Below are positions 1 to 64,000 of a stretch of DNA of 64,000 nucleotides, piece after piece. Source of the stretch: Lingula anatina. Taxonomy: Eukaryota > Animalia > Brachiopoda. Numbering within the stretch: the first letter of the stretch is position 1; each line of letters begins with the position of its first letter. The DNA is taken from NCBI GenBank assembly GCA_051362555.1, contig JBPQGU010000016.1, positions 6,138,001 to 6,202,000 on the forward strand, read 5' to 3'. The position numbers and the translations under genes are program-made. The notes beneath the pieces are model-generated. The model was not told the origin of the DNA. It made no database searches and saw nothing but the letters and a program-made list of their open reading frames with translations.

Positions 1-490
1 TGTACTTTGTTGCGCCATTGACCATTGCAGGAAGATTCCTATGTTTCTACCAGCCGCTACAGCATAGAATCTTTTATTTTCTGACGGCATTATAAACAGC
101 GAAGGTCATCTCAGAGTTCAAACAAAGACCAAGATGGCGTAGTAATGGCCGAAAGCACTTGTGATAGACGGGTAACAAACACGTCAAATATTACATTCGC
201 ATGTCGCGTAAACACAAAACTGTTTGTACTCACATAGTCCAGTGGGTCTATTATACCATATAATCGCTTCGATTCTCCTTTCCCTCTCCTTAATATTTGA
301 TTTAGAAATACATTTCTAGAGAGCGTTTAAAATTTCCTCCTTACTGCTCGCGCATGCGCATTCCAACCCCAAGTTACATCAACTTATGTCAACTTACATC
401 AACTTTCAACTGGAAACAACTGAATCAACTAGAAACAACGTGAAACTCGTTGCGAGAATCTGACGACTTGTCTCTAAAAAAGTTAACATG

Positions 491-607
491 GCACGTGTGT
501 CACGGGTCTATCCTTGGATCCTCAAATATCTTTGGACGACCGCATGAAGTGATGATGTCATAACACAATTACACAAAAACATCGGCACATCTAAAGCAAT
601 GCTGAAG
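491..607 (-). repeat. 117-bp dispersed repeat, inverted copy of 4332-4448
   Basis: GCACGTGTGTCACGGGTCTATCCTTGGATCC...GCTGAAG is the near-exact reverse complement of 4332-4448. Confidence 0.85.
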
Positions 608-1726
608 GTACACGTAATGTCAACAATTCAATACAATTATTTAGTTTATTTTTTATTATTTCTATTATTTTTATTATATTTTTTATTATTTCTTAAATAT
701 CAAAAATAAAAGTATTTTTAAACGTGTTGAATATTATTTATCTATGTAATGAATATGACATGAATATGTGACATCGTAAACACTGTTGTCAAGTAAAATG
801 AAGCGTCTGATACAAAGTATCAAAATGCGGCATTCATGCACGTGCTTACTTGCGGTGCGTTCAGTACACTTTGTTTACACTGACATGTCGAGGTCAGAAA
901 CGCTCATTTTTTCTGTATAAAATTATGCAGTTTTAATTTTGATTATACGGAAGAAATCAACAAATGATGACAAAAACGATTGTGCTTTATTCTTATATTA
1001 CATGAAATAGGCCTACAGGCTAGGAATTAGTTATCCTAGCTTTAACATAAGATTTTGTTATATATACAGTCAGAGAAACGTTTTAATTCTTGGATTCACA
1101 TTTTGCTTGGGTTACTTGAAAATGTTTACAAAACAAAGGTGTAAGTTGCAAAACATGGAACATAAATACAGCTAGATGGAAGGGCACTGCTCATATTCCT
1201 TTGTACAGTACTTCATTATCACAGCGCATTCTAAATTTTCATTTTATCTAGAATTAAATGTGCAAAAAAAAAAAAAAAAAAAAAACGATATAACTATTGC
1301 TAAGACAAAAAAATGTGAAAGGCTTTAGATCATTGATTTCAGAAAATAGCTATGAAACCAATTTTCAGACGAATTTCAATTGAATCTGCATAGTAATTAT
1401 ATGGAGGGAGTAAATCATGTAAGTAAAACTGTCATTTGATAAGAAATCTAAACACCTAGCACACAAATGTATGTTAAATTATATACGCTTTCACAGTTCA
1501 GATTAAAGTCTAGGGCAAGAGAAACATGGGAGTCTTTTTATAATCGAATAAGAGGGAACTATAGAAGAGCTCTACTGAGCTTGCAGCATTGTAGAACAGA
1601 AAACCATACAATTCATTTTCTAATGAAGTGTATTCATTAAAAAAAAACTGATTCCCTTGCACAAACAATGTTTGATTTCTGCTACTTGTTTTCTTAGTCA
1701 ATATTGTGTTTATTTTCTAACATTTT

Positions 1727-4290
1727 TTTTATGTACAGACACAGATGTGTCTGTACATATTGCCATCACCTGCGTCTGTCGTCGCCGTCGCCGTCCCTGT
1801 CGCCGTCCCTGTCGCCGTCGATGTCGCCGTCGCCGTGCACTTTCATCGTTAACACGATAAGTGGAAGACAGTTTTACTTTTTGGCTTTATATTTACAGAG
1901 CTGATGAATATTCATAAAACGCAGGTCAAGTTCGAAAATCAGCATGTTTGGGCAATTATTGTAGTATTTATGCTGTGTTTTCACTTTTTAGCATATATGC
2001 AACACTGTTAACACATTTCAAGGAAAACCGATAGGCCTGTTGTCATGAAACTCACAGGAGTAATTAATCTTACTAAAACGCAGATCAAGTTCGAAAATCG
2101 GCATGATCGGGCCACTATTTTAGTAGTTATGCTGTTTTTTCACTTTTCAGCATATGTGCAACACTGTTAACACATTTCAAGGAAAACCGATAGACCTGTT
2201 GTCATGAAACTCACAGGGATAATTAATCTTACTAAAATGCAGGTCAAGTTCGAAAATCAGCATAATCGGGCCATTATTTTACAAGTTATCCTGTTTTTTA
2301 ACATTTCCTCAGATTCAATTCTTAGGCATGTTAACAGTCTCATTATTATGTACAGACACAGATGTGTCTGTACATATTGCCATCACCTGCGTCTGTCGTC
2401 GCCGTCGCCGTCGCCGATCATGTCGCCGTCGCCGTCGCCGTGCACTTTCAGCGTTAACACCATAAGTGGAAGACAGTTTTACTTTTTGGCTTTATATTTA
2501 CAGAGCTGACTAATATTCATAAAACGCAGGTCAAGTTTGAAAATCAGCATGATCAGGCCATTATTGTAGAATTTATGCTGTTTTTTCACTTTTTAGCATA
2601 TATGCAACACTGTTAACACATTTCAAGGAAAACCGATAGGCCTGTTGTCATGAAACTCACAGGAGTAATCAGTCTTACTAAAACGCAGATCAAGTTCGAA
2701 AATCGGCATGATCGGGCCACTATTTTAGTATTTATGCTGTTTTTTCACTTTTCAGCATATATGCAACACTGTTAACACATTTCAAGGAAAACCGATAGAC
2801 CTGTTGTCATGAAACTCACAGGAGTAATCAATCTTACTAAAACGCAGGTCAAGTTCAAAAATCGGCATGATTGGGCCACTATTTTACTAGTTATGCTGTT
2901 TCTTACACTTTTCAGCATATATGCAACACTGTAAACACAATATAAGAAAAACAGATGGGCCAATTGTCATGAAAGTCACAGGAGTGGTCAATTTTACTAA
3001 AATGCAGGTTGAGTTCATAAATCAGCATAATCGGGCCATTATTTTTGAAGGTATGCTGTTTTTTCACATTTCCTCAGATTCAGTTTTTAGGCATGTTAAC
3101 AGTCTCATTATTAAACTAATAAGATACCTGAAAGTGTTTGTTTGACATTTCCTGCATCTTTACAACATTGTTAGTTGATTTTGTAAAAATGATGGTAAAC
3201 ATGTTATCGTGTATTGTGTAATAAAGTTTCAAAAATGGAAATAAACTCATATCATTGCAGTTTGTCAGATTCAATCATTCACTATGTTCAGAATCTCAGA
3301 ATGGAAGAAATTGGACATTTAACACTGCTCTATTGATATTTTTCTCATCTCATCAATTTTCTTAGTTGATCATATAAAAATGGCAGTAAACTGTTAATTT
3401 TATTTTATGTTAAAAATTGTTAAAAATGGGGAAAAAAACATTTCAGAACAGTGCCGTCTTGTTTACATTTTGGCATTTTCAAGTTGTGACTTTGAAGTTC
3501 CATGGGCCTGAAGACCTTTGCTAGTCACATTTTCTGAATATCCATGATACTAATATTTTATTATTAAAAATTGATGGTCATTATGCTGTTAAACATGTAA
3601 TATTGCATCAAAATTTGAAAAAAACCTATTTTGGGCACTGCTCCCATGATTACCTTTTAAGAAAAACCATGTCACTTACTGTGCTTACAGGAAAGAAACA
3701 TGGGACTAAAATACAGCTTCAGTAGGCAATGCAATCTGCCAGTTAAACAGTTTTTTTGTGAAAATTTAATTTTTCACATATTGGCATTTTCAAGGTGTGA
3801 CTTTGAAGTTCCACAGGCTTGAAGACCCAGGCTAGTCACATTTTCTGAAAATCCATGATACATATATTTTGTTATTAAAAATTGATTGTCATTATGCTGT
3901 TAACCATTATGTAATATTGCATCAGAATAGAAGAAAACACAATTTTGGGTGCTGCTGCCATGATGACCATTATGGGAAAACCATGTTACTAATGATTGCC
4001 AAACTTTCAAAAAAGAAATACAGGACTAAAATGCAGCCTGAGTTGGAAAAGCAGTCTAATTGACTTCTTTTTCTGGAAGTTTTACATTTTCAAAGTGTGA
4101 ACTTGAACTCCCATGGGCCTGAAGCCTTATATTTTTTTCACATTTAACTTACATTGGTATTACCTGTTGAGCATAATTAAAATTTGATGTTGAATTTGCA
4201 GTTTAACATAATGTACTTTTGCATCAGAATTGACAGTAGCCTATTTTGTTATTTCCTGCTTTTTGTCTGTACATTTGACAGCTTTGCTGC
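1727..4290 (+). repeat. Dispersed composite repeat: (GTCGCC)n head, ~140-bp tandem subunits and an AT-rich tail; probable non-autonomous transposon
   Basis: Head ATGTACAGACACAGATGTGTCTGTACAT followed by (GTCGCC)n, then repeated subunits AAAACGCAGGTCAAGTTCGAAAATC. The same sequence recurs at ~8132, ~11612, ~14765 and ~59300. Boundaries are approximate. Confidence 0.85.
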
Positions 4291-4331
4291 CTTGTTTATT
4301 TGAAGTATTGCAGCACTGTTTTGCCAATTCA

Positions 4332-4448
4332 CTTCAGCATTGCTTTAGATGTGCCGATGTTTTTGTGTCATTGTGTTATGACGTCATCACTCCATGCAGT
4401 CGTCCAATGATATTTGAGGATCCAAGGATAGACCCGTGACACACGTGC
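4332..4448 (+). repeat. 117-bp dispersed repeat, inverted partner of 491-607
   Basis: Reverse-complement match to 491-607. Confidence 0.85.
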
Positions 4449-5349
4449 TGGGCAAAAAACTAAATACCATCAACACCGATACTACAATTACGCTCAAGAC
4501 ACTACCAAAAATAGCTACTTGTCAGTTACAGAATCCTCTAGTAACTACAGAGCTTTGCTACTGAGAGGTGTGGTGAGTTTGATACTGGAAGTATCTGACT
4601 GCTGCATTCTGCTTTTACACTCCCTTTTATATGGGCGTGTGCCATATTTGATTGTGAGTAAAATTAAGGCATTCTTCAGTTCGTCAACTACTAAAATTCA
4701 GCTAGCCAAATAATGGTGTCCTTAACGGCAATTATAAGCACAACATAACTAAAAGTCAATTTCAATTAATTAAAATAACCGTAAATTGGCCTCCAATTAC
4801 AGTTAATGAATCATTCTAATTACATTACATAACTTCCTGTTATCGAGTGATATCAGCAGCGAGTTGTTTTCCATTTTATGGGGCTAAAAGTTCGTCAATC
4901 GTTACAATATATTTATATATAAGGCTTGGAAATTTTAACTTAAAGGCCATACATATATACCCTACATATATTTAGCCATCAAACATGTCCTGCTTAACAC
5001 ATCCAGGCTAAAAGGGTGTACCATGCTTAGGTGCAAAACATGCTTAGGAGTTTAATGTGTTGAAAAAATCAGACAAAGCAGGCACTTGGATATTTTTACA
5101 GTGTACGTTATAATTGTGTACCTGTGTTTTGTACCAAAAATAAAAACATTTCAGGTCATTTTAATGTCTTTTCATGCAAGAATGTTGTCTAACAACTGGG
5201 GTTGATATAATGTTGTTATCTGACATTAATACAACGTTTTTATCTGAGGTTGAGTCAACTTTCAAATCCAATGTTAATCCAACATATTATCAACGTTATG
5301 GTTCAACATTGTTTCAATGTTAAAACAACATAATTTGCCCGCTGGGTAG

Positions 5350-5935
5350 TTACTTTTGAACTTGAATGGGATGTCATATGCTGCCAATCTAACTGTGACC
5401 TTGAAATTGACCTACTAATACTTTTCACATTGAACTGAACTTTGCAACGTACTTTCCGTCTTTTGTATCTCCAAAACTGGCATATTTACTATTGGCCTTG
5501 AATGGAAATTTATATACTGGCAATCTAACTGTGACCTTGAAATTGGAAATTGACCTACTTTTCACCATGGACTGAACTTTGCAATTTTTCTTTCAGTAAT
5601 ATCTCCAAAACTAGCAAGGATATGCCCATAGTTACTATTGAACTTGAATAGGAAGTCATATACTGGCAATATGTGATCTTGAAATTGACCTTTGACCTAC
5701 TATTCACCATGAACTGAACTTTGCAAGGTTTCAGTCCCATATATCTCTCCAAAACTGGCAGAGATATGCCCACAGTTACTATTGAACTTGAATTAGAAGC
5801 CATATACTGACAATCTGTGGCCTTATAATTGACCTTAGACCTATACTATTCACCATGAACTGAACTTTGCAACTTTTCTTGGATATGTATCCATTATAAC
5901 TCCGAAAACTGGCAGAGAAATGCCCATATTTACAG
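5350..5935 (+). repeat. Degenerate ~120-bp tandem repeat family
   Basis: Recurrent GAACTGAACTTTGCAAC..ATATCTCCAAAACTGGCAGAGATATGCCCA..TGACCTTGAAATTGACC; also present at ~6670-6780 and 16620-17130. Confidence 0.75.
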
Positions 5936-6986
5936 CACAGGTCTCAAACTACTGCGCATGCGCTGTTTGAAATAAACAAATGGTGAAACAAAGCCTGTCG
6001 GTGTTTACCGTCTGGTTGATTTGATTTAATTTGCTTTCTGGTGTTGTTTTGAGAAATTATATTAGAAATATTTTTTTGATTGTATGTTTTTAAAAGCAAA
6101 TCCATCGGACTTTCCTGATTTACATTGCTTTTGCCGTCATTGTGAGGGGGATTCCCTTCGCATTTGTAGTGTTATATGTGGCCCCAGAGGGATTTTCCAC
6201 CCCTCCCCCACTCTTGATTAATAAAATTCTTCATCTGGAGGATTGTAAATTATATTGCAAAATACATTGAAAATCGTAGGAAGGCTAACTGCAGATAATG
6301 CTGCGAGGATATTCTTAACAGTGGGGGAACTCGGTCAATATAAAATTTTTAACTTCGTTTTACGATTTTGGAGCTCCTTTTTCCAATTTTTGAAAGCGAG
6401 GCAATGGAACCAAACAATGCGATACAATTTGTAATCTCGTAAAAATTACTATTTTTAAATAAAGGTCATAGCATGGAGTACATTGAAATGCGACTTGTTT
6501 ATTATTATGATCTTTAATAATAATTAATATAAAACAAACGATATAATACGTTCTTAACGTTAGCCTATTTATTAGCTTAATTGATTTTTTTTAGTATTTG
6601 GAGATTAAAAACACAAAAGTTGTCTGGTTTCATATCGAGGCACCCTGTTTCGTTCGTGTGCTCATATTTACTATTGAACTTGAATAAGAAGTCCTATACT
6701 GGCAATGTAACTGTGATCTTGATATTGACCTTTGGCCTACTTTTCGCCATGAACAGCACTTCACAAATTTGGATTTAAACTTTTACTTTTCTCCATGATT
6801 TCGTTTTAAATGGTAATTTTCAACAAAAATATTGTTTACTGCATTTTGTAGAGCTTGTCAAGCACAACACTGGAGGTGGTGTCCCTTCTTTTGCTTTTCC
6901 ATACGAATGCACTTACTCCAGCTGGTGGTACAATACCCAGAGGCGGTATCACCCCTCTGATCCTCTGGTTCATTCATTAATTCTAG

Positions 6987-7087
6987 TGCCCCCCAAGCCA
7001 AAGAACACAGTAGGTTTTTTCAAGAAGGAAGTAAGGATGTTCTGCAGTACAACTGGAAGACACAACATTACTTACGAATGGTTCAAG
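6987..7087 (+). CDS. Exon: N-terminal half of an immunoglobulin-superfamily domain
   Basis: ttctag acceptor and AAG|gttagt donor; phase 1 to phase 0. Encodes (V)PPKPKNTVGFFKKEVRMFCSTTGRHNITYEWFK, which has the Ig B-strand Cys and C-strand Trp. Confidence 0.85.
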
Positions 7088-7248
7088 GTTAGTATCCTTT
7101 GGAAGAGTGGGGGTTTTCTGCCACTTTGTTTTTTTTTTAAACTATATTATAGTAATCTCTGCTTTAAAAATTGTCCTTCTAAAAGAATAGCAAAGACAGT
7201 GATGATCATCAGTTTAAATCTACACTCTGAAAAAAAAATTCAGAGAAA

Positions 7249-7500
7249 TTTAAGACTGGGTTCCCATACTTAGATTGATCCATCTGGATCGACCTAACTC
7301 CATGGGGGTTCATGCTTCATTGCTATCAGCTCAAGAGGCTCAAATGTCTGTCACGCCTGCCAAATCAGCGAGGGGTAAAGATAATCACCCCCTCAATAGT
7401 TTTACTAGGTGGACTTTTAAGCCGGTTAGTTTGATAGCAATTTATTGAGACTCCCCATGGAGATAGATCGATCCAAATATCTGTGGGAATGGTCCCGTAC
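7249..7500. mobile_element. ~250-bp MITE-like element in an intron
   Basis: Imperfect terminal inverted repeats (GACTGGGTTCCCA / TGGGAATGGTCCC); a second copy lies in the opposite orientation at 44944-45199. Confidence 0.7.
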
Positions 7501-7722
7501 TTGGGGTAAAAGGTCACACATGAATGCTTACTTATTGGTGTATTGCACCAAATGTAATGAATCCTCTCAGGCAAATATTGTGAAATGAAGATTTTTTTGT
7601 ACTGGAAGTGATTGAATTACTGAAAGCTAATTATCTATATAGAAATGGAGGTTATTGACAGTATAGAAAGAAAATGATGTGAGAAATCAACAATAAATTT
7701 CAACTTAATTCTTGTGCTGCAG

Positions 7723-7930
7723 GGGTCTTCCCGCAATTCTTCCGACTTCCATGACATCTCTCAGGATTCCCGTATAAGTGTGTCCAAAGAGTCTGGGGAG
7801 CTTGTGATCAGGAATCTCCAAAGGCAGGATGAAGGGTTCTACACCTGTGAGGCTGTGGTGGACCAAGGAGACCCGGCCAACCCTGATGATGACGTCTTTG
7901 AGCGTATGACAACTTTCCTCAAAATTGTCG
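7723..7930 (+). CDS. Exon: C-terminal half of the Ig domain
   Basis: ctgcag acceptor and G|gtaagt donor; phase 0 to phase 1, in frame with 6987-7087. Encodes GELVIRNLQRQDEGFYTCEA, containing the Ig DxGxYxC motif. Confidence 0.9.
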
Positions 7931-8131
7931 GTAAGTGTATTCTTAATTTTTTTTAATACATTAGAGTAAAAATTGTGGAAAAAAAATTGTTATTTAAGCA
8001 GCAATAATGCCACAATTTAATAACGTCACAAGCATATAGTGTTGTGTAACAAAGTTTCATGTATGACTAACTTCGGCAGAGTGCTCCTCAACTTTCCGTG
8101 CACTGCAGGTTTTTGATTTTCAATGTAATCT

Positions 8132-9730
8132 AATTATGTACAGACACAGATGTGTCTGTACATGTAGCCATCACCTGAGTCTGTTGTTGCCGTCATCGCT
8201 GTCGTCGCCATCGTCGTGCACTTTTACCGATAACACGATAAGTGGAAAACTGTTTTACTTTTTGGCTTGAAACTTACAGAACTAATGAAAATTCATAATA
8301 TGCAGGTCAAGTTCGAAAATCAGTATGATTGGGCCATTTTTAGGGAAGTTATGCTGTTTTTTCACTTTTTTCAGCATTTATGTAGCACCGATAACATGAT
8401 AAGTGGAAAACCGTTTTACCTTTTGGCTTGAAACTTACAGAACTGATGAAAATTCATAATACGCAGGTCAAGTTCGAAAATCAGCATGATTGGGCTATTT
8501 ATATGGAAGTTATGCAGTTTTTTTACTTTTTTCAGCATTTATGCAACACTGATAACAATATTTGAAAAACCATTTTACCTTTTGGCTGGAAACTTACAGA
8601 ACTGATATATATTCATAATACACAGGTCAAGTTAGAAAATCAGCATAATAGGAACATTTTTATGGAAGTCAGCTGTTTTTTCACTTTTTTCAGCATATAT
8701 GCAACCCTGATAACACGATAAGTGAAAAACCGCTTTACTTTTTGGCTTGAAACTTACAGAACTGATGAATATCTATAGTGGGCAAGTAAAGTTCGAAAAT
8801 TGGCATGATCAGGGCATTTTTTTTAAAGTTTTGCTGTTTTTTTCACTTGTTTTCAGCATTTATGCAACACCTATAACACATTTTAAGGAAAATCGATTGG
8901 CCAATTGTCTTGAAATTCACAGTAGTGAACAGTGTTACTGAAATACAGATTAAGTTTTGAAAGTAAGCTTGATCAGTAAAGGTTTGGTGAAGTTATGCCT
9001 TTTTTGTATATGTATAAGTGTTTTTTCCTCAAATTTAATTCTCAAGCATAGTGGCAGTGAAAGGAAAACCATGTCACTTGCTCTTCTCACACTTACAGGA
9101 AAGAAACATAGGACTGAAATACAGCTTCAGTTGAAAAATTGTCTCATTAGTTAATTGTTTGGAAGTAATACAGGTTTTTTTTGTGAAAATTTTTATCTTT
9201 CACATGTTGCAATTTTCAATGTGGGACTTAGAGCTCCCTTGGGCATGAAGCCCAGTGGTAATCAAATTTTCTTAATGTCCATGTTTTTAATAGTAGATAT
9301 TTAAGATTTGTTGGTAATTATTACAGTTAATCATTATGTAATGTTGCATCAAAATTGGCAAAAAACCTACTTTGTGCTCTGCCACCAATAATATTATGTA
9401 AAGTAAAGTGTTACTTTCTATTTTTTTAACTATTCTTACAAGAATGATTCTTAGGATTGACATACAGCTCATATTAGAAAACCAGCTCTATTGGATTGTC
9501 ATTTTTATTAAATTTATGCATTTTTTTGTGAAATTTTCATTTTTCTCATTCTGGCACTTTCTAATTGTAAACTTGAACTTTGATGGGCCTGAAGCCATAT
9601 GCTTTTACTTTCATCAGTGTTACCTGTTGTGCATAATTAAAATTTGATGTTGACTGTGCAGTTAAACATAATGTATTATTGCATCAGAATTGGCAGTCTC
9701 CTGTATTTGTGCATTATTGTTTTCTGCTTT
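8132..9730 (+). repeat. Diverged copy of the composite ~140-bp-subunit repeat
   Basis: Same head (TGTACAGACACAGATGTGTCTGTACA) and CAGGTCAAGTTCGAAAATCAG subunits as 1727-4290. Boundaries are approximate. Confidence 0.75.
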
Positions 9731-12064
9731 TCTTAAGGTGTGACTTATGGGCCTGAAGAGCTTTGATAGACAAATTTGTGTGGTCAGTCTGTAAATTCCC
9801 CTTGGGTATTCATTGGGCTAATTTCAGTGCTATAAACTCATTTGCCTAATTAAGGGGCCATTAAATGAAATTTCATAAAGCACACTTGTTGATATTTCCC
9901 TGTAAACTCCTAAAGGTTAAGCTCTCTGCTAGATAACATAGTGTCCATAATAAGGAAGCAGTGAATAGCAGTGGAATTATATTTTTGTTGTTTTCTTTTT
10001 AATTTTTTCTCCAACACTGGCATTTTTAAGATGTGATTTTTATTTAACTCCCATCCACCTGAGGCTCTGAACATTTTCAGTATTTCCACATAAGCAGTTG
10101 TATTGGTATTTATGTCTTTAAACATGCTGTAATAATATTTTATGCACTGTCATCATTTTTCATATATTGGGACTTTCATCATGTGAATTTTAACTCTCAT
10201 GGTCCTGAAACTGTAATCTTATTGAAGGGGTGGATTGAGACCATCTTCTGGGTCTCCTGGAAGACAGTCAGATTTTAAAGTTTATATTAATGGGTATCTG
10301 TTGGAAGACCATCAAAATGGAGGATAGATCAACAAAGATACTTTGGTATACTGTCAGAAAATGTCTCTGGATCTGCTCCTGTTATTGACCAGTTACCTCT
10401 TGTGCATGATTGAAAATCAGTGTTGACTGACTGTGCTATTATAAGTATTTATTATTGCATCAAAATTGACAAAATGACTTATTTTGCATCTTTTTTTTTC
10501 TGTTTTTTGTCTGTACATTTGACAGCTTTGCTGCCTTGTTTTTATATTGTTATTAGTTTGATCTCTGTATCTGCTATTCAAATAATGTCTTTTGCAACAT
10601 GAGATTATAACTTTGCTGGTTCACATGTATATTTTATCTAGCTTTCAATTTTGCTCTTTTCCTCCAACTCACCACTGACAGGCTAACATCATTGTTTCAA
10701 AACAACGTTGGTATGATCCTCTACAGTTGGAGTTGGCAGTTTTGCTCCAGGGACGTCTTCGTTTTCACTCATCTTTGCACTGCTTCATACAAAATTTCTG
10801 CTTGCTACTGGATCAAGGGGAAAATGTGTGTAGTAATGCAAGACCTGTGGCATGTAACATGCACAAATTTATTCTTAGGCATGTTAACAGTCTCAGTATA
10901 GAATTAATTGTAACACCTGCGCTGGCAGTAAACATGGTTTTAGTCCCGACCTGTCTCATCAGCTGGCTCAGCTAGCTCCACTGCCATGTCACCATTACCA
11001 CTTCTCCTAGTTCCTAGACTATAAGAGCCTGCATACCCATCTCTTGGATTTTGGTCACATATAATCTCTCGATCCACATAAAATTTGGGCTGGGGTCTAG
11101 GTGTGGCACTCATTGCAATGCACCCTTGCCCAAAATTTACAAAATTAAATGCTAATTATATACCAAACTGAATGAATTACGCGAAAAATTTATATAGATG
11201 GCTGACTGAAAAACAGAGATTCAAGTGTGCCCTAGGATTTGACCTTTGACCTTTATTTCAAGGTCAAACAGGCCAAAATTTTTCTAAAAATGGGAATTTT
11301 TCGCAAAAAAATGTTATATCTGCCGTAAATGCTAGAGACCTCTTGTTTTTTGCATCTTGTAGAGCATGTCAAGCCCAACACTGAAGGTGGTGTCCATTTT
11401 TTTGTTTTCCATACAGTTTACGAGCTGTGCTATATCAAAAAGTACAATGTGGTTGTGAAATACAGTAATGTGCCATAAATTTCAAATGTCAGGAAAAGAT
11501 AACAGGCTTAGTGAGGGACAGACAACTGATCACAAATTACATTATTTCATGAAATTTGAACATCTAGAATTTCTCAGCACCTCCCATTTCATGAATTTTG
11601 ACCAAAACAATCTTTTTATGTATAGACACAGATGTGTCTGTACATATTGCCATCACCTGCGTCTGTTGTCGCCGTCGCCGATGCCGATGCCGTCGCCGTG
11701 CACTTTCCTTGTAAACACGATAAGTGGAGGACAGTTTTACTTTTTGGCTTTATATTTACAGAGCTGATGAATATTCATAAAACGCAGGTTGAGTTCGAAA
11801 ATCAGCATAATCTGGGCATTATTTTAGAAGTTATGCTGTTTTTTCACATTACCTTAGATTCAACTCTTAGGCATGTTAACAGTCTCATTATTGAACTAAT
11901 AAGATACGTAAAAGTGTTTGGTTGACATTTCCTGCATCTTTACAACATTATTAGTTGATTATGTAAAAATGATGGTAAGCTTGTTATCGTGTATTGTGTA
12001 ATAAAGTTTCAAAAATGGAAATAAACTCATATCATTGTAGTTTGTCAGATTCAATCATTTACTA

Positions 12065-13947
12065 CGGTAATGTGCCAAGCATTTCGATGGGCCCAGTCAA
12101 TCCGACCAAAAAAATTATATTATTAAATTAATTTTTCTGGGCTCAAACATTTAGTCCATATGTCAAAATCATGCCACAGAATTTTTTTCTTGTTTCGATT
12201 GTTCGACCACATCGTCGGCAAGCCAGTCATATAGATGCTGCATGCCAGGCCCTTTGTCAATTGTTGTCCTTTCAATAGCTCTTGTCAATGAGAAAGAAAC
12301 TATTAATTGAAGATCCAATCTGGAAGCATGACGTACCTGTCATTTCCTTTGTCCCCGATGACAAAATAGTGTTATAGACTTACAATTTGTGCTAATTAAG
12401 CAGACTTGCCCTCACTGACTGATTCATCACGCCCGAAACTGGGGAAGGGGGGGTTAAAAAAGGTCTTTTCTGGATGAAACCAAATATCGACAGTGGGTAG
12501 AATATGTCGTAAACACCTTCATATAGACCATATATAGCGTTTGCTAGCAATAAAAAGTTTGGGAAGAATAAGCAATTTATTTTCAAGTTTGATTGAAATA
12601 TATATGCAGATGGGGAAACGTTCTTGAAGTCAACACCGCAAGATCTTACATTTACTACAATCGACCGAAAGATCAGCGGGATCGACCGCCCAGACTTCTT
12701 GGCGCCAAATACCACGCGCTGTCAAAATCTGACGAACACGTGTAGCTGTTCACCTACATGGATAACTGATTTGTCAACAATAAAAATGACGTCTTCCATA
12801 ACTCCATGAGAGCTTCATAGAGAGTTCCACTGGATATTTACGTTACCTGTTTATTACGTCACTTTTTATTTCCCCAGTTGCATGAAATGTTGATGATATT
12901 TAGCGTAATCCACGAAGAACTCCATTCCTGTGATCCCCCTCCCCCAAAATGGGACTGTCTTCATTGACATGTGGTTTGCGCTATGCTAGACCAGACCAGA
13001 TAAGACCAGTCTCATTTCTGCATGTGCTCAATGATTCTTGCGTCAAATTATAAATGCGCTTGTTTTGTGAAAATTATGGCAATTAAATGCTTATTTTACG
13101 TTTGGGTTGTATCAGTGGGGTTTTCAATATGCACCGTGGTTTGTGCACAGCAAGAGTATATAAGTAAGAAAATCGGAAGAGTGCCAGCAAGATGGGCCTA
13201 CTGTATGTCTATCGGCACAGGTACTAAGTAGGGTCCGTATTTTGCCTTTTCTCAATATGTTTTAATATGACATGCTTTTTAAATAAAATACTTATAAGTA
13301 ATTTGAAGTTACACTGAATTCCATTTGAGTACCAGTTGGTATTCTTTGATACGGGTGATTGAGTTTTCTACGGAAGTACGTCTACGCAGGGAATTATATC
13401 GGATCCCTGGTCTACGCCTCGATGCTGAGCAAGCCTTGCGGGTTGAAAACAACTGAACTCAGACTGGTAAAAAATTTCAATTCGGTTGATTTCAGTTGGC
13501 ATATTAAAATTCAAATAGGGCATACGGATTTCAAATATAAGTGACCGGCCTTTGTTTACAACACCTGTCTCTGGGGAAATACTCGTCCCACTCGTGAAGC
13601 GCATCATGAAAATGATCGTAGGTGAGGGAAATATATAATTAGAAATTATAATTGTCGTCTTTTTTAATGTTAAGTAATGTTAGCACATATTGTACACAGC
13701 AAAATAAGATTTTAAAAGGAGGATAAAACAAGCCTGAAACACATGTTAGGCGAAAATTGCGGCTTATCTTGCGTAACACTTCCGGTAAAATGCAATACTT
13801 CCAGAAAGATGGACGTTTTGGCAGATGCCCCTAACAATCCGACGATATCAAAGGTTTCCATTTGCTGTATTTTAATCAATTCGACCAAACTGACATTTCC
13901 ATGAAATTAATTAATTAATCTTGGTCGAATTGTTTGGCATATTACCG
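12065..13947. mobile_element. Non-autonomous Tc1/mariner-type DNA transposon
   Basis: 23-bp TIRs CGGTAATGTGCCAAGCATTTCGA / TCGAATTGTTTGGCATATTACCG with 3 mismatches, flanked by a TA duplication. It splits the host-repeat sequence ..ACTATGTTCAGAATC seen intact at ~3281 and ~15525. Confidence 0.85.
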
Positions 13948-14344
13948 TATGTTCAGAATCTCAGAATGGAGGAAATTGGACATTTAACACTGCTGTATTG
14001 ATATTTTTCCCATCTCTTCAATTTTCTTAGTTGATTGTATAAAAATGGCAGTAACCTGTTAATTTTGTTTTATGTTAAAAAATTGTTAAAAATGGGAAAA
14101 AAAATTCAGAACAGTGCTGTCTTGTTTACATTTTGGCATTTTCAAGGTATGACTTTGAAGTTACATGGGCCTGAAGACCTTTGTTAGTCACATTTTCTGA
14201 ATATCCATGATACTAATATTTTATTATTAAAATTGATGGTCATTATGCTGTTTAACATTATGTAATATTGCATCAAAATTTGAAAAAAACCTATTTTGGG
14301 CACTGCTCCCATGATGACCATTTAAGAAAAACCATGTCACTTAC

Positions 14345-14345
<1 letters not shown>

Positions 14346-14383
<38 letters not shown>

Positions 14384-14735
14384 GATTCTTATATGGCGCC
14401 TTACATTCTATCTCAAGGCGCCTTACAATAATGGCTAATATACTAAAATCATTAAAATGACTACAATATTTTAATCATAAACTCTCATTGGAAACCATTT
14501 AAAATTTACACTACTAAAAATCAATCTTATTTAAAAAAAAAAAAAACATATATATATTAAAATAAAATCTAAGAGATATAGACAGAATTAAAAAAAGTGG
14601 GTCTTTAAAAGAGATTTAAAATTGTCAAAGTCTTCTGTTTTCCTAATAAAATTTGGTAGACCATTCCACACATTTGGGGCGTAGATTATAAAAGCACGAT
14701 CTCCATAACTTTTTAGGCACCCCTTCTCTAAAAAG
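14346..14735 (-). mobile_element. 5'-truncated LINE (L2/CR1-group) 3' end
   Basis: Minus strand encodes YGDRAFIIYAPNVWNGLPNFIRKTEDFDNFKSLLKTHFF, typical of L2/CR1-group ORF2 C-termini. It has a (TTA)n tail and an 8-bp TSD CACTTACT (14338-14345 and 14736-14743). Confidence 0.85.
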
Positions 14736-16619
14736 CACTTACTGTTCTCAAACAGTACAGTAAATATGTACAGATGTGTCTCTACATATTGCCATCACCT
14801 GCATCTGTCGTTGCCGTCACTGTAGCTGTCGCCGGCGCCGTGCACTTTCATTGTAAACACGATAAGTGAAAGGCAGTTTTCCTTTTTGGCTGTATATTTA
14901 CAGAGCTGATGAATATTCATAAAACGCAGGTCAAGTTCGAAAATCAGCATGATGGGGCCATTATTGTAGAAGTTATACTGTTTTTTCACTTTTCAGCATA
15001 TATGCAACACTGTAAACACATTTCAAGGAAAACCGATAGGCCTGTTGTTATGCAACTCACAGGAGTAATTGATCTTACTATAACGCAGGTCAAATTCGAA
15101 AATCGGCATGATCGGGCCACTATTTTAGTAGTTATGCTTTTTTTTTTTCACTTTTCAGCATATATCCAACACTGTAAACACAAAATAAGAAAAACAGATA
15201 CACCAATTGTCATTAAACTCACAAGAGTGGTCATTCCTGCTAAAACGCAGGTTGAGTTCAAAAATCGGCATAATCGGGGCCATTATTTTGAAGAAATGCT
15301 GTTTTTTCACATTTCCTCAGATTCAATTCTTAGGCATGTTAACAGTCTCATTATTTAATTAATAAGATATGTAAAAGTGTTTGTTTGGCATTTCCTGCAT
15401 CTTTACAACATTATTAGTTGATTATGTAAAAATGATGGTAAGCTTGTTATCGTGTATTGTGTAATAAAGTTTCAAAAATATAAATAAACTCATATCATTG
15501 CAGTTTGTCAGATTCAATCATTCACTATGTTCAGAATCTCAGAATGGAAGAAATTGGACATTTAACACTGCTCTATTGATATTTTTCCCATCTCATCAAT
15601 TTTCTTAGTTGATCATATAAAAACGGCAGTAAACTGTTAATTTTGTTTTATGTTAAAAATTGTTAAAAATGGGAAAAAAAAATATTTCAGAACAGTGCTG
15701 TCTTGTTTGCATTTTGACATTTTCAAGTTGTGGCTTTAAAGTTCCATGGGCCTGAAGACCTTTGTTAGTCTCATTTTCTGAATATCCATTATACTAATAT
15801 TTTATTATCAAAATTGATGGTCATTATGCTGTTAAACATTATGTAATATTGCATCAAAATTTGAAAAAAAAACTATTTTGGGCACTGATCCCATGATGAC
15901 CATTTAAGAAAAACCATGTCACTTACTGTTCTCAAACTTACAGGAAAGAAACATGGGACTAAAATACAGCTTCAGTAGGCAATGCAATCTGTTTGGTAAT
16001 TCTTATTGCCAGTTAAACAGTTTTTTTGTGAAAATTTAATTTTTCACTTATTGGCATTTTCAAGGTGTGACTTTGAAGTTCCACGGGCTTGAAGACCCAT
16101 GCTAGTCACATTTTTTGAAAATCCATGATACGTATATTTTATTATTAAAAATTGACGGTCATTATGCTGTTGACCATTACGTAATTTGGCATCAGAATAG
16201 AAGAAAACACAATTTTGGGTGCTGCTGCCATGATGACCATTATGGGAAAACCATGTTACTTATGATTGCCAAACTTTCAAAATAGAAATATAGGACTAAA
16301 ATGCAGCCTGAGTTGGAAAAGCAGTCTAATTGGCTTCTTTTTCTGGAAGTTATACATTTTCAAAGTGTGAACTTTTTACACATATTACTTACATTGGTAT
16401 TACCTGTTGAGCATAATTAAAATTTGATGTTGAATTTGCAGTTTAATATAATGTACTTTTGCATCAGAATTGACAGTAGCCTATTTTGTGCAAAGTTATT
16501 TCCTGTTTTTTGTCTGTACATTTGACAGCTTTGCTGCCTTGTTGTTATTTCAATTAATTTCTTCCATACAAAATTTATGACACATTATCATAACACAAAA
16601 AATTAACAAAGCTACACCC

Positions 16620-17500
16620 ATTTTAGTTCCTAATATCTCCAAAACTGGCCCATAGTAACCATTGAACTTATTCCCGTAGTTAGTATTGAATTTGAATAGG
16701 AAGTCCTATACTGGCAATCTTACTGTTATCTTGAAATTGACCTTTGACCTACTTTTCATCATAAACTGAACTTTGCAACTTTTTTATCTGTTATATCTCC
16801 AAAACTAGCAGAGATATGCCCATAGTTGCAACTTTTTTTATCTGTTATATCTCCAAAACTAGCAGAGATATGCCCATAGTTACAATTGAACTTGAATAGG
16901 AAGTCATTTACTGATAATTTAACTGTGACCTTAAAATTCACCTTAGACCTACTATTCACCATGAACTGAACTTTGCAACTTTTTTATCTGTTATATCTCC
17001 AAAACTAGCAGAGATATGCCCATAGTTACAATTGAACTTGAATAGGAAATGATATACTGGCAATTTGTGATCTTGAAATTGGCCTTTGACCTACTTTTTC
17101 GCCATGAACTGCACTTCATATATTTGGATTTAAAGGGATAATAACTCTTCGTATGAGATCTATATTTCACAATAAAAACATTGTGAACAACTCATAGAAA
17201 TATAATAGATTCTGTTGTACCACAAAAACGGCAGTTATAGCTATTATTCTGATACCTGAGTATGTCTTGAGACCACGTAACTTACATTGATGGCTATACT
17301 CTATTATAATCTCTTTAAATGGGAATTTTCAACAAAATATTTAGAACTTTTGTTTACTTCATTTTGTAGATCTTGTCAAGCACAATACTGGAGGTGGTTT
17401 CCCTTTTATTTATTTATTATTTTTTTGCTTTTCCATACAAATGCGCTTACTCCAGCTGGTGGTACAATACCTGGAGGCGGTGTCACCTCTCTGATCCTCT
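16620..17500 (+). repeat. ~120-bp tandem repeat family plus a tail shared with 6670-6968
   Basis: Matches the 5350-5935 subunits; 17355-17500 matches 6835-6968. Confidence 0.7.
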
Positions 17501-18605
17501 AGTTATTTTTTGCTTTTTGTCTGTCCATTTGACAGGTTTGTCGCCTTGTTTATTTCTTTAAAGTTAATGCTTGTAGAGATACCTTTGATTTTTTTTGTGT
17601 TTTTTAAAAATCTGTTTGAATATATTTTGTCAAATGATTGTATTGCAAAAATAAGTGTTGTTTCCTGAAAAGGGACTGTGTATGCCATTTTTTTGGCAAG
17701 AAAATAATTTTTTAAACAATCATATTTAAGTTGGCTTTGGTATTTTTTTCAATTTATTTTGGTTGGTCAAAAAGAATTGAAGCAACCCAGTATTGGCAAC
17801 ATTGATTCACAGCAGCATGCAGTGATATTGTGACTTCTTAACTGTAAATAGAATGTTTTTTGATTGTTGCATAAGTTATCACATATAGTCTATAAAGTGC
17901 CCCTTGATATTGTTTCAAACCATTTCCATTTTTGCAAGTGTAAGTTCTGCATGTAGATTTCACTAAAAGAAGAATAAATTAATAATATTGATGGATATTA
18001 ACCACACTAAATGTACAACATATTTGTAAGTCATCAGTAAAAAACAATTCTTTGTCCTTTTGGAACAATTTATACCTTTTAACGGAAAGGAAGGCCTAAT
18101 TTGGCCTTGGCATTTTTGAGGGGCTTGACTTGGTTTTGTACGTACCAGTAATCACTTGTGCTCTTCTATCTTCCCTTTGATAGTAACAGCCAAGTAGTCA
18201 TCATGACCGTTCCTATTGGCGGGCCAACTCACCACATTGATAGGAAACAAGAGTTCCAATTTAAATGTTGAAATCAAGGCATATTGGCAAGTTGACAGAT
18301 ACAGAAGTAATTACTTTCATTTGGGAAACTGGAGTTCATAACACTCCCACTATTTTACACTTGCAAAAATGGAATAGCATGCTCATTTCTAAATGTATTT
18401 TCCGGTCAGACCTTATGGACTATTATGTCAATAATAATTCATTTTGTATATTATATATAAAATATAAATACTAAAGTTTGCACAGTTTCATATGTTTGTT
18501 TCTTGAACATACTGTGATATTGTAAATAATTGAATATTTTGTTTTTGATTCTCTAAATGAAGCTAAAAGAAAATTGTCAAACTTGTGATGTTTGTTTCTT
18601 TGCAG

Positions 18606-18759
18606 ATGAGAAAAAGAAAGATGGTGGTCTGACTGCTGGACACATTGTGGGAATAGTAATAACAGCCTTTGTTGTCTTTGTTGGACTCATTGCTTCTATT
18701 ATAATTATAATTGTTATTGTTGCCATATGTAAGAAAATTATGGCCAGAGTTGGTCAAAG
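18606..18759 (+). CDS. Transmembrane exon, probably of the Ig-domain gene
   Basis: tttgcag acceptor, phase 1, compatible with the donor after 7930. Encodes DEKKKDGGLTAGHIVGIVITAFVVFVGLIASIIIIIVIVAICKK. The donor is uncertain (GTAAGA at 18729 or GTGAAG at 18760), or the ORF stops at 18763. Confidence 0.75.
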
Positions 18760-20901
18760 GTGAAGTTGGACATTTAATGGTTGTAAATATTTTTGTACAT
18801 TTTGTATTATCTGTTGGTATGCATGGATGAAAAAAATGCTCTAGGTAAAGGTTATGATGAAAATGCTGGTTAAAATCAACAAACTTTATTTACTTTATTA
18901 TGTAATACTCTGTGTTGAAATTTGACAAGGTTAAATATTATTTTTTCCAATGCTATAAGAAGCTACTACAGTATAAGCTCTTTAGTGAGTTCTTTGTGTT
19001 ATTTCTGTAAGGCATTTTGCCACAAAGGTGTAACAATTGGCACAGTCCATAGGATACTCCAGTAGTAGTTGTGTAGCTAATGTTTTCTTAAAAGAATTAA
19101 GAGCGACTAGCCTCTATGTTACATATGTGTTAAAATACTATGTAAGTGGTGTTAAGACTCGCTTACGTATACATTTAGAACTTACCTAGCCTGATGTGAT
19201 ATTGAGCTGAAGTGACGAAACCAGTGCATACGTAGCCTCCGCTGGGTGTGAGTGGATGCAGTAGTTGAGATCGTACATTTAAATGGGAAGATGAATGTTA
19301 CATAGATGACTCATTTTGTATGTTTCAGTGACATCACATATGCTCCATAACACTGGACCTGCGGCCATGTTGGAGAGAAAGAACGGTGGGGAATAGTAGC
19401 ATTAATATAGGTGAACCAAATATAATAAAATAAACGTCATATAATTATGGAGTACAGCAAAGGGAAAAACATATATACATATATGGAGAAGCTTCAGTTG
19501 ATCAACGGGATCAACCCATATGAACTCAAGCCAGTCTTAAGACATGAAATTGCTACCAAATGTGACTTATTCCAACATCGGGTGCATACATCTATATTCC
19601 AAGTGACTTTTGTTCCAAGGGACTCCAAAGATCCGCTATTTGGAATTGAGCATGCGCTGCACATACTGCTATCAAGAATTTGTTCTGTATACCTGATATA
19701 CTAACATACACATTGCAAAATATCAAATTTAATTGAGGTTAAAACCCCTCTCTGCACATGCAAGTAATAACACTGATTTTAAGCACAGCAATTCTGTTTT
19801 GGAACAGCAGACCCTCAGCCTAAAAAAACAATTTGAATATCGGGTCCTCTAACCTTTGGATTATCGAACTCTCGGAACAGCGGTCCATTTTTTAACTTGG
19901 CTCCTACAATCTTTGGAATATCGGACCCTTGGAACAAGAAACCCTTGAAATATAAGGCGTACCCCCCGGCATTGTGGAGTGTTTAGTTATCTTGTACTTC
20001 TATTTTTTTTCATTGGGAAACAACATATTTATAGTTTGAGAGAGTTTAATGTGCAAACATAAGGTCAACCTTTCATAGAAGCAACAATTTTTCATAAAGG
20101 ATAGATTGAAGGAGCTGATCATCAGGATCGGACTTCATTGACTCAAGGAAGAATGTATTGAGGATTATCGATTGACACGAAATATTGCTGCCAGATATGA
20201 CTTATCCTTACATCGTGAAACTGTCAGAAATTATCTCAGCATTCTTGTACTTCATTTTTGTTCATTAGGAAGAAGCAAGGCATTTTTCACAATTGTTACT
20301 TTTGCATTTATTTTATCCAATGTAAAATAATAATAATAATAATAATAATAATACAATTCATGAATTAGTCCTCATTTCTGCATTCATTTGCTTTAACATA
20401 AAGGAAATTTGCACATTTTGTATGTATAAAAGTAAACATCAAATGCAAAACATTGTTCACACACTGTTTCACAATTCAATGAAAGATTATCAGGGCCCTT
20501 TCTTTTTGGTTGATAACACTGATGTGAAAAATATTTACATATTTTCAATGATGCAGTGCAACATGTACATGGATTATGTTAAGCCAGGTTAAGTGACCAT
20601 AATTTGAGGAATCTGCTAAGTACCTCTGTAGTTACACTTCATTTCATAGTGATAACAAAAGTGGTGTAGTTTAAGAGAAAAGAAATTGAACTCACATAAC
20701 TCAACCTATCAACAACAGTATGTTAGACCTACAAATGAAAACTGTATCTCTTTCAACTCAACAACTCAGAATCAAAATCGCAGTTCTGACATATGTACAC
20801 TTGGTCAACCTAAGTGTAACTGCCCGCGATATTTTATTTTATTTTATTTACTTATTTATTTCTCATTATTCATGCGAAGTACTTTTTCCGTTCTTTCTCT
20901 G

Positions 20902-20902
<1 letters not shown>

Positions 20903-20937
<35 letters not shown>
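20903..20937. repeat. (CT)n microsatellite
   Basis: Visible directly in the sequence. Confidence 0.9.
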
Positions 20938-20939
<2 letters not shown>

Positions 20940-21489
20940 CTCTCGCTCTACTAATTATAACGTTACAGGCCACCGCACTTACCTAACCGCACCGTCACAT
21001 GCCTGTACCACTCCCTGCACTGAACAGTTTTCATTCCACTGCATATATAAGGCTTCCTCTCTATTTCTTTTTGCTCACTTCACTTTCTTACACAGAACGG
21101 TACGGGTACTCTAACGACACCATTTTAGCTCACCCAGTCGGAGGAAAAGGTAACTATTTCAACGATAACGTAAATTTCTCTGGCTTTGGGTCTTTCAACG
21201 TTTCTATCTATCCTTTTATAACGAAATTAGCACACTTGGTAGGGGATAAGTCAAATTATTTCAACGCTAAAGTAACGTAAACTTCTCCGGCTTTGGGTCT
21301 TTGTAACGTTTCCGTCTATCCTTTTTCTTACACTTTCATATGTACTTCGTGTAAATTTGTTATCAGTTTTTAGGTTATTTTGTATTTTAATTTGTTTTCA
21401 GTAATTTTCGCTACATTTTTTGTTCTATTATTTATTTTGTTTTATTTCATTTTTCTTTCAGTTTTATGTTTGAATTCAATAAATTCGAT

Positions 21490-22888
21490 CAGTAAACGAG
21501 ACTTCCCTTTTTTGACTGAGTGCAGCTACACTTAGTACAGTCTTCATGTGGCCACTTTAGACAAACAATGCATTTAACCCATTTCTCTTTTGGTCGGCTG
21601 TTAATGAACGGCTCCCCACAAACCAGAGATGGCCACTCTTCTTCTGACTCAGAATCGTTGGTCATCTTTAATTTCCTTTTTCTTGATTTTGTCTATCGAC
21701 TAGAAATCTTTAACTGTTTTTTATTTTTGTTGCGCTTGTCCTTTTTAATTTTGTTGGGCTTGGCCTTTTCTTTTTCGAGTAGCTCATTTTCAGGTGTGTC
21801 AGTAAGTACTGCACTGCATCGTTTTCTTCTTATAATCTTTGGACTGCGACGGTGAGCCTTTGGAACCGGTCTAATTATTGCTGGACTTGAGCTGTTTTGG
21901 GGTTTTCTTAAGTGCGCTTTAGTGTGCTGTAGCACCTCTTCCGGTGAGGGCAACTGAGATTTCAACTGAATATATGCCTAAGTTACGAGGTGAATGTTCG
22001 TCTTTTCTGGCGGATTTTGTGCCCTCGTTCACTAAACATTAACAGCAACCCCCAACCCATTACACAAAGCATTTAAAACAATATCGGCAGAATTGGTGTT
22101 GTATAGTTTATCCATAACATAGGCTCTCAGCTAGAATATTTTCATTTTGCCGCGAAAAGCAGAGTAATAATCGACATTTCCTTCCACATCTAAAAGCAAT
22201 TTATCGCAAAAAGCAACAGTGGGCATGCAGACCCCTTTCGACCAAACAGCTAGCAACTGCATTTAACAAGCAGTGACCATCCCCCCTTGTATCTTCTATA
22301 CACGCATGTAGGCCTACATTCCGGCATCTTGGAGATGTTCTATCAGCTAGATTTCGTCTCCAGTTGGAGTTGTACTGGGTTACTACGTTACTACTCTCTT
22401 CAAAGTTGAAATTAAAACATTTAGAGAGGTTTAAAAAAATGAAAAACACCGTGCGGGGTGGATTGGAACACCCCTGACAGTGTTCCAACTGGCCCCATGT
22501 CAAATGTTCCGACCAGCACCCATGACGTCATGGCTTACTTATGCCACTGTATTTCTTTAACATGTGGGAAGTGATTAAAAAAAACAACAGATTTTTTAAC
22601 ATCAAGGTGGTCCTAAACGCTTTTCACAATTTCAGTGATATAATCCTTATACTTTAGTTTACAGCACGATGAATGTCAAAAATATGAAAACTTACTTCGA
22701 GTAGCGAAAATAAGTTTTTTTCGCATAAAACTTTTACTGCATTTTCGAAACTTCCACAAGTTTACCGGATGAATGACCATGCCACGTGACATTTTTATGC
22801 TGAAGGAGCACATGATCGGCTTGTGATGTAAGAAATAAAGCCAATGCTCCAACTTACCCGCGTTCCAACCCACCCCACTCTCCCCTAC
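21490..22888 (-). mobile_element. Degraded pogo-like (DDE_1) DNA transposon: C-terminal remnant and probable terminus
   Basis: Minus strand encodes SAVLTDTPE.. followed by a PHD-like WVKCIVCLKWPHEDC, as seen at the C-terminus of invertebrate pogo-like transposases. A TAGGGGAGAGTGGGG terminus-like sequence lies at ~22873-22887. Confidence 0.55.
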
Positions 22889-23730
22889 TTGCAAAATTAA
22901 ATTACTCTTAACACTTCACCTTATCTAAAACCATCTCTACTTCTATGTCTAAAACCAAGGAGTTATAACAGAAGGAGATTACACGCGTGGGGGCGGAGCC
23001 CGTATTACGGTCTCTCATTGGTCGGAATGAATAGAACCCAGAGAACAATGGATGCCTATCTCTGTTACGCTTAATTGCTACTCTCGTTTAAATCTCGTTT
23101 GTTAGTATCTGTGCCTTCGTCTGTTGATTTTTGAGGTCAGAAACAGAAACGGAGTCCCAAGTTTCTAAAAAATGAGAGAAATACAGAATTTATATGATAT
23201 TACGTTGGACAAGGTTTTCAAAAAACAGGTAAGTGCTTTTAAATGCATAACTACACGTAATATGAAGATAAATTGCAACTTTTATGTCGTAGGGTCTCAC
23301 TGTGTAAGTGTCCAGCTACATGTTGATCTCGCGAGGTGGTGTGTGGAGAATAAATATTGCACGAAAAATATTTCCCACTCATAACAAGTGCCTATAAATA
23401 TAGTATCAGATGAAGAAAGTTTGGTCTTTATACAGTTGCAATTGTTAAGTAATTTGTGGCAATAGCAAAGAGTAAAACTTAGGTGCACTTTCAGTAGCCG
23501 AATAACAAGCAGATGCTTAAGCCGCCATCTTGTTAATATTTCGAAAAAAAATTACTCCAAAAGACATTTTCCTCCTACTTTTTGAAACTTGTGTCACATG
23601 ACAGTCATAAAATTTAACTAATTGTTATGTGTGCAACACACTTGCTTGAGCAGTATTGTTTTTTTTTGCGATTTTACATGTGGTCTAGCTTGGATACGAC
23701 AATTGACAATTTTCATGAGTTCCGATCAAA

Positions 23731-25615
23731 AAGTGTTGGGGGTGGTCGGCTCATGTGTTGGGGGTGGTCGGCTCATGCCCTAGTTAGATTCCACTTTACC
23801 AAAATAACACGATTCAGAGCTGGGCCTCTGAGGACGTGTATTTTGACAGCGCCCCTTGCATGATTGAGAGCGACTTTTTGAGTGTGTAAGGCTTCTCGCC
23901 TTTATTATGAGGAAAGATCGTCTCTGATAGGAGGGTAGGTGTCTCACCTACATAGTATGAGATTTATAGATACCGATCTACATAGGGTGCCCTGAAAAGG
24001 GCATTTCGTGATTGGCACGATCGAGGCGTCTCGCCTTTCGAGGGAGGGGGGAGGGTGGACTGGTTGCAGAAAGCGCTTTTCGGTCAACAAGTGACCTTCA
24101 TCAGCTGCAGAGTCCGAGATAAAAAAAAAAGGAAAATTTTGGGACGTAGGGGCTGGTAAGCAAAGGTGTCTCGCCTTTGTTTAGTAAGTTTTCATCAATG
24201 GTGTCTCGCCATTGTGAATGATACGAGCCATCTCGGCTTAAAGTATCATGCTTTGTTCAGTCAGTTTTCATCAATGGTGTCTCGCCATTGTGAATGATAC
24301 GAGCCATCTCGGCTTTATAGTATCATGCTTGATCACAAGTGTCTCGCTTGTGTCAAGGTGGACGGTATGAATTGAGCGTGTGAATGGCTCAAGAGTCGGT
24401 GGTCGACTGAGGATTTGTCGAAATTGTGTCAAGTGCGAGAACGAGGCCGGGGTCTGATTGGTTGTTTTAGTTATGAGTTTTGATTGGCTGTTCTCGTGGT
24501 GCATCTTGATCCTATCTGTTTAGTTGTAGTTTGTTTGGTTTCATATTTGGCAAGGTTTTTTAACCTCGGATCAAATTTATAGTATTCTAATGCTGTGCAT
24601 ATGCGTGTTAACACTGAGCTTTCATTTGCTTAGTTTGTCTGTATAGTTTTCGGGCACCTTTTTTAATTTTGGAAGGCTTTGTCCTTGTTGCTTAGAGTAA
24701 AGTGGAGAAGGCATCTCGCCTTTTATTTGCGATGTGTGTGTCTTAAAAATAGACTGTGCCCTGTAATCGTTTAAAATTTGGTCTAAGTGGAATTGGGGCA
24801 TTTTGCTTTATCTCCAGAATGACTTTTTTCTTTATTGATTATAAATAAGTGTGGGGAGGGCATCTCGCCCTTTATTAGCGGTGTGATTTATTGCGCTCTA
24901 TTAGAACATTCAGGTTTAGCTTTTCCTGGTAGAGATGGTTGGCCCTGAAAAGGGCCGTTTTTCGAGGACGTAGGACCAGTGGCTTCTATTTTACAGTGTA
25001 GCTTTCTTTGCTGAGGTCAATCTTCGTTTCACTTTGCTGGCTAGCACGCGGCTTTTCTTCTTGTCCTTCATCGCTAGAATGAGGAGTCTCATTTGCTCCA
25101 TGATCTGGTTGTTGGCGGTCGTTGTTGCTGAGGTTCGGTTTTCTGGCGCGTATACACCGTGGATGTTGAAGTGCTCTTCCGCCCTGGATTCTCTCTCTTC
25201 TGCCTTTGCTAAGCTTTCCTTAGCTTTGTCAACGAACGCTTGCGTGTGGGCCTCGATCAGAGATTTAAGATCCGTTGCGGCCTTGTCTTGTATGTTGATC
25301 ATTGCTGCCAAGAGGACGTCGTCATCGGGGCATCCCCTGAAGTCTACACGGCATCTCACATGGTGGGCGTTGTTGCCGAGTTGTTTGAGCAGGTGGTCTG
25401 CCCAGTCAGAGCAGCCTTTCAGGTAAGTTTTTGCTCTAACGACTTCGTCGTGGTAGGGATTCCCGTTGATTCCTGGAGGGCCGGCTGTAATTGGCGCTGG
25501 TCTCTTGGGAATTCTCGCCCTGGGTGGTGCAGTGCTATGCCAGTTTTTTGATTCCATTTTTCTAGGTCCTTTCCATTCTCTAGGAGATCGTTTTCCTCTA
25601 AAACTTGTTTGTTTG
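23731..25615 (-). mobile_element. Diverged inverted partial copy of the 2575-bp hammerhead element (ORF to 3' end)
   Basis: Reverse complement aligns to the array unit with scattered substitutions and lacks one ~150-bp internal subrepeat. It ends in a tandemly duplicated 22-mer (23734-23777). Confidence 0.9.
24065..24109 (-). ncRNA. Minimal type-I hammerhead ribozyme
   Basis: Minus strand reads UGCAG-CUGAUGA-A-GGUCA-CUUGU-UGACC-GAAA-AGCGCU-UU-CUGCA. It is identical to the array copies although the flanks have diverged. Confidence 0.85.
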
Positions 25616-25638
25616 AGTGTTGGGGGTGGTGGGCTCAT
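24991..25638 (-). CDS. Basic/coiled-coil protein, diverged paralogue of the array ORF (likely start ATG at 25557, 188 aa)
   Basis: Aligns without gaps to the 209-aa array ORF with about 20 substitutions. The first ~9 codons come from across the junction at ~25615. Confidence 0.7.
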   Translation of the reverse strand: MSPPPPTLKQTSFRGKRSPREWKGPRKMESKNWHSTAPPRARIPKRPAPITAGPPGINGNPYHDEVVRAKTYLKGCSDWADHLLKQLGNNAHHVRCRVDFRGCPDDDVLLAAMINIQDKAATDLKSLIEAHTQAFVDKAKESLAKAEERESRAEEHFNIHGVYAPENRTSATTTANNQIMEQMRLLILAMKDKKKSRVLASKVKRRLTSAKKATL

Positions 25639-26084
25639 GACCTAGTTAGATTCCACTTTACCAGAATAACACGATTCAGAGCTGGGCCTCTGAGGACGTG
25701 TATTTTTACAGCGCCCCTTGCAGAGTAGACAGCGGCTCTTAGAGTGTGTTAGGCTTTTCGCCTTTATTATGAGAACCACTTGTCTTAGATAGGAAGGTAG
25801 GTGTCTCGCCTGCCTGGTATGAGATACATAGTCACTTATATATGTAGGGTGCCCTGAAAAGGACATTCCGTGCTGAGTAGAGAGCGACTCTTAGAGTGTG
25901 TTAGGCTTCTCGCCTTTATTATAGGGAAAGAGCGTCTAAATATAAGAGAGTAGGTGTCTCGCCTACTTCGTATGAGATTTATAGATACCGATCTACACAG
26001 GGGGCCCTGAAAAGGGCATTTCGTGATTGGCACAATAGAGGCGTCTCGCCTGTCGAGGGAAGGGGGAGGGTGGACTGGTTGCAG
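25616..26084 (-). mobile_element. Inverted 469-bp segment running from the ribozyme cleavage site to the element 3' end (pseudo-LTR-like)
   Basis: Reverse complement of 26694-27162; no differences seen by eye. Confidence 0.9.
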
Positions 26085-26653
26085 CCTTCCAAAATTAAAA
26101 GAGGTGCCCGAAACCTATACAGACCATCCCGGCAAATGAAAATTCAGTGTTAACACGCAAATGCACAGCATAAGAATACTAATAAATTTGATCCGAGGTT
26201 AAAAAACCTTGCCAAAAATGAAACCAAATAAACTACATCTAAACAGATAGGATCAAGATACACCACGAGAACAGCCAATCAAAACTCATAACTGAAACAA
26301 CCAATCAGATCGCGGCCTCGTTCTCGATTTGACACAATTTCAACAAATCCTCAGTCGACCTCCGACTCTTGAGCCATTCACACGCTCGATTCATACCGTC
26401 CACTTTGACACAAGCGAGACACTTGTGATCAAGCATGTTACTATAAAGCCGAGATGGCTTGTATCATTCACAATGGCGAGACACCATTGATGAAAATCAC
26501 TAAACAAAGCATGATACTTAAAAGCCGAGATGGCCCGTATCATCCACAATGGCGAGACACCATTGATGAAAACTTACTAAACAAAGGCGAGACACCTTTG
26601 CTTACCAGCCCTTACGTCCCTAAATTTTTCCTTTTTTTTCTTGAATCGGACTC

Positions 26654-26698
26654 TGCAGCTGATGAAGGTCACTTGTTGACCGAAAAGCGCTTTCTGCA
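26654..26698 (+). ncRNA. Minimal type-I hammerhead ribozyme (unit 1); predicted cleavage after 26693
   Basis: Stem I TGCAG/CTGCA; core CTGATGA plus one extra A; stem II GGTCA/TGACC; GAAA; palindromic stem III AAGCGCTT; UUU triplet. Confidence 0.85.
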
Positions 26699-27717
26699 AC
26701 CAGTCCACCCTCCCCCTTCCCTCGACAGGCGAGACGCCTCTATTGTGCCAATCACGAAATGCCCTTTTCAGGGCCCCCTGTGTAGATCGGTATCTATAAA
26801 TCTCATACGAAGTAGGCGAGACACCTACTCTCTTATATTTAGACGCTCTTTCCCTATAATAAAGGCGAGAAGCCTAACACACTCTAAGAGTCGCTCTCTA
26901 CTCAGCACGGAATGTCCTTTTCAGGGCACCCTACATATATAAGTGACTATGTATCTCATACCAGGCAGGCGAGACACCTACCTTCCTATCTAAGACAAGT
27001 GGTTCTCATAATAAAGGCGAAAAGCCTAACACACTCTAAGAGCCGCTGTCTACTCTGCAAGGGGCGCTGTAAAAATACACGTCCTCAGAGGCCCAGCTCT
27101 GAATCGTGTTATTCTGGTAAAGTGGAATCTAACTAGGTCATGAGCCCACCACCCCCAACACTTAAGCTATTTGGCCCTGGGGCCGGCCGCAATGTGGGAC
27201 TGTCCGAACCGGGAACCGTCCCTTAACACTGGTTATTTTGTAGCTAGTGTTTTGGGTACTGGCGTGACGGGGTTTTTTCTGCTTTATCAGAACACGCCTT
27301 AACCTACGGATCACAAGAAACAAAATGATCTATGTACCTAAATACACGAACATATGATAATGATAATCACATACCACGTAGGCGAGACAACTACGTTCCT
27401 ATTACTCACTAGGGAACAATAGTAATAATCAAGAAAACCTGACAAACAACCACTAAAACCAAAATTTACACTTGTCGGGGGATTCTGTGCATACATTCTT
27501 GAATAGTCAAGACATAAGACACCGGACAATGGCTTGACAATCAGCCAATCACAAAGCTCCTTAATGACACACTTTTAGAACCAACGGGAAGCACACAACA
27601 CCACATAGCTCCTTAACGTCGGTGCTCCCCTCAGCAGGGTGTATACTTAAAGCAGCACACTCTCAATGGAAGGCATAAGTCTGGCAATACAGCAATTTCT
27701 TTCACAACGCGCTCACT

Positions 27718-28347
27718 ATGTATCATCAAACAAGTATCAGAGGAAAACGATCTCCTAGGGAATGGAAAAAACCTAGAAAAATGGAATCAAAAATCTGGCA
27801 TAGCACTGCACCACCCAGGGGGAGAATCCCCAAGAGACCGGCGCCAATTACAGCCGGCCCCCCAGGAGTCAACGGCAACCCCTACCACGACGAAGTCGTC
27901 AGAACAAAAGCTTACCTGAAAGGCTGCTCTGACTGGGCGGATCACATGCTCACACAACTCAGCAACAACGCCCACCATGTCAGATGCCGTGTAGACTTCA
28001 GGGGGTGCCCTGATGACGACATCCTTCTGGCAGCAATGATCAACATACAAGACAAGGCCGCAACGGAGCTTAAATCCGCGATCGAGGCCCACACGCAAGC
28101 TTTCGTAGACAAAGCTAAGGAAAGCTTAGCAAAGGCAGAAGAGAGGGAATCCAGGGCGGAAGAGCACTTCAACATCCACGGCGTGTACACGCCAGGAAAC
28201 CAACCCTCTACTTCAACGACCACAAACAACCAGATCATGGAGCAAATGAGACTCCTCATTCTCGCCATGAAGGACAAGAAGAAGAGCCGCGTGCTAGCCA
28301 GCAAAGTGAAACGAAGACTAACCTCAGCCAAGAAAACTACACTGTAA
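27718..28347 (+). CDS. 209-aa basic/coiled-coil protein of unknown function (unit 1; second ATG at 27781)
   Basis: Intact ORF; Arg/Lys/Pro-rich N-terminus, helical central region, Lys/Arg-rich C-terminus; frame conserved in the diverged copy. Confidence 0.7.
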   Translation: MYHQTSIRGKRSPREWKKPRKMESKIWHSTAPPRGRIPKRPAPITAGPPGVNGNPYHDEVVRTKAYLKGCSDWADHMLTQLSNNAHHVRCRVDFRGCPDDDILLAAMINIQDKAATELKSAIEAHTQAFVDKAKESLAKAEERESRAEEHFNIHGVYTPGNQPSTSTTTNNQIMEQMRLLILAMKDKKKSRVLASKVKRRLTSAKKTTL

Positions 28348-29228
28348 AATAGAAGCCACTGCTTCTACGTCCTCGGGAAAAACGGCCCTTTTCAGGGCCA
28401 CCCATTTCTACCAGGAAAAGCCAAACCTGAATGTTCAAATAGAGCGCAAAAATGCAAATAAAAGGCGAGATGCCTTCCCCACACTTATTTATAATCAATA
28501 AAGAAAAGAAAAGTCATTCTGGAGATAAAGCAAAATGCCATAATCTCACTTAGACCAAATTTTAAACACTTACAGGGCACGATCGACTTATAAGACACAA
28601 ACATCGCAAATAAAAGGCGAGATGATATCTCAGTTTATTTATAAGCAACAAGGAAAAAGCCTTCCAAAATTAAAAGAGGTGCCCGAAACCTATACAGACC
28701 ATCCCGGCAAATGAAAATTCAGTGTTAACACGCAAATGCACAGCATAAGAATACTAATAAATTTGATCCGAGGTTAAAAAACCTTGCCAAAAATGAAACC
28801 AAATAAACTACATCTAAACAGATAGGATCAAGATACACCACGAGAACAGCCAATCAAAACTCATAACTGAAACAACCAATCAGATCGCGGCCTCGTTCTC
28901 GATTTGACACAATTTCAACAAATCCTCAGTCGACCTCCGACTCTTGAGCCATTCACACGCTCGATTCATACCGTCCACTTTGACACAAGCGAGACACTTG
29001 TGATCAAGCATGTTACTATAAAGCCGAGATGGCTTGTATCATTCACAATGGCGAGACACCATTGATGAAAATCACTAAACAAAGCATGATACTTAAAAGC
29101 CGAGATGGCCCGTATCATCCACAATGGCGAGACACCATTGATGAAAACTTACTAAACAAAGGCGAGACACCTTTGCTTACCAGCCCTTACGTCCCTAAAT
29201 TTTTCCTTTTTTTTCTTGAATCGGACTC

Positions 29229-29273
29229 TGCAGCTGATGAAGGTCACTTGTTGACCGAAAAGCGCTTTCTGCA
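29229..29273 (+). ncRNA. Minimal hammerhead ribozyme (unit 2)
   Basis: Identical to 26654-26698. Confidence 0.85.
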
Positions 29274-30292
29274 ACCAGTCCACCCTCCCCCTTCCCTCGA
29301 CAGGCGAGACGCCTCTATTGTGCCAATCACGAAATGCCCTTTTCAGGGCCCCCTGTGTAGATCGGTATCTATAAATCTCATACGAAGTAGGCGAGACACC
29401 TACTCTCTTATATTTAGACGCTCTTTCCCTATAATAAAGGCGAGAAGCCTAACACACTCTAAGAGTCGCTCTCTACTCAGCACGGAATGTCCTTTTCAGG
29501 GCACCCTACATATATAAGTGACTATGTATCTCATACCAGGCAGGCGAGACACCTACCTTCCTATCTAAGACAAGTGGTTCTCATAATAAAGGCGAAAAGC
29601 CTAACACACTCTAAGAGCCGCTGTCTACTCTGCAAGGGGCGCTGTAAAAATACACGTCCTCAGAGGCCCAGCTCTGAATCGTGTTATTCTGGTAAAGTGG
29701 AATCTAACTAGGTCATGAGCCCACCACCCCCAACACTTAAGCTATTTGGCCCTGGGGCCGGCCGCAATGTGGGACTGTCCGAACCGGGAACCGTCCCTTA
29801 ACACTGGTTATTTTGTAGCTAGTGTTTTGGGTACTGGCGTGACGGGTTTTTTTCTGCTTTATCAGAACACGCCTTAACCTACGGATCACAAGAAACAAAA
29901 TGATCTATGTACCTAAATACACGAACATATGATAATGATAATCACATACCACGTAGGCGAGACAACTACGTTCCTATTACTCACTAGGGAACAATAGTAA
30001 TAATCAAGAAAACCTGACAAACAACCACTAAAACCAAAATTTACACTTGTCGGGGGATTCTGTGCATACATTCTTGAATAGTCAAGACATAAGACACCGG
30101 ACAATGGCTTGACAATCAGCCAATCACAAAGCTCCTTAATGACACACTTTTAGAACCAACGGGAAGCACACAACACCACATAGCTCCTTAACGTCGGTGC
30201 TCCCCTCAGCAGGGTGTATACTTAAAGCAGCACACTCTCAATGGAAGGCATAAGTCTGGCAATACAGCAATTTCTTTCACAACGCGCTCACT

Positions 30293-30922
30293 ATGTATCA
30301 TCAAACAAGTATCAGAGGAAAACGATCTCCTAGGGAATGGAAAAAACCTAGAAAAATGGAATCAAAAAACTGGCATAGCACTGCACCACCCAGGGGGAGA
30401 ATCCCCAAGAGACCGGCGCCAATTACAGCCGGCCCCCCAGGAGTCAACGGCAACCCCTACCACGACGAAGTCGTCAGAACAAAAGCTTACCTGAAAGGCT
30501 GCTCTGACTGGGCGGATCACATGCTCACACAACTCAGCAACAACGCCCACCATGTCAGATGCCGTGTAGACTTCAGGGGGTGCCCTGATGACGACATCCT
30601 TCTGGCAGCAATGATCAACATACAAGACAAGGCCGCAACGGAGCTTAAATCCGCGATCGAGGCCCACACGCAAGCTTTCGTAGACAAAGCTAAGGAAAGC
30701 TTAGCAAAGGCAGAAGAGAGGGAATCCAGGGCGGAAGAGCACTTCAACATCCACGGCGTGTACACGCCAGGAAACCAACCCTCTACTTCAACGACCACAA
30801 ACAACCAGATCATGGAGCAAATGAGACTCCTCATTCTCGCCATGAAGGACAAGAAGAAGAGCCGCGTGCTAGCCAGCAAAGTGAAACGAAGACTAACCTC
30901 AGCCAAGAAAACTACACTGTAA
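30293..30922 (+). CDS. 209-aa basic/coiled-coil protein (unit 2)
   Basis: Repeat copy; differs from unit 1 by one residue (N versus I at position 26). Confidence 0.7.
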   Translation: MYHQTSIRGKRSPREWKKPRKMESKNWHSTAPPRGRIPKRPAPITAGPPGVNGNPYHDEVVRTKAYLKGCSDWADHMLTQLSNNAHHVRCRVDFRGCPDDDILLAAMINIQDKAATELKSAIEAHTQAFVDKAKESLAKAEERESRAEEHFNIHGVYTPGNQPSTSTTTNNQIMEQMRLLILAMKDKKKSRVLASKVKRRLTSAKKTTL

Positions 30923-31803
30923 AATAGAAGCCACTGCTTCTACGTCCTCGGGAAAAACGGCCCTTTTCAGGGCCACCCATTTCTACCAGGAAAAGCCAAA
31001 CCTGAATGTTCAAATAGAGCGCAAAAATGCAAATAAAAGGCGAGATGCCTTCCCCACACTTATTTATAATCAATAAAGAAAAGAAAAGTCATTCTGGAGA
31101 TAAAGCAAAATGCCATAATCTCACTTAGACCAAATTTTAAACACTTACAGGGCACGATCGACTTATAAGACACAAACATCGCAAATAAAAGGCGAGATGA
31201 TATCTCAGTTTATTTATAAGCAACAAGGAAAAAGCCTTCCAAAATTAAAAGAGGTGCCCGAAACCTATACAGACCATCCCGGCAAATGAAAATTCAGTGT
31301 TAACACGCAAATGCACAGCATAAGAATACTAATAAATTTGATCCGAGGTTAAAAAACCTTGCCAAAAATGAAACCAAATAAACTACATCTAAACAGATAG
31401 GATCAAGATACACCACGAGAACAGCCAATCAAAACTCATAACTGAAACAACCAATCAGATCGCGGCCTCGTTCTCGATTTGACACAATTTCAACAAATCC
31501 TCAGTCGACCTCCGACTCTTGAGCCATTCACACGCTCGATTCATACCGTCCACTTTGACACAAGCGAGACACTTGTGATCAAGCATGTTACTATAAAGCC
31601 GAGATGGCTTGTATCATTCACAATGGCGAGACACCATTGATGAAAATCACTAAACAAAGCATGATACTTAAAAGCCGAGATGGCCCGTATCATCCACAAT
31701 GGCGAGACACCATTGATGAAAACTTACTAAACAAAGGCGAGACACCTTTGCTTACCAGCCCTTACGTCCCTAAATTTTTCCTTTTTTTTCTTGAATCGGA
31801 CTC

Positions 31804-31848
31804 TGCAGCTGATGAAGGTCACTTGTTGACCGAAAAGCGCTTTCTGCA
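31804..31848 (+). ncRNA. Minimal hammerhead ribozyme (unit 3)
   Basis: Identical to 26654-26698. Confidence 0.85.
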
Positions 31849-32867
31849 ACCAGTCCACCCTCCCCCTTCCCTCGACAGGCGAGACGCCTCTATTGTGCCA
31901 ATCACGAAATGCCCTTTTCAGGGCCCCCTGTGTAGATCGGTATCTATAAATCTCATACGAAGTAGGCGAGACACCTACTCTCTTATATTTAGACGCTCTT
32001 TCCCTATAATAAAGGCGAGAAGCCTAACACACTCTAAGAGTCGCTCTCTACTCAGCACGGAATGTCCTTTTCAGGGCACCCTACATATATAAGTGACTAT
32101 GTATCTCATACCAGGCAGGCGAGACACCTACCTTCCTATCTAAGACAAGTGGTTCTCATAATAAAGGCGAAAAGCCTAACACACTCTAAGAGCCGCTGTC
32201 TACTCTGCAAGGGGCGCTGTAAAAATACACGTCCTCAGAGGCCCAGCTCTGAATCGTGTTATTCTGGTAAAGTGGAATCTAACTAGGTCATGAGCCCACC
32301 ACCCCCAACACTTAAGCTATTTGGCCCTGGGGCCGGCCGCAATGTGGGACTGTCCGAACCGGGAACCGTCCCTTAACACTGGTTATTTTGTAGCTAGTGT
32401 TTTGGGTACTGGCGTGACGGGGTTTTTTCTGCTTTATCAGAACACGCCTTAACCTACGGATCACAAGAAACAAAATGATCTATGTACCTAAATACACGAA
32501 CATATGATAATGATAATCACATACCACGTAGGCGAGACAACTACGTTCCTATTACTCACTAGGGAACAATAGTAATAATCAAGAAAACCTGACAAACAAC
32601 CACTAAAACCAAAATTTACACTTGTCGGGGGATTCTGTGCATACATTCTTGAATAGTCAAGACATAAGACACCGGACAATGGCTTGACAATCAGCCAATC
32701 ACAAAGCTCCTTAATGACACACTTTTAGAACCAACGGGAAGCACACAACACCACATAGCTCCTTAACGTCGGTGCTCCCCTCAGCAGGGTGTATACTTAA
32801 AGCAGCACACTCTCAATGGAAGGCATAAGTCTGGCAATACAGCAATTTCTTTCACAACGCGCTCACT

Positions 32868-33497
32868 ATGTATCATCAAACAAGTATCAGAGGAAAACGA
32901 TCTCCTAGGGAATGGAAAAAACCTAGAAAAATGGAATCAAAAAACTGGCATAGCACTGCACCACCCAGGGGGAGAATCCCCAAGAGACCGGCGCCAATTA
33001 CAGCCGGCCCCCCAGGAGTCAACGGCAACCCCTACCACGACGAAGTCGTCAGAACAAAAGCTTACCTGAAAGGCTGCTCTGACTGGGCGGATCACATGCT
33101 CACACAACTCAGCAACAACGCCCACCATGTCAGATGCCGTGTAGACTTCAGGGGGTGCCCTGATGACGACATCCTTCTGGCAGCAATGATCAACATACAA
33201 GACAAGGCCGCAACGGAGCTTAAATCCGCGATCGAGGCCCACACGCAAGCTTTCGTAGACAAAGCTAAGGAAAGCTTAGCAAAGGCAGAAGAGAGGGAAT
33301 CCAGGGCGGAAGAGCACTTCAACATCCACGGCGTGTACACGCCAGGAAACCAACCCTCTACTTCAACGACCACAAACAACCAGATCATGGAGCAAATGAG
33401 ACTCCTCATTCTCGCCATGAAGGACAAGAAGAAGAGCCGCGTGCTAGCCAGCAAAGTGAAACGAAGACTAACCTCAGCCAAGAAAACTACACTGTAA
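32868..33497 (+). CDS. 209-aa basic/coiled-coil protein (unit 3)
   Basis: Repeat copy. Confidence 0.7.
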   Translation: MYHQTSIRGKRSPREWKKPRKMESKNWHSTAPPRGRIPKRPAPITAGPPGVNGNPYHDEVVRTKAYLKGCSDWADHMLTQLSNNAHHVRCRVDFRGCPDDDILLAAMINIQDKAATELKSAIEAHTQAFVDKAKESLAKAEERESRAEEHFNIHGVYTPGNQPSTSTTTNNQIMEQMRLLILAMKDKKKSRVLASKVKRRLTSAKKTTL

Positions 33498-34378
33498 AAT
33501 AGAAGCCACTGCTTCTACGTCCTCGGGAAAAACGGCCCTTTTCAGGGCCACCCATTTCTACCAGGAAAAGCCAAACCTGAATGTTCAAATAGAGCGCAAA
33601 AATGCAAATAAAAGGCGAGATGCCTTCCCCACACTTATTTATAATCAATAAAGAAAAGAAAAGTCATTCTGGAGATAAAGCAAAATGCCATAATCTCACT
33701 TAGACCAAATTTTAAACACTTACAGGGCACGATCGACTTATAAGACACAAACATCGCAAATAAAAGGCGAGATGATATCTCAGTTTATTTATAAGCAACA
33801 AGGAAAAAGCCTTCCAAAATTAAAAGAGGTGCCCGAAACCTATACAGACCATCCCGGCAAATGAAAATTCAGTGTTAACACGCAAATGCACAGCATAAGA
33901 ATACTAATAAATTTGATCCGAGGTTAAAAAACCTTGCCAAAAATGAAACCAAATAAACTACATCTAAACAGATAGGATCAAGATACACCACGAGAACAGC
34001 CAATCAAAACTCATAACTGAAACAACCAATCAGATCGCGGCCTCGTTCTCGATTTGACACAATTTCAACAAATCCTCAGTCGACCTCCGACTCTTGAGCC
34101 ATTCACACGCTCGATTCATACCGTCCACTTTGACACAAGCGAGACACTTGTGATCAAGCATGTTACTATAAAGCCGAGATGGCTTGTATCATTCACAATG
34201 GCGAGACACCATTGATGAAAATCACTAAACAAAGCATGATACTTAAAAGCCGAGATGGCCCGTATCATCCACAATGGCGAGACACCATTGATGAAAACTT
34301 ACTAAACAAAGGCGAGACACCTTTGCTTACCAGCCCTTACGTCCCTAAATTTTTCCTTTTTTTTCTTGAATCGGACTC

Positions 34379-34423
34379 TGCAGCTGATGAAGGTCACTTG
34401 TTGACCGAAAAGCGCTTTCTGCA
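34379..34423 (+). ncRNA. Minimal hammerhead ribozyme (unit 4)
   Basis: Identical to 26654-26698. Confidence 0.85.
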
Positions 34424-35442
34424 ACCAGTCCACCCTCCCCCTTCCCTCGACAGGCGAGACGCCTCTATTGTGCCAATCACGAAATGCCCTTTTCAGGGCC
34501 CCCTGTGTAGATCGGTATCTATAAATCTCATACGAAGTAGGCGAGACACCTACTCTCTTATATTTAGACGCTCTTTCCCTATAATAAAGGCGAGAAGCCT
34601 AACACACTCTAAGAGTCGCTCTCTACTCAGCACGGAATGTCCTTTTCAGGGCACCCTACATATATAAGTGACTATGTATCTCATACCAGGCAGGCGAGAC
34701 ACCTACCTTCCTATCTAAGACAAGTGGTTCTCATAATAAAGGCGAAAAGCCTAACACACTCTAAGAGCCGCTGTCTACTCTGCAAGGGGCGCTGTAAAAA
34801 TACACGTCCTCAGAGGCCCAGCTCTGAATCGTGTTATTCTGGTAAAGTGGAATCTAACTAGGTCATGAGCCCACCACCCCCAACACTTAAGCTATTTGGC
34901 CCTGGGGCCGGCCGCAATGTGGGACTGTCCGAACCGGGAACCGTCCCTTAACACTGGTTATTTTGTAGCTAGTGTTTTGGGTACTGGCGTGACGGGGTTT
35001 TTTCTGCTTTATCAGAACACGCCTTAACCTACGGATCACAAGAAACAAAATGATCTATGTACCTAAATACACGAACATATGATAATGATAATCACATACC
35101 ACGTAGGCGAGACAACTACGTTCCTATTACTCACTAGGGAACAATAGTAATAATCAAGAAAACCTGACAAACAACCACTAAAACCAAAATTTACACTTGT
35201 CGGGGGATTCTGTGCATACATTCTTGAATAGTCAAGACATAAGACACCGGACAATGGCTTGACAATCAGCCAATCACAAAGCTCCTTAATGACACACTTT
35301 TAGAACCAACGGGAAGCACACAACACCACATAGCTCCTTAACGTCGGTGCTCCCCTCAGCAGGGTGTATACTTAAAGCAGCACACTCTCAATGGAAGGCA
35401 TAAGTCTGGCAATACAGCAATTTCTTTCACAACGCGCTCACT

Positions 35443-36072
35443 ATGTATCATCAAACAAGTATCAGAGGAAAACGATCTCCTAGGGAATGGAAAAAACCTA
35501 GAAAAATGGAATCAAAAAACTGGCATAGCACTGCACCACCCAGGGGGAGAATCCCCAAGAGACCGGCGCCAATTACAGCCGGCCCCCCAGGAGTCAACGG
35601 CAACCCCTACCACGACGAAGTCGTCAGAACAAAAGCTTACCTGAAAGGCTGCTCTGACTGGGCGGATCACATGCTCACACAACTCAGCAACAACGCCCAC
35701 CATGTCAGATGCCGTGTAGACTTCAGGGGGTGCCCTGATGACGACATCCTTCTGGCAGCAATGATCAACATACAAGACAAGGCCGCAACGGAGCTTAAAT
35801 CCGCGATCGAGGCCCACACGCAAGCTTTCGTAGACAAAGCTAAGGAAAGCTTAGCAAAGGCAGAAGAGAGGGAATCCAGGGCGGAAGAGCACTTCAACAT
35901 CCACGGCGTGTACACGCCAGGAAACCAACCCTCTACTTCAACGACCACAAACAACCAGATCATGGAGCAAATGAGACTCCTCATTCTCGCCATGAAGGAC
36001 AAGAAGAAGAGCCGCGTGCTAGCCAGCAAAGTGAAACGAAGACTAACCTCAGCCAAGAAAACTACACTGTAA
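35443..36072 (+). CDS. 209-aa basic/coiled-coil protein (unit 4)
   Basis: Repeat copy. Confidence 0.7.
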   Translation: MYHQTSIRGKRSPREWKKPRKMESKNWHSTAPPRGRIPKRPAPITAGPPGVNGNPYHDEVVRTKAYLKGCSDWADHMLTQLSNNAHHVRCRVDFRGCPDDDILLAAMINIQDKAATELKSAIEAHTQAFVDKAKESLAKAEERESRAEEHFNIHGVYTPGNQPSTSTTTNNQIMEQMRLLILAMKDKKKSRVLASKVKRRLTSAKKTTL

Positions 36073-36953
36073 AATAGAAGCCACTGCTTCTACGTCCTCG
36101 GGAAAAACGGCCCTTTTCAGGGCCACCCATTTCTACCAGGAAAAGCCAAACCTGAATGTTCAAATAGAGCGCAAAAATGCAAATAAAAGGCGAGATGCCT
36201 TCCCCACACTTATTTATAATCAATAAAGAAAAGAAAAGTCATTCTGGAGATAAAGCAAAATGCCATAATCTCACTTAGACCAAATTTTAAACACTTACAG
36301 GGCACGATCGACTTATAAGACACAAACATCGCAAATAAAAGGCGAGATGATATCTCAGTTTATTTATAAGCAACAAGGAAAAAGCCTTCCAAAATTAAAA
36401 GAGGTGCCCGAAACCTATACAGACCATCCCGGCAAATGAAAATTCAGTGTTAACACGCAAATGCACAGCATAAGAATACTAATAAATTTGATCCGAGGTT
36501 AAAAAACCTTGCCAAAAATGAAACCAAATAAACTACATCTAAACAGATAGGATCAAGATACACCACGAGAACAGCCAATCAAAACTCATAACTGAAACAA
36601 CCAATCAGATCGCGGCCTCGTTCTCGATTTGACACAATTTCAACAAATCCTCAGTCGACCTCCGACTCTTGAGCCATTCACACGCTCGATTCATACCGTC
36701 CACTTTGACACAAGCGAGACACTTGTGATCAAGCATGTTACTATAAAGCCGAGATGGCTTGTATCATTCACAATGGCGAGACACCATTGATGAAAATCAC
36801 TAAACAAAGCATGATACTTAAAAGCCGAGATGGCCCGTATCATCCACAATGGCGAGACACCATTGATGAAAACTTACTAAACAAAGGCGAGACACCTTTG
36901 CTTACCAGCCCTTACGTCCCTAAATTTTTCCTTTTTTTTCTTGAATCGGACTC

Positions 36954-36998
36954 TGCAGCTGATGAAGGTCACTTGTTGACCGAAAAGCGCTTTCTGCA
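36954..36998 (+). ncRNA. Minimal hammerhead ribozyme (unit 5)
   Basis: Identical to 26654-26698. Confidence 0.85.
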
Positions 36999-38017
36999 AC
37001 CAGTCCACCCTCCCCCTTCCCTCGACAGGCGAGACGCCTCTATTGTGCCAATCACGAAATGCCCTTTTCAGGGCCCCCTGTGTAGATCGGTATCTATAAA
37101 TCTCATACGAAGTAGGCGAGACACCTACTCTCTTATATTTAGACGCTCTTTCCCTATAATAAAGGCGAGAAGCCTAACACACTCTAAGAGTCGCTCTCTA
37201 CTCAGCACGGAATGTCCTTTTCAGGGCACCCTACATATATAAGTGACTATGTATCTCATACCAGGCAGGCGAGACACCTACCTTCCTATCTAAGACAAGT
37301 GGTTCTCATAATAAAGGCGAAAAGCCTAACACACTCTAAGAGCCGCTGTCTACTCTGCAAGGGGCGCTGTAAAAATACACGTCCTCAGAGGCCCAGCTCT
37401 GAATCGTGTTATTCTGGTAAAGTGGAATCTAACTAGGTCATGAGCCCACCACCCCCAACACTTAAGCTATTTGGCCCTGGGGCCGGCCGCAATGTGGGAC
37501 TGTCCGAACCGGGAACCGTCCCTTAACACTGGTTATTTTGTAGCTAGTGTTTTGGGTACTGGCGTGACGGGGTTTTTTCTGCTTTATCAGAACACGCCTT
37601 AACCTACGGATCACAAGAAACAAAATGATCTATGTACCTAAATACACGAACATATGATAATGATAATCACATACCACGTAGGCGAGACAACTACGTTCCT
37701 ATTACTCACTAGGGAACAATAGTAATAATCAAGAAAACCTGACAAACAACCACTAAAACCAAAATTTACACTTGTCGGGGGATTCTGTGCATACATTCTT
37801 GAATAGTCAAGACATAAGACACCGGACAATGGCTTGACAATCAGCCAATCACAAAGCTCCTTAATGACACACTTTTAGAACCAACGGGAAGCACACAACA
37901 CCACATAGCTCCTTAACGTCGGTGCTCCCCTCAGCAGGGTGTATACTTAAAGCAGCACACTCTCAATGGAAGGCATAAGTCTGGCAATACAGCAATTTCT
38001 TTCACAACGCGCTCACT

Positions 38018-38647
38018 ATGTATCATCAAACAAGTATCAGAGGAAAACGATCTCCTAGGGAATGGAAAAAACCTAGAAAAATGGAATCAAAAAACTGGCA
38101 TAGCACTGCACCACCCAGGGGGAGAATCCCCAAGAGACCGGCGCCAATTACAGCCGGCCCCCCAGGAGTCAACGGCAACCCCTACCACGACGAAGTCGTC
38201 AGAACAAAAGCTTACCTGAAAGGCTGCTCTGACTGGGCGGATCACATGCTCACACAACTCAGCAACAACGCCCACCATGTCAGATGCCGTGTAGACTTCA
38301 GGGGGTGCCCTGATGACGACATCCTTCTGGCAGCAATGATCAACATACAAGACAAGGCCGCAACGGAGCTTAAATCCGCGATCGAGGCCCACACGCAAGC
38401 TTTCGTAGACAAAGCTAAGGAAAGCTTAGCAAAGGCAGAAGAGAGGGAATCCAGGGCGGAAGAGCACTTCAACATCCACGGCGTGTACACGCCAGGAAAC
38501 CAACCCTCTACTTCAACGACCACAAACAACCAGATCATGGAGCAAATGAGACTCCTCATTCTCGCCATGAAGGACAAGAAGAAGAGCCGCGTGCTAGCCA
38601 GCAAAGTGAAACGAAGACTAACCTCAGCCAAGAAAACTACACTGTAA
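38018..38647 (+). CDS. 209-aa basic/coiled-coil protein (unit 5)
   Basis: Repeat copy. Confidence 0.7.
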   Translation: MYHQTSIRGKRSPREWKKPRKMESKNWHSTAPPRGRIPKRPAPITAGPPGVNGNPYHDEVVRTKAYLKGCSDWADHMLTQLSNNAHHVRCRVDFRGCPDDDILLAAMINIQDKAATELKSAIEAHTQAFVDKAKESLAKAEERESRAEEHFNIHGVYTPGNQPSTSTTTNNQIMEQMRLLILAMKDKKKSRVLASKVKRRLTSAKKTTL

Positions 38648-39528
38648 AATAGAAGCCACTGCTTCTACGTCCTCGGGAAAAACGGCCCTTTTCAGGGCCA
38701 CCCATTTCTACCAGGAAAAGCCAAACCTGAATGTTCAAATAGAGCGCAAAAATGCAAATAAAAGGCGAGATGCCTTCCCCACACTTATTTATAATCAATA
38801 AAGAAAAGAAAAGTCATTCTGGAGATAAAGCAAAATGCCATAATCTCACTTAGACCAAATTTTAAACACTTACAGGGCACGATCGACTTATAAGACACAA
38901 ACATCGCAAATAAAAGGCGAGATGATATCTCAGTTTATTTATAAGCAACAAGGAAAAAGCCTTCCAAAATTAAAAGAGGTGCCCGAAACCTATACAGACC
39001 ATCCCGGCAAATGAAAATTCAGTGTTAACACGCAAATGCACAGCATAAGAATACTAATAAATTTGATCCGAGGTTAAAAAACCTTGCCAAAAATGAAACC
39101 AAATAAACTACATCTAAACAGATAGGATCAAGATACACCACGAGAACAGCCAATCAAAACTCATAACTGAAACAACCAATCAGATCGCGGCCTCGTTCTC
39201 GATTTGACACAATTTCAACAAATCCTCAGTCGACCTCCGACTCTTGAGCCATTCACACGCTCGATTCATACCGTCCACTTTGACACAAGCGAGACACTTG
39301 TGATCAAGCATGTTACTATAAAGCCGAGATGGCTTGTATCATTCACAATGGCGAGACACCATTGATGAAAATCACTAAACAAAGCATGATACTTAAAAGC
39401 CGAGATGGCCCGTATCATCCACAATGGCGAGACACCATTGATGAAAACTTACTAAACAAAGGCGAGACACCTTTGCTTACCAGCCCTTACGTCCCTAAAT
39501 TTTTCCTTTTTTTTCTTGAATCGGACTC

Positions 39529-39573
39529 TGCAGCTGATGAAGGTCACTTGTTGACCGAAAAGCGCTTTCTGCA
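39529..39573 (+). ncRNA. Minimal hammerhead ribozyme (unit 6)
   Basis: Identical to 26654-26698. Confidence 0.85.
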
Positions 39574-40592
39574 ACCAGTCCACCCTCCCCCTTCCCTCGA
39601 CAGGCGAGACGCCTCTATTGTGCCAATCACGAAATGCCCTTTTCAGGGCCCCCTGTGTAGATCGGTATCTATAAATCTCATACGAAGTAGGCGAGACACC
39701 TACTCTCTTATATTTAGACGCTCTTTCCCTATAATAAAGGCGAGAAGCCTAACACACTCTAAGAGTCGCTCTCTACTCAGCACGGAATGTCCTTTTCAGG
39801 GCACCCTACATATATAAGTGACTATGTATCTCATACCAGGCAGGCGAGACACCTACCTTCCTATCTAAGACAAGTGGTTCTCATAATAAAGGCGAAAAGC
39901 CTAACACACTCTAAGAGCCGCTGTCTACTCTGCAAGGGGCGCTGTAAAAATACACGTCCTCAGAGGCCCAGCTCTGAATCGTGTTATTCTGGTAAAGTGG
40001 AATCTAACTAGGTCATGAGCCCACCACCCCCAACACTTAAGCTATTTGGCCCTGGGGCCGGCCGCAATGTGGGACTGTCCGAACCGGGAACCGTCCCTTA
40101 ACACTGGTTATTTTGTAGCTAGTGTTTTGGGTACTGGCGTGACGGGGTTTTTTCTGCTTTATCAGAACACGCCTTAACCTACGGATCACAAGAAACAAAA
40201 TGATCTATGTACCTAAATACACGAACATATGATAATGATAATCACATACCACGTAGGCGAGACAACTACGTTCCTATTACTCACTAGGGAACAATAGTAA
40301 TAATCAAGAAAACCTGACAAACAACCACTAAAACCAAAATTTACACTTGTCGGGGGATTCTGTGCATACATTCTTGAATAGTCAAGACATAAGACACCGG
40401 ACAATGGCTTGACAATCAGCCAATCACAAAGCTCCTTAATGACACACTTTTAGAACCAACGGGAAGCACACAACACCACATAGCTCCTTAACGTCGGTGC
40501 TCCCCTCAGCAGGGTGTATACTTAAAGCAGCACACTCTCAATGGAAGGCATAAGTCTGGCAATACAGCAATTTCTTTCACAACGCGCTCACT

Positions 40593-41222
40593 ATGTATCA
40601 TCAAACAAGTATCAGAGGAAAACGATCTCCTAGGGAATGGAAAAAACCTAGAAAAATGGAATCAAAAAACTGGCATAGCACTGCACCACCCAGGGGGAGA
40701 ATCCCCAAGAGACCGGCGCCAATTACAGCCGGCCCCCCAGGAGTCAACGGCAACCCCTACCACGACGAAGTCGTCAGAACAAAAGCTTACCTGAAAGGCT
40801 GCTCTGACTGGGCGGATCACATGCTCACACAACTCAGCAACAACGCCCACCATGTCAGATGCCGTGTAGACTTCAGGGGGTGCCCTGATGACGACATCCT
40901 TCTGGCAGCAATGATCAACATACAAGACAAGGCCGCAACGGAGCTTAAATCCGCGATCGAGGCCCACACGCAAGCTTTCGTAGACAAAGCTAAGGAAAGC
41001 TTAGCAAAGGCAGAAGAGAGGGAATCCAGGGCGGAAGAGCACTTCAACATCCACGGCGTGTACACGCCAGGAAACCAACCCTCTACTTCAACGACCACAA
41101 ACAACCAGATCATGGAGCAAATGAGACTCCTCATTCTCGCCATGAAGGACAAGAAGAAGAGCCGCGTGCTAGCCAGCAAAGTGAAACGAAGACTAACCTC
41201 AGCCAAGAAAACTACACTGTAA
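40593..41222 (+). CDS. 209-aa basic/coiled-coil protein (unit 6)
   Basis: Repeat copy. Confidence 0.7.
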   Translation: MYHQTSIRGKRSPREWKKPRKMESKNWHSTAPPRGRIPKRPAPITAGPPGVNGNPYHDEVVRTKAYLKGCSDWADHMLTQLSNNAHHVRCRVDFRGCPDDDILLAAMINIQDKAATELKSAIEAHTQAFVDKAKESLAKAEERESRAEEHFNIHGVYTPGNQPSTSTTTNNQIMEQMRLLILAMKDKKKSRVLASKVKRRLTSAKKTTL

Positions 41223-42103
41223 AATAGAAGCCACTGCTTCTACGTCCTCGGGAAAAACGGCCCTTTTCAGGGCCACCCATTTCTACCAGGAAAAGCCAAA
41301 CCTGAATGTTCAAATAGAGCGCAAAAATGCAAATAAAAGGCGAGATGCCTTCCCCACACTTATTTATAATCAATAAAGAAAAGAAAAGTCATTCTGGAGA
41401 TAAAGCAAAATGCCATAATCTCACTTAGACCAAATTTTAAACACTTACAGGGCACGATCGACTTATAAGACACAAACATCGCAAATAAAAGGCGAGATGA
41501 TATCTCAGTTTATTTATAAGCAACAAGGAAAAAGCCTTCCAAAATTAAAAGAGGTGCCCGAAACCTATACAGACCATCCCGGCAAATGAAAATTCAGTGT
41601 TAACACGCAAATGCACAGCATAAGAATACTAATAAATTTGATCCGAGGTTAAAAAACCTTGCCAAAAATGAAACCAAATAAACTACATCTAAACAGATAG
41701 GATCAAGATACACCACGAGAACAGCCAATCAAAACTCATAACTGAAACAACCAATCAGATCGCGGCCTCGTTCTCGATTTGACACAATTTCAACAAATCC
41801 TCAGTCGACCTCCGACTCTTGAGCCATTCACACGCTCGATTCATACCGTCCACTTTGACACAAGCGAGACACTTGTGATCAAGCATGTTACTATAAAGCC
41901 GAGATGGCTTGTATCATTCACAATGGCGAGACACCATTGATGAAAATCACTAAACAAAGCATGATACTTAAAAGCCGAGATGGCCCGTATCATCCACAAT
42001 GGCGAGACACCATTGATGAAAACTTACTAAACAAAGGCGAGACACCTTTGCTTACCAGCCCTTACGTCCCTAAATTTTTCCTTTTTTTTCTTGAATCGGA
42101 CTC

Positions 42104-42148
42104 TGCAGCTGATGAAGGTCACTTGTTGACCGAAAAGCGCTTTCTGCA
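42104..42148 (+). ncRNA. Minimal hammerhead ribozyme (unit 7)
   Basis: Identical to 26654-26698. Confidence 0.85.
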
Positions 42149-43167
42149 ACCAGTCCACCCTCCCCCTTCCCTCGACAGGCGAGACGCCTCTATTGTGCCA
42201 ATCACGAAATGCCCTTTTCAGGGCCCCCTGTGTAGATCGGTATCTATAAATCTCATACGAAGTAGGCGAGACACCTACTCTCTTATATTTAGACGCTCTT
42301 TCCCTATAATAAAGGCGAGAAGCCTAACACACTCTAAGAGTCGCTCTCTACTCAGCACGGAATGTCCTTTTCAGGGCACCCTACATATATAAGTGACTAT
42401 GTATCTCATACCAGGCAGGCGAGACACCTACCTTCCTATCTAAGACAAGTGGTTCTCATAATAAAGGCGAAAAGCCTAACACACTCTAAGAGCCGCTGTC
42501 TACTCTGCAAGGGGCGCTGTAAAAATACACGTCCTCAGAGGCCCAGCTCTGAATCGTGTTATTCTGGTAAAGTGGAATCTAACTAGGTCATGAGCCCACC
42601 ACCCCCAACACTTAAGCTATTTGGCCCTGGGGCCGGCCGCAATGTGGGACTGTCCGAACCGGGAACCGTCCCTTAACACTGGTTATTTTGTAGCTAGTGT
42701 TTTGGGTACTGGCGTGACGGGGTTTTTTCTGCTTCATCAGAACACGCCTTAACCTACGGATCACAAGAAACAAAATGATCTATGTACCTAAATACACGAA
42801 CATATGATAATGATAATCACATACCACGTAGGCGAGACAACTACGTTCCTATTACTCACTAGGGAACAATAGTAATAATCAAGAAAACCTGACAAACAAC
42901 CACTAAAACCAAAATTTACACTTGTCGGGGGATTCTGTGCATACATTCTTGAATAGTCAAGACATAAGACACCGGACAATGGCTTGACAATCAGCCAATC
43001 ACAAAGCTCCTTAATGACACACTTTTAGAACCAACGGGAAGCACACAACACCACATAGCTCCTTAACGTCGGTGCTCCCCTCAGCAGGGTGTATACTTAA
43101 AGCAGCACACTCTCAATGGAAGGCATAAGTCTGGCAATACAGCAATTTCTTTCACAACGCGCTCACT

Positions 43168-43796
43168 ATGTATCATCAAACAAGTATCAGAGGAAAACGA
43201 TCTCCTAGGGAATGGAAAAAACCTAGAAAAATGGAATCAAAAAACTGGCATAGCACTGCACCACCCAGGGGGAGAATCCCCAAGAGACCGGCGCCAATTA
43301 CAGCCGGCCCCCCAGGAGTCAACGGCAACCCCTACCACGACGAAGTCGTCAGAACAAAAGCTTACCTGAAAGGCTGCTCTGACTGGGCGGATCACATGCT
43401 CACACAACTCAGCAACAACGCCCACCATGTCAGATGCCGTGTAGACTTCAGGGGGTGCCCTGATGACGACATCCTTCTGGCAGCAATGATCAACATACAA
43501 GACAAGGCCGCAACGGAGCTTAATCCGCGATCGAGGCCCACACGCAAGCTTTCGTAGACAAAGCTAAGGAAAGCTTAGCAAAGGCAGAAGAGAGGGAATC
43601 CAGGGCGGAAGAGCACTTCAACATCCACGGCGTGTACACGCCAGGAAACCAACCCTCTACTTCAACGACCACAAACAACCAGATCATGGAGCAAATGAGA
43701 CTCCTCATTCTCGCCATGAAGGACAAGAAGAAGAGCCGCGTGCTAGCCAGCAAAGTGAAACGAAGACTAACCTCAGCCAAGAAAACTACACTGTAA
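43168..43796 (+). pseudogene. Frameshifted copy of the 209-aa ORF (unit 7)
   Basis: CTTAATCC instead of CTTAAATCC at ~43522, a 1-nt deletion; either a mutation or a sequencing error. Confidence 0.7.
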
Positions 43797-43904
43797 AATA
43801 GAAGCCACTGCTTCTACGTCCTCGGGAAAAACGGCCCTTTTCAGGGGTATTTTTGTGAATTTATGAAATTTTTGTAAGTTCATTGTTAAATGGTGAATGA
43901 CAGC

Positions 43905-44420
43905 AGTCAGAAGGTTCACTGGTCTGATAGTTTGATGATGCCAACATCCAATGGTTCAAAAGGTTCAGTAGTCAGAAGGTTCATTGGTCTGATATTGTTT
44001 AATGATGCCAAGATCCAATGGTTTAAAAGGTTCAATAGTCAGAAGGTTCATTGGTCTGATAGTTAGATGATGCCAAGATCCAATGGTTTAAAAGGTTCAA
44101 TAATCAGAAGGTTCATTGGTCTGATAGTTTGATGATGCCAAGATCCAATGGTTTAAAAGGTTCAATAGTCAGAAGGTTCATTGGTCTGATAGTTTGATGA
44201 TGCCAAGATCCAATGGTTCAAAAGGTTTTATAATAGTCAGAAGGTTCATTGGTCTGATAGTTTGATGATGCCAAGATCCAATGGTTCAAAAGGTTTTATA
44301 ATAGTCAGAAGGTTCATTGGTCTGATAGTTTGAAGATGTAAATGTCCAGCTGTTCCAAAGGTGTGCTAGTCAGAAGGTTCACTTGCATGAGGTTTCATTG
44401 GTTCAGAGGTTGTATAGTCT
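43905..44420 (+). repeat. ~64-66 bp minisatellite, about 7 copies
   Basis: Repeated AGTCAGAAGGTTCATTGGTCTGATAGTTTGATGATGCCAAGATCCAATGGTT. Confidence 0.9.
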
Positions 44421-44943
44421 GAGAGTAGGAATTGTGTAGGGGAGTCAGGGGCTAGTTGGCCCACTTAGACACTTTTGGTCTTGTAGAGACAACTAGGAAT
44501 GAGTTATAAATGCTATAAATGCAATGTCATAATTTTTTTAAAATAATTCCAGGTGGAACACAATTAAACAAAAACCACATGTGACGTCAGGGGGGCTGGG
44601 GCAAGTTGACTCCCTACCCTAATAAATACAGTTTTTATTCCGCGTTAATGACATTAAATGCACTTTTACACATTCTTATTATATTAAGTTGAATTTTTAG
44701 AGTCTTTGCTGAATCAGTAGTTCAAATGAGGCAGACTTATTAAGGTTTCTGTGTGTTATATCATTACTTTGCATACGTAGAAAAATATAACAGGAGCCCA
44801 AATATTTTTGATTCAAACATTTTTATTTTGAAATAAACAAATAATGGTATAAAACATGTTTTTTATGAATGCTAACAAATAATTAACTCTTGTTATAAAA
44901 GTAAGTAACAATTTCAACCTTTAACTGGTATTAAATGCACAAC

Positions 44944-45199
44944 TTAGGGACCATTCCCACAGATATTTGGATTGATCTTTCTCCCTGGGGAGTCTCACTA
45001 AATTGCTATCAAACTGACTGGTTTAAACATCTGTCACTCCTTGTAAAACTGTTAGGGGGTAATTATCTTTACCCCTAGCTGATTCGGTAGGCGTGACAGA
45101 CATTTGAACCTCTTGAGCTGATAGCAATTTAGCATGAACCCCCAGGGAGTTAGGTCGATCCAGATGGATCGATCTAAGTATGGGAACCCAGTCCTAAAT
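44944..45199. mobile_element. MITE-like element, inverted copy of 7249-7500
   Basis: Reverse-complement similarity across ~250 bp. Confidence 0.7.
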
Positions 45200-45699
45200 G
45201 TTGACTTTGTTTTAATATCAGATTCATAATATTATCAAATGTAGTTTCGGCCTTCTGGTTTGCGTTCTTCATTTGACCAATTCAAACTACAAATACATCA
45301 ATTTAAAAGAAACAAATAATGGTTTAAAACTACTTTTCAAACATATAATAAACTCTTGTTTCTAAAGAAACTAACAAATTCAATCTTAAATTGGTATTCA
45401 ATTCTCAAACCCTTTACTTTGTTTGAACTGTGAGCTTCAGCTCATTGCTTTTAACATTCAAACAACAGGTGCACAATTATCACAAATGTATTTTTGGTTT
45501 CCTGGTGTGCGTCGCTCTTCATGTATACGTAGCCAATTCAAACAACAAATTCTCTTATTTCAAACAGACTAACATGAATAATGGTATTAATGGGTTTTTA
45601 ACAAATAATAGCAAATAAACACGTTTCAATGGTAATTTACAATATCAACCTTATACTGGTATTAGTTTCATAAATCCTTGTCTTTGTTTTAACAAAAAA

Positions 45700-46260
45700 G
45701 ATTCACAGTTATCACATATGTAGTTTTGGTCTCGTGGTGTGCATTCTTCATGTGACCAATTCAAACAACGGATACATCTAACCCATGTTTCAGCAGCTTT
45801 ACTATTAGTAAATGGTTCTCCACATACTAAACATTCAGCATCTTGCTCTTGCTACTTGATTCTCCTTTTAACTGGTTTTGTACGTCTCTTCATTCTTTTG
45901 GTTTTGAGTTCAGTCTCAGTGGCCAGTTTGTGCAATTTGTGGAAACAGTGTGGAGGGAAAAAAAGCATGACTATGCCATTTTCTCTTGCTAGATTAAGTG
46001 CTGAGACACCTAGATGGGATTCATGGTTATCTAAGAGTAATGAAATGATGCATAATATTCAAAAAATTTTCTTCTGTCATCCAGCCAGATCTGTGGGCCG
46101 CTCCTGAAGAACCATTCGGGGCCCCTCTCAGAAAATGCCTGAAAATTAACTCTGGGGAATATAAAAAATGGTGGTATGGATTGGCCCCCTGCATTTACTG
46201 CTGCAGTTAATGTTACCAACTGCCCTCTCTCTACAAACACCAGTGTTCCAACTTGCAACA
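45700..46260 (-). pseudogene. pogo-like DDE_1 transposase remnant with a PHD-like tail
   Basis: Encodes ERGQLVTLTAAVNAGGQSIPPFFIFPRVNF, then frameshifted GWMT and DNHESHL motifs, and a WVRCIRCLNWSHEEC-like tail. Internal deletions are present. Confidence 0.75.
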
Positions 46261-47206
46261 GTGTTTAATGGAGCTATAATAACAATCATACAAATAGACG
46301 GACATTAGACTTTCCTGACTAAATTAATTCTATCTCAGTGTCTCACTCAAGCTTCTTGCTGGAACTTGGGAAGTGCCTGTGTTATGAAAAGTTGTTGGAC
46401 TGGATTCAACAATCTCTAAATTGATGCAATCTGAATTGTCACCATAAATCATCACTGTCAATATATTTGGCAGATCTTAGGTATTGGTATCAAGGCTCAC
46501 AGATACCCCAAACTTCCAAAGAGAACAAAACTTACCCAAACGGAAACATAAACATTCTGGTTGTGGTTGTAAAGTGCTTTCCATGGCAGTAAGCTTATTC
46601 TTGGGTGACTGTTACAGAATTTCTAATAATTAACAGAAGCGGTAAAGATATCTCATTACTAGTACTTCAGATGAAATATGGGCTTTTACTGAGGGAAAGG
46701 AACAAGAAAAAAAGACATTATTCAGGGATTACTCTGTAAAAATGAGTATGATGAAAGAAAATTCCATTTGTCTGGAAGTGATGGAATTATTTCTCGCAGG
46801 TTCTCCGTGCAATGAGATTTATCAAGAAATTTAATTTTTAAAAAAATTGTCAGGGATCTTCCTGAGTCAAAATCTGGTGGGCCACTTGGTCATAATTTAT
46901 TACATTTCAGTGGTTAGTAAAAATTTATTATATTTCAATGTTTTTATATGATAAAAAACACTGAAAAAAGACATGCTACTAAATCTTTTATTAAAGAAAA
47001 AGAAATTTTCAAAGTATAATTACAAGGTTGGTTGTTTTTTCCATACATTTTTTGAACATTCATCGGGTCTGTTAGTTTAAAGACAAAATGTTGATGGTTG
47101 TTAGGTGAACGTGTTATCACTGAAAGTGTACAGCCACTATGGCGATGGCAATGACACAGTCTCCTAATGTATAGTAAACAATACCCTCTCTTTCATATTT
47201 CGCCAT

Positions 47207-47650
47207 TTAACAATGGCACTTAAAATCAAAATGAATCAGTTCACCCCCTTCCATCATGACCCTCATCAACATGTCACAATTTTCACTCGATAATCTGTTT
47301 CTAAGAGGTGATGTCACACGATTTTGAGAGCTAAATGCTCTTTCACAGTCAGCTGTATGAACTGGATGGGAGAGAGCATGGGCTGCAATCTTAACAAGAT
47401 AAGGGAAGCTCTGGCTGTGATACTGCATCAGAATGTTCCAAAGAGAGACCAAGGAGTGTCTTGGATACTTCTGTTGGATAACAAGCTGGATAACAAGCTG
47501 CTTTAGCTTAGCCCATTCCTCTCTGGCATCATCTGCATCCACAATGGCTGAAGAAGTAGTAGTGACAGATACATTATCTTTGTCTTTAAAGACTTGACTT
47601 TTGCCCTTGCCAAAATATTCCAGTAGATACTCTAGGCTGTCATTGCCCCA
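47207..47650 (-). pseudogene. hAT transposase C-terminal dimerization-domain remnant (ZNF862-like)
   Basis: FPYLVKIAAHALSHPVHTADCERAFSSQNRVTSPLRNRLS matches the hATC consensus (ERxFS..R.RL). Confidence 0.8.
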
Positions 47651-47759
47651 GTCAGAAGCGAAATTTTATTCACATATTTTCAAAATTTTCCAGGGGTATT
47701 AATTCCTAAAAATCCTGGTGGATTCTCAATCATAAAAGAAGAACAAAATGGAGGCATAA

Positions 47760-48262
47760 AACTTTTTCCATTGTAAATTTTCCAGAATATATGTGCCGTT
47801 TGGCTTCTTCACCACTATTGTGTATGTCCCCATACACCTTGGGGCAGCTTTGTCCCCCTTTCTATCTTCCCTTTTGAGGTTTTTCTTTAACACTTTACTT
47901 CCAATCTGAAAGTCCTTCTTGAAAAATATAAAAAATGATATGTATTAGCGATGGTTAAAATGAATCTATGCCACACACCAGTGATACTACGTACTATAAA
48001 GGAAATTACACAATGTCAATGTATTTGATAAAGATGTAGATTTTCTGTGAAAATAATACAATACTAAAGTTTTTAAACCTTAGTGAATCATTAGCAAGAA
48101 ATTAATTCCTACCTCACTCTGGTGTCTCAAGTCATAATATTTTGTGCTTTTCTTGGGCAGTACAGATGTTCTTCTGTGCTGCATGCCTGACTATATTGTG
48201 GTGGTGGCATAGTTTCTACCCTGGATAACTGGTCATGTTGAACAGGAAACTCACACTTCTTG
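47760..48262 (-). pseudogene. Integrase C-terminal (GPY/F-module) remnant split by a GT-AG intron; Ginger-like
   Basis: Reads AAQKNICTAQEK..YYDLRHQSE, then an intron at 47918-48112, then KDFQIGSKVLKKNLKREDRKGDKAAPRCMGTYTI..NGTYIL. A frameshift is present. Confidence 0.6.
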
Positions 48263-51200
48263 CAGGCTGTAAAGTTTATGTTGATATATAGACACACTTT
48301 TCTTTTAAAATTCTTTTCACCTGATCAAAATGATTACTTTAATTTGCAGTGCATGATTGTCAATAAGTCTGTAGTTTCTGAAAATGTTGTTTTGCTGATA
48401 TATGCAAATTGTCAAAGTTGCTTATCCATGCATTTTTGTCCATAACAAATCTTGGTAGGATTCCCAGGATACTGAATGCAGCTGACCATTAGAAACACAT
48501 TTTTTATTTTAAGCACTTTCAAATCTTTTGTTATACCTTGTTTTCCATTGCTAATTCAATGAGACATTCACACTTGAAATTTTCAGGCTCACTAGGGGGT
48601 TCTTGATCCTCTGGTGTATTTGTCTTGGAATATAGTTTTTTTTTCTTACATGCCTAACCTGATCTGGCAAAGTTGTCTGAAAGATTTTAACAGGGACATT
48701 TAATCTCACTGAATCAGTGAGAGCTTTACAGTGCAAGGGTATGCAATGGTTAGGTTTAAGTGCCAGTTTTTTTAAGCACCAGACAAGTGCGGCAAGGTGA
48801 GGGTTCACAAAATTTGACCTTATTGGGCTGAAATACTTGCCCTTTTAACTTCTGCCAAACATTAAGCCCCAAAACCGTATTTCAAGGGATTTATGCCCAA
48901 TTTTTTATTTTTCCGGCTTTCGAAGCAGATTTTCAGTCAGCAGCCATGCAACTCATATATATGCTTATTTCCCCCTTATCTAGCTATATATTTACAATAT
49001 TCCTATATAATATTTTTTGTCAATCAATATTCTTCCTCCCAAGACATTCAAACAAAAAATATCACCCACCTAGTCCATACTGTACCCACATTTTGCACCC
49101 CACCCCCCAAAACCATATTTGAGCATGGCGATTTTCAAAGAGTAGAGGTCCATTGGTAGAGGTCCTATGACTGTAAAACCTTTGTGTTTATAAAGGAACA
49201 TTAGGGTGATAAAATACAAAAGAGATCTTCATGGACTTTTATTTTGTTGGAGATATATTGATGTCTGAAAATGTAAGAATTTAGATTGGTGTTGCTCTTA
49301 TCTTGGCCAGTAATACCTGCTCAATTCCTATAATCATGGCAAATTTAAACAGTATACTTTACAAAAGAAGGTAATGTCCCTCTATCAAAGCCTACTTTTG
49401 AAAATTTAAACCTCCATTTTTATATTTTGGTCATTTGTTACTGAAATTTATGTAGCACCGGTCAAGATGTTAACCATTTTCAAGCGGCAAGTTTCTATCC
49501 TTTGCTCAAGTGCTTATATAGCCATTGTTCAACCAGCAGTGCATTTTCTATAATGCTATGGCATACAATATTAATTAAAAATAAGATAAGCCTAAAATCT
49601 TTATTAATTGAGAAGAGAAAACAACAAACAACCGACGTTTTTGTATATGTTATTACTTTATAACATTTTATCCGGGAATAAATTTATACAAGATACTGGA
49701 GCTTATTTTAGTAATTTAGGCACTGATTCACGTTGGAACTGATTTAAACAGTCTTTAATGAAAATCGAAACTCTGGGAAGCGAGATTTGACTGGTATGTT
49801 TTACGATGAAATAGCCTGAAAATAGGAAGATTTGCGTTGCTGGTGCTCTACCAGTGGAGATATTAGGCTATATGTAGGGTGGGTATCTGAAAGAAGCATC
49901 AATTGACCCCAAATGAACTCGATAGTTTGTAACCATAGCCACGAAATTATGATAAAATTTTCTGTTGTTATAAAGATTATTTATCAATCTTTCAAATATA
50001 GTAAAGATCGAAGTAATGTACCGAACAAATCGTGCATTTTGTAGAGTAAATTTGAGGGAAAATGCATCACTCACACAGCTGAAAAGTTAAGCGGACTCTC
50101 CGCGTGAGGGTTAAATATGCATGGGGCTGTATCTCGGTAAAAACGCAACGCAAAGCTTTACTATTTCACACATTTAATAAAGTCATAAAGATGATTCACT
50201 GTGAGTAATATGAGTATATTCTGTGAGAACCCAACCTTGCCACTTTCTGGCTGATTTGTCAGGTAGTTAGAAAAACTTGCACTTAAATCCCATACAGATC
50301 AATTACATTTCTCATATTTAAGTTTTCAAGATAAATTAATTATTCAGCATTTTTACTACTGCCAGGGAAATTATGTTTTGACATTGTGAGATATGGATAT
50401 TATTGCATGCTCTCTTAGTTCCCACCATTTCTATAAATACACTGCCGTTCCTCTTTTCTTGGAAATAAAAGGAACACAGTTTAAATCATTTTTCTATAAT
50501 AATTATCATTATCTGTGATACTTCACTTTTGAGGTTATGAAGGTTTGCCTTCTGCAGTGCTTGATGCTGGGACAATTTGTGATATAATTCCACCTGAATT
50601 GTTCTGATACAATCCAAATGGTTTTCATCACACTCCTGAAGAAGCTGCTGGCAGGCCACTCGAAGATGGTGTCCTCCAAGTGAAACTATTTTGTAAGTTG
50701 GCAGTTTTGCCTCATCAAAGTCTGCATCGCTCAGCAAAAGACATGGCAAGATGACTGTAATTTACTGGAGATGCCTTTAATCCCTTCTTAATTTCTTTCA
50801 CCCAAGTTGGATCAATTTTTCTGCACATAAGGTTTTCTGGTGGATCTGTTATGGTCAAGATGCTTATTTCATACCTTCCTGTAAATGAAAACAAGAGGAC
50901 AAAATTAGAGACAATAATACCAAACTGAATACACTGAGTACCTAAGATAAATCATTTTATGGTCCATCACAGTCCTCATTCTGACATTAAATAATTCCAT
51001 TACATTCTCAAACTAACACATACAAGTTCTAACATCCAACACATATAATGACAGTCTCCTGTTTTGAGGGAGACTGTGTTCTCTGAACTATGTTAACATA
51101 CGTATATATAAATTATGTTAATTATGTGTGCAAGGTGCAGACAATTCAATATGACATACATGAATTTACCCTCCCTTCTTTTTCACATATCAACATTTTG

Positions 51201-51949
51201 AACTTCCAAATGGGCTTGAGGACCTTTGCTAGTCACATTTTCTGAATATCCATGCTACTTTTATTTTATTATTAAAAACTGACGGTCATTATACTATTAA
51301 GCATTATGTAATATTGCATCAAAATTGAAGAAAACCCTATTTTGGGCACTGCCTTTAATTATCATGTGAAAGCTGTAGCTAACCAGGGTCATTTAAAGAA
51401 TGTCACTAATGCAACTTTCTGACCTTTACTGACATTTACAGAAAAACAAGTAGATAATGTTACATTGAGATAAATGTGTGTCAAATGGACGCAATTCATT
51501 TAAAATTGGGGGTCAATTTTGGTAAAACAGATCAGGGACGCACAAAAATTGCGCTAACGGGAACCCTGATAAAGGAATGTCAGTGTCTATGTCACTGTCA
51601 CTCGAAAACTCCTCATCAGAGTCCGAGTTTTCAATCATTTCAATAATGATATCCATTCACAGGCCCCTACCGTAGGAAGGAGCCACCATTTTGATTTTAC
51701 TTTCTCCAACTAAGTCTAGAAAATCACCGTTTTCTCGCATACATGTATTTCTATGGTCCTTTAAAAATGGTGACAATGAGAGACAAGAAACATACCCAGA
51801 TGTTAAACTATATATCATACCGTGACTTAAGATACACAAGAGTACAGAAGCCGATCTTTCCAAGATATGCACATATGCGGTTCTGGGCCTTTGGGGTAAG
51901 CGATAATTGAACCGCACATATGCGGTAAATTAAATATGTGTTTGTATGG

Positions 51950-53560
51950 CTCTAAGAGAAAATATCCAGAGGCAGAGATGGTGGCAGAGGTGCTAAATCA
52001 ATGGGTATTTTCTTATTTCAAAAATCCATCATCTGCTTCATGCACTCCGTGTTGACTGGTGGATATATGTTCCGGACTGCTGTGTCTGTTTCTGTCATTG
52101 GTATTGGCTGTATTGGCATTGATTGCACTGAATATACTTACCTTGCTAACGCTGGCGATTCCTCTGCCATAAACCACAACACCAATGCTTTGTGTATACA
52201 AATCTTTTTCTTGGTTATGCATGCACATTTCAGTGCATTTGTTGCTGAATTATGGGTCACGACAACCCGCCCAAACACGGACCAGTACCTTGTGTCCTGC
52301 TTGTAGACTGAATAGAAAGTGTACTGCTTTAGAAGCATGTGTACCCATTTAACTACAAGGGGTGAGTGGGTCGCTCTGGCAGCATCTTTTGTTTCACTGC
52401 ATTGTATTCTTCAATCAGAAGTAAGAATTCGATCCAGGGAACCGAGTGAAGAATTGGACAAGTTCATAATCCTTGGTTTGTTGCCTGGCAAAGGCAGGAA
52501 TGGGATGGAATGGATGTGGTCACACAAATAGCCGATGCCTCCTCGTAAGGCAGTCTGTATGATGTTTGTGCAATCTCTGTTACCACAAGCGGGTGTAGCT
52601 GTGTACTGAACATGCACTGGAAATAGCGGCACTGGTTGTTACTTGATATTAGATAAATTTGTCTCCCCTCGTCCACTAAAATGCCTTGATTATATTGTGA
52701 AAAAGTTGCACTTTTATGTGTTCTAAGGTGCCTAGTTAAATTCTTTTGTAAAACTTTTTTTCTGCATAGAGGACATTTAGGACATTGGATACACTGTTCT
52801 TTTCAAAAGTGACACTGTTACTGGCTCCTGTGTTTTAGCTGTTGGATTGGCTGCAGGTGGTCCTGATGTGGTTGTCAATGTTGACGCTGGAGGTGTTACA
52901 ATTTCAGCTAATGCCTCAGGCTCTACACCGACCACTGTATCCTTGACACCTTCAGCTAACACTTTAGTCTCTACAGCGGCCGCTGCAGAGCCTGAAGCAT
53001 TGGCTGAGGTTTTTCATGTTGAAGCAATGACCAGGGGCTCTTTTAGTGTTTTCAGCGCTGAAAATACTGGGGGCGCGCAGTTTGTTTGGCATGCTTGAAT
53101 TTGAGCTTCCCTGTGTCTTTTAATCATGTGTTCAGTCAAAATTTTCTTTCTGGCTAAATTTATTCCGCAGCATGGACAGTGGTAATGTTCACCTCTGTTG
53201 TGGACGATTGAAGCACCGGCAAGCGGCACACCAAAACCAACACGTCTGAAAAATGGTTATTGTGAAGTGTTGGGCATAATCGTTGTATACGTACATTGAA
53301 CATTTTGTTTCTGACATCGTTTTCAAAGCGTTATGGGTATCACGTTATCCTGACAACCAAACTTAAGCACAATAATTACTCTCATATTTGACGGAGGCAG
53401 TCAGGTGACTATCCAAGTGACTATCCAAGTGTCTTTTTACTCTGTTGGTATAGGTGGGTTTGAATTTGTCAGCGGGGTACAGCAGGCAGTGTATTTGGGA
53501 TTCTGTAGGCAACATCCACTTCAGCTCATCTACTGAAGACACAATGGTTTCATGAGTCTG
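51950..53560 (-). pseudogene. Degraded spliced transposase-like gene with C2H2 and SWIM-like zinc fingers (possibly KDZ/Zisupton-related)
   Basis: Encodes HYHCPCCGINLARKKILTEHMIKRH and LKCACITKKKICIHKALVLWF, with several frameshifts and an apparent intron at ~53246-53377. The family assignment is tentative. Confidence 0.45.
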
Positions 53561-54747
53561 AAAGTTTAAAATGATGAAAATGATAGACATTTATAACATT
53601 TAAAAAAGCAATAATGTTTTATCAATTTAAAAATATTGTGAATATTAAAATTATTTCATATACAGGTACTGTTTTTGCCCGTGTCGTCTAATCCACTCAT
53701 TGCAACTTTGACAGTGTTGATCAATGTTTCCTTTCTATAGACCAGACTGTATTACTCATCTCTCAGGGCCTGGGTATAGTTAATAGTAAACCGATTATTA
53801 ATGGCAGCAAAACATAATTTGTGTTCATAACACAGCTTTATAACAAACACATTACTACACCATCAGTATCGTCATGGGTTAAAGTGAGGCCAATGATAGT
53901 TCTTACCGGTATGCGAGAAGTGTGTGTGCGAAGTCAATACCTTCTATTTGTTCAGTGTACATTAACAATACTAAGATGATTTTTCTTGTAACTTAACTTT
54001 TTTTCGTTGTTTTTTTTAAATATATTTTATATTATCAATAATATCAGTGATATCAATCATCATATAGCATTTCGTAAACATATATAAACATATATACAGT
54101 GGGAAATAAACACAATGTGAGGAGTTCACTGAAACACATTACCTAACAAATTCCATCATTCAGTATATTCTACATATTTCCCATTACTTATATACATGAA
54201 TTTTTCCATTTCAAATAATTTTTTAGTTTATTTTGTAGGCATTGAAAATCTAATTTTTTTTCATTCATTCTTTTTCCATATATATAATACTTCGTTACCA
54301 GTATGAGTATGTTATTAATGGCTGCACATTTTGTACCTGAAAAATTTTGAAAAATGGACCTGAACACGTGAGTGATGGCAGGAAGGGTAAAGGGAAGTCG
54401 GCTTCCAAAAACCCTAAGTCTGTGGAGAAATCCTCGTCAGAGGATAATATTATGTCATTACTGGTATCTTTAAAAGCCTCTGTGGACGCTCAGGACGGCA
54501 GGTTAGAGAACATCGTCAGCCGTATTGATAATATGGAGGCGCAATATTCTCAGTATGACGACGAAGTTTACGTCGATAATGAATGTGTTGAGCCGGAGGA
54601 GGCAGGCACATCGGGTGAAAAAAGGAAGTTGGACTCGTATCTTCCCGACACGGAAGACAACCTGTTTAAGCACATGGCCAAGAAGTTTAACATGTCGGAG
54701 GAAATGGCCGACAACGTGGATGATGTGCTGGCCAAAACTGTGAACGA

Positions 54748-55070
54748 TGTAGCGATTTGGGGTGAGTGCAGAAAAATCACCGACCAGACCAGGAATCGAA
54801 CCCGGGACCCCTCGCTTACAGGGCGAGTGCTCTTACCTACTGAGCTACCCGGCCGGTTCTACCTGCATCTGGCACTACACTCCTCCCCCCCAAATGCCGA
54901 AAGACGCGAGCCCTATCTCGCAACACCGCTGCCACCATTGTAGCGATTTGGGGTGAGTGCAGAAAAATCACCGACCAGACCAGGAATCGAACCCGGGACC
55001 CCTCGCTTACAGGGCGAGTGCTCTTACCTACTGAGCTACCCGGCCGGTTCTACCTGCATCTGGCACTACA
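54748..55070 (-). mobile_element. 323-bp TRIM (miniature LTR retrotransposon) with tRNA-derived LTRs
   Basis: Two identical 132-bp LTRs (54748-54879, 54939-55070) with TGTAG..CTACA ends; 4-bp TSD ACGA; PBS TGGTGGCAGCGGTG (54924-54937); polypurine tract at 54880-54891. Confidence 0.92.
54782..54854 (-). other. tRNA-like cloverleaf inside the TRIM LTR (second copy at 54973-55045); not called a functional tRNA gene
   Basis: GGCCGGG TAGCTCAGTAGGTAAGAGC A CTCGC CCTGTAA GCGAG GGGTC CCGGG TTCGATT CCTGG TCTGGTC. A and B boxes are present and all stems pair; TGT sits at the anticodon position but position 33 is C. Confidence 0.8.
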
Positions 55071-55773
55071 ACGATCTTTTTATGAATGGCCTGGACGAAC
55101 AACATTTAAACGAGTTGATAAAACAGAACCACAGGCCAGGTAACTGTGATTACCTGCAAGTCGTGAAAACCAACCAGTTGATATGGGACCAGGTCCCAGG
55201 TTGGACCAAAGCAAACGATAGGAAAATGCAAAACATAGCACATACTTTGGTTAAAGGTGCAAACATTTTAGTTAAAACTGTAAACCAGATGGCCTTATAC
55301 GAAAGGAATCCAGAAAAGGACACGAGTGATCATATTGGCAGCATGATCGAAAACTGCAATGATGTCCTAGCACTCATGGGACATATGAACAGGCAGATAA
55401 ATATGACAAGGAAAGATTTTTTGAAACCGCAATTGAGCGGAGAATATGCTCACCTCTGCAGTCATGAGCTGGCTTACAGCCAAAAATTTTTATTTGGAGA
55501 CGATCTTCCCAAAATGGCAAGGGATATAGAGGATTGCTCAAAAATCAAACATAAATTGTTTGACAGATCTCTCAGAGGACGTAGAGGACGTGGTGCCAGA
55601 GGCCGTGGATCTGTGTACAGAGGTGTTAATCGACCTACTGGAGGGGGAAGACCCAGAGTGTGGCAGGATGATCCTGGAGCAGGGCCTTCTTTTGCAAAAA
55701 ACTATGTACGCAGGGGACAGAGGAATCTGCCCAAGCAATAAATGAGGTAAATAATTATTTTGAAGCAGGTAGA

Positions 55774-57789
55774 TTGGCTGACTTTATTGATCAATGGAAA
55801 CTGATTACAAGTGACCTATTTATTCTTGACATTGTAAAGCATTGTCATATTAATCTAGATTTCAACGGTGGGATTCCCGCCATTGTGAAATCAAATTGCA
55901 AGTTTAATAGGTTAGAAATGTCCATTATTGACATAGAAATTAAAAAATTATTGGACATGAAAGTGATTATTCCTGTGAATAGTGAAGCAGGCCAAATTTT
56001 ATCACCGATTTTTTTGAGACAAAAAGAAAATGGTGAATACAGATTAATTCTGAATCTAAAGAAATTAAATCGGTTCATTCCATATCAGCATTTTAAGATG
56101 GAAACCTTTGAGAAAACCCTACCATTGATAACCAAAAATGTAAAAATGGGGTCTGTCGATATCCGTCATGCTTATTATTCAATTAAACTTGCAGATGAAC
56201 AGCAAAAATTTTTTAGATTCCAGTGGAGAGATAAAATCTACCAATATACCTGCTTACCCAATGGGGTCAGTGAAGGCCCGCGATTGTTTACAAAACTTCT
56301 TAAACCAGTTTTTGGGAAACTGAGAAGTTTAGGTTATGTTAGTTCAGGGTACATTGATGACAGTTTAATAATTGGCTGTGATGATTTAGAATGTACGGAG
56401 AACTTAAATGCAACAGTTACACTTCTGTCCAAATTGGGTTTCATCATAAATGAAGACAAATCAGTTTTGAGACCAACAAGCAAGTTAAAATTTTTGGGAA
56501 ATGTTATTGATTCTGACAAAATGATAGTAACACTGCCACTTGACAGGCAGGAGAAAATAATTTCTGCATGCGAAGAGTTGTATTATGTTTCAAAGGCACC
56601 TATTAGACAAGTGGCGAGAGTCATTGGGTTGTTAGTAGCAAGTTTTTCAGCTGTGGATTATGGCAAACTGTACTATAGGAAGTTAGAAAGAGCAAAGATT
56701 AAGGCTTTACAAGAATCGAAGGGTAACTATGATGCACCCATGATAATATCAAACAGTATGAGGTCAGATTTAATTTGGTGGATTGTCAACTTGAAATCCC
56801 AGCATAGGGTTATTGCTAGACCAAACCCCTCAGAGACTTTACATACAGACGCATCCACTTTAGGTTGGGGTGCAAGTTATAAAAACAATAATATTGGAGG
56901 TAGATGGACGGATGTAGAGGGTAAATTGCCTATTAATGTATTAGAATTAATGGCCATTTTGAATGCACTCAAGTCCCTCAAACGTGATCTTAAGTCAAAG
57001 CATATTAAGGTGATGTCAGATAACACTACGGCAGTGTCATACATTAACAACATGGGAGGCACAGTTTCTGAAAACTGTAATAAAGTAGCATGTGACATAT
57101 GGATTTGGTGTATATCACATGATGTCTGGTTAACATGTACACATATAGCTGGCAAAAATAATGAGGCAGCAGATAAGGCTTCCAGAGAATTCAAGGATGA
57201 TCTTGAATGGAAATTAGACAGCAAGATTTTTCATAAGATATGTAATTTTTGGGGAATCCCAGATATAGACTGCTTTGCATCTAGAATAAATGCTCAAGTA
57301 GAAACATATTGTTCATGGAAGCCTGATCCAAACTGCTCTTTTGTTGATGCTTTTACCATTGACTGGGGAACTTTTAACTCAGTTTATTTGTTTCCACCTT
57401 TTAGCTTACTGGGAAACTGTGTGCAGAAAGTCAGACAGGACAGAGCCAAGGGAATCATTGTAGCACCAATGTGGCCCACACAAGCATGGTTTCCGAGACT
57501 GATGGAATTGTTGGTGGAGAAACCAGTCATAATACAGAAAAAGAAGAATCTTTTAAGACTTCCTCACCTGCAGTTGAAACACCCTTTGGAAGGGAAATTA
57601 AGACTGATTGCTTGCAAAGTGTCAGGAATAGTTTCAGAGAACGAGGATTTTCAGAGGACTCTACCAAAATACTTATGTTGTCTTGGAAAACAGGGACACA
57701 AAAACAATATAACACACACATTAACAGGTGGTTTCAGTACTGTAGTAAAAGGACGATTTCTCCACTTTCGCCAACTTTGGAAGCAGTAA
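55774..57789 (+). CDS. DIRS ORF2: reverse transcriptase, RNase H and DNA adenine methyltransferase-like domain
   Basis: RT motifs YRLILNLK, DIRHAY, LPNG and YIDD; RNase H motifs TDASTLGWG, INVLEL, SDNTTAV and NEAADKASR; methyltransferase-like IDCFAS and YLFPPF. The start codon is uncertain. Confidence 0.92.
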   Translation: MADFIDQWKLITSDLFILDIVKHCHINLDFNGGIPAIVKSNCKFNRLEMSIIDIEIKKLLDMKVIIPVNSEAGQILSPIFLRQKENGEYRLILNLKKLNRFIPYQHFKMETFEKTLPLITKNVKMGSVDIRHAYYSIKLADEQQKFFRFQWRDKIYQYTCLPNGVSEGPRLFTKLLKPVFGKLRSLGYVSSGYIDDSLIIGCDDLECTENLNATVTLLSKLGFIINEDKSVLRPTSKLKFLGNVIDSDKMIVTLPLDRQEKIISACEELYYVSKAPIRQVARVIGLLVASFSAVDYGKLYYRKLERAKIKALQESKGNYDAPMIISNSMRSDLIWWIVNLKSQHRVIARPNPSETLHTDASTLGWGASYKNNNIGGRWTDVEGKLPINVLELMAILNALKSLKRDLKSKHIKVMSDNTTAVSYINNMGGTVSENCNKVACDIWIWCISHDVWLTCTHIAGKNNEAADKASREFKDDLEWKLDSKIFHKICNFWGIPDIDCFASRINAQVETYCSWKPDPNCSFVDAFTIDWGTFNSVYLFPPFSLLGNCVQKVRQDRAKGIIVAPMWPTQAWFPRLMELLVEKPVIIQKKKNLLRLPHLQLKHPLEGKLRLIACKVSGIVSENEDFQRTLPKYLCCLGKQGHKNNITHTLTGGFSTVVKGRFLHFRQLWKQ

Positions 57790-58593
57790 TCGAGTTTTTA
57801 ACTGAACAATTTAATAAAGGTTTGGGTTATGAGAGTTTGAACACTGCACGTGGAGCTCTCTCAGCTTTAGGAATAAACTTTGATGGATTCAGAATTGGAA
57901 ATCACCCATTAATTATCAGATACATGAAGGGTGTGTTTGCAGCCAGACCATCACAACCCAGATACACAGAGGTGTGGGATGTTGAAAGAGTATTGACGTA
58001 TTTGAGGAAACTTTCTCCTGTTAAGCATATAACTCTCAAAGATTTGACATTAAAGCTAGTGATGCTCATGGCTCTGACTCAAGCTGCACGTACACAAACT
58101 TTGCAGTTGTTAAGTTTTCAAGGTTATAAAAAAATTGAGAACTGAGTTTTTGTTCAAGTTAGATGGTTCTTTAAAACAAAATAGGCCAGGTTATAATGTT
58201 GTTTCAGTATCTTTTAAGGCCTACCCTCCAGACAGGAGGCTTTGTGTGTATACTGTATTGAAGGAATATTTGTTTCGCACGAAAGTCATGAGAAATGACA
58301 AGAACTGTGCACGTTTGTTAATAAGTTACATGAAACCACATCATAATGTCGCAAGAGACACAGTAGCAAGATGGATAAAAACTGTTATGAGTAGAGCTGG
58401 TATAGACACTTATACATTTAGCTCTCACAGTGTTAGAGCTGCAGCTACCTCTAAGGCAAAAGCCTCTGCAGTACCTATATCAGTCATTATTGACAAAGCT
58501 GGTTGGTCTAAGAAAAGTACTTTTGCGAAGTTCTATGACAAGCGCATTGTAAGTAATCAAGACAGATTCCAGGATGGAGTTCTGGGTAAATAA
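57471..58593 (+). CDS. DIRS ORF3: tyrosine recombinase with a 1-nt frameshift in an A7 run at 58128-58134
   Basis: Catalytic pattern AAR..HSVR..AGW..KFY. Deleting one A joins 57471-58145 and 58135-58593 as ..GYKKLRTEF.. Confidence 0.85.
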
Positions 58594-58680
58594 AGAATCT
58601 TTTGAAATGAATGAAATGTTTGTCACATTAAGCTTTAAAGTCTCAGTTAAGACCAACGAAATTCTTCTTACGAAAAAGAA

Positions 58681-58992
58681 TTTAAAAAATTAAACGAGAC
58701 TTACCTTGGTTAAGTCGAAGTTTGATTTCAATTCTTTGAGTAAAGAATTGAGGGAGGGCTTAACTGCCACCCTCCCACCCAACTTTGGGTTACAGCTCAT
58801 TGCTTGTATTATAGAGGAAGAGAGCTGTGGGGAATTAATGTAATTAATTCCATGTGGTTAATGTGACAAACACTTTGAAAAGTGCCCTGCGCGCGCAACC
58901 GGATCTCAGTTAAGCCCTCCCTCAATTCTTTACTCAAAGAATTGAAATCAAACTTCGACTTAACCAAGGTAAGTCTCGTTTAATTTTTTAAA
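58681..58992. repeat. DIRS 3' terminal structure: ICR (58681-58766) complementary to the right terminus (58907-58992)
   Basis: Perfect 86-bp inverted repeat; a further 15-bp inverted pair at 58617-58631 / 58858-58872. Confidence 0.88.
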
Positions 58993-59845
58993 TTTTGTTT
59001 TATGTTAAAAATTGTTAAAAATGGAAAAAAAAACATTTCAGAACAGTGCTGTCTTGTTTACATTTTGGCATTTTCAAGTTGTGACTTAGAGGTTCCATGG
59101 GCCTGAAGACCTTTGCTAGTCACATTTTCTGAATATCCATGATACTAATCTTTTATTATTAAAAATTGATGGTCATTATGCTGTTAAACATTATGTAATA
59201 TTGCATCAAAATTTGAAAAAAACCTATTTTGGGCACTGCTCCCATGATGACCATTTAAGAAAAACCATGTCACTTACTGTTCTCAAACAGTACAGTAAAT
59301 ATATATATAGATGTGTCTGTACATATTGCCATCACCTGCGTCTGTCGTCGCCGTCATCGCCGTCGCCGGTGCCGTGCACTTTCATTGTAAACACGATAAG
59401 TGGAAGGCAGTTTTACTTTTGGGCTTTATATTTACAGAGCTGATGAATATTCATAAAACGCAGGTCAAGTTCGAAAATCAGCATGATCGGGCCATTATTG
59501 TAGAAGTTATGCTTTTTTTTCACTTTCCAGCATATATGCAACACTGTAAACACATTCCAAGGAAAACCGATAGGCCTGTTGTCATGAAACTCACAGGAGT
59601 AATCTATCTTACTAAAACGCAGGTCAAGTTCGAAAATCGGCATGATCGGGCCACTATTTTAGTAGTTATGCTGTTTTTCATTTTTCAGCATATATGCAAC
59701 ACTGTAAACACAATATAAGAAAAACAGATAGGCCAATTGTCATTAAACTCACAGGAGTGGTCAATCTTACTAAAATGCAGGTTGAGTTCGAAAATCAGCA
59801 TAATCGGGCCATTATTTTAGAAGTTATGCTGTTTTTTCACATTTT
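58991..59845 (+). repeat. Partial copies of the composite ~140-bp-subunit repeat
   Basis: Matches 14060-14345 plus 14744-15310, and lacks the LINE insertion. Confidence 0.85.
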
Positions 59846-61832
59846 TTAAGTCATGGTGTTTGCCAGTTTTTTTTTCAGTGTAATTTTCAGTTTTCTGAAG
59901 TTTATTGTTCTTTCTTTCCAGATTACCCTTACCAGAAAAAAGCAGGCAGTGAAAGACAGCAGCAAGAGCAGAACTATGTCTTATCCATGTGTACAATACA
60001 TGACATGTGGCAAGATTTAGGACATTGTCAAATATTGTGCTAACAACAACCCATTCCAGAAACCCATTGTAAGGAGTAATCTGCATCTGACATTAATAAT
60101 AAGGAGGAGTCTTGTATGGGTATATATTGTTTTCCAGATGACATCTGTAGGTAACTTGCAACCTCCTACACAAACAAATTCAAATCATCACATTTGCTTT
60201 TTTCTTTGATAGTAAATAATACATTGCAATATTGCAATATTTGTTTTGGTCAAACCCACACTTCTGATTATCAATTTCCAATAAACTTGGCACTTAAAAA
60301 AACACAGACAACTGATTAGCTTATCACATGGATTTTGTGTGTGAGAAACAGAGAAAGAAAAACAGAGCCAGGGAGAGAGAGAAAAAGATAAAAACAGCCA
60401 GAGAGAGAGAGAGAGAGAGAGAGAAACAGAGAGAGACTCAAGAGTGAAAGAGCAAAAGAGAAAGAGAGAGTGTGTGTGTGTGTTTGTGAAACGAAACAAT
60501 TTCATTTTACCCACTAATTTGTATGGAAAAGACTGCTGGTACTCTTGGAATAATTGTTTTAGAAAGTGAAAAGGTTTGTGAATTTTTTCTTTAACGAAGT
60601 GTCATGAAACCTAAGAAATATTACTGATGTGAACATTTCCCTTTTTTAAGAAGACCAAAATCAGCTGGGATTTTAAAATTGTTTTTATTAATTTGTTTTA
60701 TACTTTTCAGTTAGAACTCATTTACCTCTAAGGATCCGAAGTAATTGGAATATTTCAAGCTGCCCAAATGTCTGAAGACATTATGACCCGTTTTAAATAA
60801 AGCAAGACAACTACAGGCCATGCTTGCAGCTCCTTATGAATACCACCATAATTACTGAAGACAGTGATTTTTAAGGATCATATATAAACTGACAATTGTT
60901 TCTCAGGAAAACTAGCCGTGTCCAGACAAGGAAACATTTGCTTGGTACTGCGCACCTTCTGTGACATTCCATTCCTTGATATTACAATTTTGGATTAAGA
61001 AACTTGCATAATCAAAGAATTGGCATATCTATTTCATTTAAACGTGAAAATGCTGAAATGTAGAAGCAAAAATATAATACTCAGTAATTGAGCTGTTTTT
61101 GGGTAAGTGCATATACCACTGTTCATGTATGTATCTATAGTTAAATGTTTCAATGTAAAAGAAATAAAATAAGAAATGTGATTAAACATTTTGAGATAAT
61201 TTAGCTAGCACTGGGATCAGGGAGTCAGAAATTTTGGTGCATTGTAATAAAGTAATTGATGTAGTACTTCATTTATTGTGCATTGGAATAAAGTAATTGA
61301 TGCAGTACTTTGTTTATTGCATTGGAATAAAGTAATTGATGTAGTACTTTATTTATTGTGCATTATACATTTTAATGCTAAATTAAACTTTTTAATTTAG
61401 AAAAGAAGGAAAAACAAAACTCATTTGATAACAGAAAATTAAATTTTTATTGTAAAACTAATAGAATGATATATTGAAGTTTTTAAATTGACTGCCACAG
61501 AGGTAAAAATACTCTAGTAGTTCTGCACTATCCTCCCTGAAAAATAAGAAGATAAAAACATTAAAATATAATTCAGGTAAAATTTATTAGTTATTAAAAG
61601 GCAGCAATCCAACAACCACCAGCTCTTGGCTGCTATTATATAATAACTGGCTTCAAATACAATTTTTACCAGTTGTTTGACATAGGTTGCCTCTTAAAAA
61701 CCTCAACTTAGCTATGATGCCATCCAAAGAAGGAAACAAAATAACTTTCATATGACAGTAAAATAAATCTGTTCTTTTGAAAATGATGTCAAATTTTCCT
61801 AATTTCTGAATGTTTGAAGTGATAATTTTTAT

Positions 61833-61864
<32 letters not shown>

Positions 61865-61867
61865 CAT

Positions 61868-62422
61868 TTATGTCCTTGACCTGCGCCTAAAGCAGGATGT
61901 AAAAAGATTAAATAATCTCCGCCACCGTGAAGGACGGCGATCCTTGGGAGCTGAAATATATGACAAAACATTACTCAATAAAATGCTATAATATATTATA
62001 ACCTTCAATATACAGTCTGTGCACCATCTTATTTCATAAATAAATCAACATTGAAACACATTTACCACTGTTAAGAATAATCAAATTTTGAATTTCAATT
62101 AATACTTGTCAAAAGTACAAATACTGTTTGCACAACAAGGAGTGTGTGTGTGTGTGTGTGTGTGTGCATGCAAGTGCATGCACAGTCACATTTTAACACT
62201 GTAATAAGTAGATACCTATTATATAGACCCTGTCGTCTTACCTCTCTCCTTCACGTCCTCTATCATTATTTTTGTGTCTTTGACATTAACTGAAGAAAAA
62301 AATGGAAAACAAAATAATTCTGTCCATGAGCATAACAAGGATATCGTACACAGACAAAGATACAATAATGAATAAGATCACCTAACAGTGAATTAACACA
62401 ATGATTGTGTATGAGAGCCTGC

Positions 62423-62463
<41 letters not shown>

Positions 62464-64000
62464 CTTTTTGGGTGTGTTTAAATGGACCTAACTTTCTTAC
62501 CTCTTTTCTTGATATCCTCAGCAAGTGACACACTGTTTGCATCTTTAATGTCGGCTAAAGCTAAAAAATATGGAATAGAAACCAAATGAAACAAAATCCA
62601 TGTTCAAACAGAATTCGGGCACAAATACGGAATTACATTGTTGAAAACACATTCAAAGACATAATTCACTTAAAATAAATTTGGAATTTCTTAAGTATGC
62701 TAAAGACAAGACTTTGGATAAGCAACGTGGTGTGTGTGTGTACTGTGTGAGAGTGCATGTTAGTGCGTGTGGACGCATATGCATTACTGAGTTTCTGGTC
62801 TCACCTATCTCCTCAATACTTTTAACAACTGTTAAAACTGTTGCATATTTCTTGTCTTTGGTATCAACTGAAAGAACAGAAGCAAATTTAAAGGAGTGCA
62901 AATCATGTTCAATCTTTACACAGTTAAAAGCATGGATTTTTCTGAAAATAAAGAGTGTGTGTGTGTGCAAGTGTGCACATGTGTACATTTCATATGTGTA
63001 TTAAAATAATAAATATTTTACTGAGATTCCTGTCTTACCTGTCTCTTCAGTGTTAGGAGCCTTTACTCTGTTATCACTCTTGGTATCAACTGAAACAGAA
63101 TAATTAAAATGAAAGGGAATACAATTTATATTGAATCTAAGCTTAATTAACACGTTACGTTACGGCAGTAGTAATGTAATTACAGGTAAGTCAGAAACAA
63201 CAGGGGATGTGTTAGTCAGTTACATTTTTTTATTAATCTGATTGCATTCTGAAGTTTCTATGGAGTTAGTGCACATTAGCTAGGTAGACAAAATTGACCA
63301 AATTCATTGTGAATGGTCCCTGGTAATCAACAGCTTCAAGGGTCAAGACTTGCACCCTGAGAGTTAAGGTGTTTGTAGTAAAAAACAATGATACTTTTAC
63401 TTCAAGATTCCTTGCAAATAGTGAGAATGAACAAACACACCAAGTAAATTGCTAAAATCAACTGAATTATTACCTGCAATTTGCTTATCACTGGTGTGGA
63501 CTTCAGGTTCATATGTGTAGTTCTCCCCATGTACAAGTCACTTCCATGCTGTCCTTGGTGGTCACCTGGAGGCACCTGTTCCTAAAGGGTTCAGGCTCCC
63601 ATATCCAGCCAGACCCAGGGTGGTAAGGCTAAATAAATAAATAAATAAATAAATTGAAGATAAGTTGATGTCTGAAATGAAAAAGAAAATTCAAATGAAA
63701 AGATACATATATTTAAAATTTGACTAATCAAATACATTGTAATCTACAAGAAATGAATGAAGCTAAAAAAAAAAAAAAAACACTTAAATTTGCTGAACTT
63801 AGATTTTATTTTTCAATAAAAAGGAAAATTATTTTCATCTCAGTTCATTTGTCATTACAAATAAATTAATATATTATACTTACGTTTTGCGGTCTAACAA
63901 ACTTCCACTCTATATTTGCAGCCTTGGGCAGAAGAACTTCCGCCCTTAGAACAGGGACACCCAACTCGGTGCACCTAGCAAGGTTTACACCACGTTGGGT
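61868..64000 (-). CDS. 3' part of a multi-exon gene of unknown function; exons 63884->64000, 63474-63628, 63039-63089, 62805-62867, 62501-62560, 62242-62289 and 61868-61950
   Basis: All exons have polypyrimidine-AG acceptors and GT donors. Four are symmetric phase-1 exons (51, 63, 60, 48 nt) that are open in frame, and the last encodes APKDRRPSRWRRLFNLFTSCFRRRSRT*. One extra base in exon 63474-63628 breaks the frame. Confidence 0.7.

Follow-up and report, generated by a model that had tools for sequence, protein, structure and literature searches.

The window analysed here, 64,000 nucleotides from Lingula anatina, contains a young tandem element without reverse transcriptase (RT) or nuclease that is built like a Penelope-like element (PLE), with an inverted arm, a fixed 3′ end and one piece ending at the predicted cut of its hammerhead ribozyme. 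Its unit harbors an orphan gene that is followed by a histone-type 3′ stem-loop. We consider the element to be probably an RT-less PLE passenger that carries its own selected gene, likely as a separate histone-style transcription unit.

Table 1. Features of the element and its insertion (positions in the window)
Feature	Position	Strand	Details
Outer end of left arm, 22-nt repeat of the element 3′ terminus, subfamily B	23731..23754	-	TRF, alignment
5′-truncated inverted subfamily B copy, 1857 nt	23755..25611	-	91% identical to array subfamily A
Histone-type stem-loop behind B ORF	24916..24961	-	RF00032 32 bits, below cut-off 34, E 2.6e-5
Subfamily B ORF, 215 aa	24991..25638	-	first codons from adjoining subfamily A piece
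Inverted subfamily A piece, 469 nt	25616..26084	-	100% identical to 26694-27162
Head-to-tail array, subfamily A	26083..43846	+	6.9 x 2575 bp
Four CGAGACA-loop hairpins, cluster upstream of hammerhead	26405..26647	+	
Minimal type I hammerhead	26654..26698, every 2575 bp	+	predicted cut 26693/26694, after U17
pLTR-like end segment	26694..27162	+	two 152/153-bp sub-repeats; fixed 3′ terminus 27161-27163
Histone-type hairpin 2, UUUC loop	26760..26775	+	basal pair changed; no purine-rich element behind; no Rfam match
Histone-type hairpin 3, UUUC loop	26913..26928	+	basal U-A pair; no purine-rich element behind; no Rfam match
Candidate ORF promoter	27545..27651	+	CCAAT 27545; TATA-like TATACTTAAA 27642, 76 nt before AUG; motif match only
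Intronless orphan ORF, 209 aa, pI 10.0	27718..28347	+	basic ends; predicted helical hairpin residues 57-154
Histone 3′ stem-loop behind ORF	28384..28420	+	hairpin 28384-28399, ACCCA, purine-rich 28412-28420
Right end of insertion	43834..43846	+	2 nt inside ORF stem-loop 3′ strand; T-rich flank

An earlier, sequence-only reading had described 2575-bp units with one minimal type I hammerhead each and no RT or endonuclease, and all of this was confirmed. The array comprises 6.9 laps, a count taken from the assembly alone, and the hammerhead is present in 7/7 units. Compared to unit 3, the seven units show four differing sites in total, each private to one unit, two of which lie in or beside single-base runs. 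The longest stop-free six-frame stretch measures 222 aa, lacks a [YF]xDD motif and has no Pfam match; these scans revealed no ORF for a PLE-type RT with GIY-YIG nuclease in the unit. Hence, an autonomous EN+ PLE was ruled out. The insertion site is interstitial and shows no telomeric repeat.

The inverted partial copy previously noted at the left is indeed inverted, but consists of three pieces rather than one. TRF identifies 2 x 22 nt at 23733-23777, and the outer end of the arm abuts an A/T-rich flank. The subfamily B piece comprises the ORF body, the stem-loop, hairpins, an uncut hammerhead and an end repeat with one 153-bp sub-repeat fewer than in subfamily A. The 469-nt piece starts at the predicted hammerhead cut, within the 2-nt overlap that joins it to the array, and extends as far as the 3′ terminus. 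All three left-arm pieces stop at the fixed 3′ terminus. At least six contigs of DNA run X9 exit the unit at 29736 into flanks that are unlike each other (agreement 0.47) and at least two of DNA run X7 at 29739, and the same 3′ end is probably used at other loci as well. The inverted arm, the recurrent 3′ end and the piece stopping at the predicted cut support the PLE-like anatomy proposed earlier, and the element ends likewise argue for the proposed supply of RT in trans. PLEs typically form partial tandems accompanied by an inverted 5′-truncated copy, and head-to-tail arrangements of several copies are on record for non-autonomous members (PMC8557442); pLTRs alone are enough to mobilise an unrelated gene in trans (PMC3846280). 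No target-site duplication was found, the longest word common to both flanks being 6 nt and located away from the junctions; such duplications are not universal in PLEs (PMC3846280). The right end is a single junction that does not coincide with the fixed 3′ terminus, which a later deletion would also explain.

The hammerhead core CUGAUGA occurs seven times on the plus strand from 26659 in steps of 2575 and once on the minus strand at 24104. Stem I (UGCAG/CUGCA) and stem II comprise 5 bp each, the core is followed by one additional A and the palindrome AAGCGCUU forms stem III. The position of the predicted cut follows from hammerhead nucleotide 17 being U. Subfamilies A and B differ at 0/50 hammerhead positions. 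Our custom descriptor matched the unit once on the plus strand and not on the minus strand, found the fold in 2/3000 dinucleotide shuffles of the unit and gave no match in the 43.9 kb outside the element. Rfam returned no hammerhead at E<=1 in the window or at E<=10 in 2.3 kb of one unit, and no ribozyme match in either. The suggestion that this hammerhead is of the dimer type gains support from predicted folding energies, which are -31.5 (active) versus -33.3 kcal/mol (MFE) for the dimer and -6.0 versus -10.8 kcal/mol for the monomer. In the lowest-energy dimer U17 is able to pair with A14, which counts against activity. Minimal PLE hammerheads cleave poorly in vitro (PMC4209133), and poor ligation is reported for minimal hammerheads (PMC7229834). 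Cutting by the hammerhead of an Anolis PLE requires the protein of the element, and no reads ending at its cut site were found (PMC11167929). Since such reads are missing for the Anolis PLE, the present locus, with its rare junction at a predicted hammerhead cut, bears on whether minimal PLE hammerheads cut in vivo.

The ORF recurs at 30293, 32868, 35443, 38018 and 40593 and as a frameshifted copy at 43168. The earlier statement of an intact ORF in each unit therefore holds for six units and fails for the seventh, where one nucleotide is deleted at 43521. Over 202 codons, subfamilies A and B are separated by 29 synonymous and 21 non-synonymous changes (dN/dS 0.18, p 8e-9). By this comparison, in which the sister copy is 91% identical, the ORF evolves under purifying selection and is a genuine gene, as the earlier reading took it to be. 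Among the ORF variants listed from DNA reads 5/10 are synonymous, which counts against selection. The ORF is kept in at least three subfamilies, namely A, B (at 91%) and a third, about 82% alike, that reaches high depth in X19, and the subfamily mix varies among samples. The sole homologue found is distant and comprises 170 aa (29-32% identity, E 2.2e-6). The possibility that the ORF is the truncated N-terminus of a PLE was checked, and no longer or RT-fused relative was detected among 1.84 billion representatives or in a search restricted to 378-2000 aa, the latter being weak. No Pfam family matched at E<=5 and no PDB sequence matched. The structure model predicts a long helical hairpin; a fold search with this model yielded generic helical hairpins only and no fold was assigned. 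Twelve AUGs lie between the predicted hammerhead cut and the ORF. Stop codon and stem-loop are alike in subfamilies A and B.

The sequence-only reading mentioned neither the histone stem-loops nor the CGAGA hairpins. The stem-loop behind the ORF is located 36 nt past the stop codon and matches Rfam RF00032 with 36.6 bits (cut-off 34) in 6/6 complete array copies. Its hairpin is identical between subfamilies A and B in 16/16 nt, and a purine-rich stretch 7 nt past ACCCA, kept in both subfamilies, is a candidate downstream element for U7 pairing. In unit shuffles, the strict stem-loop motif appeared in 6/3000 and three loose copies in 0/3000. AATAAA sites are found about 60 and about 100 nt downstream. 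The right insertion end lies 2 nt into the stem, and histone mRNA decay intermediates end 2-4 nt into the stem (PMC5066620). A replication-dependent histone gene proper was ruled out, as the encoded protein is no histone and has neither a Pfam nor a PDB sequence match. Histone messages are described as the sole cellular mRNAs with this stem-loop end (PMC5066620, PMC9745837). Judged by titles and abstract openings, our literature searches, which covered neither subscription papers nor Repbase and Dfam, turned up no paper connecting PLEs with histone stem-loops.

Each unit further contains twelve CGAGA-loop hairpins with covarying stems. GGCGAGA occurs 10 times per unit compared to a mean of 0.1 and a maximum of 2 in shuffles, and the stem covariation score was reached by 0/500 shuffles; the underlying alignment was anchored at the loop motif, and its pair counts are inflated as a result. 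The hairpin cluster together with the hammerhead folds no better than shuffles in sense orientation (z -1.05), while antisense reaches -3.35. Both sub-repeats of the end segment contain one histone-type hairpin, CGAGA hairpins and AATAAA. A segment common to many other genomic sequences begins at about 26405-26647, and a depth step and loose ends are apparent near 28980. Summed contig depth in the two hammerhead/terminus bins amounts to 6625 and 7090 in X7 (362-993 over the ORF) and to 12318 and 8593 in X9 (86-327 over the ORF), which hints at many relatives sharing only the end module. RNA reads were present in 4/4 runs (104, 26, 9 and 71), most of them 90-99% alike or partly fitting; reads were few, and two of the four libraries were poly(A)-selected. 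No read ends piled up at the hammerhead cut or the stem-loop in the four RNA runs, depth at the stem-loop being below 2. Nearly all read pairs covering the ORF in X10 have their first mate on the plus strand, which would be the antisense orientation if the library is conventionally stranded.

The unit thus carries a PLE-type end module composed of CGAGA hairpins, the minimal hammerhead and the segment to the fixed terminus. Very probably, the protein of a helper PLE nicks the DNA at an A/T-rich site and starts copying the RNA on either strand of the target. On this view, copying began at the fixed terminus three times in succession to give the pieces of the left arm, first 22 nt and 1857 nt of B, then 469 nt of A, and the last of these would have run off at the hammerhead cut. 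The hammerhead presumably cuts slowly as a dimer, such that one template was cut and others were read through. The template copied could have been multimeric or circular, which would give the 6.9 laps, or at least 1.9 units could have expanded later at the DNA level. With about even chances, a short separate transcript starts from the CCAAT/TATA boxes and is cut behind the stem-loop by SLBP and U7. Such processing would link the protein to S phase or oocytes, and the short transcript would compete with the read-through RNA required for copying. As hairpins 2 and 3 of the end repeat lack a purine-rich element, they would bind SLBP but not be cut. More tentatively, the repeated CGAGA hairpins might be where the basic coiled-coil protein binds the RNA of its element; in the manner of an ORF1 protein it would help to package or fold this RNA and so gain the element access to the helper enzyme. 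A bolder version, which we regard as rather unlikely in its entirety, is a PLE satellite that makes its own RNA-binding protein via SLBP/U7 in step with DNA replication; this protein would coat the CGAGA hairpins, switch on the weak hammerhead and capture the helper RT, and a U7-processed, partly trimmed RNA end would have primed one arm.

Alternatively, the stem-loop of the same RT-less passenger could serve only as a cis signal of the PLE end, for RT docking or RNA stability, with the message polyadenylated at AATAAA and no role for U7. Two of the three histone-type hairpins indeed lie in the end repeat, far from stop codons, the right end inside the stem-loop fits internal priming there, as in the Anolis PLE (PMC11167929), and the AATAAA sites behind the hairpin are suitably placed for this explanation. 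However, full flanks, a score reaching the Rfam cut-off and the conserved purine-rich stretch are found only in the post-stop copy, and we consider this explanation unlikely. The unit might also descend by deletion from a larger multi-gene PLE resembling Athena, Coprina or Terminons, or be the 3′ module of one, with the ORF as a coiled-coil accessory gene or an old N-terminal domain. Terminons possess coiled-coil ORFs, hammerheads and head-to-tail arrays (PMC6431247), a long N-terminal helix mediates dimerisation of the Anolis PLE protein (PMC11167929), the structure modelled here is likewise a long helical hairpin, and a 2759-nt contig of X7 contains an 81%-alike ORF piece. We nevertheless give this possibility little credence: stop codon and stem-loop are shared by both subfamilies, the searches for longer relatives (including the weak one) returned none, the only homologue is also short and the site is interstitial without telomeric repeat.

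The sequence-only reading had proposed a candidate coding retrozyme, in which monomers are excised, circularised, translated and copied round and round. One hammerhead per unit, 6.9 laps with private differences only and the template that ended at the predicted cut are in line with this model, and a circular template has been proposed for PLE tandems (PMC4209133). Yet copying of the B template passed an uncut hammerhead, ligation by minimal hammerheads is poor (PMC7229834) and the unit does not form a rod, because 55% is paired with 61 hairpin loops and A (869) outnumbers U (544); 447/706 pairs of the predicted fold span <60 nt. The 12 upstream AUGs, the CCAAT/TATA-like boxes and the histone-type 3′ end make it doubtful that a 2575-nt monomer, cut or circular, serves as the message, and the gene is probably not translated from a circle. 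The retrozyme label fails on unit size and coding content, and the model as a whole appears highly improbable. A circular RT template is possible and compatible with the passenger reading; translation from the circle is what the retrozyme model adds. The delta-like design also suggested is not supported, as there is no rod and the hammerhead resides on one strand only. Capture of a host gene once between PLE ends, with selection reflecting host function, has a parallel in an NRPS gene of Adineta that is flanked by pLTRs (PMC3846280), but is hardly credible for an ORF kept in several subfamilies whose mix differs between samples and for which no host family matches.

If true, a mobile element keeping this stem-loop behind a selected non-histone gene extends the histone-message pathway, and the histone-style signal would give a transposon a cell-cycle timer. 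An RT-less PLE passenger with a selected protein would further constitute a satellite-like tier between retrozymes and full PLEs.

Among known systems, non-autonomous or cargo PLEs (Adineta Pen3a pLTR-NRPS, PMC3846280; Chlamys, e.g. MRC1, PMC8557442) share the end repeat, the inverted 5′-truncated arm, head-to-tail copies, a microhomology junction and a unit without RT; the cargo here differs in that it is not a host gene picked up once but an orphan under selection in several subfamilies, and its 3′ end is of the histone type. The minimal hammerheads of metazoan PLE pLTRs (PMC4209133) likewise have a 5-bp stem I, an extra nucleotide before stem II, a stem II opening with G-C, a palindromic stem III and a predicted dimer, whereas here position 17 is U and the inter-ribozyme unit lacks an RT ORF. 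Animal non-LTR retrozymes (PMC7229834; bioRxiv 10.64898/2026.07.22.740005) also form tandem units with one type I hammerhead each and a presumed PLE helper, but measure 170-400 nt (PMC7229834) compared to 2575 bp here, and those described are non-coding; a vertebrate survey reports 51-972 bp from a repeat search limited to periods <=1000 (bioRxiv 10.64898/2026.07.22.740005). In contrast to these, our unit is coding, its ribozyme is minimal and not canonical, and any circular form is putative. Terminons/Athena PLEs, as described in PMC6431247, resemble it in a hammerhead near the 3′ end, a coiled-coil ORF and head-to-tail arrays, but the present element has neither RT nor telomeric repeat and occupies an interstitial site. 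Hepatitis delta-like agents combine a ribozyme with one basic helical protein of ~200 aa, whereas the present element is a genomic DNA repeat with a one-strand ribozyme, no rod and no profile match. Replication-dependent histone genes, finally, share the intronless ORF, the stem-loop at this distance from the stop, ACCCA, the purine-rich stretch, CCAAT and TATA-like boxes and the tandem array, but here a mobile element houses the gene, and the encoded protein, which lacks a Pfam match, is not a histone.

The tandem array at 26083–43846 (subfamily A) comprises 6.9 laps of the 2575-bp unit, and its seven units differ at four sites in total, each private to one unit; two of these four differences lie in or beside single-base runs, where assembly errors are possible. 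Every unit carries a hammerhead consisting of stem I (UGCAG/CUGCA), the core, one extra A, a 5-bp stem II and the palindrome AAGCGCUU, which confirms the ribozyme that the sequence-only reading had described in each unit. Since a U occupies position 17 of the hammerhead fold, cleavage is predicted at 26693/26694. Among 3000 shuffled versions of the unit, a descriptor of the fold matched two; it had no match in the 43.9 kb outside the element. The Rfam scan listed no hammerhead at the array, as is expected because the motif is devoid of tertiary loops. The active fold of the dimer is 1.8 kcal/mol less stable than the lowest-energy dimer, and that of the monomer 4.8 kcal/mol less stable than its MFE. 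A strict hammerhead pattern had no match in metagenomes; a loose pattern gave 10 viral and 89 metagenome matches, with both stems in none of the 89, and none of these viral or metagenomic loci was similar to the unit or to its protein. The earlier claim that the unit lacks an RT likewise held, as no reading frame is able to hold one. A 162-aa ORF across the hammerhead (26454–26942) was dismissed because stops break it in subfamily B, the 91%-identical sister copy in the inverted left arm.

Behind the ORF, the Rfam histone 3′ stem-loop is found in 6/6 complete units with 36.6 bits, and its subfamily B counterpart reaches 32 bits (cut-off 34 for both); the sequence-only reading had overlooked this signal. 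The stem begins 36 nt past the ORF stop; behind it come ACCCA and, after a further 7 nt, a purine-rich stretch that is kept in both subfamilies. The end repeat contains two additional hairpins sharing this loop, in which the basal pair is changed and the purine-rich stretch is missing. We also considered the region behind the ORF as an old copy of the end repeat, which was undetectable (alignment scores 32 and 31 versus shuffle maxima of 33 and 30). Upstream of the ORF AUG, a CCAAT box is located at 173 nt and a TATA-like box at 76 nt, and 12 AUGs lie between the predicted ribozyme cut and the ORF AUG. Since the gene combines promoter-like boxes of its own with these intervening AUGs and histone-type 3′ signals, it looks, judged on its anatomy, like a separate histone-style transcription unit. 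Two further CCAAT boxes at 26277–26310 (and in steps of 2575), ~100 nt upstream of the shared end module of CGAGA hairpins, hammerhead and the segment up to the fixed terminus, might form a second promoter for the hammerhead-bearing RNA. The ORF (30293–30922) folds more stably than shuffles (z −4.4 and −3.0 in two analyses); for the region behind it (30923–31554), the z value versus shuffles is −4.3 for the sense-strand fold and −0.2 for the antisense one.

Starting at the left flank, this arm consists of 22 nt of subfamily B, 1857 nt of B and 469 nt of A, and every piece starts at one terminus (27161–27163 in unit terms). A single event that re-started repeatedly at a fixed site on two related RNAs would account for the left arm most simply; the arm may instead stem from two separate insertions. 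The 469-nt piece ends at the cut predicted for the hammerhead, to within the 2 nt by which it overlaps the array, a fit so close that about 3/2575 positions would provide it by chance, the cut site itself being named from the ribozyme fold. We regard this end as an indirect sign, from a single junction, of hammerhead cutting in vivo. On the subfamily B template, copying passed through a hammerhead that had not been cut. The right arm begins 2 nt within the ORF's stem-loop, and histone mRNA decay intermediates end 2–4 nt into the stem (PMC5066620). This match was noticed post hoc, and internal priming at the hairpin or a later deletion explains the right-arm start as well. Target-site duplications were absent from the insertion flanks.

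The comparison of subfamilies A and B over 202 codons reveals 29 synonymous and 21 non-synonymous changes, corresponding to a dN/dS of 0.18 (p 8e-9), which bears out the intact ORF as a real gene and argues that it is under selection. Outside the ORF, 7.2% of 1226 non-coding sites differ versus 21.6% at synonymous sites, so that the non-coding parts of the unit look constrained as well, while mosaic ancestry instead of constraint could also produce this low divergence. The hammerhead is changed at 0/50 positions and the stem-loop at 0/16.

With a pI of 10.0, the ORF protein is basic; its predicted structure, of modest confidence, is a long helical hairpin flanked by flexible basic ends. The alignment-based structure model has a mean pLDDT of 64, and the single-sequence model is poor (pLDDT 58). 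Pfam, PDB sequences and the ESM Atlas contained no usable match for this protein, and Foldseek with its model returned nothing at E ≤ 0.001. The best VIA-align Z of 8.8 (rmsd 3.5, 103 aligned) is generic for helical hairpins, and the fold comparison proposed by the sequence-only reading hence yielded no specific relative. A protein search gave 0/87 candidates at E ≤ 0.001 and a protein scan of viral contigs 0/95. The single match among 1.84 billion representatives was P0001, a distant homologue of 170 aa on a 1420-bp contig, for which the ESM Atlas likewise held no usable match. P0001 was also the sole match of a 3-sequence profile among 7811 candidates, and the same profile found none among 7989 longer candidates in a weak search. 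With no longer form in either the representatives or these longer candidates, the suggestion that the ORF is the truncated N-terminus of a catalogued Penelope family is unsupported.

A second feature overlooked by the sequence-only reading is the motif GGCGAGA, of which the sense strand of each unit contains 10 copies, with a single further copy in the remainder of the window (shuffle mean 0.1). At 12 places, local folding puts this motif or a close variant in, or next to, a hairpin loop. The stems of these hairpins vary among copies yet remain paired; the underlying alignment comprises 15 hand-chosen and hand-anchored rows and therefore gives an upper bound on covariation. A fixed loop repeated on variable stems resembles a protein-binding site, and the putative binder could be either the element's protein or the RT of the helper, a presumed Penelope-like element (PLE) acting in trans. 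Contigs of the DNA run X19 were aligned to window positions 28800–31374. In one high-depth contig, position 29194 connects back to 28980, giving a ~218-bp tandem of the four-hairpin cluster without hammerhead. In a second one, matches to the ORF start (to 30330) and to the stem-loop (from 30955, 21 letters only) lie on either side of dissimilar sequence; this contig may represent a family with a diverged ORF and a retained hairpin.

Nine DNA rows from three studies contain the unit, one of the nine being possibly the source, and in four DNA runs contigs cover 29–30 of 30 bins of it. At the terminus shared by the left-arm pieces, contigs run out of the unit into dissimilar flanks at least six times in run X9 and at least twice in X7. 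Among the rows listed, summed contig depth, which is not equivalent to copy number, is highest at the hammerhead and the terminus, where it exceeds that over the ORF several- to tens-fold. These peaks hint at a larger set of relatives with a common end module, among which the helper is to be sought. Across DNA samples of one species label (X1–X9 and X19), the share of the subfamily's words ranges from 0.99 to 0.03, and X19 is dominated by a ~82%-alike subfamily. An index of sequencing runs named no RNA run containing the unit, a result without bearing on expression. The RNA run X10 contains 104 reads of the element in 12.4 million, covering 28/30 bins; the other three RNA runs contain 26, 9 and 71 reads, mostly partial, and element reads occur in both directions. 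The four RNA runs showed no pile of read ends, reads being scarce and two of the four libraries poly(A)-selected, so that a stem-loop-ended message would be lost there.

Other features of the window
Feature	Position	Strand	Description
Retrotransposon	54452–58593	+	gag-like ORFs; RT, RNase H and Dam-like domains in a 623-aa ORF; overlapping integrase-like ORF
Two identical tRNA-Thr(TGT) genes	54780–54855, 54971–55046	-	in a duplicated block interrupting the gag-like region of the retrotransposon
Dispersed repeat family	1719–3680, 8127–8956, 11606–12064, 13948–16374, 58991–59854		internal 159–162-bp tandem core, 75–95% alike
65-bp tandem repeat	43905–44381		7.2 copies; starts 59 bp from the right end of the array

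From its layout, we take the retrotransposon to be a DIRS-type tyrosine-recombinase element; the tRNA-Thr(TGT) block is possibly a tRNA-derived insertion.

Taken together, the element is genuine and young and reads best as a PLE passenger devoid of an RT, with an orphan gene under selection and a 3′ signal of histone type. It resembles non-autonomous PLEs (PMC8557442) in its tandem plus inverted arm, and metazoan PLE hammerheads (PMC4209133) in its minimal dimer-type ribozyme. By analogy, we consider that it operates as non-autonomous PLEs do; the movement of an unrelated gene by pLTRs (PMC3846280) is a precedent for PLE cargo. These features suggest that the host is an animal. The proposed delta-like design was not borne out by fold or ribozyme comparison. 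The retrozyme reading fails since the element differs from retrozymes in both its size of 2575 bp and its coding content. Compared to the cited PLE and retrozyme literature, what is new is an orphan gene of its own that is under selection, together with the 3′ end of histone type behind this gene.

Follow-up and report, generated by a model that had tools for sequence, protein, structure and literature searches.

A tandem array in the genome of the brachiopod Lingula anatina carries, in each of its units, a hairpin motif with a fixed loop repeated at 14 sites. Comparison of these sites supports selection acting on the fixed-loop hairpin instead of on a plain double-stranded word, because the stems covary beyond the conserved core. 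The window we analysed is 64,000 nucleotides of contig JBPQGU010000016.1, and the array within it is a young mobile element, arranged in tandem, that has no reverse transcriptase of its own. By analogy with the systems compared below, the element works like a metazoan retrozyme or a non-autonomous Penelope-like element (PLE), as a variant of those. We tentatively read its hairpins, at somewhat short of an even chance, as repeated docking sites on the element RNA, to be bound by a copying protein that acts in trans.

The array holds 6.9 units of 2,575 bp (Table 1), which are 99.87-100% identical, and we treat the seven near-identical units as a single observation. Sites are counted in the reference unit 26083-28657; independent material comes from this unit, from a diverged copy that has 11 sites, and from public runs in the form of unphased variants. 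The core and stems of a type I hammerhead recur in every one of the near-identical units, with cleavage predicted at 26693/26694 and a stem III that is weak and palindromic. The motif at 26648-26706 was called by the hammerhead core consensus, and the Rfam search reported no hammerhead in the unit; between the main unit and the diverged copy the hammerhead has 0 changes in 60 sites. A and C are abundant on the + strand of the unit. Pfam gave no match to a reverse transcriptase or GIY-YIG domain in P0001, P0002 or a 162-aa frame. An autonomous PLE is therefore out, and the earlier claim that the hairpin-bearing element requires a helper stands, since it lacks its own reverse transcriptase. A deltavirus-like or viroid-like circular RNA agent was also rejected: the unit is 55% paired with 61 hairpin loops and not rod-like, the hammerhead core occurs on the + strand only in the motif scan, and Rfam found no other ribozyme types.

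Table 1. Features of the element and its insertion (positions in the window)
Feature	Position	Strand	Remarks
Diverged 5'-truncated copy	23733..25611	-	85-92% identical by segment; open ORF; 11 hairpins
Inverted arm, 472 bp	25613..26084	-	99.8% identical to 26694-27165
Tandem array	26083..43846	+	right end inside histone stem-loop of unit 7, unit position 2315
Hairpin cluster 1	26409..26600	+	six hairpins, 76-bp duplication included; folding strand unsettled
Predicted type I hammerhead	26648..26706	+	CTGATGA 26659, stem II, GAAA 26682; from sequence, fold and motif scan
Hairpin cluster 2	26727..27027	+	five hairpins; 153-bp duplicated module
Histone-stem-loop-like hairpin, module copy 1	26760..26775	+	from sequence; Rfam silent
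Histone-stem-loop-like hairpin, module copy 2	26913..26928	+	from sequence; Rfam silent
3'-terminal module	27052..27165	+	ends in A/C-rich stretch; family's fixed 3' end
Mismatch hairpin	27376..27396	+	G.A next to core, 6 outer pairs
ORF, 209 aa	27718..28347	+	orphan; basic ends, long helices predicted
Histone mRNA 3' stem-loop	28384..28399	+	37 nt behind stop codon; Rfam RF00032
Two hairpin sites 3' of histone stem-loop	28462..28629	+	28466 intact, 28618 decayed

The motif scan of the reference unit defines 14 sites of the form C-GARAN-R preceded by G/C or AG, with the core C at 26415, 26450, 26477, 26526, 26553, 26588, 26730, 26817, 26866, 26970, 27018, 27383, 28466 and 28618. Immediately flanking the 7-nt core, 12 of the 14 have 2-6 Watson-Crick pairs; at 27383 a G.A mismatch separates the core from six pairs, and the site at 28618, decayed in the main unit, is intact in the diverged copy (24718). 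The initial annotation had described about 13 hairpins per unit, all in one orientation and none in the ORF, with a constant GAGAN loop. Its count agrees well with the 12 clean hairpins at 14 sites, every hairpin it listed lies where it was placed, and the single orientation is borne out by CGARANR, which occurs 16 times on the + strand and 0 times on the - strand of the unit. The loop is indeed fixed (GAGAC at 8 sites, GAGAT at 4, GAGAA at 1), with the form corrected to GARAN by the one GAAAA, and the ORF contains one weak look-alike, at 27818-27830. Eleven of the 14 sites fall within 26409-27027, a stretch that surrounds the hammerhead and lies a short way upstream of the fixed 3' end. The 12 paired sites compare with a mean of 0.43 and a maximum of 4 in 1000 dinucleotide shuffles, and the 11 sites with at least three pairs with a mean of 0.11 and a maximum of 2. 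CGARANR is paired at 12 of its 16 occurrences in the unit; across 43.7 kb of flanking sequence it is paired at 1 of 30. The Rfam search returned no family for the hairpins.

That the stems vary while pairing persists, as the initial annotation had it, is upheld by two analyses. Permuting the arms of 17 distinct arm pairs, preselected for at least two pairs, gave a mean of 52.4 pairs, and the 74 observed were reached in 0 of 20,000 permutations; positions 3-5 gave p 0.008, 0.002 and 0.04. In the motif-selected set (21 of 25 sites in 20 distinct rows, after omission of four sites of the diverged copy that match the main unit exactly), 24 cells were altered on both sides; shuffles gave 10.5, and 0 of 500 reached the observed number, counts that are not probabilities because the 20 distinct hairpins are kin by duplication. 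Slid controls of the same set gave far lower double-change counts. Most of the covariation is among different hairpins of one element, with one clean double change between the window's two copies; the compensatory double change reported at 24857-24871 and the T-A closing variant at 23935-23951 are both confirmed in the diverged copy.

Conservation between the main unit and the diverged copy, at a synonymous divergence of 0.26, is concentrated in the core, which has 1 change in 77 sites versus 84 in 853 other non-coding sites (p 0.007). The stems, with 9 changes in 104 sites, have no fewer than these other non-coding sites, and the nine include one double change, one decayed hairpin and terminal pairs; whole hairpins give p 0.09. 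A conserved core within stems that change at the background rate would also suit a double-stranded DNA site, GGCGAGAYRCC, for a transcription factor or endonuclease, with the stems incidental, and so would the retention of the core CpG in 11 of 12 cases and the CCAAT words upstream at 26275 and 26301. A fixed word, however, predicts neither the covariation of the outer stem nor the replacement of the core-adjacent G-C by C-G in 4 of the 20 distinct hairpins, and we consider a DNA site very unlikely. Still less credit goes to a neutral origin, in which duplication, together with template switching at quasi-palindromes in the course of reverse transcription, would have produced the hairpins. Inverted repeats can be perfected by template switching, and several of the hairpins come from the 76-bp and 153-bp duplications, but neutral products would not be expected to keep their core at this divergence, to place five or more different stems around a single loop, or to hold a strict orientation. 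It is also improbable, though less so than either of these, that the hairpins are folding aids that keep an A/C-rich RNA locally folded for the hammerhead and 3' end or that make loop-receptor contacts. Their position flanking the hammerhead and the 3' module, their similar stability on the + strand and the match of GARA to the GNRA pattern fit such a role; a near-invariant C-G-A-R-A at 14 places with differing stems is needless for folding, and we noticed no repeated receptor motif. In four DNA runs, 1 of 37 variant sites between 26380 and 27163 fell within hairpins, which make up 185 of these 784 nt, the 37 being a biased sample from the best 40 of 152 rows, picked by support. Decayed loops are present in single contigs and reads.

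The main rival to docking on sense RNA is folding on the opposite strand, as first-strand cDNA or antisense RNA, where the motif becomes an NUYUC pentaloop closed by C-G, U.G or U-A that would be read in second-strand synthesis, integration or antisense control. The C.A closing mismatch of the + strand is a U.G pair on that strand, and all 20 distinct hairpins form their closing pair there (C-G 13, U.G 6, U-A 1), around a pyrimidine loop of one size throughout, whereas 14 of them do so as sense strand. Antisense folding is also favoured by 21 G.U cells outside the loop versus 2 on the sense strand, by a folding z of -6.5 versus -3.1 for cluster 1, by the site at 26970, which folds with probability 0.97 antisense versus 0.12 sense, and by the common variant 26460 T>C, which stays paired on the antisense strand only. 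Composition speaks against this. A and C prevail on the + strand, and changes between C and T exceed those between A and G (28 to 15), so A.C mismatches are likelier by chance, with A.C to G.T at about 2:1. Excluding the closing position leaves 15 to 2, for which, among related rows, p is 0.047 under 2:1 and 0.31 under 4:1; once the inner loop pair is included the ratio is 21 to 10, matching composition. CA and TG variants are both decay products of CG, and mean local pairing probability is 0.65 antisense versus 0.73 sense for RNA and 0.77 on both strands for DNA. Folding energies vary least for RNA of the sense strand (CV 0.13 versus 0.35), the first and last bases of the sense loop are G-C or G.U in 17 of 20, and the hammerhead and histone stem-loop are both on the + strand. 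Opposite-strand folding is unlikely as an overall explanation, although far from negligible. Among readings in which the hairpin is selected, we mildly favour action as sense RNA and give action on the antisense strand a smaller but considerable share.

The docking reading draws further on the anatomy of the insertion. The inverted arm starts at most 2 nt from the predicted ribozyme cut, and the 3' end of the diverged copy is also at about 27167, with a 22-bp duplication there, so that the two arms terminate at 27165 and 27167. Contig depth at 27164 falls 12-, 41- and 6-fold in three of four DNA runs and is flat in the fourth. The arms and the depth drop together identify 27165 as the 3' end of the family. 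Loose contig ends at 27164 are diverse. Non-autonomous PLEs can have an optional tail of 30-40 bp; here the 28-nt bin next to the drop already shows roughly half the depth, which may be a contig-end effect. Summed contig depth, which is no copy number and covers the non-ORF region, is highest in the DNA runs over the hammerhead, over 27052-27163 and over portions of cluster 1, and among the 15 of 24 joints listed, hairpin blocks, hammerhead and 3' module are linked directly in shorter relatives. Such peaks and joints are expected of cis signals. Most hairpin-bearing relatives are probably without the ORF, and this would tilt the choice of partner towards a protein acting in trans.

Searches for a helper and for relatives further afield were negative within their scope. 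The window contains no helper PLE, and the element could not be linked by sequence to one or to any named autonomous family; a DIRS1-like element at 54347-58593 was dismissed as helper evidence as it shares no DNA with the unit. No relatives were found in metagenome or viral contigs, nor in other species at the DNA level. The hairpin pattern has at least 120 viral and at least 120 metagenome matches, and none of those listed resembles the unit by blastn. Because 93 of the 120 listed metagenome matches lack an extra pair, we take these to be chance matches that are usable as a control. One DNA pattern search gave 0 matches, and there was one isolated bacterial DNA-pattern match.

The ORF is under purifying selection (dN/dS 0.19 against the diverged copy, p 1e-8). 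Its protein has a pI of 10, with 13 lysines and arginines in residues 1-45 and 11 in residues 181-209, and four helices are predicted at modest confidence (pLDDT 65). HMMER against 1.84 billion representatives found one distant homolog only (E 2.2e-6, 32%), on a single contig, which was also all that an alignment query recovered; word-index searches gave nothing for P0001. The protein had no match in Pfam or among PDB sequences, no usable match in the Atlas, a best PHROGs match of only E 0.05, and no Foldseek match to PDB or viral structures at E 0.001.

Metazoan non-LTR retrozymes are described as tandem units, at most seven in most families, that have a type I hammerhead with a weak palindromic helix III and no reverse transcriptase (PMC7229834; PMC7761336; bioRxiv 10.64898/2026.07.22.740005), and the element resembles them in being tandem, with 6.9 units, in having one such hammerhead per unit and in lacking a reverse transcriptase. 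Retrozyme units are given as non-coding and 51-972 bp long (bioRxiv 10.64898/2026.07.22.740005). A retrozyme so defined does not fit, since the element's 2,575-bp unit codes for a selected 209-aa protein (dN/dS 0.19); it differs also in its histone-type end and in its repeated fixed-loop hairpin, a feature absent from the retrozyme descriptions compared.

The insertion itself is closer to accounts of PLEs, in which copies in tandem typically stand beside an inverted copy truncated at its 5' end, and non-autonomous forms such as Chlamydomonas MRC1 make head-to-tail arrays (PMC8557442). Hammerheads of PLE repeats have an unpaired base before stem II (PMC4209133), and a purified PLE enzyme, which binds and depends on a motif inside the RNA, initiates at an internal AC-rich stem-loop and can nick as well as extend both strands (PMC11167929). 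Head-to-tail copies, 5' truncation and the adjacent inverted 5'-truncated copy are shared with MRC1 and PLE pseudo-LTRs as described (PMC8557442, PMC4209133, PMC11167929), as are the extra hammerhead base before stem II and the fixed, A/C-rich 3' end, which here lies downstream of the hammerhead. Unlike in those descriptions, a second arm ends at the histone stem-loop, and an orphan ORF and a hairpin array are present. Terminons and Athena elements combine PLE-type units, hammerheads, accessory coiled-coil ORFs and head-to-tail arrays; they encode a reverse transcriptase, reach 40 kb and attach to telomeres (PMC6431247). By these descriptions, on which alone the comparison was made, the element differs in having neither telomeric repeat nor reverse transcriptase.

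The likeness to lambda boxB and GNRA-like pentaloops that had been proposed for the hairpins proved weak. Such pentaloops are bound by an arginine-rich helix, and the ORF protein here has the basic ends given above. BoxB is reported to need a loop of the form GNRNA that is closed by a U-A pair (PMC9830547, PMC12027372). The element shares with it a short stem and a purine-rich loop that starts with G and has a purine at position 3, but 12 of its 14 loops end in C or U instead of A (GNRNA in 2 of 14), and closure is by C-G or C.A, with U-A in 0 of 14 in the main unit and in 1 of 11, on a GAGAC loop, in the diverged copy. For the combination of hairpin array, coding unit and histone-type end, nothing relevant was found in the open papers searched, a literature outside Repbase, Dfam and supplements, and the family may already be catalogued in repeat databases.

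Docking in trans suggests the following course. The unit would be transcribed on the + strand, and the hammerhead would cut the RNA at 26693/26694. A trans-acting protein would bind the 11 hairpins just upstream of the fixed end, and reverse transcription would start at about 27165, with the histone stem-loop as a further start point in this insertion. Priming at these two points could then yield two copies, one halted at the ribozyme cut and the other circling its template, so that the seamless array would derive from a circular or read-through multimeric template, perhaps lengthened later by unequal exchange. Having many sites would help the RNA to capture more of a helper enzyme that is scarce. 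Such a helper, probably of a Penelope-like retrotransposon, seems to us a slightly better than even prospect as the partner; the element's own basic ORF protein is a rather doubtful one, and a host protein improbable. We can also imagine a protein-coding retrozyme, a ribozyme-processed and probably circular RNA parasite of PLEs whose own basic helical protein, made from a histone-style message, coats the dozen hairpins on RNA or cDNA. This is unlikely; if true, it would amount to satellite-like packaging in an animal genome and could mobilise the shorter ORF-less relatives.

It is an open problem how Penelope-like enzymes select the RNAs that they copy in trans and how these enzymes are borrowed by retrozymes. 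A 14-fold motif with natural variants of stem and closing pair is a ready-made mutational series on recognition, and the question of strand is whether the structure serves in the cDNA. The element departs from described retrozymes in its selected protein and its histone-type mRNA end, the latter of which would let a message lacking poly(A) be stabilised and translated.

The Rfam match behind this end spans 28379-28423 and scores 36.6 bits against a gathering score of 34; the stem-loop of the diverged copy, at 32 bits, is just under it. By eye, a purine-rich run lies about 12 nt downstream. Retrozymes are further marked by abundant circular RNA; for the element, each of four RNA runs contributed 11-109 reads, mostly from diverged relatives, and in two runs 13 and 9 reads were at least 99% alike. 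At this low depth read ends do not pile up anywhere, and depth is zero at 28434-28605, 3' of the stem-loop, in all four runs, whose reads are too few for this gap to carry meaning. Two of the libraries were poly(A)-selected, and such libraries would lose circles and histone-type messages. The stem-loop sites have 0 changes in 32 between copies, in a comparison shifted by a single base at the module copy, so that 26775 falls outside it. At that position the diverged copy has an A, which completes the bottom pair of the module stem-loop.

The array of tandem 2,575-bp units breaks off within the histone mRNA 3' stem-loop of its last, partial unit, and looks as if it were a copy of a message processed or trimmed at that point. 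The inverted, diverged and 5'-truncated copy of the unit to the left of the array carries an exact 22-bp duplication at its 3' end, which suggests that reverse transcription restarted. Because one DNA run contains a contig joint that steps back 215 bases, the cluster of six fixed-loop hairpins in the first unit (cluster 1) may also occur as a separate tandem repeat that lacks the hammerhead.

The layout of CCAAT and TATA-like words in the element is reminiscent of that of histone-gene promoters, these words being consensus matches only. The 162-codon open frame that runs across the hairpins and hammerhead had no match in a Pfam search, and is probably incidental. In the last unit, the ORF carries a 1-bp deletion and ends prematurely.

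Features of the element and of neighboring repeats
Feature	Position	Remark
Array right end	43846	two bases before histone stem-loop end
22-bp duplication	23733-23777
Backward joint	26405-26619
CCAAT words (two)	26275, 26301	5' of cluster 1
CCAAT / TATA-like word	27545 / 27642	5' of ORF
162-codon frame	26454-26942
Last-unit ORF	43168-43557	deletion near 43523
Minisatellite	43862-44435	65-68-bp period
Dispersed family (D1, D9, D14)	1746-16360, 58991-59971	~159-bp units
DIRS1-like remnants	54347-58593	overlapping frames

A minisatellite adjoins the right end of the array, and the dispersed repeat family bears no relation to the tandem element. Farther right lie matches to reverse transcriptase, RNase H, a Dam-like methyltransferase and a tyrosine recombinase, and it is because of this domain set that we read them as remnants of a putative DIRS1-like retrotransposon.

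Follow-up and report, generated by a model that had tools for sequence, protein, structure and literature searches.

What an orphan open reading frame (ORF) encodes, and which kind of element has multiplied it, is the question raised by a locus of the brachiopod Lingula anatina (assembly GCA_051362555.1, contig JBPQGU010000016.1, positions 6,138,001 to 6,202,000 of the forward strand), where the same frame recurs along a tandem array. All positions below refer to the window, i.e., the whole stretch of 64,000 nucleotides that was analysed. The ORF (27718..28347, plus strand) encodes 209 aa from M1 or 188 aa from M22 (27781), and in the preceding sequence-only reading it was taken for a basic coiled-coil protein under constraint. 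The answer reached here, on which confidence is evenly divided, is that the ORF belongs to a 2575-bp hammerhead ribozyme repeat without reverse transcriptase (RT), which would be served in trans by an RT of the Penelope type and whose protein likely binds or packages its own RNA.

The unit is a 2575-bp tandem repeat found as six full and two partial near-identical copies, together with inverted pieces. The head-to-tail array (26085..43846, plus strand) comprises one 5'-truncated unit, the six full units, and a final partial unit ending within the histone stem-loop; further intact ORF copies follow at steps of 2575 bp (30293, 32868, 35443, 38018, and 40593, plus strand), and the copy at 43168 (plus strand) has a 1-nt deletion. 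Along the plus strand the unit is composed of a promoter-like segment, the ORF, a histone 3' stem-loop, a spacer, a hammerhead, 153-bp sub-repeats, and an AC-rich end. The 550-bp 5' segment (27168..27717, plus strand) is a likely internal promoter, with CAAT/CCAAT boxes near 27527-27550 and, at about 27642 on the same strand, a box resembling TATA, TATACTTAAA, all read by eye. The terminal, pLTR-like segment (26694..27162, plus strand) extends from the predicted hammerhead cut to the AC-rich 3' end CCACCACCCCCAACAC, which is about 460 nt from the hammerhead, and its 153-bp sub-repeats include two degenerate histone-like stem-loops (about 26760 and 26913), both without a downstream element. The spacer behind the stem-loop folds better than its shuffles (z of -4.0, 20 shuffles). 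Among all frames of at least 60 aa in the circular unit there was no ORF for RT or for a GIY-YIG endonuclease. The units differ by private changes only, 4 in about 17.7 kb, one of them N25I in the first array copy, which is absent from the five other full units and from the inverted copy. As read from the assembled sequence, with the copy number taken as assembled and an assembly error possible, such a pattern would fit independent copying of one template.

The strongest result concerns the ORF itself. Next to the array lies copy B (23733..25611, minus strand), a sister subfamily about 90% identical to the array copies (A), which carries the ORF, the stem-loop, the hairpins described below, the hammerhead, and a 3' end with a 22-bp tandem duplication; it is truncated at the start of the ORF and thus has no promoter segment. 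The ORF and this minus-strand paralogue, which ends at 24991, were aligned over 609 nt, from R8 to the stop (202 codons plus stop), with no indels, no internal stops, and a common stop codon, as had been noticed by eye. For this one pair of copies 29 synonymous changes on 139 sites and 22 nonsynonymous changes on 467 sites were counted, giving a dN/dS of 0.20 (Fisher p 4e-8), so that the constraint proposed earlier was borne out by the calculation that had been suggested for it. The differences are distributed over the codon positions as 16/7/28, third positions accounting for 28 of the 51, while the other five frames of the same region have 2-17 stops and higher ratios (0.46-2.7). In neutral simulations with an equal number of substitutions (n = 20,000) the mean was 34.6 ± 3.0 amino-acid changes versus 19 observed, none of the 20,000 being as low, and a stop was gained in 79% of them. 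The adjoining noncoding DNA differs at 89 of 1232 aligned nt (7.2%) and has 16 gap events, a few of which come from one absent 153-bp sub-repeat; this agrees with the indels claimed for the neighbouring DNA, and the same rate would lead to 6-8 indels in the ORF (probability of none <0.002).

Changes are also unevenly placed: the 17-codon Thr/Ser linker, singled out in the sequence-only reading, holds 7 of the 19 changed codons, and the basic tail (37 codons) has 5 synonymous codon changes and 1 nonsynonymous between A and B. Synonymous divergence (21%) exceeds noncoding divergence (7%), which implies that the noncoding part is itself constrained or homogenised. According to these data the ORF is almost certainly a real gene under selection. 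Two other frames were considered and rejected: an antisense ORF of 108/115 aa, because the other frames of the ORF region show no selection, and a 162-aa ORF over the hammerhead, because indels between A and B cross that region.

Behind the stop codon a histone 3' stem-loop with its downstream element (28379..28423, plus strand) is recognised by the Rfam model RF00032, scoring 36.6 bits in six units against a gathering score of 34, and 32 bits in copy B. The stem-loop proper (28384-28399) is followed by ACCCA and by the purine-rich CAGGAAAAG at 28412-28420 (plus strand), and both the ACCCA and CAGGAAAAG, which is present in A and B, are nearly unchanged in the paralogue. In the 16-nt stem-loop, stem position 2 is G-C and loop position 3 is U, and the conserved motif starts 31 nt past the stop codon; the norm is 25-60 nt in the available part of bioRxiv 10.64898/2026.10.14.759114 (bivalve histone ends are treated in PMC6210712, likewise available in part). 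Histone mRNAs are called the sole cellular mRNAs without poly(A) in the accessible portion of PMC4604434. Histone-type processing of the ORF mRNA is on this ground somewhat favoured. The product is no histone as far as was searched, since Pfam and the PDB sequences gave neither a histone-fold nor a linker-histone match and two long helices are predicted.

The mobile character of the unit is indicated by its ribozyme. Each unit has one minimal type I hammerhead of the dimer type (26654..26698, plus strand in the first), seven lying on the plus strand at 2575-bp steps and one in the inverted copy. The conserved core is present with a 5-bp helix I, an extra A after A9, and a 5-bp helix II, and the helix III region is palindromic, AAAGCGCUUU, pairing between two copies according to the monomer fold and the dimer cofold. 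The motif is identical in A and B and occurs in one polarity only; the Rfam scan reports no hammerhead in the window. The predicted cut falls after U26693, at UUU, which is a poor cleavage triplet for hammerheads. Minimal hammerheads with these traits sit in the terminal repeats of metazoan Penelope-like elements (PLEs) and cleave weakly in vitro, as stated in the available text of PMC4209133, and in PMC11167929 the insertion of an Anolis PLE did not need cleavage, no RNA ends being seen at the cut.

The anatomy of the insertion leads in the same direction. An inverted copy of the terminal segment (25616..26084, minus strand, 469 bp) is identical to 26694-27162, begins at the predicted cut, ends at the AC-rich site, and shares a 2-nt microhomology at its start with the start of the array. 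Its start at the cut, a 3-nt window in 2575, would be met by chance in about 0.1%, for a single case noticed post hoc, and suggests that self-cleaved RNA was reverse-transcribed. Two independent pieces, this one and copy B, end at the same AC-rich site, and in accessible parts of the literature the PLE RT starts in an AC-rich site (PMC11167929) and PLE insertions combine a partial tandem with a neighbouring copy that is inverted and 5'-truncated (PMC8557442), an arrangement present in the window. No PLE tail of 30-40 bp was recognised, two ends lying at the AC-rich site and the right end 1.2 kb further, and no target-site duplication was seen at the array. The right end (43846) falls inside the stem-loop, and 7 nt separate it from the site at which processing would be expected. 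Two origins are conceivable, namely, reverse transcription that started from a trimmed histone-type 3' end, or a subsequent deletion. Taken together, these features make it likely that the unit is a nonautonomous element mobilised by PLEs, a link that rests on architecture and not on shared sequence.

Related elements were sought in metagenome and viral contigs. The pattern scans gave chance matches only or none, and the scans for related loci found none. In the metagenome the combined hammerhead and stem-loop pattern matched 26 loci, 24 of which had no good helix II, and in viral contigs it had no match. One locus detected twice (L001/L002) was dropped like all the others, since its motif lies in the intron of a homeobox gene and its "stem-loop" is a splice acceptor. 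The motif there (L001, 82-125) is a loop-less minimal hammerhead-like sequence in an intron of a PBX-like gene on a metagenome contig. Within the window a dispersed family of 159-bp tandem sub-repeats (1790-3200, 8130-8880, 11600-12000, 14750-15500, and 59280-59970) matches the loose hammerhead core CTGATGA...GAAA, when the core pattern alone is compared.

The protein bears net charges of +11 in residues 1-45 and +10 in residues 185-209 around a neutral-to-acidic core, so that the basic N-terminus and the NLS-like tail described from the sequence were both recovered. The helical character was supported as well by AlphaFold on a three-sequence alignment, with the correction that the core is predicted as a hairpin of two antiparallel helices (residues about 55-90 and 101-154), most of whose length has a pLDDT of about 72-85, in a model of overall pLDDT 66 and pTM 0.48 with low-confidence ends; the single-sequence model was poor (pLDDT 58), and a homodimer prediction score of 0.02 is evidence neither way. 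Foldseek with the alignment model gave no match at E 0.001 or better in PDB and BFVD, and VIA-align returned generic helical-hairpin matches only (best Z 8.7, 7% identity), essentially covering residues 28-134 of the model.

The sole remote homologue among 1.84 billion representatives is P0001 (170 aa, E 2.2e-6, 32% identity over residues 36-161), a singleton from a 1420-bp contig. Both proteins have RIPK, PPG-N, C70, W73, H87, H125, and HG-Y. Only C70 of the three Cys is retained in P0001 and no conserved metal-binding spacing is seen, hence the Cys/His-containing middle, which had been pointed out in the sequence-only reading, was rejected as a metal-binding domain. P0001 is neutral (pI 7.1) and has no NLS-like basic tail, which weakens the idea of a conserved nucleic-acid-binding role. 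Translation may start at M1 or M22, P0001 beginning near M22; two short upstream or overlapping ORFs (27667-27759, 30 codons; 27762-27776, 4 codons), the latter retained in copy B, precede M22 and both bear on the choice of ATG. The ORF protein had no match in Pfam or among PDB sequences and no usable match in the ESM Atlas or in PHROGs (best E 0.04), and a word-index protein search and three-sequence profile searches among longer and near-length proteins, the former being weak, added nothing to P0001. The protein represents a real, unnamed family.

A possible ligand is provided by the unit itself. An array of hairpins with C-GAGA(C/U)-(G/A) tops and varying stems (28459..29606, plus strand) lies on both sides of the hammerhead. 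Neither this array nor the histone stem-loop nor the hammerhead had been noticed in the sequence-only reading. The loose motif has 18 matches per unit, 11 of them with at least 3 outer pairs versus 0.18 in shuffles (at most 2 among 1000), and in copy B 11 of 16 matches have at least 3 outer pairs. Covariation was estimated on 25 hand-picked instances (20 distinct), namely, 22 with at least 3 outer pairs and 3 of the GCGAGA type with fewer, the remaining loose matches being left out. All 7 pairs have double changes, and the score of 0.32 was reached by none of 500 shuffles and was far above that of every slid control; the motif was picked after sighting, the rows were chosen largely for pairing, and several hairpins derive from internal duplications of 76 and 153 bp and are hence nonindependent. 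Between copies A and B one A-U pair is exchanged for G-C. An RNA-binding or packaging role of the protein is, on these grounds, put forward tentatively, at somewhat less than an even chance.

The same motif may be read as DNA. GGCGAGA occurs 10 times on the plus strand of the unit and once in the remaining 43.8 kb of the window, and the protein of the same element could be an anti-silencing or drive factor that binds, e.g., this heptamer in double-stranded form. Plant VANDAL transposons use VANC proteins as anti-silencing factors, the NLS-like tail is strongly conserved between A and B, and expression in S phase or in oocytes would suit a chromatin role. However, the motif sits in covarying stems, which points to folded single strands and not to double-stranded sites, and the fold searches with Foldseek and VIA-align, which tested little beyond residues 28-134 of the model, yielded generic helical hairpins with no DNA-binding fold among them. 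This explanation is considered unlikely, and the hairpins are discussed below as putative RNA sites of the packaging protein.

RNA reads were considered from four of nine runs with the same species label, 6-25% of each run's reads being aligned to one unit; 26, 9, 104, and 71 reads were aligned per run, mostly 88-99% alike, and they represent a family of diverged copies. At 29646, 29689, 29713, and 29722 the B-type alleles are dominant in reads of other individuals (e.g., 15 of 15 second-direction reads at 29689 in run X1), which indicates that B is a subfamily and not a decayed copy. Most reads of runs X4, X5, and X7 come from the last 800 nt on the 3' side and show many loose ends, as 5'-truncated copies would give, and in four X4 reads, read by eye, the loose end continues the frame as a more diverged variant. 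In X1 reads the 3' end is joined to the promoter in diverged copies, a junction that tandem DNA gives as well as circular RNA. In one of the four runs the ORF is covered to a depth of 0-5 reads, and in a second a short stretch of it reaches a depth of at most 4; all ORF reads have their first mate on the plus strand, which in most stranded libraries means antisense, the library strand being uncalibrated here. No sense ORF mRNA was demonstrated in the four runs, and no pile-up at the stem-loop or at the hammerhead cut was seen at their low depth; poly(A) selection, by which histone-type mRNA would be lost, had been applied to two or more of the four libraries. As a separate observation, six X4 reads with a loose end before 29665 join the inverted last bases of the element to a copy truncated about 70 nt from its 3' end, i.e., the same inverted-end layout at another locus.

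These reads bear on the possibility that the ORF began as an orphan gene of the host, already with a histone-type 3' end, which became enclosed by PLE terminal repeats and was then amplified; the selection would in this case reflect a host function. Movement of host genes in trans by PLE terminal repeats is reported in the available text of PMC3846280, and the shortness of P0001 would agree with such an origin. Against such a capture, A and B share the whole spacer, the hairpins, and the hammerhead and have diverged as one linked unit with 21% synonymous divergence, and the junction of 3' end and promoter is found in other diverged copies. Both facts indicate that the ORF was selected while inside the element, so capture of a host gene is regarded as improbable relative to a gene belonging to the mobile repeat.

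A more distant possibility is that the ORF is the leftover ORF1 or N-terminal domain of an autonomous element of the Penelope or Athena type, with selection inherited from the parent. The PLE context is favourable to it; in the accessible part of PMC11167929 a long pair of helices (residues 27-173) is predicted at the N-terminus of an Anolis PLE, and Terminons carry coiled-coil ORFs (PMC6431247, available in part). The analogy to Athena ORF1 or to the Penelope N-terminus drawn in the sequence-only reading is accordingly reasonable as regards the long helical PLE N-terminus, whereas homology was not detected in any search: no long homologue was present among the 1.84 billion representatives or in the weak search of longer proteins, and no Athena or Penelope protein appeared there, in Pfam, or among PDB sequences. 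In addition, the stop, the stem-loop, and the downstream element are conserved behind the ORF, and the hammerhead, which overlaps the ORF start in the Anolis element (PMC11167929, same portion), lies about 1 kb away here. The leftover reading is thus quite unlikely compared with an ORF serving the repeat in its present form. An endogenised coding circular RNA, delta-like or viroid-like, is highly improbable. Its basic helical ORF of about 200 aa, ribozyme, and head-to-tail multimers are matched here, but delta-like agents have ribozymes on both polarities and a rod-like fold, and the unit has a hammerhead core on one polarity only (ribozyme classes other than the hammerhead being checked through Rfam), a ribozyme strand whose circular fold pairs only 55% of its bases, a strong strand skew, nuclear promoter boxes with a histone end, and no delta-antigen match in Pfam.

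For the Penelope-mobilised repeat the following sequence of events can be proposed. From the internal CCAAT/TATA promoter a short ORF mRNA would be transcribed, which would be cut behind the stem-loop by SLBP/U7/CPSF73 to give a message that has no poly(A) and follows the timing of histone mRNA (S phase, oocyte). A second RNA would arise by read-through over several units; its hammerheads would pair as dimers and cut, releasing unit-length linear or circular RNA. The Penelope-type RT/endonuclease of an autonomous partner would then start in the AC-rich end and copy round or along this RNA, which could generate tandem and inverted insertions. In the least certain step the helical-hairpin protein with basic ends would coat the RNA through the repeated GAGA-loop hairpins, similarly to ORF1-type chaperones, and would thereby favour its own element. 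The complete scheme, i.e., a protein-coding retrozyme that is a satellite-like circular-RNA element parasitising PLEs and that expresses an RNA-packaging protein of a new family via the SLBP/U7 pathway in S phase or oocytes, with the GAGA hairpins as binding sites, is possible but doubtful as a whole.

Several known systems are close to the element, as far as they are described in the available portions of the works cited. Animal non-LTR retrozymes are 51-972 bp long and described as noncoding (Li, Clavereau and Pollet 2026, bioRxiv 10.64898/2026.07.22.740005), mussel retrozymes measuring about 350-390 bp (Cervera and de la Pena 2020, PMC7229834), and most families have at most 7 units. They share with the present element one type I hammerhead per tandem unit, the lack of RT, and a likely derivation from PLEs with likely rolling-circle copying; unlike them, it has a unit of 2575 bp, a selected gene of 188-209 aa, a histone 3' end, and a hairpin array. 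With endonuclease-bearing PLEs and derivatives such as Chlamydomonas MRC1 (PMC4209133, PMC8557442, and PMC11167929) it has in common a minimal hammerhead of the dimer type in which one extra nucleotide precedes helix II, the partial tandems, the adjacent inverted 5'-truncated copy, the AC-rich 3' end, and an AT-rich flank; unlike them, it has no RT or GIY-YIG domain and no recognised 30-40 bp tail, and an unrelated gene is aboard. Bdelloid Terminons/Athena (PMC6431247) are likewise hammerhead-ended retroelements with an accessory coiled-coil ORF and head-to-tail arrays, but they code for RT, extend to 40 kb, and are attached to telomeres via complementary repeats beside the hammerhead, whereas the present unit has one gene, is intrachromosomal, and has no detected homology to them. 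The stem-loop, the stop distance, the purine-rich element, the intronless ORF, and the CCAAT/TATA-like boxes are as in replication-dependent histone genes (RF00032; PMC4604434), from which the unit differs by a nonhistone product and a gene situated within a mobile repeat. Finally, PLE-mediated capture in Adineta vaga (PMC3846280) likewise involved movement in trans of a gene flanked by PLE terminal repeats; there it was a one-off copy of a host gene, while here a lasting family of at least two subfamilies shows selection inside the element.

The literature search turned up neither a protein-coding retrozyme nor a PLE carrying a histone stem-loop; most subscription papers, Repbase, and supplements lay outside this search, so a Repbase entry or a supplement may hold such a family. 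The element touches two general statements, that animal retrozymes are noncoding and that histone mRNAs are the sole cellular stem-loop mRNAs. If the proposed mechanism is true, the genome itself would provide evidence, in the junction at the predicted cut, that PLE reverse transcription uses self-cleaved RNA as a template. The locus could serve as a test system for the action of SLBP/U7 on nonhistone mobile RNAs, for the in vivo relevance of PLE hammerhead cleavage, which is dispensable in vitro, and for the question whether nonautonomous retroelements can retain a helper protein of their own.

Some neighbouring features deserve mention on their own account. At 54300-58950 there is a DIRS-type tyrosine-recombinase retrotransposon with a gag-like ORF, an ORF for RT/RNase H/methyltransferase (55918-57789), an overlapping recombinase ORF in pieces, and an inverted-repeat-like right end; a link between it and the array 10 kb away was rejected, since no sequence is shared. 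Its gag-like ORF is interrupted at 54748-55070 (minus strand) by two tandem copies, with a 191-bp step, of a tRNA-derived SINE-like sequence, and Rfam tRNA matches fall at 54781-54854 and 54972-55045. A 65-bp tandem repeat of 7.2 copies (43905-44381) starts 60 bp past the right end of the array. On the other side, at 22990-23240 (plus strand), a possible host promoter and first exon were noticed by eye (GC box, ATTGG, and a donor CAG/GTAAGT at about 23230), which, if real, would place the element within a first intron.
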